The notes below the pieces were generated by a model. The model worked only from the letters and a program-made list of their open reading frames with translations. It was not told the DNA's origin and did not search any database. A program made the position numbers and the translations under genes. Shown here piece after piece: positions 1 to 64,000 of a DNA stretch of 64,000 nucleotides (positions within the stretch are counted from its first letter, which is position 1; each line of letters starts with the position of its first letter). Source of the DNA: Callorhinchus milii (Eukaryota). The stretch is taken from positions 12,836,001-12,900,000 of the forward strand of contig NW_024704743.1 in NCBI RefSeq assembly GCF_018977255.1, in the 5' to 3' direction.

Positions 1-100
1 ATAATAATCCTTGCATTTGATACAATGCTTTTCACGTCTTCTAGATGTCTCAAAGTGCTTCACGGAATATGCTGTAAAGTGAATTGACTGTATATTTGTG
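1..100 (-). mobile_element. SINE 3' tail fragment
   Basis: Reverse complement of the SINE 3' end (ataatccttgcatttgata...ctgtaaagtgaattgactgtata) seen throughout the window. Confidence 0.75.
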
Positions 101-104
101 ATTT

Positions 105-830
105 GTATATGAGTGTGAGGATCTTGTAATCTTGTAATGTTTTGCAATAGAGAGACAGAGGAGCCTGGCAAGGACTGAGTTTGGTGTGGGTGAGTATACA
201 GGCAGTGGAGTTTTGAATCAATTGGATTTGATGAATGGTGAGATCAGTGAGAAACACATTGGAATAATTGAGGCGAGAGGTGATGAAAGTGTGAATGAGG
301 GTTTTGTCTGCGTGAGAAGTGCATACAGGTTCAGTACGTCTGAGGGTTAGGCTGTGGAGGTTAAGGAGATTGGAGCTACAAGTGAGAAGACATTGATGGA
401 AATAAGGAGTATGGCTTCCATCTTATCAACATCCTGCTGCAGAAAGTTGGCACTCATCCAGGAGTTGATGTCGGACAACCAAGCTGACAGGTTATCGGTG
501 GAGCTGGAGTTGCAGCTGGAGGAGAAGTAGATTTGGGTGTCGTCCACATAAATGTGGAAATTAACCCATGTCTGTGGATGACATGACCGAGAAGGACCAT
601 GTAAATGTAGAAAAGGAGAGGTCCAAGGATGAAGGGGGCGGAGGAAAAATTTTGCGTAGACAAAGTGATGGCAGTTGGTTAAGTGGGACTTGAATCAGCA
701 GAGTGCAATCCAACTAAATTGGATGAAGGAGGAGAGGCGGTCGAGGAGTATGACTGTGTTAAAGGCAACGGAGAAGACCAGGAGGACAAGGAGGTAGACG
801 GAGCGAGAGTCACAGAGGGAGAGAGAGAGA
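105..830 (-). mobile_element. Old, degraded L2 LINE fragment (reverse transcriptase domain)
   Basis: Minus ORFs give LGPLLFYIYM and DDTQIY (YADD-like) and LSDINSWMSANFLQ, typical of L2 ORF2. Confidence 0.8.
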
Positions 831-1057
831 ATTATAATAATTATAATAATAATAATCCTTGCCTTATAATATCATTAAAATATCTCAAATGACTTCACAA
901 TATTTACTGCCTGTATATTTGTAGACAAATGTGACAGTCTTCTTGCACACAGCAATGCTCAACAAACAGCCATGGAGATTGTTGGCCGGGACACCAGAAG
1001 AAACTCCCTTCTCATTTTGAATGTGCCAGAGGATCTTTATTGTCCACTTAATCAACA

Positions 1058-1768
1058 TCAACAACAACAACAACAAAATTACATTTATAGAGCGCCTTTC
1101 ACGTCGGGAGGATGTCCCAAAGCGCCGAACAGTCAGGTGTCGGGGCCCGAGCATGGGGAGGGGAGATGTAGGGTTGAGGGAAGGCAGAGGGAGGGCGACC
1201 AAAGGCACGATCGAAGAGAAGGGTCTTGAGACCGGCCTTGAAGGACGCAAGGGAGGAAGCGAGGCAAAGGGACCGTGGGATGGAGTTCCAGAGTGTGGGG
1301 ACAGAGAGGCTGAAAGCCCGGCCAACGATGGTAGGGCAGATCGGGCGGGAGATATGGAGCAGGCAGGTTGGTAGGGAGTCAGCAGATCAGTGAGCTAGGA
1401 GGGGACAAGATCATGGATGGCCTTGAAAGTGAGGACGAGGATCTTGAACTCGATCCTCTGGGGGATAGGGAGCCAGTGGAGTCGGGCGAGGGTGGAAGTG
1501 ATGGGGTCGCGGAGCCTGGTGCGCGAGAGCACACGAGTGCAGAGTTTTGGATTATCCGCAGCTTGTGAAGGGAAGAGTTGAGAAGGCCGATGAGGAGGAA
1601 GTTTCCGTAATTGAACCTGAGATGACGAATGCGTGGATAAGGGTTTTGGCAGCCTGAAGGATGAGGTAGTGGAGGAGTCTGGCAATGTTGCAGAGGTGAC
1701 AGTAGGCAGTGCCGGTCATAACGTGGATGTGGGAGAGAAAGGACAGTTCAGGGTCAAACAAGACACCC
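1058..1768 (-). mobile_element. L2 LINE 3' fragment
   Basis: ORFs FDPELSFLSHI...IARL and TLARLHWLPIPQRIEFKIL; (CAA)n tail at about 1060. Confidence 0.9.
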
Positions 1769-2136
1769 AGGCTGCCGAAACCCTCACCAACTCATTCGTC
1801 ACATCAAGGCTCGACTATGGGAACTCCCTCCTCATCGGCCTTCCCAACTCTTCCCTTCACAAGCTGCAGATCATCCAAAACTCTGCAGCTCGTGTACTAT
1901 CACACACCAGGATCCGTGACCCCTTCACTCCTACCCTAGCCCGACTCCACTGGCTTCCCATCCCCCAGAGGATCAAGTTCAAGATCCTCATCCTCACCTT
2001 TAAGGCCATCCATGGCCTTGCCCCATCCTACCTCTCTGACCTGCTGACTCCCCACCAAACTGCCCGCTCCCTCCGTTTGGGAGGTCCTCCCCATATGAAA
2101 AGAGCTCTATAAATGTAATTTTGTTGTTGTTGTTGT
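1765..2136 (+). mobile_element. L2 LINE 3' fragment, inverted relative to its neighbour
   Basis: AAETL...SRLDYGNSLL...LHWLPIPQRIKFKIL; ends aaatgtaatttt(gtt)n. Confidence 0.9.
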
Positions 2137-2589
2137 AGGACATGAACCAAGTGGACAGGATTTTGATTTTCATTTCATCCCAAGGACTTCAGATTCCCCA
2201 TTACTGGAATGGAGTGTCAGCCAAGATTGTGAGGTCAAAGTCACTCCGTGTGGCTTGAATCTACGACCTTAGGACACAGAGTTGAAAGTGCTACCATCTT
2301 TCGCCCACAAAATGTACAGTCAATTCACTTTACAGAATATTCTGTGAAGCGCTTTGGGGTGTCTCGAAGACGTGATAAGGCACTACATCAAATGCACTGA
2401 TTATTATTATTATCTAAGCCAGATTGACATAGTAAACAGTAAATTAATTGGACAACATTTCAGTTTTACCTTTGTCCCTCTCGAAATACAAGCCAAAAAA
2501 TGTGCTTGGTGTATGTAGGTAAGACTACATATGTCTGCCATGTTTCAGGAGGTGCATCCTCCTGTTGCAATCCCACGCTTGTGAAGTTG

Positions 2590-2603
2590 GTAGCCATGGT
2601 AAC
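2590..2603. promoter_or_regulatory. Candidate RFX X-box
   Basis: GTAGCCATGGTAAC matches GTNRCC(N0-3)RGYAAC in non-repeat-looking DNA; motif match only. Confidence 0.3.
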
Positions 2604-3249
2604 GTGTACCTCATCGCAGAAATGTCTCAATGAGAACTCAGCAAGACATGGTAAGGGATTGTTTGGAGAATGGGGCAATGTCGAGACAATTCTTAATGTA
2701 ACAATTGGAGCTTGCCTGTAATGTCCGAGCTCACAACAAATGCATTTAACTATATCTGAAAGTACACAAAATAATCTCATGAGGAGTAGGAAGCTAGAAG
2801 TCACCAGAGGGAGCCAAAGACCAAGTCATAGCCTCATGGGCAGAGAGCACAACAACATTTGAATGTGTAGACCATTGCAGTCAAAATGGTTGGTCCAAAG
2901 ATGATAAACCACCATATGCTACTCTCTAATATGGTTGAAATGGTTCTTTCACAAACATTTATCCAACTCCTCTTCAGCAATACTGGATGAGTTGAAGCAC
3001 CTATACCGAGCTTCATAACAATCTGCTCAAATCTGCTAAGTCAATGATTTTCCAACTGAGTCTGTACTTTGTTGAAGCATTTTGAGATATCCTCCTGATT
3101 TGAAAGGCTCTATATAAATATCAAATTGTTGTTCTTATTATCGTTGAGTTTTTCCATCACCAAACATCAAAACCTTCCACCCTTCTTCATTTCTTCTTGT
3201 TTTAGGTTTTAATAAATTTTTCTTTGCTTGGGAAACCGGGCATAGGTCT

Positions 3250-3640
3250 CAGGGTTATTAATGGAAAAAGCAGAGGAGAGATTAAAATAAATTCCTTCAC
3301 TCAGAGGGTTATGAGCATTTGGAATTCATTCTCACCAGTGGCTGATGAGTCTTGGATAAACAGAAGCATTCAGAAGGGAACTTGATAAACACTTTGGCAG
3401 TAAAAACATTAAGGGGTATGGAGAATGAGCTGGAATGTGATAATAATAATCATAATCGTTGCATTTGATACATTGCCTCATCACATTGTCAAAATGTCTC
3501 AAAGTGTTTATTACTGTAAAGTGTAGTGATTACAAATTTATAGACAAACAAGAGGAGATGATTTAGAAAATCAGATGGAAAGCAGTGCTACAGACACAAT
3601 GGGCTGAATGGCTTCCTGTGTTGAAAATGTTTACGTTTTT
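3250..3640 (+). mobile_element. Degraded CR1 LINE 3' end interrupted by a minus-strand SINE tail
   Basis: ttcactcagagggttatgagcatttggaattc (FTQRV..WN motif) and tgggctgaatggcttcctgtg tail; SINE tail at about 3440-3545. Confidence 0.65.
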
Positions 3641-3884
3641 ATCTACAGCAAGGATTTTCTGATGAGCTACAAGGAACAATAAACTGAGATCTTCAGCCAT
3701 GAAAACAGATGCTTCAAACCTTCAAGCTCCCCCTCCTTTATTCCCTGCTCATTGATCCCCATTGTATTTGTGAAGATATCTATCCTATGTAGTTGTTAAT
3801 GCACATTGCCTTAGAGGGTCCTTTGGAGGAATAGAATAAGATGCTCAATGGGACTGGCCTCACCTATAAACATATTTTCAGATA

Positions 3885-4750
3885 CACTAAGTAGCAGAAC
3901 AAGAGGGCATCTGCGGCCGTTTTGAACAGGCCTCGGGTGCCAGGGTCAACCGCCAGAAAAGCGAGGTGATGTATTTTGGGAACTGGCAAGACCGTAGATG
4001 CATTCCATTTGCGGTGAAGCCAGACTACATCAAGGTCCTCAGCATCTGGTTTGGGGTGGCCAGGGCATGCCAAAAAACTGGGAAGAGAGTCTAGATATGG
4101 TGAGGAAGAAACTGAGGATGTTGCACCAGGACTCGCTGTCCACCACTGGGAAAAATCTGGTATAAAGTATGAGGTGCTCTCGGTGTTACTGTACGTGGCC
4201 CAGATCTGGCCTTTGAGCAGCAGAATGAGGAAATGGAGAGGGCCTGCCTTAGGCTAGCACATGCTAGGATCAGGGACTATATACTGAGGGATACGCTGAA
4301 GCTCGGCTCAGCCGTGGTAAAGGCTGGATGGGGCCTGACCCCAGCCGTAGCTCCTCCTATGCCCGTCTTGCTCACATTGGCATCACATCCCCATGCCCCA
4401 GGATCTCTACCAGTGAGAGGGAGATGTCAGGGTGTGCTCACCGGGTAATCCATAAGGGTTCTCAAAACACATGGATGTAGAGCATGCAGGGGCAATTCCG
4501 GACTGTCTTAAAGGGAGAGTCTGAAAAAATATGTGTGCATTACCTGTGTGCTGTGAAGCTGTCCGCACTCCCCACTAAGAGGGGAGAGATGGGGGGGGGG
4601 TTTACAAGAACCTCAATTGTAACTGCACCTTACAAAGGGTGGCAGAACCCCAAGGCGGAGAAGTCTTGGCCCCTTCACCAAAGTGGAGTGCACAGAGGCC
4701 ACCCCCGCCACAGGGGGTCGAGTCTGTTGCGTCCTGTAGCAGAACAATAA
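3885..4750 (+). mobile_element. Tx1-type (L1 group) LINE, internally deleted fragment
   Basis: FEQASGARVNRQKSEV-like RT segment; ACLRLAHARIRDYILRDTLK C-terminus and 3' UTR shared with the copy at 38760-40265. Confidence 0.75.
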
Positions 4751-4782
4751 CATGCTGCATTCTTTTCTGTAATGGGTTTGAT

Positions 4783-5149
4783 AATAATTATAATCCTTGC
4801 ATTTGATAAAGCGCCTTATCACATCTTTGAGACGTCTCAAAGCGCTTCATAGAATATACTGTAAAGTGCAGTGACTGTATAGTCTGTGGGCGAAACATGG
4901 CAGTCAATTGTGCACAGCATCGTCCCACAAACAGTCGTGGATTTAGGGATCAATTTATTATTTATTTTAAACAATTATCATCCCCAGAAAAGTGATTTAC
5001 CAATCGTCTAACAACTGGGGTCCTACTTACTGCTAGGTAAACAGGCGTGTGGAGTAAGGACATTTGCCCAATGTTTCACCCTGCTGGGAATTGAACCCAG
5101 GTCTCTCGCTTACCAGGTGAGTTCTGTAATCACTGAGCGAAAGGACTCC
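4783..5149 (-). mobile_element. tRNA-derived SINE, older long-form subfamily
   Basis: tRNA-like head, ctagcagtaagtagga middle segment and L2-type tail, all on the minus strand. Confidence 0.85.
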
Positions 5150-5748
5150 GTTACTGATACTGTCTGAGATAAGCGTAAATATATATCAATAAATATATAT
5201 ATTTTGTTTAAAAAAATCAAGTTGGCACAGGTTCAAGTTTATGAAAGACAATTTCAGGTCAGATGCATGAAGTATATCTTAACACAAAAGTAAGTAACAA
5301 CTGTACCAGATTACCAGGAAGTGGACCAGGTGGAGGGCGGGAACGGATATATTTTTTTAAAAAAGCTTGAAGCTATAATGGTGAGATTGTCAGGTGATTG
5401 TTCTGGAAGAATTAGATCAGATGGGCTTGAAGAAATTTGGTCAGCCAAGTGAGCTTGTGAATTTTATAGTTAGGGGTTTAATCATAATAACAATAATAAT
5501 CCTTGCATTTGATATAGTGCTTTTCACGTCTTCTAGACTGTAAAGTGAATTGACTGTATATTTGTGGGAGAAATGTACAAACAGGGATTATCTTTTCTCT
5601 GACCATCATAGTGACCCTCATCAGTCTTATATCCTCACTGATGGGGGGAAATAAATAAGATTAAGCCGCACGACTGGTCAGTCAGTGTTCAGCAGTGAGT
5701 GTTAGTGTTCCAATAAGGCACGGAGATTATGATGTGGCAGGTCTAAAG

Positions 5749-5930
5749 TAATAATAATAATAATCCTTGCATTTGATATAGAACCTTATCACTCCTTTGA
5801 GGTGTCTCAAAGCGCTTCATGGAATATGCTATAAAGTGAGTTGACTCTATATTTTATGGGCAAAATGTGGCAGCCAATTGCGCACAGCAATATCCCACAA
5901 ACAGTCATGGATTGAGTGACCAAATTGCTT
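5749..5930 (-). mobile_element. SINE 3' half
   Basis: (TAA)n ccttgcatttgatatag...ggcagccaattgcgcacagc. Confidence 0.8.
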
Positions 5931-6329
5931 TTAAGTAACAGAATACAATCCTTGGAAACCCTCATGCTCATTCAATACTAGCTAGTCACTAGCTGTTTTC
6001 AGATTCTAATCAAATCCCCGAAGCATTCTTTGAAAGACAATCATACCACTTGTATTGTAAAGTTGCTACATTATCTAAATAATACCCAGATTACACACAT
6101 GAAAGCAAATCAGCTTCCTCCTAATTTATTACCTATTTTGAATGGTATTTCATTGGCAAACATTAATCACACAGCTCAGAAGAGGAAACAACATGAGAAA
6201 TACCTCCGTGTTCAGCACCTCGACACTGGAAAAACAGGAAAGAATTTTAATCAGTCAAATATGAATGAGTGTGTAAGGGCAAAGTATTTGTTGTGTTGTG
6301 AGAGAAATTCAAGGATGTTGTTATATTAC

Positions 6330-6391
6330 CTCAAAGTCCTGCCAGGACAGGCCTGGAATGATCCGGGAAACGGACCCTGAGTCAACGTACC
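6330..6391 (-). CDS. Candidate 62-nt internal exon of an unidentified minus-strand gene
   Basis: Minus strand reads ttattgttcttag|GGTACG...TTTGAG|gtaata; GC/CpG-richer than flanks; open frames YVDSGSVSRIIPGLSWQDFE or GTLTQGPFPGSFQACPGRTL; protein not recognised. Confidence 0.35.
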
Positions 6392-6688
6392 CTAAGAACA
6401 ATAATAACTGTAATAGAGGTCATTGCCTCCTCAGCGTATTATTGGCAATTGTAATATAAGGAGGAAATGAAGAGTCCTGAATGCTATGATTGTACTGTGG
6501 TCAATATTTCTAGAGGAAACACGTCTCATATCTCTTCAAATGGAATCAGCTGAGCATTGCATGGATCCCACCTTTACCCTCATTATTATCTTATTTCTCA
6601 CTGGCACAAATGTGAGCATACAACTTGTATGAGAATGGAGAGTCCATCCAGTGCCTCATAATTTGGTCTGTTATTTAATAATAATCCT

Positions 6689-7045
6689 GTGGAGTCCTAT
6701 AGCTCAGCAGATAGAGCACTTGACTCGCAAGTGAAAGATCTGGGAGGGCTAAACTTTGGGCAAGTTTCCTTACTCCGCACCCCTCTGTTTACCTAGCAGT
6801 AAGTAGGAGCCTGGCTGTTAGTCGATTGACGGATCGCTTATCCGGGGGTAATAATTCCTTAAAAAAAATTAGTCACCCAATCCACGACTGTTTGTGGGAC
6901 ATTGCTGTATGCAATTCGCTGCCGAATTTAGCCCACAAAATACAGTAAATTCACTCTACAGTATATTCTGTGAAGCGCTTTGAGACGTCTTGAAGATGTG
7001 ATAAGGCTCTATATCAAATATAAGGATTATTATTTATTATTATTA
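6689..7045 (+). mobile_element. tRNA-derived SINE, older subfamily
   Basis: gtggagtcctatagctcag head through aaatataaggattatt tail. Confidence 0.85.
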
Positions 7046-7275
7046 TTTGATATAGTGCCTTTCGTGTTGAATGGATGTATCAAACTGCTTCAAAGGATTT
7101 AGTATAAAATGTATTTTGTAGGCAAATATGGTAGTCAATTTGCACATGACAATGTGTCGTGGAATCTTCAACTTCCATGTGGATAGGCAGATGGGACCTT
7201 GGTTTAACATCTCATCTGAAGGACGGTATCTCCAGCAATGCACCACTCTCTACATTGGAGTATGTATGTATTATG
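7046..7275 (-). mobile_element. Deu-domain SINE fragment
   Basis: gggaccttggtttaacatctcatctgaaggacggtatctcc is the reverse complement of the Deu core (ggtgccgtctttcggatgagacgttaaaccgaggtcc). Confidence 0.7.
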
Positions 7276-8926
7276 TTACGACGACTGCTGTTAATTCCCT
7301 GAAAAAGTAAGGGATGGTGACGAGGTGCTTTGGGCAGTGTACAGAATAATGGGGAATGCAGAGCTGGCAAACAGAAGCAAAAGGGAATTAGCTAAACCCT
7401 TTACTCTGTGATGCTTGGATACCAAATGTCACAAGATCACAAAATTGTTTTGGATATAAAAAGGCCCTTCAGCACATTTGATCTCATCCTTCCAGAATAC
7501 CCATGAGACTATCTTCCCATCACAGCATCAAGCAATGTTTTAGATGTTCTATCATTCTGTCTTGCTCCCTATCTGAGATTATTATTAAAATATTATTATT
7601 TTTCTCTCAATAATAATAATAATTATTATTGAGATGTCTTGAACATGTGATAAGGCGCTATATCAAATGCAAGGATTATATTATTATTATTATTATTATT
7701 ATTCTGTCTTTAAGCCCTATCTCAAATCCTGCTACTTTCAACATGCCTAACAAAGAAGGAAGTTTCTCCTGGTGTCGTGGCCAACAATTGCTCCCCCCCA
7801 CAAAAACATTCATTTCCTGGCTATTTGTGGGACACTGCTTTGCAAATTGGCTGCCACGTTCGCTCACAAAACACACAGTCACTGCACTTTATAATATATC
7901 CTGTGCAGCACTTTGGGACATCTTCCCAATGTGAAAGGCACTATACCAAATGTAAGGATTAATATTATTTTATTATTATTATTATAGTGAGTGCCTTTGA
8001 ATGTGATCCCAACGTGAAAGACCTATAGAAATGTAATTTGTTGTTGAGTTAACTGGTTGTCATGTTTATTGCTGCCTCGCACTGTTTTGCCATAGTGAGT
8101 GACAAATCAACCAACACCCCTAGATCACTTTCAGCTTCCCCCTTGCGAAGGTTTATCCGATCCACTGAATACATGTGTTTTCTATTCTTATTTCCTTAAG
8201 TATAGACCTTACATTTATCAGTATTAAACTTCACTTGCCAGAACTTCACTTAACATAGCTCCTATTTTGACCGAGCTCCCCTAACAAGCTCTGCTTCCTT
8301 CCCTTCAGCCAAATCTGAATCCAGAGCTTTGTTTTGCCCTCGATACTCAGTGACCACCGTTTGTGAAGGAGTCTTTCAGGTACTTTGGCAAACTGTGGAT
8401 TTGGAAGTCTAGATACAGTAGTAACGGCAGAGGAGGGCATCGTCTTGGAAATCATGGAACACTAACTGAGTGCAAGATGGTATGTGGGGTTTATAAAAGA
8501 TTTAGAGGAGTCAAATGAGTCAACAAGTTTCTGACCAGCTTCATGATGTGGAGTGAGCATCCCTGGAGGTCACTGTGGTCAACGCCTGAGGTGAGAAGGC
8601 TGACCACATCGCTTGTTGGCCTATTTGCCCGTTGGAACCTGACATGCACAATTAGCATATCTAACAGGATTGACAGAGCCTAATTCTAAAATCTGCTATT
8701 TTGGATTTGCCGGTTAGTCATTCTCACTTTGAATTGTACACGCCACTCCTCTATTCACAGAGATTTGAATTTCAGCAGCTTAAACAGTTGCTGAAGAAGA
8801 GGAAAACACTTAGCATTGTAGATGTGTCATTATTGGCTGATAGTCCTTTCTTGAATGGTATTTTTCCCAAACAATATTTCAGAATCCTAGAGGTTCATGT
8901 GGGATTCAGTTAGATTTCCATTAAAA

Positions 8927-9397
8927 CATCACAGAATGGTTTATCCTGTTAATTATTAATCTTTGGTAAGTGTTCCCTTCACCCACTGCAACGCTGAACC
9001 TGGTCACCATCACAATACAACCCCCCTAAAAAGCCATTGCCAGACGCCAAGATTATTTTTAACAAAGAATTCTTTCTTTTCCTTCTCCCTTCATTGTTTT
9101 GTATGTTGAACTTTGGTCCAATGACAATGTTAAATCATGTTGTGAGCCATTTGTATGAAATTGGTAGAAGCACGTGGATCCAATGGCTGACTGAGAATTG
9201 CTCTTAATGTTCGGCTTGTCAGCTTTCAACTGCGGCCGTATTGTTAATCAGCAACAAATCAAAGGCAATGTAATTAGAGCTGAGAGAGGCCAACAGGTGT
9301 GCCAGAAAAGTAGCGCACCTCTCCTCAGGCTTTAAACCTCAACAAGCACATTTGAAGAGATTCCCAATCGTTCTGATAAAGATCCCAGTGTCCATTC
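8927..9397 (+). repeat. Long-range inverted repeat, arm A (428-bp core 8927-9354 plus diverged extension); CNE/enhancer-like
   Basis: Reverse complement of 54264-54691 with 3 mismatches (9274, 9276, 9283); 9371-9397 matches 54237-54263 after a 16-nt indel. Confidence 0.97.
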
Positions 9398-9837
9398 AAA
9401 CTGAGCGAATTCTATATATCCATAGATTTGCATTTGTTTCTGTCACAGAATATTATTTATTCACTGATTTCACAAAGACCTCTAAAGCAGGCAACTTTTA
9501 TTTTAGTAAATGTATTACACATTATTACCATTAATAAATTGATAGCTGGAATTAGGCACCTGAAGTTAGGAGAAGAAGTTATGGAAGCTGGGAATGCTCA
9601 TATTGGAGAAGAGAAGGTTCAGTGGAGTTCGTATCAACGTATATTACAAATTTACATTTAGATAGAGCCTTTCACGTCGGGAGGATGTCCCAAGATGCTT
9701 AATAGTACTGGCTTAGCACCTGAGCTGGGGATGGGAGTCAAGGGGCTGGAGAAGGGAAAGAAGACCGAAAGCATGGTTAAAGAGGTAGATCTTGAAACAG
9801 AATGTAATCATTATTCTAGTAGATGAAATAACATAGT

Positions 9838-10262
9838 GATAATTATCTATGCATTTGATATAGCGCTTTATCACTTCATTGAAATGCGAAAAGCATTTCG
9901 CAGGATTTATCGTAAATTGTAGTGACTGTTTTATATTTGTTGGGAAATCCAGCAGCATATTTGCAGACAGCCATTAAGTGAATGACAAATTTTATTTGAT
10001 GATTGTTGGCGAGAACACAGGGAGAAACACGCCTATTTTCAAATAGCACCATGGGATGTTTAATGGACACCTAACAGGCAGATGGGACCTCAGTTTAACA
10101 TCGCCCCCAAAAGATGGCACCTGTAGCAAAACAGCAATTTCCTAGCATTGCATCGGAGTGTTAGCGTCGACTATATGAGTTCAAAGTCCTGATGTGGGGC
10201 TTGAAACCACAATCTTGTGGCTCAGAGGCAAGAGTGAGACCAACTGAGCCAGGTTGATACCA
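9838..10262 (-). mobile_element. Deu-domain SINE, near full length
   Basis: tRNA-like head (caactgagccagg...), Deu core and L2-type tail. Confidence 0.75.
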
Positions 10263-10439
10263 CCAGTTAAACCTTCTCTAAAAATATGTTTAACACAAAC
10301 AACTAATTTGCAAGCGTCAGAAATTAATTTGTAACCAGAGAATCCTGCAGCCACCTGGGCATGTCAAAGACTGGCCTTCTGGAATTCTGTTCCCAAATTG
10401 ATTGAAACTGATCTTCTGCTAGGCAGCAAGAGCTTTCTT

Positions 10440-10822
10440 TAGCTATATAGTGGAGTTTGTTAATCTGGAACAGAGTGGAGAGAGTTAAAGGAACCCATGG
10501 AGGTTTTCCAAACTATGAATGGTTTAAATAGGGTAAAATTAGAGAGACATTGTCTACTGATGAGTAAAATCACTAACAGGATATGAATTGATGATAATGA
10601 AGAAATATGTATTTTACACAAAAGGATGTTAAAATATGGGATGCCTTACCACAGATGACTTCTATCCAAGTCCATTACAATTTTAAAATGGATAAAGAGG
10701 AAATAATATTCATAGATATAGGGAAAAAGCAGGAGAGGGTAGATAGGACCAGTGGCGGAGTTAGCACCAGCACACACCCAATGGAACAAATTACAACCTT
10801 CTGTGCTGGGACTGTTCTGTAA
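10440..10822 (+). mobile_element. Old CR1 LINE 3' fragment
   Basis: YFTQKDVKIWDALPQ resembles the CR1 FFTQRVVNxWNSLP motif. Confidence 0.6.
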
Positions 10823-12394
10823 ATCTTGTTGGTGATAATTAAGCCATGTTACATTTTCCCCTGACCTTTCTGTTTGCTCACAAAAAAAACATTCATTCCA
10901 CTTTATAACATAGCCTGTTAAGTCCTCCTAACTGAAAGGTATATCTTAAACATAAGGATGATTATTGTTATTGCTAACAAATACCTGACCTGCTAAACAC
11001 TCCCTTCTATCCCCTTAGTGATGAATGTTGTTGTGTTAAACAAATGGGTGAAGGTGATCCTGGTTAATGGCTTGCATAGGGATAGCAGTGTCCAGTGAGG
11101 GTGTGTTGTGATGACCTGTTTGTTTGACAGTGGTGAGCAAACTTAAATTGTATGTGCTGTTGCTAAGGCAAAAGTCAAATTTCGTGCTTCCCATTCCAAA
11201 TCAAAAACAGTATGCACATGCATCTTCAAAGTTGCTCAGTGTTTTGAAATAGCTGTTATAACTCCTTTTGAGGAGTTCAGAAATTGACCTGAAATTCCAC
11301 CTTGTTTTAGCTAATAAGATCATTTTATCTTAATTTTAAGATTGAGCAAAATTGTTGAAAATGTTTGGATTCAGTATTAATTCTAAAAACAATTTTCCAC
11401 AGCTTTTAAAAAGCATCAACTTCAAATTCAGACTGAATTTCAGAATTTGTATAGGTGGAATTTCGGGCCTCAGGAAAAGTAATAAGATGGGACACCTTCA
11501 CATCTTCATGGTGTTTCATTTTAATAAACAATAAGGTGAAATATCAGCTTCACCTACAGGGTCTGCTGCAGATAACCTTATAATAGCAGCTGACACCTTG
11601 CTGGGTCTGAGGAGGCTATGAATCAGCTGCTGTAGGATGCTGCTGGTCAGAATCTCCACAATAAGGTGTTAATGGCTTCTGAAATCTTACACTAAGAATG
11701 CAACTCCCTGGGTGTTAAAGACGTTCCAGAATGCAGACAATGTCTGTTCGTGGGTTATTAATCACAAAATCAACAGCCAGATACGGTGCCAAATTGCTCC
11801 TTGATGCCTGACATTGCTGTGTCACTGCATATACCTGTTCTGATGCCCTCCCCACAACCAATGCTCACTCCAGCAGTCGAGCTCCCCTGCACAGCTCTCC
11901 TGTGCATTTTTCCTCCTTGGGTCCAGACTATTAGGTCATACAAAATGAATTCAGGTTTACTGCAATAACATTACCCTCAGGCTGCAAGCATGAATGCAGA
12001 AGTAGAAGGTACAAACTGAGCCTAATCTAGTTTGATTCCTTATATAGAGATAATATCTTATCATCTATATTTTAGAAACTGAGTATTATGGGATCTAAAA
12101 TGCAAGATTTCTAACAGCATTCCTTATTATTGATAAGATCAAACAGACTTCATTCAAACCTCTCTTGTGATCTCTAGAAATTCTCGACAACCCACGGGAG
12201 TTCTGGAAGTAGATTTACTGTTGAGCATGAATATGAGAATGATTTTACCTGGTGGCATTTGGAAATGGGTCAGCAGGAGCAGTTGTGAAGAATTGGATTG
12301 AGTATGAGAGATGGAGCAATGTAGAGTTATTAGTTGTTTCTTTGGGATGGGCTAAATTAACTTCAGTGGTCTCTTCTGGTCCTGTATATTCTTT

Positions 12395-12640
12395 TAGATA
12401 AGACCTTGAACCAAGGCCATGTCTGCCTCATCAGATGGACACTAAAGATCCCATGGCACTATTCAAAAAGGGAACAGAGTTTTTCTGGTATCCTGGCCAA
12501 CAATCCTTCAAGTAAAATTGGTCATTTACTTCATGGCTGTTTGTTGACATTGCTGTGTACAAATTGACTGTTGAGTTCGTCCACAAAACACATAGTCACT
12601 GCGCTTTACAATATATCCCCTGACGTGCTTTGAGACATCA
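12395..12640 (+). mobile_element. Deu-domain SINE fragment
   Basis: aaagatcccatggcactattcaaaa...tcctggccaacaatcc. Confidence 0.7.
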
Positions 12641-12934
12641 CTCTATGGTCTAAGGGCAGAAACAATGAAGCAGAATGACTTGATGACGCCTTGTTTAAAT
12701 GGTCCAACTCTCACACTGGCAGGAAAACTGCAGCTCTTGGCTAGCACTGAAATTTCAGGAACAAGGGTTTGTAATGAAATGTCCATGTCAGAAAGGTGAA
12801 TGTTAATTTGAATAGTATCAGTCTGTTCACCAGCACAACACACGTACTTCTAAATAGAGTTGAGGGAGTGTGTGACCTAATATAGACATCAATTTTAACT
12901 GTGCCAAAGCCAGTATAACACTCCTAATCAATCC

Positions 12935-13500
12935 TGAATACAAGGTAAAGAAAGTAGCATTAACTTTGTGCATGACACTGATGTGGCTACAGTTGGGACA
13001 TTGCGTCCAGATTTAGACACCACTTTGCGGGAAGGACCTTACGGTCCTGGAGAGGGCACAGTGGACATGATATCATAAAGAAGAAGATACAATTCTATGG
13101 AGAGACTTGAAAGATGGCAATCTTTTTGATGGAGCAGATTATGAGGAAATCTTATAAAGATTTGTAATATCATGAATGGTTAAAAAAAAAAGAGAGTCTG
13201 TTCCCATTAATCATCGAATCAGCAATGGGAGGGCATAAATAGAGGATTATAATAGGATAAAAATTGGGGGAAGTTTGAACAATTTGTTTCCTCAGATGGA
13301 TGTTACAATGTGAAATGCCAAATAGCTGTCGAAGTCCACAAGAGATTGAAGTAAATAATAAAAAATGTTAAAATAAGTATAGATATGAAGAAGAACAGGG
13401 AAATGAGATGATGGTGGATAGGTTCAGTGGTGAAGGTAAAACTAGCAGAGCCATAATGATCAAATGGGCTCATTTTGTTTTATGCTGCAAACTATCTACG
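12935..13500 (+). mobile_element. Old CR1 LINE 3' fragment
   Basis: ttgcgtccagatttagacaccac...ggaaggac...ctggagagggcacag resembles CR1 CVQFWSP...LERVQ. Confidence 0.6.
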
Positions 13501-13894
13501 ATTCTCATTTCAGGGATTAGTGTATTTGCATCAATCGTTTAGTAGCTGATACATTGCTGTGAGCAAATTGACTACTTGCTCTGCCTACAAATGCACAGTC
13601 ATTACACTTTAGAGTAATTTCTGCAGAATGCTTTGAGATGCCCCGATAAGGCACAATATCAAATGCAAGGATTATTATTATCTGTCAGCTTAAATCTGAG
13701 CAGTCGAGCTTTATCTGCATCCCCCTGGGCACCACAGGATTACTGCCAAGCAGTGTTCACTGCCGTTGTGATAAATAAATAATAATGAATGGAATTAATA
13801 TAGTACCAATAGTATTCCAAAACCCTCACATAGTTTCTGTGTATTTTTATGCAAACACAATTTGGGAAAAGCAATACCCCACAAACAGTTAATA

Positions 13895-14540
13895 AACCTT
13901 GCATTTGATGTAGCACCTTATCACATCTTCATAATGTCTCAAAGCTCTTCACAGAATATACTGTAAAATGAATTGATGTATATTTTGTGGCCGAAACGCG
14001 GCAGCCAATTGCGCACAGCAGTGTCCCACACACAGTCATGGATTGAGTGACCTAATTTTTTAAAATTTATTTATTTATTTTTGAAGGGATTATTACCCCA
14101 GGAAAAGTGATCCACCAATCAACTAACAACTGGATTCCTACTTACTGCTAAATAAACAGAGATGTGTGGTGTAAGGAAACTTGTTCATCATTTTGCCCTG
14201 CCTGGGAATTGAGCCCAGGTCCTCCTGCTTGCGAGGCGAGTTCTCTAACCAATATGCTACAGAACTCCACTTAATGAAATGAATGACCAATTTTATGTGG
14301 ATGTTTGTTGGCCAGAACAAACTCATTTCACTTTTAGAATAGAGCCATGGGATCTTTTAACATTCATCTGAACCAGCAGGCAGGATCTGAGTTTAATGTC
14401 TCAACCAAATGGCAGTATCTCCGACAGCTTCCCCAGCACTACATTAGAACTTAGACAATATGAGCTCAACTTCTTGAAGTCAGGTTTGAACCCACAACCT
14501 TCCACCTCAGAGACAAGAATGCTATCAACTGAGCCAGGCC
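13895..14540 (-). mobile_element. tRNA-derived SINE (13895-14268) abutting or inserted in a Deu-domain SINE (14270-14540)
   Basis: Full SINE ending gctacagaactcca, followed by gccatgggatctttt...caactgagccagg. Confidence 0.8.
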
Positions 14541-14861
14541 ACCCAGTTCTGGTTACACAGAATCTTTTAATATAACAGAATACATTAGAAGTACAAAAAT
14601 GCAAGCATTTGCAAGATACTAGACACCATGAACAGCCAACATTGAACAGAGACTGAGGTTTTGAAGCAGGCTCACAGTATCAGTCACAACATCCTTTTTA
14701 ATTAAAATCGATTAAAGTTTTTATTTATCTTCAGGAAAAGAAACAAACCAACCTATGAATGAACACAGGTGCTCTCCTCTATCCAGCAAGCCCTGAGAGC
14801 ACCCAGTCTAATTATTATGTGTTACTGACCACTGACCGTGGTCTGATTTCACAGAAAGGAC

Positions 14862-15192
14862 CTCAGGACATGGGTTTGATTCCCAGTCAGGGCGAAGTAT
14901 TGAGTAAGTTTCCTTACTCCACACGCATCTGTTTACCTAGGAGTAAGTAGGAACCCGGTTGTTAGTTGATTGGCAGATTGCTTTTCTGGAGTAATAACCT
15001 TTTCAAAAATAAAGAAATAATTTGGTCACTCAATCCATGACTGTTTGTGGAACATGTTGTGTGCAATTGGCTACCACCTTTTGCCAACAAAATATACAGT
15101 CAATTCACTTTACAGTATATTCTGTGAAGAACTTTGAGACGTCTCAAAGTTGTGATAAGGTGCTATACCAAATGCAAGAATTATTATTATTA
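14862..15192 (+). mobile_element. tRNA-derived SINE, older subfamily, 5'-truncated
   Basis: gggtttgattccc...gtttacctag...aaatgcaagaattattatt. Confidence 0.8.
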
Positions 15193-17348
15193 CTTTTGGT
15201 GCAGGATATTTTCAGATTGACATGATACATGTGTCTCATTAAAAAGCTGTCACACTTGTATTTCTTAATTAAGAAAGTTGTTAAGAAATCACGGAAAGTT
15301 GATGCCAAGTTTTTGATTAATAACTAATCACATGGTATTATTGGAAAAGAGAAGGAAGTTTCTTCTGGTGTCCTGGCCAACAATTCCTCAGATAAAATTA
15401 TTCATGCACTTTATGGCTGCTTGTGGGATATTGCTGCGTGCAAATTATCTGCTGTGTTCTTCGACAAAATACACAGTCACTATACTTTACAGTACATCCT
15501 GTGAAGTAGTTTGAAGCGTACTCCCAATGTGAAAGACTCTATAGCAAATGCAAGAATTATTATTATTCAAACTTTTCTGTGCACCAGCACAATGGACCAT
15601 TTAATGCAGCACTGGGCAGTGATGAAAAGTTGCATTAGGTTGTGCATTTGCTGTTTGAGCAATGTAGCTTTCATTTCTTACCATTATGAAACCCTGCATT
15701 CTTTCTGAAATGTTTCTATAGAAACAAGACATGACTTGACCTTACAGGCTACAGACATCTAGCAGACCACAAGGCCACTTAAAAGTGCAAAAACTTCCTA
15801 GAATTCTTGGGTTAGCTAAGCCGGAGCCATGCAGATCCTGTTTTCTTCTCATCGTTTCCTGTATGCGAGTATAAACAGTCTGCTGTTGTTACCATGGAAT
15901 GGTTTCAACAGCAGCCTGCAGAGTCCAACCCGGGGCGAACGACATTGAGTTATTGCATGTTTTGATGGATAGATTTGTATAACCTGAAAACCTTAATACC
16001 TTCTCCCTCCTAATCGGGATTCTAAACAAAAGTTTAAAACACAGTGTTCAGGGGACAAATTGTTTCATTCAATCTGTAGATTTATGGAGGAGATATTATC
16101 TTTAGGCTTGGAATGCCACCAAGGGATTTGTGCCAAACTTTGCTGTGTTCATTTTAATGGACAGCCCAGTTGAGGTAGCTGAACCTAGTACCTGTGCAAT
16201 GATTTGACTGTTTGACCACCGCCTGCAAATCAGCTGAGACTCCTACTGTATTTCCACACAGTAGGAGTCTTAGAAAATTTTTGCCAATTTTCTCCCTCCC
16301 TCCATTGAAGGTGTTGATTCTTTGCCAGCATAGAGTTCTAGAAGCATTGACCACCCTCCAGTACCTCACACAAGTGGCCATTTTTCACGCTTTATTTGGT
16401 CTGACACATGTGGCAACCCATCACTATGTTTAAGATCAAACCAAACTGAGAGTTCCATGTATCCCACCTACACAATAAAATTCCAGAGATTTTTCACATG
16501 GGAACTGAGGCAGTGGATGGGGGTGGGGATCACAGCTCAAATCTGATTCTGCCCTCATCCCACATCCCAAGTCCATCTTCCAGCAGGGGTCAATGGATCG
16601 TGATTAGGAGTGGGCATCATGGATTTTCTCTTCCCGAGCATTGAGGCTAATTGAAGCTGCCCAAAGATTGGATCTATAGCCCTCTTTTCTCTGTGGCTCA
16701 GACGATGCCTTTACTTACTTTTGGGCAGCTGTATTTCTGCCAGTTATGTACATCATATTAAATATTAATTGAATGTACTTGGTGCAATAAAGTTAAATAT
16801 GTTTTGTGTTGCTGCACTGTGGCCAGGTCACTGAGAGCCTTGTATCATTGTGCCTGGCAGGTTACTGGCATCAAGCAATAGTTCAGTATTTGGCATTATT
16901 ACTGCGCAGACTGGATGTAGCAATGAGAACTGAGTGAGAACTGGTAGATTGAGTACTGTGAAGGGAACAGATCAAGTGGGCCAAACGCCTGTCTTCGCCT
17001 AAATCTCCCTCTTTTATGTCAATAAACCACTTAGAAAAAACTCAGGGTAAAACATCTGCTTCATTGCTCCATTCCCAGGTGCTAAGCAGTCTAATTTAAG
17101 TCATTGTTTGCATTGTTTTGACGCAGTATGAATAGTGCAGAACTTACTTGACAGAATTCAAATTGTATGGGTATTGGCTGGACTATCGCAGACCAGCTGC
17201 TGAAAGGCAGCCATGCCTTAGAATTTATAGATACCATATCAATGTTATTGGTGGCAATGTTTTCATAGATTGAGATGTGATTAGGAAGTAGAGCGTTATA
17301 GGAGGGGGAATGGGATAGAGGTTTGTGTGAAGTATAAATACTGGCACA

Positions 17349-17680
17349 AATAATAATAATAATAATAATAATCCTTGCATTTGATATAGCGCTTTTCACG
17401 TCGGGAGGACGTCCCAAAGCGCTTCACAGAACACACTGTAAAGTGAATTGACTGTATATTTGTGGGCGAACGCGGCAGCCAATTGCGCACAGCAATGTCC
17501 CACAAATAGTCGTAGATTGAAAATGACCAATTTATTATTGTTTTTTTTGGTTTTGGAGGGATTATTATTAGGCTCTGTGTGGAGTAAGGAAACTTGCCCA
17601 AGGTTTCGCCCTGCCTGGAATTGAACCCAGGTCTCTCACTTGCAAAGCGAGTGCTCTAACCACTGAGCTACAGGACTCCA
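17349..17680 (-). mobile_element. tRNA-derived SINE, young short-form subfamily, full length
   Basis: Nearly identical to copies at 26736, 58981 and 61232; A/B-box-like head tagctcagtgg...gttcaattcc. Confidence 0.92.
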
Positions 17681-17777
17681 AATGGCCTTTTTCCATGCTG
17701 TATCATTCTGTGTAATGCTATGAAATGTTGGGTGACATGTGTGGGAGGGGGTTAACAAAGATTTAGCATGTCACATT

Positions 17778-18043
17778 AATAATAATAATAATCCTTACAT
17801 TTGATATAGCGCTTTTCACGTCGGGAGGACGTCCCAAAGCGCTTCACAGAACACACTGTAAAGTGAATTGACTGTATATTTGTGGGCGAACGCGGCAGCC
17901 AATTGCGCACAGCAATGTCCCACAAACAGTCGTAGATTGAAAATGACCAATTTGTTATTGTTTTGTTTTGGAGGGATTATTATTAGGCTCTGTGTGGAGT
18001 AAGGAAACTTGCCCAAGGTTTCGCTCTCTGCCTGGAATTGAAC
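17778..18043 (-). mobile_element. Young SINE, 5'-truncated
   Basis: Near-identical to 17349-17625. Confidence 0.9.
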
Positions 18044-18825
18044 TGAATCACATTTTTATTTTAAAAACATGTTTTTATTGCTGAGCGAGGTTAGGCCTGC
18101 TCACTCCCATTAACCAAATTAGACCAAAACGTTCCACTTTGGGAACGAGGTTTGTCCTCACAGACAAGCCATCACATGCTACAATGAGCAGCAGTCAGAC
18201 TGCCATATCTATGTCAGAGTCTCAAGTCACCTCTGCTTTACCTAGGGTAAAACCTCACCATATCAGATTCTCAGTGCATAAAATACTATAGAAAGAAACT
18301 GCAGCGTGTAATAATAGCATAGCAGAGCTAGGTTTGACCCCATAGACTGGATGTACCTACTTGCCGTGAATAAAGAACTGCAGACTCAGGCGATGAATTT
18401 TGTAGCAGCGTAAATGTTTTGTTAAGTTGTTTTATTATATGTTGTGTCTAAAATATATGTATATACTGTATTATTCTCAATATAATATATATATTTTGCA
18501 AAACAAATGACCTATTAGGTATTAGTTTGGCTCAGTTAATAGCACCGTCTCCTCTGAGTCAGAAGGTCCAAGACCCACATCAAAACTCTGAGCTCATAGT
18601 CTAAGATGACACTCTAATGGAGAGCTGAGAGAATAATGCATCTTCTAGGGTGTCATCCTTTGGATAAGACATTACTAGTATATTAACCCTTGCATTTTGC
18701 ATATTGTTTACTGTAGATTTGTATCCGATGGTAACATTGTGCTACTTCAGGTAATAATTCTTGCATTTGATAAAACGACTTATCACATTGAGGAGATGTC
18801 TCAAAGCGCTTGATGGAACTTTACC

Positions 18826-19800
18826 TTTCCTCCTCTACCCTCAACTCCACGCCCACCGATGTCCTGACAGCTGCCTGTCTGACATTGAGTCCTGGATGAG
18901 AGACAACTTTCTTCAGCTCAACGTGCGTAAAACTGAGGCCCTCCTGATTGGCTCACGTCAGCGCCTCTGCACCTCAGGCGCTGACAGCATCAGCATCCAA
19001 GGCTGCACTCTCCACCTCTCAAAGCCAATCAGGAACCTCGGGGTTCTGTTCGACCCTGAGCTGTCCTTTCTTCCTCATATCCGCACCACAACTGGCACCG
19101 CCTTCCATCACCTCCGAACCATCGCCAGACTACGGCACTACCTCACCCCTCACGCGGCTGAAACACTGGTCCACGCCTTCATCATCTCAAGGCTGGACTA
19201 TGGGAACTCTCTCCTCGCCGGCCTTCCCGGCACCTCCCTCCACAAGCTGCAGGTCATTCAGAACTCTGCAGCTCGTGTACTGTCCCGCACCAGGCTTCAC
19301 GACCACATCACTCCCACCCTCGCTCGCCTCCACTGGCTCCCCATCCCCCAGAGGATCGAATTCAAGATCCTCACCCTCACCTACAAGGCCATTCACGGCC
19401 TCGCTCCCTCCTACCTCTTCGACCTACTATCCCCCTACCTACCTGCCCGTACCCTCTGTTCCTCTGGCTCCGGTCTGCTCCACATCCCCCGCCCCAACCG
19501 CCCTACCATCGGTGGCCGGGCCTTCAGCCTCTCAGCCCCTAGGCTCTGGAACTCTATCCCCCAGTGCCTTCGCCGCCTCCTCCCTTTCCTCCTTCAAGGC
19601 CGGTCTCAAGACCTTTCTCTTTGACTGTGCCTTCAGCTCCCCTCTCGACTCTCTACCCCCTCCTCACTCCCTCCTTCCCTCCCCTCACCCTGACCATTGC
19701 CCCCCTGCTCGGGCCCTGACCCAACTGTCCAGCGCTTTGGGACGTCCTCCCGACATGAAAGGCACTCTGTAAATGGAATCTTGTTGTTGTTGTTGTTGTT
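18826..19800 (+). mobile_element. Young L2 LINE, 3' 1 kb (ORF2 C-terminus)
   Basis: ORF 18761-19624: CLSDIESWMRDNFLQLNVRKTE...SRLDYGNSLL...GGRAFSLSAPRLWNSIP; stem-loop and (TTG)n tail. Confidence 0.95.
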
Positions 19801-19807
19801 GATAGAA

Positions 19808-20114
19808 TCTATTGTAAAGTGAATTGACTGTATATTTTGTGGGCGAAACTTGGCAGCCAATTGCTCAACAGCAGTGTCCCACAAACAGTCGTGGATTCAG
19901 TGACCAAATTAGTATTACCATTTTTTTTTTAAGGGATTATTATCACCAGAAAGCAATCCGTCAATCAACTAATAACCGGGTTCCGACTTACTGTTAAGTA
20001 AACAAAGGCGTGTAGAGTATGGAAACTTGCCTCAGGTTTCGGCCTGCCTGGGAATTGAACTGGATCCTTTTGTTTGCGAGGCGAGTGCTCTAACCAATAC
20101 GCTACAGGACTCCA
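19808..20114 (-). mobile_element. tRNA-derived SINE, older subfamily
   Basis: Ends gctacaggactcca; internal match to the family. Confidence 0.85.
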
Positions 20115-20794
20115 TAGGTACTTAAAAGCAAATTTCAACATTTAATTTAGTGCCTTATCGTGTCGTTAAGATGTCTCAAAGAGCTTCACAGAATATACTG
20201 ATTGATTGTGTATTTTGTGGGCGAACGTGGTAGCCAGTTGTGCACAGCAGTGTCCTACAAACAGCCATGAAGTGTCGGACCTATTTTACCTGGGTCAAAC
20301 TCAAAGGCACCAGGAGAAAGACTGAAGTATTCCTGAGGGAATAAATCTGGGCCTCACCTTAGGAAAGAATCCACACAGGCGCCAGTGTTATATAACTGAA
20401 ATCAACTTCAGGGAGTTCTTTGACTTTTATCATAAAATCATAGGACATGGAAATTTCAAAACAGGAGGTCATTTGGTACATCCTTTCTGTTGTGTTATGA
20501 TAACTTCCCACTGGCGCTCTCTGCTCTAATCTCATTTCAATACCAATTCTACACAGCTTTACCTATCTTTAAGTGTTTACCAGGTTAATTTTCCCCCTTC
20601 TTCCCCACGTTCAAAGGCTGCCTCAAGACCTATCCCTTTGTCTGCATTTTTGGTCATCTGTTCCCTCCCCACCGTCTTCGGCTCTCACTCCTCCAGCTCA
20701 AGTGCCCAACTAGTACTGTTAAGCACTTTGGGACATCTTCCAGATATGAAAATGCTACACAAATGTAAATTATAATGTATTGCTATACACTTTC

Positions 20795-21357
20795 ATTACA
20801 TCAAGGCTTGACTGCAAATTCCTTGCTTGTCGGCCTCCCCAACTCCTCCCTCCATAGGCTGCAGATCATCCAGAACTCTGCAGCCCATACCCACCCGCAC
20901 CAGGCTTTGTGACCCTATCACCCCTATCCTTGCCCACTCCACTGGCTTCCCATCACACAGAGGATACAGTTCAAGATCCTGGTCCTCATCTTCAAAGCCC
21001 ACCATGGCCTTGCTGCTCCCTACCTCTGAGACCTCCTAACCCCCTACCATCCTGCCTGCTGCCTCTGCTCAGCGGGCCCTGCTCTGCTTCACATCCCCCG
21101 CCTCACTCGGCTTCTGCCACTCTTCCCCCAACCACTGGAACTCCATCCCACAGTCTCTTCACCTCGTCCCCTCCCTTGGCTCCTTCAAGACCCATTTCAA
21201 GACCCTCCTCTTCGATCGTGTTTTCGATTACCCTGCTCTCTGTCCTCCACCCTCCCCGATCCCTACCTCCAGCTCAGGTCCGAAACTCTGTGTCCAGCGT
21301 CTTGGGACATCATACCGACGTGAAAGGCGCTTTACAAATGTAATTTTGTTGTTGTTA
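20795..21357 (+). mobile_element. L2 LINE 3' fragment
   Basis: tcaaggcttgact...cactggcttcccatc...gaaaggcgctttacaaatgtaattttgttg. Confidence 0.88.
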
Positions 21358-21430
21358 TATTGTAGTAGGATTGACTTCAATAGCCAATTGTTGTAATGTT
21401 GTTGTAATAACAACAATAATTGTTGTTATT

Positions 21431-22452
21431 ACAACAACAACAAGATTACATTTGTAAAGCATCTTTCACATTGGGAGGGCATCTCAAGGCGCTGGACAGT
21501 GTACTGCATTTCAGACCCAAGCTGGGGTCAGGGAGGGAGAAGGGAGGGGAGGGGAAGGGGGTAACCGATGGCATGGTCGAAGAGGAGGGCTTTGAGGCGG
21601 GACTTGAAGGAGGCTAAGGAAGGGGCGAGGCAGAGTGATTGGGGGATGGAATTCCAGAGGTTGGGGGCAGAGTGGCTGAAGGCTCTCCCACCAATGGTGG
21701 GCGGGTGGATCGGGGGACGTGGAGCAGGCCAGAGCCGGCTGAGCGGAGGGAGTGGGCGGGTTGGTAGGGGGCTAAGAGGTCGGAGAGGTAGGGTGGGGCG
21801 AGGCCATGGAGGGCTTTGTAGGTGAGGACCAGGATCTTGAACTGGATCCTCTGAAGGATAGGAGTCAATGGAGTCAGGGGAGAATGGGGGAGATGGGGTC
21901 ATGGAGTTTGGTGCGGGAGAGGCTGCAGAGTTCTGGACTATCTGCAGCCTGTGGAGGGAGGAGTTGGGAAGGCCGACAAGCAGGGCGTTTGCATAATCAA
22001 GCCTGGAGGTGATGAATATATGAACAAGCGTTTCAGTGGTCTGAGGGGTGAGGTAGTGGTGGAGTCGGGCAATGTTACGGAGGTGAGGGAAGGCAGAGCG
22101 GGTCATGGCTTGGATGTGAGGAAGAAAAGAGAGTTGAGTGTCGAACAAGACACCCAGGTTCCTGACTGGCTTAGTGAGTTGAAGTGTGCAACCATGGAGC
22201 CTGAGGTGCTGAGGCACTGGTGTGAGCCAATCAGGAGGGCCTCAGTCTTGTTCACATTCAACTGTAGGAAATTTGCCCTCATCCAGGACTTGATGTCTGA
22301 CAGGTAATCTGTCAGGACAGCAGTGATCCTGGAGTTGAGGGTGGAGGCAGAAAGATAGAGTTGGTGTCATCCGCATACATATGGAAGTTGAACCCGTGTC
22401 TGCGAATGATGTCACCAAGGGGAGCATGTAGATATTAAAGAGGAGAGGGCCA
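21431..22452 (-). mobile_element. L2 LINE 3' 1 kb including the YADD region
   Basis: ORF 21528-22217 VRNLGVLFD...SRLDYANALL; tgtcatccgcatacatatggaag is the reverse complement of FHMYADDT. Confidence 0.92.
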
Positions 22453-23034
22453 AATGTCTTAATAGCACCATATATTTAATTTTTGTGCCTAAAATAGACG
22501 ATACAGGATCAATTCATACAGCATTTGTTTGTCCTTTCCCAAACAGCTTTGGACAACCGACTTCACACATTCCTGTTCATCTTGTGATCATTTGATCTCT
22601 GTTGCAGGGGTCTTCGAAACAGCTGGAGGAGCTATGGTCACAAGGCTACAGTACCATTGTTGTCCAATAGTGGGACCCCTAACTCCCAAATACATTCAGC
22701 TGAAGTCCACTTCCCTTGTTGTTCAACCTTAGTCTGGATAGGACACCAATGATGACTGGAAGGTGTGCTTTCTGAATAACTTGACATTTAGGTTTGGTTC
22801 TGGACCAGTATCTGTCATTTTGGAAACTCTTATCTTCCTCCAATTAACTAACCAATTATCTTTAACCAATACTTTCCCAACCATATTGGCGTCCAATTTG
22901 CTAAATTCACCACAAATTTGTGAACAGTGAAACTTCGATAAGTCTGAGGTCATCCTTGCAGAATTCTGCTTTCTTGCTGTCAGGAAATTGGCTTCAATTG
23001 GCGTTTGAGTGGGGTTCCAGATGGTCAGCCTCAG

Positions 23035-23220
23035 AGGCATTTTGTTTTGGTCAGCTGGGTGTCTGACACACTCAGAAATCCATCACTGGGCTTAAAAGTC
23101 TCCAAGATAAACTATAAAAAGTTTATAAGCAATATGTCCCTGTGCCTGGTATGCAGGGATCCCTCTCTCCTGGTTGGATGCAGGTTGACATGACAGACTG
23201 GGTACCAGCGGGATTCACAT
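23035..23220 (-). repeat. Unclassified interspersed repeat, partial copy
   Basis: ttttggtcagctgggtgtctgacacactcagaaatccat matches the reverse complement of about 38470-38530. Confidence 0.6.
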
Positions 23221-23249
23221 ATTCCTTTGCAAATCTCGCACATTGTGCC

Positions 23250-23548
23250 TCAGCCCTCCTGATTGGCTTGCACCAGCGCCTCAGCACCTCAGGCTCCGGC
23301 AGCATCAACCTCCATGGTTGCACACTTCAACTCACCAAGCCAGTCAGGAACCTAGGTGTCTTGTTCGATCCTCAACTGTCCTTTCTTCCTCACATCCAAG
23401 CCATGACCCGCTCTGCCTTCCCTCATCTCCATAACATCGCCCGACTCCACCACTACCTCACCCCTCAGGCCACTGAAACTCTTGTTCATGCCTTCATCAC
23501 CTCCAGGCTCGACTATGCAAATGCAATCTTGTTGTTGTTGTTGTTTTG
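23250..23548 (+). mobile_element. L2 LINE fragment, internally deleted
   Basis: ALLIGLHQRLSTSG...VRNLGVLFDPQLSF...SRLDYAN joined directly to a (TTG)n tail. Confidence 0.88.
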
Positions 23549-23964
23549 AGGGATGAGATCTCTCCAAAGTTTCCTCTAATCTATGTCTGTCCAGGCCTGA
23601 GAGTGCTGAGTGATGTGCTGCCAAATCAGTACTATTTTCATACCTTAGCACCCCAATGACTCCTCAGTTGATTCCCCTTTCACCTGCTCTGGGAGGGTGT
23701 CTGGTCTCTACTTGGTGCCAGTTCATAGCAGCACATAGGCTCTCCCACACTCACAACACAGTAACTCATCCAACTGGCTACACCATTGCGGGATTCCAAG
23801 ATTTGTTAGTGTAATCAAATGGAAATAAAAGCAGCCAGGCTTGAGATAAGACATTTCGGAGTTTGCTACAATCACTTGCCTCACTGTTTTGGCCACTGGA
23901 GGGCATTGTGTGAATAGGGAGCAAGGTATGGAATGCAGTAACCATGAAAGATGCTGTTGCAGTA

Positions 23965-24300
23965 ATTATTAATCTTTGGATTTGATAAAGCCCCTTCTCA
24001 CATCGTCAAAACGTCTCAAAGTGCCTCGCTGTTTTGTACTGTGAAGTGCAGTGATTGTGGATTTGCAGCCAAATCTAGTAATCAGTTAGTGCACAGTAAT
24101 GTCCTGCAAAGTGCCATGAAGTGAGTAATCAATTTTATCTGAGAAGTTATTGGTTATGATACTGGGAGAAACTCCCTTCACTTTTTGAGTCGTGCCGTGG
24201 GATCTTCAACATCCACCTGAACAAGCAGACATCTGATGATTTAACATCTCATCCGAAGGATGGCACCTCTGACAATGCAACGCACCCCAGCACTGCATTG
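23965..24300 (-). mobile_element. Deu-domain SINE
   Basis: ttaacatctcatccgaaggatggcacctctgacaatgca core. Confidence 0.75.
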
Positions 24301-24746
24301 GAAATTCTGTTACTGCACACTTTTATGACAATTTTTTCCCTTCCCCTTCTCTGCCCACCAAGAGGTTTGACTGGGTTACGGCTCCAAAGTGCTGATCACC
24401 CTCGTCTAGGTCTCCATCATTCACGTTGAATGTTGAATTTTGTTAGACAACTCGACCACACACGGCATCACAGCCAGCACAATCCTGTCCTCACTGAACA
24501 TTCACTCTAACAGCCATGATCTCAGCATAGCAATAAGTGTCCTGCTATTTGATACTTCACCCAGGCTTATCTTAGAAGGCCATTTTACCTTAAGACTGCA
24601 CTGAATGGTGGAAATTCTTAAATTCAGGCTTAATTTGGAAGACATTCTTTTAAAGAACTGGCTAACATCAGCTTCCAAATTACGACTTTTACAATTGTCC
24701 ACTGTTCTCCGTAACCTTAAATGTTACAGGATTTCAGGACCAGGCG

Positions 24747-24828
24747 AAGGAACCCTAACTGGTTTTATTCCCCCTGACCTGGGGCACTTAGGCTGACTCA
24801 GGGGGAATAAAACCAGTCAGGGTTCCTT
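24747..24828. repeat. 82-bp hairpin: 31-bp inverted arms with a 20-nt spacer
   Basis: aaggaaccctaactggttttattccccctga / tcagggggaataaaaccagtcagggttcctt; one mismatch. Confidence 0.92.
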
Positions 24829-26584
24829 GATAGGCTGAGATCACATATTTCCAGGATTCCAACACTTACAACCTTATGATGTGTATTTTCCATGTGGCCA
24901 GGTGTTCTGACCAAATTAAATTGGTCATTTACTTTATGACTGTTTGTAGGACATTGCTGTGCACTATTCAGTTGCCACGTTCACCTACAAAATACACAAT
25001 CACTACACTTTATAGCATATCCTGTCAGGCTTTTTGAGACATCCTTCTGACGTGTAAGGCATTGTATCAAATAAGGATTATTGTTATGTATAAAGTGCCC
25101 TTTATTCACTTCCAATTCTTTAATTATTATTGATTTATAAATTATAATTATAAAGTTACTTAATGATAACAAGTCCAGTATAGACTGTCTGGAGCCTTAT
25201 TATTGCCGTAACCTTTGCTGGCTTCACCCTCTGACCAAAAATCTTTAAGTGTGAACAATACTATCAGTCAGAGGACATCCAGCTGGACTCTGTGATTCCA
25301 CACTGCACAGTTGGCGATCAGATCACACAGCAACATTCTGCACAGTCTGGATTGTACAGAGACATCTCCCTGTGCTCGCATAACCAGGACAAATACCTCT
25401 CGTCCCATGTGTTACTTCACAGACAGCATCCCTTCCTTGTGTAGGTCAAATATTAGAACTGAACCTACCTCTAGTCCATGAATAAAAAAGGTACAACAGG
25501 TGAGGCATCAGGTTTCAGAGTAAAGTCTGCTTAAAAAAGACACAATTAATCCAATCTCTTTAAAGCAGTGTTTGAATGAGCCAAACAAACACAGGCAACC
25601 TTCCAGAATAACCTCAGCCCAAAGAAATGAGCAGTGTTATTTAAGAGCACGTCAATAAGGACACAATGGCAGAGCGTATGTGCTGCCCGTGCTGACGTTC
25701 GTGACTGGCAGGCTTTTCAGTTCTTGGCAATGAACTTGGCCTCTTTGTGGCCTTGAGGTAAGAAGTGTGAGACGCTTTTATCTCTGAGTCTCATTCGTGC
25801 CCCAGGGGAAGAATTCCTTATCAAACTAATTTCTAGCTCTGCCAACTGCTGACCCTTTTACAATTGTCAGTGAAGAAGGATTGGATTCGGGGCTGCACTG
25901 AGCCACCCTGTGGAAATCCCCCATACTGATGAGACAAGTGTTCTACATTGTAGAAAACACTGTGAAATTAGTGAAGCTTAATGCCTTCCCTTGTCGCTCC
26001 CTGAGATCTGTATACCTTTACCACAGCTTAAGGTTAATATTAAATTCTCTTTGCTTCTGGGACTCAACAGTATATTCACAGCTTTGCAAAGATTAAGTTA
26101 GAAATGTAAAAACAGGAGGAGGACAGCCAGCTGATGAGCCTGCTCTGCCAGTTTATTTGATCATGCAGTTCACTTCATGTCTTCTACACGCCTTTTCTCC
26201 AGGCCTTTGGTGGGGCGGGGGTGGTGGGGGGGGATAGGAAGGTCAGAAGAGCCTCTATGGGACATGCTTGACAAAAAAAATCCATATGCACAAATTCATA
26301 TAAATTTTAAAGTGAATTGAAAATTTTCCACACTTTTCTGCACAATCTTAAATTGTAATACAAAATGGTCTTCAAGGTAAGACTGGATGAAATTTCGGGG
26401 CCATGGAGTACTCAGTACGCATAGTCAGAATAGGATATCTCTTTACCCCACCACTGGGTTGAAATTCCACTCAGCATTACACATTGTGTTTTGGTAATGT
26501 TGTCCAATAATCGAATTTCCCCCCATAAAAATCACACATCACCCATGTTTAATGCCAACCAGGACTTCAGCCCACAAATTTGTA

Positions 26585-27332
26585 CACACTGGGCTCTCCC
26601 TCAGACTCACCAACCCAGTGCGCAACCTAGGCGTCCAGATTGAACCCCAGCTGTCCTTCCTGCCCCACATCCGGTCCCTGACCAGGACCACCTTCTTCCA
26701 CCTCCGCCACATTGCCCGCCTCCGACCGTACCTTATAATAATAATAATAATAATAATCCTTGCATTTGATATAGCGCTTTTCACGTCGGGAGGACGTCCC
26801 AAAGCGCTTCACAGAACACACTGTAAAGTGAATTGACTGTATATTTGTGGGCGAACGCGGCAGCCAATTGCGCACAGCAATGTCCCACAAACAGTCGTAG
26901 ATTGAAAATGACCAATTTAATTATTGTTTTGTTTTGGAGGGATTATTATTAGGCTCTGTGTGGAGTAAGGAAACTTGCCCAAGGTTTCGCCCTGCCTGGA
27001 ATTGAACTCAGGTCTCTCACTTGCAAAGCGAGTGCTCTAACCACTGAGCTACAGTACCTTACCCCAAATGCAGCCCAAACCCTCACATCCTCCGCTCCAC
27101 CATCGGAGGTCGTACTTTCAGCCTCTACGCCCCAAAACTCTGGAACACTCTCCCTCAATCCCTCTGTCTTGCCCCCTCTCTCCCCTCTTTCAGTCCCACC
27201 TGAAAGCTTACCTCTTCGACCGTGCTTAAGGCCACCTCCCCCCCGGCTTGGAGTCAGGCTCTGCCATAATTAAGCACTCTGAGACACTACCCTGAGTGGA
27301 GGGCACTATATAAGTGCAAGTTGTTGTTGTTG
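26585..27332 (+). mobile_element. L2 fragment (second subfamily) interrupted by a SINE
   Basis: VRNLGVQIEPQLSF...IARLRPYL resumes as TPNAAQTL after the SINE; (TTG)n tail. Confidence 0.85.
26736..27053 (-). mobile_element. Young SINE with 8-bp target-site duplication
   Basis: GTACCTTA at 26728-26735 and 27054-27061. Confidence 0.92.
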
Positions 27333-28156
27333 AATGACACTAGGTAACTTGAGGCTAAGGTCTTTGTAGATTTACAATCTTAAAAATTACTAGAGCATTC
27401 TCTTTCAAGGTTGGGTTTTCCTACACTTCTTTCATTTCCTGCAATTCGTCACACCTGGTCTCGGAGTGCGGGCAGTCTTCAGAAGCTCCTCTCTCCGTAT
27501 CTTTAGCAACACTGCACTGATAAAATGATATCTTATAGAATTGGCAGCTCATAAGGCTCAGTCTCACCTCACTGGGAGTGAATTTTGACGAGCATCCAAC
27601 TTATAGGTGATATGATCAGTAGTTGGTTTAGAGCAGAGTTGCAGTAGCACTCTAACCCTGCTCAGGTGAAAGAATCTGGGAAAGTGTACTGCTTGAATGA
27701 AACATTCTTCGAATGAGAGATTAAGCTGAGGTCCCGTTGCCCGGTTCGACACCCAGCTGTCCTTCCTCCCCCGTTAGGTGGATGTTAAAGATCCCATTCC
27801 TCTTCTCTTCAAAAAGTTTCTCCTGGGGTTCAGACCAACAATCTCTCAAGTTTGCCCACAAAATACACTATCACTCCTCCTTACAGCATATCCTGTGAAG
27901 TGCTTTGAGACGTCCTCTGGATGTGAAAGGTGATATACCAAATGAAAGGATGATGATTATCATTATTAGAGTTTAACATTGCTGGTGGCAATTTAACCCA
28001 TCTGTATTTCCAATACCTCCAGGTGCTGGAATTGTATATTTTACCTTGGGCCCTTGAATGTAGTCTTTCTCATAATGCTGAAAGAGAGACTTAAAGGTTA
28101 TGTTGTAATTCCCATTCGAGTATGAGAGTCCTTTCAGGGGAGTTGTTTAATTTTAA

Positions 28157-28520
28157 TGAAGTCCTGTAGCATAATGGTTAGAGCGCTCACCTCGCAAGCG
28201 AGAGGACCCAAGTTCGATTCCCGGGCAGGGTGAAACCTTAGGCAAGTTTCCACCTCTGTTTACCTAGCAATAAGTAGAACCCGTTTGTTAGTCAATTTGT
28301 GGATCGCTTCCTGGGGGTATTAATCCCTTCAAAAAAATAAGCAAATAATTTACTCACTCAATCTGTGATTGTTTGTGGGACGTAGCTATATGCAATTGGC
28401 TGCCACATTTCACCACAAAATACACAGTCAAAACACTTTACAATATATTCTGGGAAGTGCTTTTACACGTCTCAACAACGCGATAATATGCTATATCAAA
28501 TACAAGGATTTTGGTTATTA
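28157..28520 (+). mobile_element. tRNA-derived SINE, older subfamily
   Basis: agtcctgtagcataatggttagagc...gttcgattcc head; family tail. Confidence 0.85.
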
Positions 28521-29559
28521 TTTATTATAATAATCAAGGTTCACTGGCTGCACATTAAACTTAGGGATAGACTCAAGATATAACATAGAATCCAGTCAAT
28601 TTGGTAAAATTGTGTGAGAGTTATCAAGTAGGATGTTTTTTTCTAGAAGTTATTTTAAAATGTGAGCCGTGGGGATGGGGATCGGTTACAAATTGTTCTA
28701 TCTGCCGGGAGCTGACCCTGTCAGTCAACAAGGCAACAAGGCAGAATGGTCCTGAGGGGAGAGGCTCAGGGGAGGCAGCAGAGGGGAGGCGTTTGCTGTC
28801 TCGGACGCCTCAGTTATTACAAAGCAGGTTGGTACATTCTTTCTTAACTGAGTGTTTTGTATTTTTAAATGAAACATACAATGTTATCTTTCTTTGTGCT
28901 ATATGTAATATATTAGGAATGCTGAAGACTTTTCCTTCCTGCCCCTGCATTCAGTGCATTCATTCGCCACATCAGCTGTTTGTGGCCTGGAGGTATTGTG
29001 ATCTGGACATGGGCCGGATACGTGGTCGCATGAGGTCACTGATGTCCAAGTCTACGACTGATAACTTGCATTCAATGCCACAGGAGGAAGGGATTGAGCC
29101 CGATTGTCTAATGGTTTCCTGTACAGTAGCTGCACAGATACCGCAATGCTCAAACAACGCTGTTTTTCATTTAAGCTTCCTTTTGTTCTTCCGAACAAAG
29201 TGGTTCGGATATTCCCCTATAATGTGTGTGTAATTTTTTCTAAGTGTGCCTCACTCACCAGAGAACAAATAGTTTGCTGAGAACTGACACCAGCTGTAAA
29301 ATTCCAGAAGTGCCAATCAAATGTGGCAAAATATTATAGTAAAATGTCTTATTCCTTGAAGTGAAATAAAGCCCTTTCTGTTCTATCTGAAGCCTGAAAT
29401 AACTTCAAGACTGCGGTATAGCAGACTTGCATTTCCACTGTCCAGTAGTATATGCTGAGAGTCGCAATACCATTTGGATTAACTGATAAAGAAAAAAAAG
29501 TTACTGATGCCACCCACACCTGGATTGTTCTGAACAAGTCAACAACAACCTCATCAACA

Positions 29560-29855
29560 ACAACGCCCTCCACACCGGGTAGCATCTCGGAGCACTTAAC
29601 AGTGGCGGAGGCTGACTCCGAGCTGGGTGGGGATGGGGGGGAGGTGACTGTAGGCACCGTCAAACAGGAAGGTCTTTAGGTGGGACTTGAAAAAGGGGAG
29701 AGAGGGGGCAAGGCAGAGGGATTGAGGAAGAGTGTTCCACGGTTTTGGGGCATAGTGGCTGAAAGTGCAACCTCCAATTGTGAAGCGGAGGGCACGAGGG
29801 ACGAGCAGGAGGTCGGTGCTTAGTCGAACGGTGGTGCGAGGAGATCGGAGAGGTT
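29560..29855 (-). mobile_element. L2 3' fragment
   Basis: aggtgggacttgaaaaaggggagagagggggcaaggcagaggg is the reverse complement of about 27160-27200. Confidence 0.7.
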
Positions 29856-30069
29856 TTTTTAGAAAAAACCCAATAATCTCAACTGTTGTTTAGATAGTTC
29901 TATGTTTAGAATTTCCAAATGATTCAAAGTAATACATTTAAATGCTGATTCTGCAACTTTATTTGTGGAATTTGACAATTTTCTTTAACATTTGCCGGCA
30001 AATGTACGTCACTACATTTTACAGTAAAACTTGTGAAATGCCAAAGAAATGTTTGATGATATAATGACT

Positions 30070-30425
30070 GTGGATTCCTATAGCTTAGTGGTTAGAGCAC
30101 TTGCCTCACAAGCTGGAGAACCTGGGCAGGGTGAAATGTTGGGCAAGTTTCCTTACTCCAAACGCCTCTGTTTACCTAGCAGTAAGTTGGAACCTGGTTG
30201 TTAGTCGATTGGTGGATTGCTTTTCCGGGGCAACAATCCCTTAAAAAAAATTGGTCACTTAATCCACGACTGTTTGTGGGACACTGTTGTGCGCATTTTT
30301 TGCTGTATTTGCTGTATTTTGCCCACAAAACATATAGTCAATTCACTTAACAGCATATTCTGTGAAGTGCTTTGAGATGTCTGGAAGATGTGATAAAGTG
30401 CTATATCAAATGCAAGTATTATTAT
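30070..30425 (+). mobile_element. tRNA-derived SINE, older subfamily
   Basis: gtggattcctatagcttagtggttagagcac head; family body and tail. Confidence 0.85.
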
Positions 30426-31202
30426 AAAATATCGAAAGTAAAGATTATTATTAATAATAAATAAGAAACAGGTAAATTGAGAATTCAAGTAAAATGGAAA
30501 GTCCATTAAGATCATAACTGTAAATCCCATATTTAATTTTTTAATCTTCACATTTTATATCGCGCATTTCACATTGGAACAATATCTCAAAGTTCTTCAA
30601 AGGATTTATTGTAAAGTGTAGATACTGTGTAATTTGAAAGTGAATACAGCAGCCAATTTGCACACAACAATGGCCCACAAACCGCCATAAAGTGAATAAC
30701 CAATTTTATCTGAGGGATATTTATAGTGTCCACATGCAAGCTTTTTTTTTAGTTCTCTAAAGATACCAAAGTTAAATTTAAGTTACAGATCTTTCTAAAT
30801 GTATAATTTTCCATCTCTGGAAAATTATATTGGCCCCCAGTCTACTTTCAATAAAACAATAGAAGACCCTCTGTATGCCCTAGAAGTACACCAGTTAGGT
30901 TTCTTCAGTGGATTTTGAATACAATGTGACGATTGTTGTTTTTGAATGTAAAACATTAAGGAAACATTTAACAAAGCCAAACTGTCGATTCTCCAAAATT
31001 GTTCTTTCCCGTAAATAAAGTTGTTAAAGACTTTAATGTTGTGCAAGTCTAATAGGACCTCCTGCTAAATTTCCTAGCATATGGGCTATCGTAGCTTGTT
31101 ATCTGTAAATCTTTCCCAGGTTGAAGCCCACATTTAACCTCCTCAACATCATGCTGCTGGAAAAGTAAAAGAGCAAATGTACAAAACACGGTAGCCTTTA
31201 AA

Positions 31203-31610
31203 TAACAACAGCAGCAACAAAATTACATTTGTAAAGCGCCTTTCACGTCGGGAGGATGTCCCAAGGCGCTGAACAGTCAGGGATCAGGACCCGAGCATGG
31301 GGGGCTGGGGGCAGGGATGGGATGAGGGAGGGTAGAGAGATAGGAGTGCAGCTGAAGGCATGGTCGAAAAGGAGGGTCTTGAGTCATGCCTTGAAGGAGG
31401 CAAGAGAGGAAGCAAGGTGAAGGGATTGTGGAATAGAGTTCCAAAGGATGCGGTCACAGAGCCTGGTATGGGAGAGGATGTGAGCTGCAAAGTTCTGGAT
31501 GATCTGCAGCTTGTGGAGGGAAGAGTTGGTGAGGCCGACAAGGAGGGAGTTTCCGTAGTTGAGCCTTGAGGTGATGAGTGCGAGTATGAGGCTTTCGGTG
31601 GCCTCAGGGG
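31203..31610 (-). mobile_element. L2 3' fragment with internal deletion
   Basis: SRLNYGNSLLVGL...HTRLCD joined to LWNSIPQSL; (CAA)n tail. Confidence 0.88.
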
Positions 31611-33169
31611 CCACTGATAAAATACTTTGAAATCAGTCTGCAATCTATTTCAGCCAGTTTAAAAATAAGGGAGAAATGCTATTTGGGCCTAGCTTTACTC
31701 TATTTCTATATCACTTTAGAGCATACAGACATTGGCAAATTCTTAAATTCTTTTAAAACCTACAGGAAGAATAACTTCAAGGTTAAGACTGCATTTGCCT
31801 GCTTCTGAACAGCTCTAAGATGTTTCATAGAGTAAATCTCGATGCAGGTGAAATTTCTCCCCTAGAGTGTTAGAATAGTATATGTTTTAAAACTGAAGGT
31901 GCTTATTCTGGTTGTAACAGTGTCTAATCTGTCATATCTGTTAATGTCAACTCCTGGGAATTCCATTCTGGAAGTAGATTGGATCAGAATGGTGTTCATG
32001 CTGCTCATATTTCCAACGTGGGAAGAATTTCCATATGCTTGACTTGGATTTCTTATTAAAGCTTCCGATTATGAAATATTGCAAATTAGATCCTGTTATT
32101 TGTGATTTTAGTTGTTGGGTATTGGTTAGATACTAATTTATCAGAAGATGAAGAGAAATACTGAGGTAGTGAGAGTCTTTTTGGCTTTGTGACTTTGAGC
32201 TTGACTGTTTGTGAGACATTGCTCCGCGCAAATTGGCTGCTGTATTTACTTAAAAAATGTAATCACTACAATTTACAGGAAATCTTGTGAAGTGCTTTGA
32301 GATGTCCCCCTAAAAGGTGTTGTATCGAATGCAAAGGTTATTTATTCATTTATTTTTGAACTACAAAATATTATATAAATAATTCAGGATTTTATCTGGA
32401 CAAATCTAAATTTGTGGTCACCTAGTCTAGTACAGATATGGTGAAAATAAATTGTCATGTCAAATTTCTTGATTACATTCACCCAACATTTCTGCTGTAG
32501 TCAGGCAGCATATTTGGCTATACAATTCCATTCATGATTTAACTTCTCCCCAGCTCAAACTAAGGAAAAATTAAGTCGCTATAAACATATAATTTTAACT
32601 TCCCAGTGTTGAAAGAATTCCTCCTTAAAAGATTTTTTACAAATGTTTAAAAACAGGCTTAACCCTACTATTTTAACTGTGTATTTCGTCCACAAAATAC
32701 ACATTCAATCCACTTTACAATATATTTTTTGAGACATCTCAATGACATGATAAGGTCAGGTGCAAGCATTATTATTATTATTATTATTATTATTATAGCA
32801 TTCACATCCACGATCTTCCAGCATTCTCCTTCTGTTTATGTATTTCAACAAGTTTGTTGCAAAATTAGCGAGTGGAGGAATATCAATTCCTATATTTACA
32901 CAATCAGGATAATTCCAGGTGCAATACTTCAAAGCAAGACCATTGAATCAAAGCCTTCCCTTGAACTTGGTGTTTCGTGAAAGAAGGAAAGCCATGTCCG
33001 GGTGTATAGGATGCTCCAGTGTAGCCAAACCTGGACAGATATTGCAATTAAATAGAAATGTTGCATCCATTCCTCACATAGTCTAAGTCAGAGCCTCATG
33101 AATTTAGCCTTAAGACAATTGTCTTAAAACAGAAGATCATACAGAATTGTGGAGAATTATTACATTTTC

Positions 33170-34218
33170 CAGATTATCCAGAACTCTGCAGCTAGTCTTC
33201 TCTCCCATGCCAAACTCCGTGAACTGATCACCCCCATCCTCACCCCGGCTCCATTTGTTCCTCATCCCTCAGAGGATGGAGTTTAAAATCCTTGTCCTTA
33301 CTTTGAAAGCCCTCCATGGTTTTGCTCCCCTCTACTTCTGCAACCACTAACATCAAGCTGTCCACTCCCTCCATTCGGCGGGCACTAGCCTGATTCATTT
33401 TCCCAACGCTTCCTTTCACAAGCTGCAGTTCATCCAAAACTCTGCAGCTCGTGTACTCTCAGGCACCAGGCTCATCACTCCCACCCTCGCCTGACTCCAC
33501 TAGCTCCCCATCCCCCAGAGGATTGATGTCAAGCTCCTCGTCCTCACTTTCAAGGCCATCCATGACCTTACCCCCTCCTACCTCTCTGACCTGCTGACTC
33601 CCTACCAACCTGCCCGCTCCCTCCTCTCATCACGCTCCAGTCTGCACCATGTCTCCCGCCCGACCCGCCCTATCATTGGTGGTCGGGCTTTCAGCCTCTC
33701 TGGCCCCACACTCTGGAACTCCATCCCACGGTCCCTTTGCCTCACTTCCTCCCTTGCCTCCTTCAAGGCTGTCTCAAGACCCTCTCTTCGATCGTGCCTT
33801 TGGTTTCCCTCCCACCTCTCTGCCTTCCCTCACCCCTACACCACCCATCCCCCATGCTCGGGCCCCGACACCTAACTGTTCAGCGCTTTGGGATGTCCTC
33901 CCGATGTGAAAGGCACTCTAGAAATGTAATTTTGTTGTTGTTGTTGCCTGCCCTGCCCATCCCACCATTGGCGGTTGGGCCTTCAGCTTCTTGCCTGCAA
34001 CCTCTGGAACTCCATCCCCAAACCTCCCGCCTAGCCCTTTCCCTCGCCTCCTTCAAGATCTTCCTGTTTGATCTTGCCTTCGGCCACACTCCCACCTAGA
34101 CTCCCCCTACCCTCCAACCCTTTTGATTCCAACCCCAGCTCAGGTGCAACTGTTAACTGTCCACCACCTTGGGATGTCCTTCTAACATGAAATATATAAA
34201 TATAATTTGTTGTCGTTG
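33170..34218 (+). mobile_element. Cluster of nested L2 3' fragments
   Basis: Two QNSAA segments and two L2 tails (about 33945 and 34215). Confidence 0.82.
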
Positions 34219-34914
34219 AAAAGTTAACAGCAAGATTCTGCAATGATACAGCTTAGGATTGAGTTGAAAAGACATGTATATGTGCTGATGTCAAAGAAAA
34301 AGGTAATAATAAAAGCAACCTTCACCTTTTATATTCTCCATATTTATAAGTGACTGTGTGACCTGAGGCAAGTTACCTTCTCACAATGTTATATCACATT
34401 GAAGCTTGAGCTAGAACTGAGTCAGTCAACCATAGCACCTTGTCTGAAAAGCTTTTTTTCACATTTTTACTTAAATTTATTTTCTTTAATAATGTGATAT
34501 TGCCCAATTGCTAAAGGTCCACAGATGCAAGTATAGAATGACGCTGTCTCTGAGGCAAATCATTGAGTTTTTCCTTTGCTGATAATTTTCGGATACCTTT
34601 GCATATCCGTCTGGCGGGCCATTGAGCCAGCAGATCCTGTGGCGGGGAAGCAGGCCAGGGAGAAAAACAATCATACTGATTCTTTCCTGTTTTGTGTAAA
34701 ACAGAGATTAGAGCATACTCAACAAAGTGATAAGGCTTTCCACATTCCTGGTGAAATGTGCTGCTTACATTTGCTCCCATGTGCATACTCTTACAGTTCC
34801 TGTAAGCTTCATTTTCCAATAACAGTTAAGACAATCTAATGCATTTGACTATAATGATCATGTTATAGTTGCTATCTTTAGCTCAATCCTTTCCCCATGT
34901 GCAGTACTAATACT

Positions 34915-35398
34915 ACTACCACTACTATTAATCCTTGCTTTTGATATGACACTTTATCATGGGGTCAAAACGTCTCAGAGCGCTTCACAGGATATACTGT
35001 AAAGTGGATTGATTGTGTATTTTGTGGGTGAAATGCGGCAGCCAGTTTCCGCATAGCAGTGTCCAACAAACAGCCATAGAGTATGTGACCAATATTTTAT
35101 TTGATGGATTGTTGGGAGAATCCACCAAATAGAGGACATTGTTGGGAGGACATTGGGAGAAACTCCTTTCTCTTTTCAAATAGTGCCATAGGATCTTTAA
35201 TGTTCACCTGAGCAGGCAGACAGGTCCTCGGTTTAACCTCTTAACCAAAGAACGGCACCTCCGACAATGCAACACTCCCCAGCACCTCATTGGAGTGTCA
35301 GCATAGACTATGTGACTCCATGTCCCGTCAAGGGGTTCGAACTCACAGCCTTCGGTCTCAGAGGTGAGAGTGTGACCAATGAGCCAGGCTGACACACC
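34915..35398 (-). mobile_element. Deu-domain SINE, full length
   Basis: Head gtgtcagcctggctcattgg...gagttcga, core ggtgccgttctttggttaagaggttaaaccgaggacc, L2-type tail. Confidence 0.82.
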
Positions 35399-35804
35399 AC
35401 ATAAAATGTGGTCAATTGCCCATGCCGTGTACAAGTGAAATTGTTGATTCTCAGGGTGTATAGAGCAGGGTATATATTTGAGAAATGTTCTGTTCCTAGT
35501 CAACATATATAGATACAATCAGAATAAAATACACGTGGCAGGACCGTTGACCTCAACATCATTTATTTGATGCTTATTATATTTTGTTGTTGCCAAGCAG
35601 TGAATGCTAAATAATTTGACTATTACTAATAATATAATAATAATCCTTGAATGTGATATGATATATTCCCCTCCCTTCCCCCCCCACCCACCTCCCCCCC
35701 CCGGCCCCAGCTTGGGTCTGAAATGCTGTACTCTGTCCAGCGCCTTGGGACGTCCTCCCAACGTGAAAGGGGCCATACAAATATAATGTTGTTGTTGTTA
35801 CATT

Positions 35805-36080
35805 ATTAATCCTTATCACATCGTTGTGGTGTCTCAAAGGGCTTCACAGAATATACTGTAAAGTGAACGGATTGTATATTTTATGGGCAAAACACTGCAG
35901 CCAATTGCACGCAGCGGAGTCCCACCCCATTGAGTGACCAAATTTTTTTTTTTTGAACTGATTATGCTTGGTAAACAGAGATGCCTGGAGTAATGAAGCA
36001 TTCTTGAGGTTTCGCCCTGCCCAGGAATCAAACCTGGGTCCTCTCGCTTGCAAGGTGAGTGCTCTAACAAATGTGATACA
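35805..36080 (-). mobile_element. tRNA-derived SINE, degraded
   Basis: ggtttcgccctgcccaggaatcaaacctgggtcctctcgcttgc. Confidence 0.75.
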
Positions 36081-37114
36081 AGCCCAGGTAAGCCAGCTAA
36101 TGAAAAACTAGTTGAAATATTCAAATATTGTGCTCTGATGGACCTTGGTCTTCTTTCGCCTAACAAATTCTTATGTTCTCTAAAAAGTAGAAATGAAACA
36201 ACTGACTCAACCAAATTAGAGTGACATTTTATAGTGCTCAGGTGGCAAAGAGCCACCAGATTTAACCAGATTACAACCAGATTTAAGCTGAATTGTTAGT
36301 TTCAGTAAAACAATGCATTTATTGAAACTGGATTTCATGTAAAGAAATACCCAGCTGAGTGCAAAAGTGACACGTTGGGTAGTAATATTAATAATAATAA
36401 TCCTGGCATTTGATATTGCAATTGTGAAAGAGTTAACAGTTTTTAAAAAAAATTCAAAAGGCAGAAAACAGCAGGAAACAATCATAATATGAAATAAATA
36501 AAATGAAATTCAAAATAACACACAACCATAAATAAGAATCAGTGAGGAAATGTTGCTGCATAGTCTCACCTCACCATAATACCTTAAATGGTCACAGAAA
36601 ACATTGCAAATGTTTATAGTGTTCTGTGACAGGGAGAGAAAGAGACAGCTGACCTATGAAAATAAATACAAATTAGATACCACATTCACCTGCAAAACAC
36701 AGTCTCTACTTTACAGTGCATCCTGTGTAATATTTTGAGATGTCCTCCCTATGTAAAAGGCTCTATATTCAAATACAAGGAATATTATTATAACATATGA
36801 TCCTTGCAGTATTGCTGTTTTTTAAAGCAATTCATTCACTTTTGCCTTGTAAATCTCATCTATAATATTCTGTACCAATAATTGTTGCTTCTATGTCTTC
36901 TGGGATAGTCTTGTTATGTAAGTTAAGATGTAAAACAGATGTTTGTTCCTAGAGGTAAATCATGTGATCAAAAAGATCCAACTGCTGCTTAAGCACTACA
37001 CCTCTATTTGGTGGAACCATTGCCAACCAGGAAGCTCGCAGGGAGTTCCTAGTACCTACCATACACCTAGTGAGGGCTGAATCCCATGCTAGCGAAGGCT
37101 CAAACCCGCACTTG

Positions 37115-37966
37115 TCAGATGTGTCTGTCAGACATCAAGTCCTGGAATGAGAACCAATTTTCTACAGTTGAATGTTGACAAGACCAAGCCCCTGTTGCTG
37201 GCTCTCACCAAGCGGATTTACTCACCTCAGGCATTGACAGCATCAATGTTCATGGATGCACTCTCCATCTCACTGAACCACCTCAGAACCTTGGTGTCTT
37301 GTTCAACCCTCAACTGTCTTTTAAACCCCACATCTGTGCCATGATCCATTCTACCTTCCCCACCTCCACAACATTACCCGTCTCCACCACAATCTCTCCC
37401 CTATCTTAGGTTGTTGAGAATCTCATCCAAGCCTTCATTACATCCAGGCTTACGTGGCAAACTCCCTGCTTGCCGGACTTCCCAACTCTTCCCTCCACAA
37501 ATTGCAAATTATTCAGAACACGGCAGCTCATGTCCTCTCCTGCCCCAGGCTCCGGGAGCAACTCAACTGTATCCTCACCTGCCTTGATTGGCTCCCCATC
37601 TTCCAGATCGAATTTAAGATCGTTGCTCCTCTACCTCTGTGACCTCCTAAATTTCTACCAACTTGTCCACTCCTTCTGTTTGGCGGGCCTGCTCCAACAT
37701 GGGCTGTCGGGCCTTCAGCCTTTCTGCTCTCTGAAATTCCATCCTGGAATACCTCTGCCTCGCACCCTCCCTTGCCTCATTCAAACCCCTGTCTCAAGAC
37801 TTTCATCTTTGAGCATGTCTTCAGTCACCTTTCCATCCTGACGCCTCTTGCTCTCAACTCCTCTTGATTCCAACCCCGAGCTTGAGTGCAAGTGCCTAGG
37901 GACGTCCAGGGCCTAGGGACGTCCTCCCGATATGAAAGGTGCCATATCATTGCAATTTGCTGTTGT
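37115..37966 (+). mobile_element. Degraded L2 3' fragment
   Basis: MRTNFLQLNVDKTK; NSLLAGLPNSSLHKLQIIQNTAA. Confidence 0.85.
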
Positions 37967-37984
37967 CAAACGATCAACTAATGA

Positions 37985-38535
37985 CTATCCTCCTTGTGTG
38001 GGAGGTAAGTAAGATCTCATGGAGCTGAACTGGATCCAAGGTGATATATTTGGCAATGGAATGTTGTTCTTGGTAGTCCAGTTCCTGAGCCAGGTGGGTC
38101 TGCAGTATTCCAGGGCATTGTTGATGACAGCACAACCAGGCTGCTTATCAGCAGTACTTGGAAAGGTAGACCATTCACTGGGGGCAGGGACTCTTCCCAC
38201 TCAGCTCTCATTAACCCTGTAAGCCAAAGCCCTAACGGGTAGTGTGGTCCGCACTAGACAAGCAGTGGGAAAGCTTGGGCAGTACTCTGAGTGGTTTTAG
38301 CTGGTTAGACTCAACAGTACCGACACACGCACTAGGTTTCCCAAATCCTGATTTTTGCCAACCTGCACCCTCCAGAGAGAGAGTGCACATTTTATTCCTG
38401 TAAACATCTTTGGAATTTCCACATATAGGTGGTAAGCTTGGTATACATTCCATGTATGGGTGGGAGGAACTCTTAAGCATGGTTATGGATTTCTGCATGA
38501 GTCAGACATCCAGCTGACCAAAAAAAATCCAATGG
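37985..38535 (+). repeat. Unclassified interspersed repeat of about 550 bp
   Basis: Aligns by eye to 46620-46985 plus 47460-47640, to 56050-56440 and, inverted, to 23035-23220. Confidence 0.7.
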
Positions 38536-38759
38536 AAAACACCTGAAGGCTTAAAAGCCCTGAGAGTGAACTGAAAACAGAAAGAGAAAGTAGGCGGTAA
38601 CGGCTGCTGTGAACTTAGAATAAAGTTGAAACCTCTGAACCTTGGAGGGAAAGTGTTTTTGATCTTATTTGAGCGGTGTCACACAACCGTCTGATTTTAA
38701 ATATAGTGCATTAGATCAAGACCTTCACTCAGCCTCTCTGTTTTGTCCACTTTTTTAAA

Positions 38760-40265
38760 AAATATATATTTATTTACAAATATAATATTTAGTACAACAG
38801 AAATCCAAAAGAAACACTACATCTTTTGTTACAATTTTTTTCTTTTCTCCCAATACAAAAAACATTCTGTTGTTTACGGTACATTCCTTCTCTGCACATA
38901 GGTTGTGGACACGTTTTTGGGACCTTCCCTTTAGCACAGTCGGGAGTTGCCCCTGTGTACGCCACATCCATGTGTGGGTCCGCGCACACTCTGATAAGGC
39001 GCGCTTACCACTTTCGGAAGGCGCCCTGATGTGCACCGTACGTGCACATGTTTACCGTACATACATTTTTGGGACGCTCTTTGGTTACATCTCAAGCATC
39101 CTTCTATATCCTTACTTCAGTCGGATTTGGGTGCGCTCGTGGGCTACCTAGTGGGAGCGCCCTGAGTGGGTTGTGCAGAGCGGCTCCTGCCAGGGTCAGG
39201 CCCCATTTGCGTTTGCCATGATTGAGCCAAACTTCAGCTTGTCCCTCAATATATAGTCCCTGATCCTAGCGTGCACAAGCCTGAGGCAGGCCCTCACCTT
39301 CCCCTCGTTCTGCCACAAAACACCTGGTTTTGGCAGCCAAAGGGCCTCCTTTACCAAGTTTATGATCCTCCAGGTGCATTTGATATGGGTTTCGCTGTGA
39401 GGGCCCGGGAACAGGCAGTACAGCACCGAGTGCTGTGAAAGCGGGTCCCCAGGGACGAACCGCAAGAGAATCCATTCCATCTCTTTCCAAACCAACTTTG
39501 CGAAACAGCACTCCAGGAAGAGGTGGTCCATGGTCTCCTGGCCTCTGCAGCCGGCCCAAGGGCAACGTGCTGACTGGCCCAGACCTCGCCTGTGCATGAA
39601 AAACCTGAGGGGAAAGGCCCCTTTTATCACCAGCCAGGCCATGTCCTGATAGTTCTTGGTCAGGCCTGGTGACGAGGCGTTTTTCCAGACGTCTGGCAAA
39701 CTCCTGTTACCTGCAGGGTAACTCCTGATCAGGTCTGCCCTCTCCCCCTTTTGAACGTTTTCGACTACCTGCCTCGTGGACCATTCAGTGATTGCGCGGG
39801 GATCTGGGATGGTGTTCTTCAGAAATTTCTCAATTGTGTGGAACGTTTCGAGGCAGTTCTGCCAGACCCACCCTTCTTACCATTGGTTACAGGTAGAAAC
39901 CCAGCACGTAGCGGCATTTGTTGCCCACATAGCGGGGCTTCAGGCACAGCCTCAGGCATCTACACACAAAGGATCAGGGCTATGTTAGGGACCCCTTTCC
40001 CCTCCCTTTTCCGGGATTTTGTGTATCGTGTCTCTGTGGACACAATCCATCTTGGACCCCCACATCAATTGGAAGACCTCTCTGATGACTGCAGTGGCAT
40101 TTTTCCTGACAATGCCACGGCAGTCACCAGAAAGGCCAGACCTGGGCCACGTACAGTAACACTGAGAGGGCCTCACACTTTATCACCAGATTTTTCCCGG
40201 TGACAGCAAGCGCTGGCGCCACATCTCCAGTTTCTTTCCGTTTTGTCCACCAGATAGCAGAGGTG
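38760..40265 (-). mobile_element. Tx1-type LINE 3' portion (ORF2 C-terminal zinc-binding region and 3' UTR)
   Basis: ORF 39196-39699 CPWAGCRGQETMDHLFLECCFAKLVW (CCHC, zf-RVT-like); upstream VFQLMWGSKMDCVHR; A-rich tail. Confidence 0.88.
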
Positions 40266-42335
40266 ATCCACTAATCTATTCATAGCAAGAGCACAGGTTC
40301 TGCTTTTGAAAGTGACTAAATTATTCCACTCCCTCCTATGCAGTGCTTTACGAGCGATTCTTTTGATTAGATGAATTGCCTCCGCTCCCAGGTAACTGAC
40401 CCTGTCACTGTTGTTTAAACTGGCCATATTAAATATGTGTAATGTGGCACATGCTACCTGACACTAACCAACCACAGAACCTTTACATCCCAGATAGATA
40501 TCACCCACATGGCTTGGCTGGGTAGCTATAATGAACCCCTGCTGGTACTGTACTTACATAATTTCGCCCACAAATATACAGTCAATTCACTTCACAGTAT
40601 ATTCTGTGAAGCGCTTTGAGACGTCTAGAAGACGTGAAAAGTGCTATAACAAATGCAAGGATTATTATTGTTATAAACATGTACACATACAGAAGAGACA
40701 CACACAGACGCACTCACAAACACATACATACAGAGGAGGGAGAGAAACAGACACGAGAGGCCTGGGGCCAGAAATCACATTGTATCGCGGGTTTGTAGCG
40801 GCTCCTGCGAAAAAATTGTGGTCGTACTTTTCCATTGGTTCAGCTCATCGCCAATTTTTTAACAGCATATTTAATGTCAACAGTACTGGTGCATTACTTT
40901 GGGTCCTTTTTTAATAAATATGAATATTTATATAACACCTTGGAATGTCCTCCTTTCAAAAGAAAAATAATAAAAATTTGATCACTCAATCCACAACTGT
41001 TTGTGGGACACCGCTGTGCGCAATTGGCTGTCGCATTCCGCCCACAAAATGTACAGGCAATTCACTTTACTGTATATTTTGTGAAGTGCTTTGAGGCGGC
41101 TCAATGACATGATAAGGTGTTCTATCAAATGCAAGGATTATTATTATGATTATTGTTATTATAATCTTTGAAGATGCGAAATGAAAGATTGATTGAATTT
41201 GTGAGAATGAAATTCAGTCTAACTCATTTCCTTCTGCCGGAACAATACAGAAAAAGAAGAATATAAAAACTTTGATATCGGCTACATTATAATTCTTCCC
41301 CAAGAATTTTCTATATTTATGTTTTTTTTCTGAGTGTGAGGTTGAATTCTACAGACAAGTGCTCTTATCGTTACTGGGTTTGTGTTTTTGCCAGAAGTTA
41401 TATCAGCTTTTTAACTTGGTATGATTAAATAAAGCAATGTACTGTCCTTATCACCTCAGTGGTAAAACATTTTTCAAAGTGAACGTGAATTGAAATCCAT
41501 CAAGAATTTTGTGGGTTTGATTCTTTTTCCAGTTGCAACCACTTGTTGATAAGTTCCTGTGTCCATTTGGTTAATGTGGTTTTGGGCTGCAGATTGCCAA
41601 TGCCTTTTCTCCTTAGAATTGACCAAACATTCATGATGGATGGGCACCAATCGCATTGTTCTAGTCCTAATGTCAAATAAATCATGCTGACCATTTCACA
41701 TTCAATTCACATTCAGTTCCCTGAAATTTCAAACTTGCAAATTTGGTAATACCCTTTCTACTGAGTCCTCTTTGTTTCTAAACAGATCGTCGTGAAATGG
41801 GGAGTGTGATCAAGCCTGGCAGTACCTCCACTCACCGATCTCTGGTTATGCCCACTGGAGCCATGTAAATATTATCAGTCTGGGTATAAAAGTCCAGTTA
41901 TCTAGAAGTACAACAACAGGTATGTGTGTGGTGATGTTTTGGAATTGGTCCTGCCAATGGACTGGGTGTAGTGTTTGAAACTTATCTGCGCATAAAACAG
42001 AATGTTGAGGTTGGTCTCCCCCTGTCCAACTGGGGAGGTTAACAAAATCAAAATCAGAGCTATGTAGGTGCTATATTGTTCAGCTCTTTTTCTCTGATTG
42101 GGCCAGATCCTGTTAATTATCAGAAAAATGGCTGCCTCCAAACCAGGAAAATAATGAGGAATCAACTTTGGCTACCTTGCTACAGCCTTAGATGCACACC
42201 CAGAATAGAGGATAAACCTGAGGAGCAGAGGAGTCCATCTGAGGGTGACTGAAAAAACTAGAGGAGAAAAGGATATGTAGGCAAAGGCAAGAGTGGCTGG
42301 AGGGCAGTAATAGAGAAAGAGGTGAGGATGGGACA

Positions 42336-42627
42336 AATAATAATAATCCCTGCATCTGATATAGCGCCTTATCACATCTTTGAGACGTCTCAAAGTGCTT
42401 CAAGGAATTATTATCCCCAAATCCACCAATTGACTATTTTTGAAGCGATTACTACTCCTGGAAAAGCGATCCGCCAATCGACTAGCAACCTAGTTCCTAC
42501 TTACTGCTAGGTAAACAGAGGCGGTGGAGTAAGGAAACGTAACTAAGGTTTTGCCCTCCCAGGGAATCAAACCTGGATCCCTCTTGCTTGCGGGACAAGT
42601 GCTCTAACTAATACGCTACTGGATCCA
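42336..42627 (-). mobile_element. tRNA-derived SINE, older subfamily, internally deleted
   Basis: cctacttactgctaggtaaacagagg...gtgctctaac. Confidence 0.8.
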
Positions 42628-45600
42628 CGTAGACCTGCTGGGAATAAGAGCAGGAATAACTGAAGGCTAATAACTGGCAAATATAGTGAAAAGTGTAAGG
42701 GGGAAATGCAAAATCTCTGGATTTCAGCAACAAGATTGGGGGAGGGTGGAGTAGAGTGTAGCAATGGAAAATCTTGGTAATAGTTCTGCCCTGTTTCCTG
42801 GACCCATTGCAGCTCTGCTGTTTCCCCAACTTTAGGGGAGTGTTTTTTAATTGCAGAAGGTGGTAGACCTAGATCATGTCTTAATTTACCATGGCAATCT
42901 GCTTGAGTATAAATAAGGCAGATGTCGTCAAGGTTGGTTTCCATTGTTTGATTCTGAACTCCATTTTGTACGTTCACCTTCAGTAAACTATGACGTCAGC
43001 ATCAATATTGATCTGTAAAGGAGATTGTTGGGATGGCAGATGTGAATAATGTAAAATTAATTCCATTTGGAGTCTAATACTATAGTGGCAGCTTACATTG
43101 GAATATTACAGCAACAATTTGAATTCCCTGCAGGTGATAACTGCAGTCTACTATTCATACAATGAGGAGTATCTAAACGCTTTCATTCTCTAAAATTGAA
43201 TTATCACCCTCACAGTACATATCTCAACAAACAACAGACTGCTAAACTTAATCTTTCTACTTTATTTTTTAAAGATAGTGAACTTAGGTAGGGTAGTTTC
43301 AATTCCAGTTGAGTGAAATGGTACTGAAAATCATATGGGTAACTTAGATATCAATCACGTGCATGCACATCAGCTGAATGGAACAGTTTGCAGAATTATT
43401 CCTGGCTAGCAGTATCTTTATGTCGAGAACCAGCTCTTTGTCCCCCTGACACACAGCCTCTCCCACTGACTTGGGTATGCTGCAGGCAGAACAGATCAAT
43501 TGTTTTGTAGACCAATTCCCTGCTTCTCGTTGCATAAACTGTATGTCAGCCAATCTCCCCTGCTAACTTTGGCCCAGACTGGCTGACATTTGGCTGGCAC
43601 CTGCAATATTGTGGGATTTAATGACTAACTTTTGTGTAGTAAACCTGCCGTTTAGATTTCAAAGGGGGATAACTGTTATTACTTTTATTGCTATATCAAT
43701 AACAATAAATGTATTGAACCCTGGAGTTTATTTCTTCCACAATGTGGTTTAGGAACTGTGAATTATTTTTTCTACATATCTGCTACGTAAAGCTTCATGG
43801 ATGAGATTACTTTCTTAGCAAAGAATCATGGAAACTGAGGCACAGAAAGAGGTCATTCTTGCCTATCTGCAAATTTCTCCACAAGAACTATACACTCAAA
43901 TCCCAAATCCTTATGTCCTTTTCCGGTACCTTTTTATTATCGTGGTGACCTGTAGTATATTGGTTAGAGCATTCACCTCACAAACAAGGCTTGATTCCCA
44001 GCAGAGTGAAATGTTAGGCAAGTTTCTTTACTCCATAAGCCTCTGCTTATTTAGCGGTAAGTAGGAGTTAGCAGTAATCAGGTTGATAGTCTATCGCTTT
44101 TCTAGGGGTAATAATAGTGTTTTAATTAATAATAATAATTTGGTCACTCAATCCACAACTGTTTGTGGGATACTGCTGTGCACAATTGGCTGCCACGTGA
44201 TACGGTTCTATATCAAATGCTAGGATTATTATTATTATTATTATTCCTCTAAGCACTAAGTTTCACATGACCATCACCCCTGTCCATGCCAGACTCCACT
44301 GACTCTCTAGCTCCCAGCGGATCAAATTCAAGTTCCTCACTTTCACCTACAAATCCCAACATGCCTTCAACCTTCTCTACCAGTGTAATCTTTACCAGCC
44401 TCAATATCCTGCCTGCTCCTTCTCTTAACAAAACCGGACCTGCTGTATGTTCTTTGTCCCCTCTGTCCTACCAATAATGTCTGAGCCTTCAGTCACTATA
44501 ACCTACCCTCTGGAACTCTCACTCTAAATCCCTTTACCCTGTTTCTATTTGTATTAAACGTCTCTGGAAAACATACCCCTTTGAAAGTCCCTGCTGTCCC
44601 ATCCCCAATCCACCTGCTCAAGAGTCTGGCACTGACTCTGACAATCACTTTGCGATGATACCGTATGTGAAGGGAGCTATATAAATGGAAATATTTATCC
44701 AATTGCATCTTAAATAATGTTATTATAGGACATTTGCATGCACAATTACCACTTGTGGCAAGCATTTCATGCTCTAATAACCCGCTGTGTGAAAGCAAAC
44801 TTCGAGTCTAATTCTTCCAGTAATAATCCTGTCTTTATGTCCCCTTATTATAGAGTCACCAGTCAGTGGGAATAATCATTTGTTATTTATCCTCTCAAAG
44901 CTTTTTTCACAATTGTGAAAATCTCTCAACATTCCCTGTTTCGGTGGAAACCTCAATCTGTTAGGCCTATTCAACAACAATTTTCATTTATATCATGCCT
45001 TTCAGGTCGAGAGGAATTCTCAAAGTGCTTCACACATTTGACAGGGAGTCTGAGTTGGGGGGCAGCTGAGGAAGTAGTGGGGGCAGGGGAAGGTGGACAA
45101 GTGTGAAAGATGTATCTTATTCCCATAGCAACAGCCCCTCATTGCAAAAGTCAGTCATGAAACGAACATATAGCTGAAGAGTGCCATTTGTCCCATTTGA
45201 TCTCATTCTTTCAGAATACCACCTCTGCTTCTTCGTAATGTAACATCAAACTGTCTCTTAAACGAGTTCTAGCTTCTGATAACCCATTCCAGGGTTGGTT
45301 ATCCTCTGCGTAGCTCAGTTAAGCGCTTTGGGACGTCCTCCCGACGTGAAAAGCGCTATATCAAATGCAAGGATTATTATTATTAAGTACACGTTAATTA
45401 ACACAATACTCCTACCAGCAAGGAGAAGCCTAGCGTTAGGTCAGCATACCAGGAAATGTTTGTCAATGTTCTGCTTGCTCCTTTGCTGAATAAGCAGCCC
45501 ATTTTATTGAACAATATTATTTATGCTGCTTGTCAATAGCATAAACAATGGCTTGTAAACACTTTCCATCAATTAGTTAACAAAATGACAACTTCGGGGC

Positions 45601-46619
45601 ATGAAATGTACCTAAGAACCACAATTGTCGGTGCACCTTATGTGCTAAAGCATAAAATATGCACTGACGCACAGAGCTGCTGGAGAATGCACTATACTAG
45701 GAACAATGGTGCATGTCATTCCAACATTCAATGGAATAACATCAAATCCATTAACTTTGCAGGTCAGAAAATATTGATTATTTGCAGAAGGTGGCAGAGT
45801 GAAAGCACTTAAACGGTGCAGTTTTTTTACAATACATTACTTGATGATGGTAGTTCAATCAGAACTTCTTGTTTGCTAAATGCTGACTTTATTAATGGCT
45901 ACATATCTGTGGCTTTCCAGTTATTTCAAGTATGTAACATGGTGCTCTCAGGGAGGAATGATTTCTCATGTTGTGGCAGGTTGAGTAACTTTATAGCCCT
46001 CCCAGACTGAATATGATGACTTAGGTAGATACAATGCTATTCAGTGCGTGAGACTGTTCTCTAGCTATTCATCAGTCAGGAAAATAGCCCTCACTTGAGC
46101 TGATATCCTACCCCCATGCTTACAAAGATTACAATATTATGACACAAGCCTCTGGCATGATAGTGATGACAAGCATTGGTAAGGTTCTATTACTGCCAGC
46201 TCTTCAGTCCTGCATTAATTTATCTATTCAATTAGCTATTTCTGTCTTACTTGTGGTAGTTAAAGGGCTTCTAAGGTTTGACAATGCTTGCTGCAGTCCA
46301 ACAGTGGAGAGAGTTAGCTACACTCGAGTGCTTCACAAGAAAAAGTACGTATCACTTAATAATAATAATCATTGGATTTGATATAGCTCCTTTTCATGTC
46401 TTCTAGACGTCTCAAAGCTCTTCACAGAATATACTGTAAAGTGAATTGACTATGTTTTGTGGGCAAAACGCCAATTGCGCACAGCAGTGACCCACAAGCA
46501 GTTGTGGATTAATTGACCAGTTTATTATTATTATGTTTTTAAGAAATTATTACCCCAATCTCACTTAAGGTTGGGATAGCTATGCGTGTGCTAATGATCA
46601 ACTCCAGATTAGATAATAA

Positions 46620-47640
46620 ATTGTGATTCCTCTTAAGGGGAGGTAAGCAGGGTTTCTTGGAGATGAATTGGCTCCAAGGTGACACACTTGGCAACGGAAT
46701 GTCGGAATCGAGTCAACTCTCTGTGGCGGTCTCGGTAGTTGGGTTTCTGAGCGAGGCAGGTCCTCAGTACTCCCAACCACTGCTGATGACAGCATACTGG
46801 CTTGGCTCATTGCAGGGGCGGTGGGGGAGAAGGGTGGCAAATAGATCACTTGGAGCAGGGATTCTTCCACTCAGTTCTTATTGACCCTGCAAGCCAAAGC
46901 CCTAATTGGTAGCAGTGGGAAAATTTAAGACAGTGCTCTGGATGGCAAGCTATGCAGTTTCAGTTGATTCAACTCCAGCTGTACCATTGTGGAGTCCTGT
47001 AGCTTTGTGGTTAGAGCACTCACCTCGCAAGCGAGAGGATCTAGGTTTTATTCCTGGCTAGGAATAAAACAATGGGCAAGTTTCCTTACTCTACAGACCT
47101 GGGTTTTATTCCTGGTAAGGAGTGAAACATTGAGCAAGTTTCCTTACTCTACAGCCCTCTCTTTACCTAGCAGTAAGTAGGAACCCGGTTGTTAGTCGAT
47201 TGGCGGATTGCTTTTCCAAGGGAAATAATCTCTTCAAAAAAAAATAATAATTTTGACGCTCAATCCGTGACTGTTTATGGGAGACTGCTGTGTGTAATTG
47301 GCTGCTGTGTTTAACCCACAACATATATAGCCAATTCACTTTACAGTATGAAACGCTTTGAGATAACTCGAAGACTTGATAAGGCACTATATCAAATGCA
47401 AGGATTATTATTATTACTATTATTATAATAATACATGCTAGAGTGCTCATGTTTTGGCTCTTGTCAGGCTGTATCCAATACTTTCTGGAATTAGGTAAAC
47501 AGAATGTGGCCCTCCAGAGAGATATTGTGCATTCCATTGCAATAAACATCTCCGGAATCTCCATGTATAGGTGGGATGCACGGTACTCTCAATTTAGTTT
47601 GAATACCCAAACATTGTGATGGGTTTCCACATGTGTCCAA
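46620..47640 (+). repeat. Unclassified repeat copy split by a SINE
   Basis: ggaggtaag...ccaaggtgacacacttggcaacggaatg matches 38001-38062; homology resumes at about 47460. Confidence 0.65.
46989..47425 (+). mobile_element. tRNA-derived SINE with internal tandem duplication of about 57 bp
   Basis: ggttttattcctgg...gcaagtttccttactctacag occurs twice (about 47040-47153). Confidence 0.85.
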
Positions 47641-47759
47641 AAGTAATAACAATCAATTGCTCAGTGTGGTATCTAACATGGAATCCAAAGTTTCAAATTT
47701 GGTATCCTGCCAAATATTTCATTATTTGTGTTGGCAGAACATGTCCAGTGTTTACCATT

Positions 47760-48150
47760 GGTTTGGTTGTATCAGCTGGTAGCACTATTGCCTCTGGATC
47801 AGAAAGTTGTGCATTCTAAACTACATGTCAGGACTTGAGTTCATAGTGTAAGCAGGCAGTTGGGTTCAGTATAGGGAGAATGCTACATTCTCAGAGATAC
47901 TGCCCATTGGGTGTTAAATTGAGGTCCCATCTACCTGTTTCTGTACAACTTAAAAATCACGTGATTCAAAAAGTGAAGGGAATTTTTCTTGCTATCCTGG
48001 CCAACAATCCTCCAGATTAATTCATTATTCACTTCATTGCTCTTTTGCGGGACCTCTGTGTTGCAAAATGACTGCCACATTTGTACACTTCACAGTATAC
48101 TGTAATGTACTTTGAGACATTTTGACATGATAAGGGGCTACGGAAATGCA
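47760..48150 (+). mobile_element. Deu-domain SINE, degraded
   Basis: gttaaattgaggtcccatct...atcctggccaacaatcc. Confidence 0.65.
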
Positions 48151-50925
48151 GTTTTTCTTTCTTTAAATGCCTGTGGCCTCAGGATACTGGTTGTACTTGA
48201 GAAAAATTCCTATGTCAAAATTTGCCTTGATGGTAAAGACTGAGTGCAACGAGATGAGGATATTGAATGTTCAGACAAGAAAAGTGACACCTACAAGGGT
48301 TATTATAAAGGTATATTGTATAGAGATTGGTCACTCTGGAAGGATGAGAGCAACTGCTTTCAATGGCAATGGTTAAATTGAGGCATTTCTGCCACAAAAT
48401 ACACAGTCATTTCACTTTACGGTATATCCTGTGAAGCACTTTGAGACATGATAAGGTGCTATACCAAATACAAGGATTATTATTAAGTGGGGGAAAGATA
48501 GCCTTTTTGTCAGAACCAATCTTACAAACCTGTGAGTTAAACTATATGAAGTACTCAAATTACAAATCGATTGTGATCAGAAAACAATGATGATATGAAA
48601 GGGGCAATCCAAAGCATGTAAGTTAAGAACACAAGGCTTTTAAGACCAGCGATCATTAATAATAATAATAATATAATAATAATATAATAACAATAATAAT
48701 TAAGGATCATTAATACATTTGTGCTGCTTTATAATGTGTTTCATATGATAATTACCAAATTGAATAATGTAAATTTCACAAGCTCTGCAGTATTGAAGAT
48801 TTGAAACTTGTCCAAACCCAAATTTTCAACCCTCTTTGTGATCATCTCTATCAAATCCCTCTCAGTTTAAGAGAGATAAGTACCAGTGCAGCACTCTTTA
48901 CCACATTGCTCTGCAAAAGCGTCTCAGGATGTAAAGTACATCTCCTCGAGCGAACCTCATTGTATGTCACACTGACCTTTAAAACTTCAAGCACTGGCAC
49001 AAGATCTCATCGGATCAGAAGTCTCGCAAGTTGCTGTGATGTATAGGAGATTTCTCGGAAGAGGTTCACTTCATTCTCAGAGCTACTTTTTCCAGCATTA
49101 GGCACTATTCATGCTGTTATTTTCCACATTCACTATTTGTGCAGATATGTCATGGTATTGGTAGGAGGATCAGTGGAATGTTTAGAAATGAGGATAACAT
49201 GCAAGAATTATTTCAGCAGTTTCTATGTTGGGTGAATGAAAATGGCTGAACCATATGACCTGTATCCATTGTAGTAAAGCATTCCAGTAGTTCAGGCTGA
49301 CGTTGCCAATTACAGGAGGGAGGAGATTGACCCAAAATGTTTTCTAGTCCCAGTACTGACTAAATCTATCAAATATGAATAATTTGGTAACAGCTTGTGA
49401 GGTCTGTCTGCTGTCAGTTGTAAAAGAACAGTATCTAATGTTAGACGCACAATTACAGTATAGGTGTAAATGTATAGACATTTTAAAAAAAGCGAAGTAA
49501 ATAAGCAGGATAAAATTTGGCAATTGCTACATTAAACAAGCCTATTGAGGGAGGATGAACTTAAATACTCTGAACAGGTCAATAAAAAAGTTTCTTTTTT
49601 CTTACAGAACTTTATGATTTTTGAGAAGTTTAAAACCTGTAGCATTCTCTGAAACAGTTTTGAAGCTGGTTTTCTGTAAAGTAAGAACTACCGAAAACCA
49701 ACTTCAAAGTTTAAACTGAATTCAACAATTTGCCAAATTCTGGACACTTAAAATACTCCATAAATAGAGTAAATCTAAACCCAGATGGAATTTCTCCGAT
49801 TTGCTGTGTCCAATTGGCTGCCGTGTTTCGCCCACAAAATACAGTCACTCCACTTTAAAATATATTCTGTGAAGCGCGTTGAGACATCTCAATGACATGA
49901 TGAGGCACTATATCAAATGCAAGGATTATAATTGTTATTTGTTTGCCCACCGAAATTTCAATCCCTATTGCTTGTAAGATAAATATGTATAGATTTCATA
50001 AAATCTGTAGATTTCGCAATCTGTATTACCATAGGTGAAACAAATGAATAGATGTGTGACATCACACCTGTGCAAGTCTTTACATTTTTAAGTGCTGGAA
50101 GGAATTTTGAAGTGACCACAGGATAAGAACAGTTAAAAAAAATTGAACAGTTAAAAAAAATTGAACCGCTTCCAGCAATTTGGAGATTAAATCAGTTTTA
50201 CACAATTCATTGTGATGACAGTTCCAACTTGCCTTTAACATGGGCAACTAAATGAAAACTGGTGTGGTTACCTTTTACAAAATACAGAGGTGCACTGGTT
50301 ATGTATCATGCATCACAGCTGGCACAGTCAGCATCACATTATTCATTCAGGGAGAATGGGATGAATTTTCTGTGCTAATGTATAGCCTTTGGGCATGTGT
50401 TTGTGTTTATATATTGGGGTGGGGATTGGTTTTGTGTAGTCAGTCAAATGACATCTAGAATTACAAGGTTAGATTTTCACTTGCAGACATTGCAAGTATC
50501 ACCCAATTTTCCAGTGAACTGAAGCTTCAGTCATCACTGATGTTAAATTAGACACAGAGGAGTGTAGGGTTATGCAAGACCAGAAATGAGCATTGTAATC
50601 AATATGCCTGACCCCAAAGTAAAATTTTAAAAATCCTATATTATTCTATATCCCTCAAATGATTCTTCGCCAAATAGTAAATTAATCCCTATAATCATTA
50701 CTCTCAGCGTAAAGTACTAGAATTGCCATCATCTGTTCACTTTCCCTCTTCTGAGGTTGAGTCAGTGTTCCTTTGGTCTAGATTTTTTTTTACGATGTAA
50801 TACATAACGGGGCCTTCACTTCAATAAAATAACAACAAATGGTAAATAATAGTTGAAAACTGAATTCCATTTTGTTTGCTGACAATTTTTTGATTTGCTG
50901 ATTTGGGATTTTCTAGTCAAGAATT

Positions 50926-51292
50926 GTGGAGTCCTGTAGCATAGTGGTTAGAGCACTCAACTCTCAAGTGAGAGGACCTGGGTTTGATTTTCGGGCATAG
51001 TGAAGTTAGACAAGTTTCCTTATTCCACACACCTCTGTTTACCTAGAAAAAGGTAGGAACTTGGTTGTCAGTTAATTGGCAAATCATTTTCCGGGGTAAT
51101 AATCCCTTTTTTAAAAAAAATTGGTCATTCAATCCCTAACTATTTGTGGGACACAGCTGTGTGCAATTGGCTGCCGTGTTTCACTCACAAAATATACAGT
51201 GAATTCGCTTTACAGTGTATTCTGCGAGGCACTGTGAGATACCTCAACAAGATGATAAGGTGCTGTATCAAATACAAGAATTATTATTATTA
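50926..51292 (+). mobile_element. tRNA-derived SINE, older subfamily
   Basis: gtggagtcctgtagcatagtggttagagcactc head; family tail. Confidence 0.85.
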
Positions 51293-52954
51293 ATATGGGC
51301 TGCTAGGTTCACCTCCAAAAATACACAGTCACGACATTTTACAATAAATCTTTGAGACATTTTGATGACATGATGAGTTGCTATATCAAGGCTCATTATT
51401 AATAATTACAATGCAATCTATTGTTTGGGCTCCACTGAACGATCATAGGATTCGCTAATATGAAATTGTTATACATTAGAAAGGAATTTGTCACATAAGA
51501 CTTACAAATGCACTGTACAGTGCATTCAGCCGCTTGTCAGCATTCAGCAAGTGCTGAGCATGTTTGTTCACACTACTCAGGGAAGAAGTAATTGGTAATT
51601 GAAGCGAGACTATTCTTGAGAAAGTTTAAAGTATGATGTTTAATAATGTATTTCATCTGAGGATGCCTAGCAACCAAGTGGTAAAGGCTACCCGAAGCTA
51701 ACAATGGAGATTTTCACAAAAGCCAGTGGTATTGCAGTAATGCATTGAGGGAAACTGCAGACAGTAATGTTGCATTAAACATACAGGGACTGTTGTGCTA
51801 TATGATATAACAGGGAACAAGAAATGTGTAATAAGGCAAGAATTTTCTATTATAAAATCCACCTCCAAGGGATTCATTATTTGTTTACTATTCAAAAAAT
51901 TCTCAAGATGCTCCAAATATTTGAATTCAAATGAACCATTGTACTGTGCTCAGCTATAATTACACCTGGTTCTGTTTTAAGCTGCAAGGCAATCATATTA
52001 AGTCTCAGCAAAAAGCTCCTGCTGGAAATTACTCAGGATTGCTTTGAGACCACTCACTCACAGTCAGAGAGAACAAAAAAATTAAAGTGTTTACATCTAC
52101 AAACAGCTGATATGAAATTACTCCTTCAAAATAATTCATGCTCTTAGAGTGGAAAATTAATGAGATGAAAACAGACCTTTTTTTNAACATGTGCCCAGGT
52201 CTGGGGTCATTACTGAGCACCTGTATTTGGTTTTGCAACAGTGGAATTTCAGCCATTAAACCAACTAGTCCAACCATCAGGCAAATAGAATACCCTCTTA
52301 ATTGCTATCATGGCCCCACTATTATTTTTCAATAACACTGAAGATAGCAATCTGAATCCTTGTCTTTAAAATAAAACTTTTTTTAATGTAACAAAATCTA
52401 ACACTGTATTTCGCACACCTTATCAGAATGCGACGGTGCTATTAATATTAGGACCAGGCTGAATTTCACCGCTCAGATTCCCGCTATACAGTAACTACTT
52501 TTGTTTTGCTTCATTCAACAAGCAAAAATAATAACTCTCTTATTCGTCATTTGTCATTCAGTCGAGTAATGATACACAGAGGATGTTTGAAGACCACATA
52601 ATGTGTATTATATCAAGGGACAGACCATGTAGGTTTGAAATAATCTACCAAACAACAAACACTTCTGACCTTTAAACAAATAAATATAAAATTATTTCAT
52701 TCAAATTGCAGTTTTACTACTGAATGATTGAATTACCATCATAAATTTTAGGACCAGCTTCAGCAAACCTATATCAACAAGAATAACTTGCAATTATATA
52801 GCAGCCTTCATATGTCCTTTACGCAGGACAGCTAATCAGTGCACACATATTCTTACATATGTACTGCTCTCTGGAAATCACTCATTATTATCTATGATTT
52901 TATAAAAAGCATTCTTCCACCATTACAGAACAATTCTTCAGATCTCTGTGAAGC

Positions 52955-53370
52955 ACCTCTCAGACCTGCTGACCCCCTATCAACCTGTCCGCTCTGAGAC
53001 GCCGTCCAGCGTGGAGGGCGCTATATAAATCCAAGTTGTTGTTGTTGTCTGCTCCCTCCATTCAGCAGCCTACTCCATGTCTCCTGCCCGACCCGCCCTA
53101 CCATTGGCGGTCGGGCTTTCAACCTCTCTGCTCCCATCCTTTGGAACTCCATCCCACAATCCCTTCGTCTCGCTCTCTCTTACCTCCTTCAAGGCATGAC
53201 TCAAGACCCTCCTTTTCAACTGTGACTTCAGCCATCCTCCTACCTCTCTGCCCTCCCTCATCCCAACCCTGCCCCCACCACGCTCGGGTCCTGAGCCTCG
53301 ATTGTTCAGTGCCTTAAAACATCCTCCTGACATGAAAAGCACTTTACAAAATGAAATTTTGTTGTTGTTT
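52955..53370 (+). mobile_element. L2 3' fragment containing a short second-subfamily L2 tail insertion
   Basis: ggcggtcgggctttc...tggaactccatcc; inserted tail of about 55 bp flanked by tgtccgctc / tgtctgctc. Confidence 0.8.
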
Positions 53371-54236
53371 ATATGACATACAGTATTACTATACTTTTGT
53401 GAGTGTCTTATATTGTAAAACAAAATATCACATGAAAGTATTAAGACTTTTTGGTTTCATTGACTTCACGAGGGCACGATATTAATATATAATGGTAGAA
53501 TATCTATTATATTCAATACATTTGAATTAAAGTCGCTTGGATAATTTTTAGAGATTTTGTGACATTAGTGACCTAATATAATTCAGTAAGATTCTCTGTA
53601 GTCACAAGATGAACAAAGTCTTTCAGCCCATTTGATTTCATCATTCCAGAATATTCACTCTGCCATTTTCCCATAACAACATTAAATCATTTGTTAAACA
53701 AGTTCAGCACCCTGGCCTCTACCCCTTTCCTGGGAACCCATTCAGCCTGTTATTAACGGTTTGTGTAACAAAGTACAAAATATATCCTGTCCTGAAAGTC
53801 TCCTGGGCAAAACTGAACTTGAACCTGCTTAACCTGCTGCCTCACCTTATCTATTTGTCCTTCATGGCTCATCCCTCCAATACTGGGGATCATCCTTGTT
53901 GCATTTCTCTAAGCTACCTACAGAGCCAGACCTCTTATGTCAGAGTGAGCAAAACTGTATGCAGCCCTCAAGTTGCAGTCAAACGAGAGCACTGTATAGT
54001 TTGAACATGACCTCTGGGGGTCTGAAGACCTGCAAATTGTTTGCCTTATTAATTACTGCCTTACACTGTTTGGAAATAAATCAACTAACACCTTACATCT
54101 CTTTCAGCTTCCTCTTTGGTGAGTTGCATCCCATCCACAGAGCCTTCTAATTTTACTTCCTGTAAGATTCCATTAGTTTTTTTCAAATATTGCGATTAAG
54201 TTAATGGGTCCACAATGATGAATTTATGGAGCTGTA

Positions 54237-54691
54237 GAATGGATGCTGGGGTCTTTATCAGAACAAATGTGCTTGTTGAGGTTTAAAGCCTGAGGAGAGG
54301 TGCGCTACTTTTCTGGCACACCTGTTGGCCTCTCCCAGCTCCATTTACATTGCCTTTGATTTGTTGCTGATTAACAATACGGCCGCAGTTGAAAGCTGAC
54401 AAGCCGAACATTAAGAGCAATTCTCAGTCAGCCATTGGATCCACGTGCTTCTACCAATTTCATACAAATGGCTCACAACATGATTTAACATTGTCATTGG
54501 ACCAAAGTTCAACATACAAAACAATGAAGGGAGAAGGAAAAGAAAGAATTCTTTGTTAAAAATAATCTTGGCGTCTGGCAATGGCTTTTTAGGGGGGTTG
54601 TATTGTGATGGTGACCAGGTTCAGCGTTGCAGTGGGTGAAGGGAACACTTACCAAAGATTAATAATTAACAGGATAAACCATTCTGTGATG
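54237..54691 (-). repeat. Long-range inverted repeat, arm B (428-bp core 54264-54691)
   Basis: Block-by-block reverse complement of 8927-9354, 425/428 identical. Confidence 0.97.
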
Positions 54692-55264
54692 CAGAATAAC
54701 TACTAAATGTGTTTAACTTTACAAACACTGAACATACAACAATCGAATATGCATCTCATTTTGAAGAGATATGTTCTGAAACTTTTCCATCTTAAAAAAC
54801 TATCATAAATATTCACAGTGAATTCATAGCACATGCATCATTAACCAGAGTAATGGAACATGCAGGCTCTTTCTTCTTTTCTAAAATGATAGAAATTGAC
54901 AGCACAGATGGAGGCCATTCAGTCCACCAAATCTGTGCTGGTATGAGCAACCCCCTGCATTTATCTAATCTAATTGTATTTCTCTTAACATAACTCTTCC
55001 ACAACTGATTCTCTTTAAACAATCATTTGTAGTAAAACATTCCACATTATAACATGCCTCTGTGTAACAGACAATAGAACCATAGAAATTTACAGTGCAG
55101 AAGAAGATTATTCTGTGAAGGACATAGAGGGGAGTCTCTATATCAAATTTTGTCAATTTTAAAACTTTATTTTTTAATTTAGCACAAATGCGCCATGCCA
55201 TAGTGCTGCAAAGGTGTGTGACACAATGAGACACAGACAGATAAGAGCTGTAAGATAAGAGATA

Positions 55265-55335
55265 AAATTGGTACAATAGCATGGATTCAATGACTGACTG
55301 AGAATTGCTCTTATTGTTCGGCCTGTCAGCTTTCA
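55265..55335 (+). repeat. Third, partial diverged copy (C) of the inverted-repeat core
   Basis: 62/71 ungapped identity to 9158-9228; complementary to 54390-54460. Confidence 0.9.
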
Positions 55336-55357
55336 TATAGTTCAGTCTGATGGGTAT

Positions 55358-55680
55358 TTAGAGGAGACTTTTGAGAACCTCACTCGAGCAGAGAGCCCAA
55401 CGGAGCGAGCTGTGAACAGAGTGAGACTTTTGTGAAGGAATTTGGTGAGAGTGGGAATTCGGTGCAAAGGGGTAAGAAGATGCTAGATAAAAAAAATTAA
55501 ATAAAGAGTAAAAAATGGCAGCGCAGGCAGTATGCTGAGACTGTAAAATGTGGGAAATTGTGGACAGTGAGACTGTCCCAAATGATGACATCTGTGGGAA
55601 ATGCCTATGTCTTGACTCACTCTGGCTCAGAGTCTTTGAGCTGGAGTGCACATTAGAGACACTCCAACACATAATGTAGG
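55358..55680 (+). mobile_element. CR1 LINE 5' UTR and ORF1 N-terminus only
   Basis: aaggaatttggtgagagtggga also at about 61835; Cys-rich ORF1 start (ICGKC...LWLRVFELE). Confidence 0.75.
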
Positions 55681-55685
55681 GGGAG

Positions 55686-55950
55686 GAATAATAACAATAA
55701 TAATCCTTGCATTCGATATTGAGCCTTATCATGTCTTCGCGACATCTCAAAGCGCTTCACAGAATATACTGAAAGTGAATTGACTGTATATTTTGTGGAC
55801 GAACGCAGCACAACAAATTGCACACAGCAGTGTCCCACAAACAGTTGTGGATTGAAGTTGCCAATTATTTTTAAAAGGAATTCTTACCCCCAGAAAAGTA
55901 AGCCGCCACTCGACTAACAACTGGGTTCCTACTTACTGCTAGGTAAACAG
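55686..55950 (-). mobile_element. tRNA-derived SINE, older subfamily, 5'-truncated
   Basis: Family tail and cctacttactgctaggtaaacag. Confidence 0.82.
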
Positions 55951-56049
55951 ACTAAAGAAGTAATTATCAATTAGATTGTTGGTAGGCCCAATCCTTCACC
56001 TGTTTCAATTGAAGAATATGGTATTATTCACAATATGGACAAGCAGACC

Positions 56050-56440
56050 AGTCACTGAGAGCAGGGATTCTTCCTACTTGGCTCCCCTTAACCCTGAAAC
56101 TCAAAGCTATAATGGATACAGTGATTCTAGCTGGACAAGCGATGGGAAGTTTGGCAGACAGTTCTCACTATGGCAAGCTATGTGGTTTAGCTGATTAAAC
56201 TGCAGCATATATCCCGATGCACAATCTGGTGTACCCAAAGCTTTGACTCTCGCCAATCTACACCTAACACTCTTCGAAATTAAATAAGCAGGGTATATCC
56301 CTTCAGGGAGAGAGTGCACATTTTATTCCAGTCACAGGGAAATATCCATATGTAGAAGGCATACATATGTGGAACTCAGTCTAGTTTGGATGCTCTTAAG
56401 CATGATGATGAGTTTCCGCTTATATCAGACATCTGACTTA
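56050..56440 (+). repeat. Unclassified repeat, partial copy
   Basis: gagagagtgcacattttattcc and ctcttaagcatg...tcagacatc shared with 38378-38510. Confidence 0.65.
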
Positions 56441-58354
56441 AAAAAAACTCTGACTTAATTACTCAGGATATTAAAAATAATTTTGACAGGCTATATGTTT
56501 GAGGTCTAATAAATTCTGGAATACACAGAAACGGCAGGAAAAAATCCTTTTTGACCGACAAAAATTTGATTTCATTTGAGAGAAGAAAAGGAACAGCAAA
56601 GGTTTCTGTAGAGATCCTCCAGAATTCTATCTTTTAATTTTAATCAAGCAGAAACATATTTAAAAGGAAGGAATTTTGCATCTTGCTTCTTGCATCTTAG
56701 CACTCAGGATGTCAAAATACCTCAAAGCACTTTGCAGTAATTCCTGCCACGTGTAGTGACATTTTTTTTATAACTAGTCACAGCAGCTGTTTGGTACACA
56801 GCCATTTTGCACTCAGCCCAGTGCAACAAACAGCCAGAAGTTGAGTACCTAAATAATCCAGGGATTGTTGGTCAGGATACCAGAAGGAAGCCCTATCTTT
56901 TTTTGAATAGTGTTATGGGATCTTTAACGTCCTCCTGGCAAATAGGAACATGGTTTCTCGCCTCATCAGAAGGATGTCTAACAGAAATGTCACAGTCGGA
57001 CGGTTTAAATAATGTGCACAAATGGAAAATGTGCTGTATAGGGAGTGAACGGCTCCAGGTAAAAGTATTTAATGGTCAGCACAGCACTATCAAATGTCTC
57101 TTTTCTGTATTGCTAAAGAAATTGAACAGCCCCAAGAGGATGGAAGCCACACTGCCACACTGCGGCTGAATGTCACCCCCAATGGTAGTTTTCATGCCAA
57201 GTCTCTTACAGTAAATCTGGCATTGGCATGGCAATCCCTCACTTCATTGACTGTGAAGGAGCAAATTAATAGCTTAACTTTCCAATGATAGAAGAACCAG
57301 CACCAGTTTTACAGGATAATGTAAATGTAAAATCTGTAAAGTCACCCGAGAGGGTTAACTGCAGTATGATTGTTTCATTCTGTCTAAATTTTAGGAAATG
57401 TACAATCAGTTTTGTTACTGAGGCCGGTGTAAATATGTTTTCTTGGACATGAATGAAAGCTGGTATTTCTATATGGCTCAAGCAAAGCATACACTGTTTT
57501 CAATCTATAGCCTATTAGCCTTGCCTGGGCTCTTATCAACAGTCCTGCAGGAATGTGACTTAATTTCCTGTCACTCTAATCAAACGACTGGCATTTTCTC
57601 TATCGTAAGCTTTGTTTAGTTCTTTGGCTGCCTTTATTCCGGAGCTTGGAAAAATATTTTCTTAACAAAACAATCACAATCAACCAAACAATAGTGTTTA
57701 GTTGTGCAAAACATGCAAGGTTATTGTGGCAGAGTAAGGAATGTTACAATGTGCGAAGTGAATTCCAGTAAATTCAAGTGCTATGGACAAAAACAATGTG
57801 GATGGAAAATTCCAATATACTGCAAATTCTTAACAATTAAACTAAAAAGGTGTTTGCGAAATATTTGGTTGATGTGTACTTATGTGACATGCAGCCTACG
57901 TCGGTGTCTGGCATTCCATGTGTATCCTGTTTATGCCCTTATCTTAGGTGGAAACAAGGTAAAGATAGACAAAAGGGTCTGTATTTTGTAAGAGATTTCT
58001 TAATAAGAAATACGCAATTGTCAAATTTCTAAAACATCAAAGGAACTGAAGAATGCACATTCCATGTTTTAAAAATATTCTAGTTGCTCACTTTCAAACT
58101 AGGAAATTTCTTAAGAAATGCCATAAATTAGACATTAATTTGTCAAAATAAGTCCAACCTTATATACTACTAGCTGTACCTGTTGCAGCTACATTTGCAA
58201 CCAAAGAATCCGATATGGAATGTAGATTTCAGTATTATTATACATAAATGGCATCCACAAGTTGCACTCTGGTGTGGTTGATCCCTTTCCCAGTGCTCAC
58301 AAAATGAAAACTGTATTTTTTAAAAAAAATTGTATTCTGGCCACTTTCAAATGC

Positions 58355-58730
58355 TACAGGTTGTGGGATCAAACCCCAAATCCAGATTTTTGAACTCACA
58401 ATCTAGGCAGATAATCCAATGCAGTGCTGGGGGAGTGCTGCATTGTCAAGGGTACTTTTCTTCAGATGAGACGTTAAACCAAGGTCCTGTCTGTCCGGTT
58501 CAGTTCGATACTAAAGATCTCATGGCACTATTCAAAAAGTGAAGAGAGTTTCTCCCAATATCCTGACCAAATTCACTTCATAGCTGTTTGCGGACATTGC
58601 TGTACACAAATTGGTTGCTGCATTTACCTACAATAACCACAGTGAACAGTTCACTACACTTTACAGTAAATCATGTGAAGCACTTTGAGACATCCTCTTG
58701 TCATGAAAGGCATTATATCAAACAGAATGA
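58355..58730 (+). mobile_element. Deu-domain SINE
   Basis: ttcagatgagacgttaaaccaaggtcctgtctg...aaagatctcatggcactatt. Confidence 0.78.
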
Positions 58731-58980
58731 TTACCATTAATCCCAGAAAAAAAAGAGGGGAACATGGGAAACATTTTTCACAAGAAGGATTTGTTAGAAT
58801 CTGGCATACTTTACCACAAATGGTTGGTGAAGCCAAGTTTATGACAGAATTTTAAAGAGCATGGGATATATATGTGAGGAAAACTGATATCGCTCACAAA
58901 ATATACAGTCAGTTCACTTTACAGTATATTCTGTGAAGCGCTTTCAGACATCTTGAAGACGTGATGAGGCGCTACATCAA

Positions 58981-59313
58981 ATAATAATAATAATAATAAT
59001 CCTTGCATTTGATATAGCGCTTTTCACGTCGGGAGGACGTCCCAAAGCGCTTCACAGAACACACTGTAAAGTGAATTGACTGTATATTTGTGGGCGAACG
59101 CGGCAGCCAATTGCACACAGCAATGTCCCACAAACAGTCGTAGATTGAAAATGATCAATTTTTTTTATTATTGTTTTTGGTTTTGGAGGGATTATTATTA
59201 GGCTCTGTGTGGAGTAAGGAAACTTGCCCAAGGTTTCGCCCTCTGCCTGGAATTGAACTCAGGTCTCTCACTTGCAAAGCGAGTGCTCTAACCACTGAGC
59301 TACAGGACTCCAC
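58981..59313 (-). mobile_element. Young SINE, full length, inserted in the tail of an older plus-strand SINE
   Basis: Older SINE 58890-58980 resumes as atgcaaggattattatt at about 59318. Confidence 0.9.
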
Positions 59314-60569
59314 AAGGATGCAAGGATTATTATTGTTAAATATTTGCTTGCACAACAGTATTCAGGACACTTTAATCCAACTCTTTTTTATGTGCTTTGA
59401 AATGTAATTTTGATGTAACAAGACATTACACAAAATGCAAGTATTATTATTATGAATGTTTTGGGGTAAGAGCAGAGCAACGAGGTTGATGTAGATTGCT
59501 TCAGTGAGGGATCTGGCACCATCACAGGCGTGCTGGGCTGAAAGGCCTCTGTGCTGTAAGCTTTCTAAAATTCTATGAACATGGTGGTGCTGATGAATTA
59601 TTCTGCACAACCTTATTGTACAATTTTACAGGACATTTTAAAACCTGGGCTTATTAATTAACATAAAACATGGAAATTATTTAAAACCATTAGGCAGGAT
59701 ACAAACAATCCTTAGATTTGATGTAGTGCCTTCACATTGGGAGGATGTCTCAAACCACTTCACAGTATATAGTGTAAAGTGTAGAGACTGTGTGTTTTGT
59801 AAGTGAAAAGCATTCACTCACTTTCATTAAGTATATTATATTTAGTTACATTCTCCAGTATTTCACATAAGAATTACCAACTTTTAGCAGTTTGACTTCC
59901 TGCACAGCAAGGAGTAACTCTCTTCAAGAACTTTACTTCAGAGTCGCACTATTACTGTGGGGTATGATATCTTTTGAAGGAAAACAAAGTCTTGCTGTGT
60001 TTTGTATACTGCTGTCTTCATTTTTCACTTTCAGAACTTCTGAGCTCTAAAAGCCTTGTATTTTATCATGCCACCAATAAATACTGTGTTAGTGATAAAT
60101 TGTCAGTTTAGGCTCTCAGCACTGTGCCAGCAGATACCAACAGAAACAGCCTTGCACACTAAACATGCAGAGATTTCTCTTCCTTAGAAAGACTGCAATA
60201 ACCATTACTATTATGCTGGCCTGTGGTATAGCTCTTTCTGCTATTTCCCATAGTTTGTTGCACATACCCATCACAACAATATACTGTACTCAGCATATAG
60301 CTGACATACTCAATAATCAATTGCTTCTCCTATACTCTGGGAATAACTAAGATTGTCTTACAATTAAAGCTGCGTAGCTGTATATTTTAAACTCATAATT
60401 CAATCATAATTGAAGTGTCAGCCTCGCTCAGTTGCTAGGACTCTCACCTCTGAGTCAGAAGATTGTAGGTTCAAGTCCCACATTGAGGCTTAGAATCATA
60501 TAGTCTAAGCTGACACTCCAATGCAGTGCTGAGGGTGTGCTGAATTGTTGGAGGTGCTGTTCTTAACTT

Positions 60570-61095
60570 AACATAACATGTAGGAGCAGGAGTAGGCCAT
60601 TCGGCCCTTCGAGCCTGCCTTGCCATTCAATCATGGCTGATCTTCTAATCTAACTCCAGCTAATAACCTGAACCTGCCTTATCCCCATATCCCTTAATCC
60701 CTTTTGCAATAAGAAATCTATCTATCTCAGTCTTGAATATGTTCAAGGACTGAGCGTCAACAGCCCTTTGGGGTAGTGAGTTCCATACATTCACCACCCT
60801 TTGAGTGAAGAAGTTCTTCCTCAACTCTGATTTTAAGGTTGTGACCCCTGGTTTTAGTTTCTCCAACCAGGGGAAACAATCTCCCACTATCTACTCTATC
60901 ATGCCCTTTGATGATCTTATAGATTTATATAAGATCCCCTCTAATTCTTCTATATTCTAGAGAATATAGGCCCAAATTGGTCAGCCTATCCTCGTAACTC
61001 ATCCCTTCATCCCTGGTACTAACCCAGAAAATCTACGCTGCACCCCCTCCAAGGCAAGTACATCCTTCCTTAAATGAGGAGACCAAAACTGCAGA
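60570..61095 (-). mobile_element. CR1 LINE 3' fragment nested in a Deu-domain SINE
   Basis: ORF LRKNFFTQRVVNVWNSLPQRAVDAQSLNIFKTEIDRFL; Deu SINE head 60415-60560 resumes at about 61100. Confidence 0.9.
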
Positions 61096-61231
61096 GGAGA
61101 TTTAACCCGAGGTCCCATCTGCTTGTTCTAGTGCATGTTAAAGATCCAATTGCACTATTCAAAAAGATAATGGAACTAACAATCCTTCAGATAAAATTGA
61201 TCGTTCACTTCATGGCTATTTGTGGGATATT

Positions 61232-61502
61232 GAGAGACCTGAGTTCAATTCCAGGCAGGGGGCGAAACCTTGGGCAAGTTTTCTAACTCTACACGCCTAA
61301 TAATAATCCCTCCAAAACAAAAAACAATAATAAATTGGTCATTTTCAATCTACGACTGTTTGTGGGACATTGCTGTGCGCAATTGGCTGCCGCGTTCGCC
61401 CACAAATATACAGTCAATTCACTTTACAGTGTGTTCTGTGAAGCGCTTTGGGACATCCTCCCGACGTGAAAAGCGCTATATCAAATGCAAGGATTATTAT
61501 TA
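61232..61502 (+). mobile_element. Young SINE, 5'-truncated
   Basis: gagagacctgagttcaattccaggcagg...aaatgcaaggattattatt. Confidence 0.9.
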
Positions 61503-61759
61503 TAATAATAATAATAATAATCATAATCCTTGCATTTGATAAAGCGCTTTTCACGTCGAGAGGACGTCCCAAAGCCCACAAACTCCATTATTATTATTAT
61601 TATTGGCTGCCGCATTCGCCTATGAAATACACAGTCACTACACTTTACCAATAAAATATTGAAGAACTTTGAGACATTTTCCCAATGTGAAAGGCACTAT
61701 ATCAAAATATCAAGGAGTATTTATATAGTTAAAAGGATCAAACTATTAAACTGTTAAGA

Positions 61760-62923
61760 GGATTAAACTTGAGCATAGAGCCCAGCAGCATGAGAAGGGA
61801 ACTGAGTGAGATGGAACAGAATGAGAATTCTGTTAAGGAATTTGGTGAGAGTGGGAGTTCGGTACAGATGGGGAAAGAGGTGCATAATTATAAAATATAT
61901 AATATTTATATTAAAATAATATAAAACATGTCTGGGAATATGGCAGGGTAGCTGAGGCCGGTTGGTGTGCCATGCGGAAACTCCAGGATGTTTTGCGTGT
62001 CCTGGACAGACACATGTGTAGGAAGCGCCTCTGGCTTGAGCTCAGGGTTTCTGAGCTCGAGGAGAAGCTAGTGTCACTACATTGCAGACGGGAGGCTGAA
62101 GAGTTCATGGATCAAGCATTTCAGGAGGTGCTTACCCCACAGCCACAGAGGGTTCAGAAGGAGAATGGTACGAAGAGGGTACAGGTAGTGCAGAAATCCC
62201 CTGAGAGAGTGGCACTCACAAACCAGTTCTCTGTACTGAATGCTGGTGTGGGTGACACCTCTGCGGAGGGGAGTCCAAAGCAAATGGATGCACAGGGGGA
62301 CACAGGGAAGAGTATCAATGCAATTGTCATTGGGGACACAATGGTGAAAGGAGTAGACAGGTGTTTCTGCAACCAAAAATATAACGCTCACATAATATGT
62401 TGCCTCACTGGTGCCAGGGTTGAAGACATCACGGAACAGATGCAAAACATTCTATTGGGGAAGGGGAACATCCAGAAGTCATGGTCCATGTTGGGATCCA
62501 TGATGTAGGGAAAAAAAGGGCTGAGATCCTACAGTGAGAGTATCATAAGCTAGGAAAAATGCTAGAGTAGGACCTCAAAGGTAGTAATCCCTGGATTACT
62601 CCCAGTGCTGTGTGTAAATGAGTATCAAAACAGCAGGATCAAACACATGAATGCATGGCTGGAGAAATGGTGCAGAAAGGAGGACGTCAGTTTTCCTGGA
62701 TCATTGGGACCAGTTCTGGGGCAGATGGGACCTGTACAAGGTCGATGGGTTACACGTGAACAGGGCTGGGACCAATGTCCTCAAAGGGAGGTTAACTAAT
62801 GCTGTGGGGAAAGGTTTAAACTAATTTTGAGGGGGGAAGGGAATCAGGATGTAGCATCAGGGAGGACAAACAAGTTACATAGAGGTCTGGGAGAGACGAA
62901 TAGCAATGCAATAAGGAGTAGTC
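61760..62923 (+). mobile_element. CR1 LINE 5' UTR and degraded ORF1 (zinc finger/leucine zipper and SGNH esterase-like domain)
   Basis: HMCRK..LELRVSELE, VALTNQFSVL, AIVIGDTMVKGVDR, CCLTGARVEDI, NAWLEKWCRKE. Confidence 0.88.
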
Positions 62924-63802
62924 TGACTAGTATTTGGACATCAAGTCCTGGATGAGAGCTAACTTTCTTCAGTTGAACGTCAACAAGACCGAGGTACTCC
63001 TGATTGGCTCCCGTCAGCGCCTCCTCACTTCAGGCGCTGACAGCATCAGCATCCATGGTTGCACACTCCACCTTGCTAAGCCAGTCAGGAACCTTGGCAT
63101 CTTGTTTGACCCTCAACTATCCTTTCTACCCCACATCTGTGCCATGACCTGCTCTACCTTCCCCCACCTCCGCAACGTCGCTCAGCTCCGCCACTATCTC
63201 ACACCGCAGGCCACCAAAACTCTCAAACATGGTTTCATTACATCGAGGCTCGACTATGCAAACTCATTGCTTGTCGGCCTCCCCAACTCCTCCCTCCACA
63301 GGCTGCAGATCATCAGAACTCTGCAGCCCATGTCCTCTCCTTCACTAGGCTCCGCGACCCTATCACCCCATCACACAGAGGATACCGTTCAAGATCCTGG
63401 TCTTCATCTTCAAAGCCCTCCATGGTCTTGCTCCCCCCTACCTCTCCGACCTCCTAACCGCTACCATCCTGCTCGCTCCCTCTGCTCAGCGGATTCCGGC
63501 CTGCTTCACGTCCCCCGCCTCACTTGCCCCACTATTGGTGGGTGGGGCTTCTGCCACTCTGCCCCCACCCTCTGGAACTCCATCCCATAGTCCCTCTACC
63601 TCGCCCCCTCCCTTGCCACCTTCAGGACCCATCTCAAGACCCTCCTCTTCGACCGTGCTTTTGATCTTCCTGCTTCACCCCTGCCCTCCACCCTCCCCAA
63701 TCCTGACCCCCAGCTCGGGTCCATAACTCTGTATGTCCAGCACCGTGGGACTTCTTACCGAAGTGAAAGATGCTTTCCAAATGTAATTTTGTTGTTGTTG
63801 CT
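62924..63802 (+). mobile_element. L2 3' fragment inserted in the CR1 element
   Basis: ORF DIKSWMRANFLQLNVNKTE...; probable target-site duplication GTAGTC at 62918-62923 and 63803-63808. Confidence 0.92.
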
Positions 63803-64000
63803 GTAGTCCAGGAAAAGGAGGGATTAGATGGGGGAAAAATACAGAGCAGACGCAGTCAGTCTAGGAGTGCTTGTGCGTAAATGCATGGAGGGTGACAAAT
63901 AAGATCGGTGAGCTACAGGTTCAAGTTGCTACATGGCGTCATGATGTAGTGGCAATAACGGAGACCTGGTTCAAACAAGGACAGGAATGGGAGCTAAATA
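63803..64000 (+). mobile_element. CR1 continuation: start of ORF2 AP-endonuclease domain (runs off window)
   Basis: Translates CLCVNAWRVTNKIGELQ...DVVAITETWF. Confidence 0.85.

What the first reader, a model, noticed from the sequence alone, without database searches (positions are those of the whole stretch)
8927..54691. Near-perfect 428-bp inverted repeat of unique-looking DNA bracketing a 45-kb segment
Seen: 8927-9354 is the ungapped reverse complement of 54264-54691 at 425/428, with 44,909 bp between. It has no ORF, poly-A or microsatellite tail, terminal repeats or resemblance to any TE family in this window. Its composition is CNE-like (CACGTG at 9171, CCAAT, SOX-type CATTGTT/ACAATG, TTAATTATTAA, CAGGTG). 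Inference: the arms are kept identical either by selection for a very long-range RNA duplex (intron looping, exon skipping, back-splicing, ADAR editing) or by arm-to-arm gene conversion of a duplicated enhancer. They could also be substrates for recurrent inversion of the enclosed segment.
Basis: partly seen in the sequence, partly recalled or inferred. Interest (0 to 1): 0.9.

Follow-up and report, generated by a model that had tools for sequence, protein, structure and literature searches.

The report
Ancient inverted pair kept by conversion
Two opposite-facing copies of a 430-base non-coding stretch, 45 kb apart between an endothelin gene and a PHACTR gene of a chimaera-like fish, are nearly identical within each of two species yet about 7% different between them, so they have been copying from each other for a very long time, although no function is shown.

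Summary
The repeat is real: 425/428, continuing 27 bp inward past a 16-bp indel. It has only two full copies and one 74-bp fragment in the 991-Mb genome. Contigs of another individual branch at exactly these edges. It lies between an endothelin and a PHACTR gene, with no host exon found between the arms. In organism B the arm is again two-copy with the same outer edge. B's copies are identical over 252 bp yet differ from this genome at 19 sites, which is concerted evolution by arm-to-arm gene conversion. The RNA-duplex idea is not. 'Enhancer' is unproven: the arm is no more conserved than its outer flank in B (7.5% vs 8%), and CACGTG, one CCAAT and one SOX site are changed in relatives. A second converted inverted pair, of old transposon copies 277 kb apart, brackets the first. 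Neighbouring copies of that transposon share long identical patches up to 1.2 Mb apart. Verdict: a known process in an unusual form (short, gene-free, long-range, probably over 150 Myr old). Function and inversion are untested.

The parts
8927..9354 (+). left arm, homogenised core (428 bp)
   Evidence: 425/428 to the right arm; 347-bp exact run
9355..9397 (+). inner extension of the left arm: 16 bp that the right arm lacks, then 27 bp with 3 differences (outside the converted tract)
   Evidence: organisms B and D carry a similar 16-bp stretch beside the right inner flank, so the right arm of this genome lost it (table 4)
54264..54691 (-). right arm, homogenised core
   Evidence: contig branch at 54661/54662-54691 in runs X3, X8 and X17
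54237..54263 (-). inner extension of the right arm (27 bp)
54692..55095 (.). right outer flank, single-copy, about 8% diverged in organisms B and D, i.e. as conserved as the arm
   Evidence: table 8
55262..55335 (+). third, partial copy of the arm core (74 bp, 86%), inverted to the right arm, between a small dispersed repeat (55150-55250) and a CR1-like LINE 5' end; probably a local templated copy (inference)
   Evidence: it carries this genome's letter at 9201, 9206, 9213 and 9214, where relatives differ
9398..54236 (.). 44.8-kb spacer: about 40% repeats (tRNA-derived SINEs, L2-, CR1- and Tx1-like pieces; family names recalled), no host gene found; the segment that would flip on a crossover between the arms
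38748..39176 (+). old repeat copy whose best scored match in the genome is an inverted neighbour 83 kb away (91%, against 82-87% for the other 38 scored)
   Evidence: identity not significantly patchy, p=0.07

Best explanation
An old inverted duplication of at least 471 bp of ordinary or mildly constrained non-coding DNA arose before this species split from organisms B and D. The origin is inferred: a templated insertion or a staggered-break inversion. Since then the two copies have repeatedly overwritten each other by intrachromosomal non-allelic gene conversion: a break in one arm is repaired on the other, so a new mutation is erased or spreads to both. SHOWN: two copies here and in B with the same outer edge; near-identity within each species; 7.5% divergence between them; differences piled up at the inner edge beyond an indel. 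INFERRED: the repair mechanism; survival because a crossover between inverted arms only flips the spacer, whereas direct repeats would delete it; a low mutation rate that lets conversion keep ahead; an age of about 170-190 Myr. No function is needed to explain the identity.
For: run X8 (organism B): single-depth contigs 54148-54334 (47.4) and 54662-55095 (46.9); one collapsed contig 54305-54556 (73.4) with 19 substitutions and 1 gap against this genome; a two-path bubble at 54527-54645 (35.7 + 45.6, each near single depth, so two loci and not two alleles). The chance that two copies 7.5% apart stay identical over 252 bp is 3e-9. Run X17 (D) breaks at the same base. Run X19 (E) has two contigs over 54365-54560 that share ten listed differences. 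Arm-to-arm mismatches per 50 columns are 0,0,0,0,0,0,2,1,3, clustered at the inner edge (run test p=0.001). The same signature appears in a neighbouring pair of old transposon copies 277 kb apart: core 99%, edges about 85%, family median 75%. 6 of 15 neighbouring pairs of that family exceed the highest of 216 distant pairs.
Against: The position, flanks and orientation of the second copy in B, D and E were not seen, only depth and branching. Depth in D is uneven (9.9-101) and E is at 3-4x, so only B is clean. In humans, duplicates usually escape conversion (10.1101/135152, abstract and passages), so a 0.4-kb pair lasting over 100 Myr without selection is hard to explain. A rough balance d = 2u/c with d of about 0.007 needs a per-copy conversion rate of about 140 times the mutation rate, several-fold above the roughly 20 times implied for humans (my arithmetic, no call). 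Part of the arm looks constrained in D (3/134 against 31/400 in the outer flank, p=0.02 uncorrected). The 400-kb control on C1 had 0 low-copy pairs at 90% or more against 3 here, so this locus may be special.
Confidence: 0.62

Rival explanations
1. A duplicated cis-regulatory element for the endothelin or PHACTR gene. Both copies are kept by selection and are brought together in one chromatin contact, which drives the conversion.
For: It lies in the gene-free interval between two developmental genes. SOX-type sites (5 against 1.3 expected, p=0.004) and TAAT[CT] sites (7 against 2.1, p=0.005) exceed 1000 dinucleotide shuffles; 7 recalled motifs were tested. The arm is less diverged than the inner flank in D (9/222 against 42/259, p=1e-5) and E (23/247 against 52/318, p=0.02). 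Both copies have been kept for a long time.
Against: In B the arm (19/252) is no more conserved than the outer flank (32/400), p=0.88. CACGTG is changed in B and E; the CCAAT at 9118 and the ACAATG at 9124 are changed in B, D and E. There is no CTCF-like site (best score 3.2 of 29 bits, recalled matrix). A transposon pair in the same locus shows the same homogenisation, so function is not required.
Confidence: 0.22
2. The arms are substrates for recurrent inversion of the 45-kb spacer. Crossovers come from the same pairing as conversion and would swap which spacer elements face the endothelin gene and which face PHACTR. This is compatible with the best explanation; the confidence given is for the flip being the selected purpose.
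For: A 347-bp exact inverted homology. In primate X palindromes the spacer is inverted in about half of species comparisons (PMC8327919, passages). Many human inverted-repeat inversions recur (PMC3961182, passages).
Against: No inverted allele was seen; contigs that collapse in the arm cannot phase the flanks. The arms are far shorter than the 8-140 kb arms of X palindromes. No gene was found in the spacer.
Confidence: 0.07
3. Selection for a 45-kb-range RNA duplex (looping, back-splicing, editing).
For: A duplex would be very stable on either strand (about -820 kcal/mol), as for any such repeat. A 31-nt stretch with acceptor- and donor-like ends lies at the outer end of the arm, on the gene strand in the right copy (seen in the sequence).
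Against: Both arms lie outside the PHACTR and endothelin exons found. No host exon was found among 299 spacer and flank ORFs of 48 aa or more. 18 other inverted repeat pairs of 150 bp or more inside the spacer would compete. Nineteen paired changes fixed in both arms need conversion anyway.
Confidence: 0.05
4. A recent neutral duplication, a young transposon pair or an assembly artefact.
For: Near-identity alone looks recent. Short inverted copies are reported elsewhere in this genome (earlier AI notes, unchecked).
Against: 3 matches genome-wide; no terminal repeats or target duplication at the edges; an independent individual branches at the same bases; the two-copy state is present in a species 7.5% diverged.
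Confidence: 0.04

Closest known systems
Concerted evolution of duplicates by non-allelic gene conversion (Fawcett and Innan, PMC3924837, passages; Harpak et al., 10.1101/135152, abstract and passages)
   Same: Paralogs alike within a species and diverged between species; patchy identity; a tract of a few hundred bases; an indel ends the exchange at one edge.
   Different: The unit is not a gene, is only about 0.4 kb (one to two mean human tract lengths of 250 bp), lies 45 kb away, and has apparently not escaped over a very long time.
Inverted repeats flanking FLNA and EMD, and primate X palindromes (PMC8327919 and PMC3961182, passages; Caceres et al. 2007 not held, known only through those passages)
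   Same: Near-identical inverted arms around a spacer of tens of kb, shared between species; FLNA/EMD suggested to be over 100 Myr old.
   Different: X-palindrome arms are 8-140 kb, and all 12 conserved ones have a protein-coding gene in arm or spacer. Here the arms are 0.43 kb and no gene was found. Inversion is not shown here.
Inverted duplications at inversion breakpoints, staggered-break model (Ranz et al. 2007, PMC1885836, passages)
   Same: Non-repetitive sequence duplicated in inverted orientation at both ends of a segment; size within the reported 46 bp-1.9 kb (median 321 bp).
   Different: Those duplicates decay (mean identity about 88%); this pair stays at 99% in two species. An inversion against an outgroup was not tested.
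Gene conversion between neighbouring transposon copies (Alu; PMC8230782, passages citing Aleshin and Zhi 2010)
   Same: Neighbouring copies are more alike than the family average; this fits the bracketing pair at C2:12.66/12.94 Mb.
   Different: The Alu effect is reported within about 10 kb. Here identical patches of 114-271 bp occur between copies 0.28-1.2 Mb apart.

Membership tests
Concerted evolution by non-allelic gene conversion | Paralogs more alike within species than orthologs between species | tested here: met
   Over 54305-54556: 3 differences between the arms here, 0 in organism B (one collapsed contig), 19 between the species
Concerted evolution by non-allelic gene conversion | Patchy identity with a diverged edge beyond an indel | tested here: met
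   All 6 mismatches lie in the inner third; run test p=0.001; 3 in the 27 bp beyond the 16-bp indel
Concerted evolution by non-allelic gene conversion | Polymorphisms shared between the two copies | tested here: inconclusive
   Run X3 shows one double-depth contig with the right-arm letters at all three sites, but contigs drop variants
Concerted evolution by non-allelic gene conversion | GC bias of converted sites | not tested
   No outgroup to polarise the changes
Palindromes / inverted repeats with recurrent inversion (FLNA-EMD type) | Arms of 8 kb or more at over 99% identity | tested here: not met
   Arms are 428-471 bp
Palindromes / inverted repeats with recurrent inversion (FLNA-EMD type) | Protein-coding gene in arm or spacer | tested here: not met
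   Only a retroelement domain passed Pfam's cut-off among 299 ORFs of 48 aa or more; shorter exons were not scanned
Palindromes / inverted repeats with recurrent inversion (FLNA-EMD type) | Spacer found in both orientations | not testable with these tools
   Contigs collapse in the arm and cannot phase the flanks
Staggered-break inversion duplication | Inverted copies of non-repetitive DNA at both ends of a segment | tested here: met
Staggered-break inversion duplication | Segment inverted relative to an outgroup | not testable with these tools
   No vertebrate assembly other than G000 could be searched
Conserved non-coding element / duplicated enhancer | More conserved than flanking DNA | tested here: inconclusive
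   B: 7.5% against 8% (p=0.88); D and E: below the inner flank at 16% (p=1e-5, 0.02)
Conserved non-coding element / duplicated enhancer | Binding motifs kept across species | tested here: not met
   CACGTG 9171, CCAAT 9118 and ACAATG 9124 are changed in relatives; for the other motifs no change is listed, but 149 rows were not shown
Conserved non-coding element / duplicated enhancer | Enhancer activity; conservation in sharks or bony vertebrates | not testable with these tools
   No chromatin data; run labels are coded
Intronic complementary sequences forming an RNA duplex | Both arms in one transcript, flanking an exon | tested here: inconclusive
   Intergenic by the exons and CpG island found; start sites not mapped, so a far-upstream first exon or a long non-coding RNA is not excluded
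Young transposon | Many dispersed near-identical copies; terminal repeats or target duplication | tested here: not met

The most novel reading that the evidence does not exclude
The endothelin-PHACTR regulatory domain of chimaeras carries interleaved, gene-free inverted pairs (45, 83 and 277 kb apart) that mark points held in contact in the germ line. The 430-bp pair is a duplicated regulatory element kept in step by conversion for about 180 Myr, and it bounds a 45-kb cassette that flips again and again between two developmental genes. More widely, conversion in this genome would reach 0.05-1.2 Mb, so near-identical patches between old repeats would be a sequence record of long-range chromatin contacts.
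Probability: 0.2. Interest if true: 0.8.

Novelty: new variant of a known kind. Interest (0 to 1): 0.5.

Why it matters
Concerted evolution is well known for genes and for multi-kilobase palindromes, and short duplicates are expected to escape it. A 0.4-kb gene-free pair, 45 kb apart, that is still homogenised in at least two deeply diverged species tests what keeps conversion going: selection, inverted orientation, chromatin contact or a slow mutation rate. It is directly testable with existing chimaera assemblies. It also warns that near-identity between copies in these genomes is not a clock: this pair looks recent and is not. If the megabase-range patches between transposon copies hold up genome-wide, the range of conversion would be about a hundred times the 10 kb reported for Alu.

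Tried and rejected
Rfam at gathering scores: 6 matches, all tRNA-like SINE heads, none in the arms. A single arm does not fold better than shuffles (z=0.3). Pfam on 299 of the 788 low-copy ORFs of 30 aa or more (those of 48 aa or more): 1 above cut-off, a retroelement zf-RVT. Further homology in the flanks: none above shuffles. More arm copies in 504 kb by nhmmer: only the three. CTCF loop-anchor idea: no site in either pair (recalled matrix). A putative upstream PHACTR exon at C2:12,824,972 was rejected because no donor follows it; a motif search found no convincing upstream first exon. A fourth inverted pair (C2:12.727/12.944 Mb, 82%) is an ordinary transposon pair, no closer than its family and not patchy; it serves as a negative control. 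One scan of metagenome contigs with a 29-base arm pattern: 0 matches, uninformative. No RNA holder listed for the arm, which is no evidence either way. The bin over the third copy (55256-55313) had no depth in any of the 4 runs, and the second path over 54503-54660 in X3 and the left inner path in X8 were not listed; these holes prove nothing. Earlier scan notes by place and by sequence: nothing. The background control rests on one 400-kb region of C1 only. Literature searches with no paper on this locus or case: 1 paper, unrelated; 0 each; 46 papers, 25 listed, none on this case by title or abstract start. The library lacks most subscription journals, and no supplements were read.
Full report
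OBSERVATION. The repeat is as described: 8927-9354 matches the reverse complement of 54264-54691 at 425/428. It extends inward past a 16-bp indel for 27 more bases with 3 differences (449/455 columns), and a 74-bp fragment of its core lies at 55262-55335 (86%). The 991.5-Mb genome gives 3 matches of 3 candidates, and a core pattern with up to 3 mismatches gives the same 3 (control 0). The 347-bp exact run is the longest exact match in 904 kb examined. An independent run of the same species label (X3) has single-depth contigs that stop at the two arm edges and a double-depth contig inside, so both copies exist. No molecule spans both arms; distance and orientation rest on the assembly, whose single N at 52185 is a homopolymer ambiguity.

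SETTING. The window is G000:C2:12,836,001-12,900,000. Earlier AI notes call the genome elephant-shark-like; I did not test that label. An endothelin exon lies at C2:12,978,288 on the minus strand (best PDB match endothelin-1). RPEL repeats lie at 12,672,076, 12,647,574 and 12,640,564, also minus, with further PHACTR-type exons at 12,700,242 and 12,798,446 (recalled peptide motifs) and a CpG island at 12,798.5-12,800 kb. The order matches human EDN1-PHACTR1 (recalled; all four endothelin loci have an RPEL neighbour, so the paralog number is not proven). The arms are about 45 and 91 kb upstream of that island and about 88 kb beyond the endothelin exon. Among 299 low-copy ORFs of 48 aa or more in the window, only a retroelement domain passed Pfam's cut-off.

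OTHER SPECIES. One search listed 24 runs, 20 holding words of the arm, under six organism labels. I laid 4 of them on 53690-55400. Organism B is the clean case. Single-depth contigs carry the right inner flank (54148-54334, depth 47.4) and the outer flank (54662-55095, 46.9). One contig covers 54305-54556 at 73.4 with 19 substitutions and 1 gap against this genome. Then come two 119-bp paths (35.7 and 45.6; 5 and 8 differences). Each path is near single-locus depth, so these are two loci and not two alleles. B therefore has two copies with the same outer edge, identical to each other over 252 bp, while this genome's two copies differ there at 3 sites and from B at 19. Independent drift would leave 252 bp identical with probability 3e-9. 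Organism D breaks at the same base, but its depth is uneven (9.9-101). Organism E (3-4x) has two contigs over 54365-54560 sharing ten listed differences, which may be less homogenised copies or alleles. B and D keep a 16-bp stretch like the one this genome's left arm has, so the right arm lost it, and conversion stopped beyond that indel (inference). Limit: the second copy's flanks, place and orientation in B, D and E were not seen.

AGE. Names are coded. Callorhinchus has three living species with a common ancestor at about 15 Ma, and the chimaera crown is dated at about 173 Ma (PMC11521621, passages); Chimaera and Callorhinchus split about 187 Ma (PMC12952989, passages). B, D and E are three further labels, 8-16% diverged in non-coding DNA, and they share many differences against this genome. 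If the genome is an elephant shark, they are most likely other chimaera families and the pair is about 170-190 Myr old (inference); the floor is 10-20 Myr.

CONSTRAINT. From table 8, with my denominators: inner flank 42/259 (D) and 52/318 (E); arm 19/252 (B), 23/247 (E), 6/88 and 3/134 (D); outer flank 32/400 (B) and 31/400 (D). The arm is below the inner flank (p=1e-5, 0.02) but equal to the outer flank in B (p=0.88). The outer 134 bp is lower in D only (p=0.02, uncorrected). SOX-type and TAAT sites exceed shuffles (p=0.004 and 0.005; 7 recalled motifs tested). No CTCF-like site was found. So mild constraint is possible, but an enhancer is not shown.

THE PAIR IS NOT ALONE. In the 504 kb around the window, 3 of 34 low-copy pairs (100 bp or more, 5 kb or more apart) reach 90%, all inverted (3 of 3 is p=0.125). 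The figure is 0 of 12 in a 400-kb control on C1 and 0 of 22 between the two regions. The outer pair (C2:12,661,470 and 12,938,858; 277 kb apart) is two copies of an old repeat family (701 candidates, 40 scored, most at 74-82%). Its core has 0-1 mismatches per 50 columns and its edges 5-8 (p=0.0002). One member lies inside a PHACTR intron and the other is intergenic, which argues against an RNA pairing. I fetched 20 further copies from that list of 40, chosen mostly for having a neighbour. 6 of 15 pairs within 1.6 Mb exceed the highest of 216 distant pairs (80.9%; p=0.001). Three of the six involve the query pair or its next-best match, and one (C30) is part of a longer duplication. Identical runs are 114-271 bp at 0.28-1.2 Mb, in both orientations. 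Against this: two distant control pairs were also patchy, with runs of 47 and 59 bp (p=0.01, 0.0003), so the family has conserved blocks; local hopping could add to the neighbour effect.

MECHANISM. Most likely an old inverted duplication kept alike by intrachromosomal gene conversion, with no function needed (0.62). Conversion itself I put at about 0.85. A selected duplicated enhancer (0.22), a functional flip (0.07), an RNA duplex (0.05) and a recent copy or artefact (0.04) are the rivals. The weak point of the neutral reading is its duration: human duplicates escape conversion as they diverge (mean tract 250 bp, rate 2.5e-7 against mutation 1.2e-8; 10.1101/135152, abstract and passages), and my rough balance needs about 140 times the mutation rate per copy. 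The third fragment carries this genome's letter at 9201, 9206, 9213 and 9214, where relatives differ, though at 3 of the 10 listed sites in its span it has neither or B's letter. It sits at a LINE-like 5' end, so it is probably a later local templated copy (inference).

COMPARISON AND NOVELTY. It works like concerted evolution of duplicates (PMC3924837, passages) and meets the two tests run for that. It resembles the FLNA-EMD repeats and X palindromes (PMC8327919 and PMC3961182, passages) but fails arm size and gene content, so it is not filed there. Its layout fits staggered-break duplications (PMC1885836, passages), origin untested. Alu conversion is reported within about 10 kb (PMC8230782, passages). 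Searches found no paper on this locus or on such a pair; most subscription journals are missing and no supplements were read. Verdict: real, explained in kind, unusual in form: new variant of a known kind, interest 0.5.

Noticed in passing
L038:5470-6039 and L015:8286-8858 (C2:12.661 and 12.938 Mb): Second near-identical inverted pair, 277 kb apart, bracketing the finding: two old transposon-like copies with a 99% core and about 85% edges; the core holds PBX-MEIS-type, CCAAT and GC-box motifs (names recalled). The left copy has a 71-bp repeat-tail insertion at the edge of the core.
   Followed up: yes
L062 and L063 (C2:96.46 and 97.10 Mb); L071 and L072 (C3:32.87 and 33.90 Mb); L070 (C2:14.18 Mb): Copies of the same old family 0.64-1.2 Mb apart share identical runs of 114-144 bp within otherwise diverged sequence, in both orientations: possible megabase-range gene conversion.
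   Followed up: partly
L054 and L055 (C30:1.879 and 2.123 Mb): Inverted duplication at 99.8% over the whole 1.1 kb fetched, 244 kb apart; its extent is unknown.
   Followed up: no
window 38748-39176 and L017:7842-8269: Old repeat whose best scored match in the genome is its inverted neighbour 83 kb away (91% against 82-87%); it interleaves with the main pair.
   Followed up: partly
window 55262-55335: Third partial copy of the arm core between a small dispersed repeat (55150-55250) and a CR1-like 5' end.
   Followed up: partly
window 54653-54683 (minus) and 8935-8965 (plus): A 31-nt stretch with a CAG before it and a GTAAGT after it at the outer, best-conserved end of the arm; on the gene strand in the right copy. 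A possible non-coding exon or chance.
   Followed up: no
G000 C2:12.98, C3:1.99, C10:15.70 and C18:5.29 Mb: Four endothelin loci, each with RPEL-repeat matches on the same contig within 0.06-1.04 Mb: four paralogous endothelin-PHACTR blocks.
   Followed up: no
window 16577, 23890 and 2798 (+): CTCF-like sites (15-17 bits, recalled matrix), two inside the spacer and pointing the same way; a flip would reverse them.
   Followed up: no
window 20792-22016; 61445-61575; 58890-59097: Local inverted repeats made of adjacent L2-like or SINE copies.
   Followed up: no
window 39199-39876 (-): zf-RVT domain of a Tx1/L1-like retroelement fragment.
   Followed up: no
C2:12.977-13.087 Mb (L019, L020, L021, L022, L025, L030); L075:731-2713: Several short local duplications, direct and inverted, 48-143 bp, with arms under 1 kb apart, and a low-copy direct pair about 1.5 kb apart on C1.
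   Followed up: no

What the first reader, a model, noticed from the sequence alone, without database searches (positions are those of the whole stretch)
54390..55335. Third partial copy gives competing pairing partners (docking/selector-like layout)
Seen: 55265-55335 matches 9158-9228 at 62/71 (50/54 in its 3' part) in the same orientation as arm A. It is therefore complementary to 54390-54460 of arm B, about 800 nt away. In a transcript, that part of B could pair locally with C or distantly with A, but not both. Established: mutually exclusive docking/selector pairing controls exon choice in Drosophila Dscam1. Inference: this is a possible RNA structural switch, or alternatively the 71-bp block is the functional core of a serially duplicated enhancer. 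The divergence of C suggests the family is old while A and B are homogenised.
Basis: partly seen in the sequence, partly recalled or inferred. Interest (0 to 1): 0.8.

Follow-up and report, generated by a model that had tools for sequence, protein, structure and literature searches.

The report
Backwards 74-base copy beside inverted repeat
The third copy is real, but it looks like an ordinary backwards copying scar wedged between two mobile-element fragments in the gap between the elephant-shark EDN1 and PHACTR1 genes, where no alternative exons were found, so nothing supports an RNA splicing switch.

Summary
Observation confirmed: C (55265-55335) matches A and B at 62/71, and only these three copies were found in the genome. 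The docking/selector reading is not supported. The window lies between EDN1 (last coding exon 84 kb from C) and PHACTR1 (first coding exon 46 kb from A), with no coding exon found in it. None of C's changes is compensated in B. The full A:B duplex (-860 kcal/mol) dwarfs B:C (about -100). C sits between a young truncated repeat and an internal point of an old CR1-like fragment, and lacks B's CACGTG motif. Low-copy pairs within 2 kb are common here: 13 in 664 kb, 7 inverted, against 0.38 expected. So C is most likely a decaying template-switch copy of B. The scan noted such local backwards copies before at other loci of this genome. The side result is more interesting: contigs of two related organisms suggest that A and B both exist there and are alike within each species while 6-10% away from this one, i.e. 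concerted evolution of a 455-bp inverted pair around 45 kb. Whether C exists in relatives, and whether the region is transcribed, could not be decided.

The parts
55262..55335 (+). Copy C: 74-nt inverted copy of part of arm B, 64/74 identical; inferred templated (template-switch) insertion, decaying
54237..54691 (-). Arm B, 455 nt, inverted duplicate of A; holds the template block 54390-54463; lacks 16 nt that A has and that runs X9 and X17 show at this place
8927..9397 (+). Arm A, 471 nt; 347 nt (8927-9273) identical to B; six substitutions and one 16-nt indel all lie in 9274-9390
55149..55250 (.). Young dispersed repeat fragment (98% to its best relative); copies share the left end and this one stops short on the right, abutting C
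55251..55261 (+). Short filler that repeats the last letters of the young repeat (junction scar; inference)
55340..55690 (+). Old dispersed repeat, 71-87% to relatives, read as a CR1-like LINE 5' region (family name recalled, not from a call). In 5 of the relatives whose match reaches 55340 the element runs on upstream, where this copy has C instead
9398..54236 (.). 44.8-kb SINE/LINE-rich spacer between A and B; no coding exon found; could be inverted by recombination between A and B (not shown)

Best explanation
C is a by-product of DNA replication or repair. A nascent strand left its template inside the 5' region of an old CR1-like element, copied about 74 nt of the opposite strand of B 0.8 kb away, and returned, so that C replaced the element's own upstream stretch. 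Later a young repeat landed against its left end. C has since drifted neutrally, too short and too diverged to be corrected, while the full-length inverted arms A and B kept overwriting each other by gene conversion. The B:C complementarity is the automatic result of an inverted copy and has no shown function. Shown: sequence, copy number, flanks, gene context, base rate. Inferred: direction B to C, the template-switch mechanism, neutrality, conversion.
For: Only three copies, all local. C occupies the place where five relatives carry the element's own upstream sequence; a profile of 12 relatives aligns to the window only from 55340 on. No further piece of A/B lies on either side of C. Base rate: 13 low-copy pairs within 2 kb in 664 kb (7 inverted including B:C, 48-99 nt, 82-94% identical, 0.2-0.9 kb apart) against 0.38 expected by random placement; 2 of 3 checked genome-wide are strictly two-copy. 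Their duplex energies (-58 to -112) bracket B:C. No compensation: B equals A at 71/71. Motifs of A/B are lost in C. Inverted templated insertions near their template are known germline variants (PMC8421209, PMC5453318; passages). Conversion: the 347-nt perfect run is the longest between any two places in 664 kb; in run X9 one 253-nt contig at depth 73 (neighbours 47) with 19 substitutions against the window is entered and left with 30-nt overlaps and followed by two variant contigs; X17 shows depth 83 against 37.
Against: Junction microhomology is not shown: template and element family share five letters at the right junction, but 3 of those 5 differ in the window today. At about one inverted local copy per 110 kb, a given 455-bp arm would be the source under 1% of the time, so the coincidence with A/B is unexplained unless both arose together or the site is prone to it. 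1 of 3 control pairs proved to be a dispersed repeat, so the base rate is an upper estimate. The published screens cover templates closer than 0.8 kb (within 100 bp in PMC8421209). Upstream non-coding PHACTR1 exons or a lncRNA across the window are not excluded.
Confidence: 0.72

Rival explanations
1. C is the trimmed remnant of a longer, old third copy of the A/B segment, cut back on both sides by repeat insertions with deletions, or a by-product of the same complex event that made A/B. Also without function.
For: Both ends of C abut repeats, and the left one is younger than C's divergence (98% vs 86%). C's divergence (10/74, 95% interval 7-23%) overlaps that of the unconverted A/B edge (3 substitutions in about 28 nt).
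Against: No other piece of A/B was found left of the young repeat or beyond the CR1-like piece (flank test p 0.85), so two deletions are needed.
Confidence: 0.15
2. The block is a regulatory DNA element (enhancer or promoter module) for EDN1 or PHACTR1, kept in three copies.
For: It lies in the EDN1-PHACTR1 interval. A/B carry CACGTG and CCAAT motifs (motif meaning recalled). A/B appear to have persisted in relatives, and B differs less from X9 (19/253) than the repeat-derived left flank does (71/463, p 0.002).
Against: C has lost CACGTG and one CCAAT. B is no better conserved than its unique right flank (19/253 vs 32/400, p 0.88). The best-conserved piece seen (3/134 in X17, 54558-54691) lies outside the block.
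Confidence: 0.07
3. RNA switch: in a long transcript B pairs either with C or with A and so controls splicing or circularisation, as docking and selector sites do in Dscam1.
For: B:C is stable in silico (-99 and -105 kcal/mol; 63-65 expected pairs). On the minus strand, the sense of both flanking genes, C and B would be made 45 kb before A, giving B:C a head start.
Against: No alternative exons found; splice-like sites near A, B and C are near window background. No compensatory change. A:B is about eight times stronger and has a free toehold of about 380 nt. 42 inverted matches (A:B included) lie in the same span. Chance local inverted copies fold as well.
Confidence: 0.03
4. B's block and C are the terminal inverted repeats of a 946-bp non-autonomous DNA transposon.
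For: Inverted 74-nt ends about 800 nt apart.
Against: No other copy of the ends in the genome; no target-site duplication visible; B's identity with A runs unbroken across the supposed element end.
Confidence: 0.02

Closest known systems
Templated inverted insertions from template switching (MMB-TI, PMC8421209; four-point model, PMC5453318; passages read)
   Same: Short inverted copy near its template, often replacing sequence, found as a germline variant, and able to form RNA structure without selection.
   Different: The template is 0.8 kb away, beyond the 100-bp reach of the MMB-TI screen, and junction microhomology can no longer be read.
Dscam1 exon 6 docking site and selector sequences (PMC4691838, PMC8791459; passages read); human ATE1 competing pairings (PMC7797038; search listing only)
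   Same: One element is complementary to two others and cannot pair with both at the same nucleotides.
   Different: No exon cluster, no selector beside an alternative exon, no shown conservation or compensation, partners of very unequal strength, transcription unknown.
Inverted repeats under concerted evolution around an invertible segment: Saccharomyces flip/flop region (PMC9731477; abstract and section 10 read); FLNA-EMD repeats (seen only as described in PMC8327919, passage; original paper not held)
   Same: Applies to A/B: an inverted pair tens of kb apart, alike within species and diverged between species.
   Different: The arms are 0.46 kb against 4 kb in yeast and appear non-coding; the spacer has no coding exon found; inversion itself is not shown; the cross-species evidence is short-read contig topology only.

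Membership tests
Docking/selector RNA pairing (Dscam1 type) | Lies within one pre-mRNA | tested here: inconclusive
   Between the coding ends of EDN1 and PHACTR1; upstream non-coding exons or a lncRNA not excluded; no RNA run was laid.
Docking/selector RNA pairing (Dscam1 type) | Cluster of duplicated, mutually exclusive exons, each with a selector beside it | tested here: not met
   No paralogous host-gene ORFs in the window; 141 PHACTR1 proteins give no credible exon in it; 4 ORFs over A/B/C and one overlapping C's end have no Pfam hit at cut-off; splice-like sites near background. Non-coding exons would escape these tests.
Docking/selector RNA pairing (Dscam1 type) | One site complementary to several partners, mutually exclusive | tested here: met
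   Geometrically true for the 71-mer.
Docking/selector RNA pairing (Dscam1 type) | Compensatory substitutions between partners | tested here: not met
   Within this genome B equals A at 71/71, so none of C's 9 mismatches is matched in B. Across species not testable.
Docking/selector RNA pairing (Dscam1 type) | Conserved across species | tested here: inconclusive
   C is uncovered in 4 of 4 runs, including the same-species run, so the test had no power.
Docking/selector RNA pairing (Dscam1 type) | Disrupting and compensating mutations change exon choice | not testable with these tools
   Bench test.
Templated inverted insertion (template switch) | Short inverted copy of a nearby template | tested here: met
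   74 nt, inverted, 799 nt gap, no other copies found.
Templated inverted insertion (template switch) | Foreign to the sequence in which it sits | tested here: met
   Five relatives of the right-hand element continue upstream with other sequence: C scores 13-41 against them, the four with a full upstream part score 85-128 among themselves.
Templated inverted insertion (template switch) | Microhomology at the junctions | tested here: inconclusive
   Right: five letters shared by template and family, only 2 of 5 kept in the window. Left: overwritten by a younger repeat.
Templated inverted insertion (template switch) | Empty site in an outgroup | tested here: inconclusive
   No contig covers or bridges C in any run.
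Inverted repeat pair under concerted evolution (A/B) | Both copies predate a species split | tested here: inconclusive
Inverted repeat pair under concerted evolution (A/B) | Copies more alike within a species than between species | tested here: met
   Window A=B over 347 nt; X9 collapses 253 nt into one contig that differs from the window at 19 places. Rests on the two-copy reading above.
Inverted repeat pair under concerted evolution (A/B) | Spacer found in both orientations | not testable with these tools
   Short-read contigs cannot phase across the arms; repeat orientation inside and outside the spacer was uninformative.
MITE / non-autonomous DNA transposon | Dispersed copies and a target-site duplication | tested here: not met

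The most novel reading that the evidence does not exclude
A and B are an unusually short (0.46 kb) non-coding inverted pair that has been kept and homogenised across chimaera lineages 8-15% apart, because it works as a duplicated regulatory module or as the hinge of a recurrent inversion of the 45 kb between EDN1 and PHACTR1. C would then be a dated snapshot of the old arm, and at the outside a local decoy that competes with A for B in DNA or nascent RNA.
Probability: 0.1. Interest if true: 0.55.

Novelty: new member of a known kind. Interest (0 to 1): 0.14.

Why it matters
As it stands, little: it is one of probably thousands of short backwards copies in this genome, and it shows that three complementary copies in a docking-like layout can arise without selection. 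The part worth a follow-up is the A/B pair. If aligned chimaera genomes confirm long-lived homogenisation of such short arms 45 kb apart, it would be a compact vertebrate test case for how short a repeat can be and still convert or invert, in an interval between two vascular genes.

Tried and rejected
Expression: no RNA holder was listed among 24 runs; this is no evidence either way, and no RNA run was laid. C in relatives: the bin 55252-55329 was essentially uncovered in 4 of 4 runs, the same-species run included, and no contig bridged it; a hole proves nothing. Rfam: 6 hits, all tRNA-like heads of SINEs, none at A, B or C. Coding reading of the block: frames over A/B/C show no Pfam family at cut-off, and the B-to-C changes read by hand were amino-acid changing. 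Larger direct duplication: 8051-8168 matches 54035-54141 at 69% with nearly the same offset as A to C, but the latter is a genome-wide repeat fragment and the dot plot shows no continuous diagonal. A/B as a decayed copy of the CR1-like 5' region: anchored alignments gave weak post hoc signals (p 0.001-0.07 for 4 of 5 relatives; p 0.005 for the 60 nt after the block), but a 12-sequence profile found no hit in A or B; left open, not supported. Homology beyond the A/B ends: none (p 0.74 and 0.67). Broken repeats at the arm ends that would show which arm is the insert: none. Repeat orientation as a sign of inversion: uninformative. A genome-wide profile search for distant copies was not available, so a family under about 80% identity stays open. 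Literature: no paper held all of PHACTR1, EDN1, enhancer, conserved, shark, or elephant shark, inverted repeat, gene conversion, intergenic. No supplements were read.

Full report
Observation. BLAST gives 74 nt at 86.5%, E 4e-18. A (8927-9397) and B (54237-54691) are a 471/455-nt inverted pair with a 347-nt perfect run; all six substitutions and the one 16-nt indel lie at one end. Searches of the whole genome with arm A, with the C region and with a 28-letter pattern at up to 3 mismatches return only A, B and C. The tool cautions that this does not prove rarity; a family under about 80% identity is not excluded.

Setting. The window is G000:C2:12836001-12900000 in a 992-Mb genome. With 100 kb fetched on each side, two genes were found, both on the minus strand. 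One is the first coding exon of PHACTR1 about 37 kb before the window; the matching record is Callorhinchus milii XP_007904564.1 on a contig as long as C2. The other is endothelin-1, whose coding exons map to +144140 down to +139214 in window coordinates. So A is 46 kb and C 93 kb upstream of the PHACTR1 start, and C is 84 kb past the EDN1 stop. tblastn of all 141 PHACTR1-search proteins over the 264 kb hit that exon and two weak places (E 0.003 at -67 kb, E 0.03 at +31 kb inside a repeat). The PHACTR1 exon lies in a GC-rich island (up to 82% GC), the only such peak between the genes. 42% of the window matches itself elsewhere, mostly SINE and LINE pieces. Non-coding upstream exons or a lncRNA cannot be excluded.

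Anatomy of C. Its left neighbour, 55149-55250, is a dispersed repeat 98% identical to its best relative; relatives continue to the right where this copy stops, followed by an 11-nt filler that repeats its last letters. That repeat is younger than C's divergence, so it probably overwrote C's left junction (inference). The right neighbour, 55340-55690, is an old repeat (71-87% to relatives) that I read from memory as a CR1-like 5' region. Five of the 23 loci examined match from exactly 55340 and carry family sequence upstream of it, where the window has C. A profile of 12 relatives aligns to the window only from 55340. C is thus foreign at its site, while the same block sits seamlessly in 455 nt of unique sequence at B. 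Template and family share five letters at that junction and the spacing fits, but 3 of the 5 differ today, so microhomology is only suggested. Weak similarity of A and C to the replaced stretch (scores 32-43, p 0.001-0.07 in 4 of 5 relatives) might have guided a switch, but it is post hoc and the profile did not confirm it.

Base rate. In 664 kb (the 264 kb plus eight 50-kb blocks placed at round coordinates) there are 63 low-copy matches of 45 nt or more. Thirteen lie within 2 kb of each other against 0.38 expected by random placement; 7 are inverted, B:C included, 48-99 nt long and 82-94% identical. Of 3 checked genome-wide, 2 are strictly two-copy and 1 belongs to a dispersed family. Their duplex energies, -58 to -112 kcal/mol, bracket B:C. 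B:C is a typical member of this class. Against this reading: at about one per 110 kb, the chance that such a copy comes from a given 455-bp arm is under 1%, so either the scan picked a coincidence or C and the A/B duplication share an origin.

The RNA-switch idea. B:C would form in a transcript (-99 on plus, -105 on minus; 63-65 expected pairs), but A pairs the same 71 nt at -136 and the whole arm at -860, with about 380 nt of B left free by C. The span from A to C holds 42 inverted matches of at least 70 nt and 80%. In Dscam1 one docking site pairs with selectors upstream of each of 48 exon 6 variants, and disrupting and compensating mutations show the pairing (PMC4691838, PMC8791459; passages). 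Here no exon cluster was found, a crude scan gave splice-like sites near the window's background of about 2 per kb, and none of C's changes is compensated in B. C also lacks the CACGTG and one CCAAT of A/B, which argues against a preserved enhancer core.

Relatives. Four runs of contigs were laid on 53380-55700. C was uncovered in all four, including the same-species run, so its age and conservation are open. The arms gave more. In X9 (organism B) a 253-nt contig over 54305-54556 has depth 73 where neighbours have 47, differs from the window at 19 places, overlaps the flank contig by 30 nt and is followed by two variant contigs (depths 36 and 46). In X17 (organism C) a contig over 54177-54441 has depth 83 against 37, with 26 differences. 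Contigs break at 54690/1 in X1, X9 and X17, and X14's is clipped there. The simplest reading is that both arms existed before these lineages split (flanks differ by 8-15%) and that each lineage keeps its two arms alike. Two arms 6% apart would stay identical over 253 nt with probability about 2e-7. B is no better conserved than its unique right flank (19/253 vs 32/400, p 0.88), though better than the repeat-derived left flank (71/463, p 0.002). X9 and X17 carry at B the 16 nt that the window's B lacks, so that loss is probably derived.

Comparison. C works like the templated inverted insertions of PMC8421209 and the four-point events of PMC5453318 (passages), which create inverted repeats able to fold without selection; its template is farther away than those screens look. 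A/B resemble the homogenised repeats of the Saccharomyces flip/flop region (PMC9731477, abstract and section 10) and the FLNA-EMD repeats (as cited in PMC8327919). Conversion tracts of a few hundred bases are usual (PMC3961182, passage). No inversion is shown here. Two searches found no paper on this locus. Earlier notes of this scan describe similar backwards copies at TBC1D9, SEL1L3 and CLNK in this genome; they are leads, not support, and I did not recheck those loci.

Verdict. A real feature of an ordinary kind: most likely a neutral template-switch scar (0.72) or the remnant of an old third copy (0.15); regulatory DNA 0.07, RNA switch 0.03, transposon 0.02. Interest 0.14, most of it owed to the A/B pair.

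Noticed in passing
window 8927-9397 and 54237-54691: The inverted arms appear to be shared with two related organisms and homogenised within each (raised depth, same breakpoint at 54690/1, 6-10% from the window). This is the most interesting feature of the locus.
   Followed up: partly
window 54264-54501 (run X1): In another same-species run one contig at double depth with no difference from B spans the three sites where the window's A differs from B (54335-54344), while 54503-54690 has single depth; conversion tracts may differ between individuals, or bubbles were popped.
   Followed up: no
window 54177-54236 (run X17): The double-depth contig in organism C reaches 60 nt beyond the window's A/B edge, so the duplicated or converted tract may be longer there; no such homology remains in the window.
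   Followed up: partly
L035:9677-9743 with G000:C2:12826655-12826721; L110:9065-9151 with L110:9717-9803: Two strictly two-copy local inverted duplicates (67 and 87 nt, 90%) like B:C; such copies occur roughly once per 100 kb in the sample.
   Followed up: yes
window 20792-22016: Two LINE 3' fragments face each other as a 1.2-kb imperfect palindrome (72%).
   Followed up: no
window 61445-61575 and 58890-59097: Head-to-head SINE pieces form short palindromes (131 nt at 90%; 208 nt at 79%).
   Followed up: no
window 38748-40236 and 4106-4558: Fragments of a retrotransposon with a zf-RVT domain (PF13966); a 91% copy lies at about +122 kb in window coordinates.
   Followed up: no
G000:C2 about 12989100-12989900 and 12995200-12995650: Upstream of EDN1 a small cluster of local copies: a 119-nt direct copy (93%) with a 61-nt inverted copy (90%) beside it, and a 48-nt inverted copy 6 kb further on.
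   Followed up: no
window 52185: A single N in the window.
   Followed up: no
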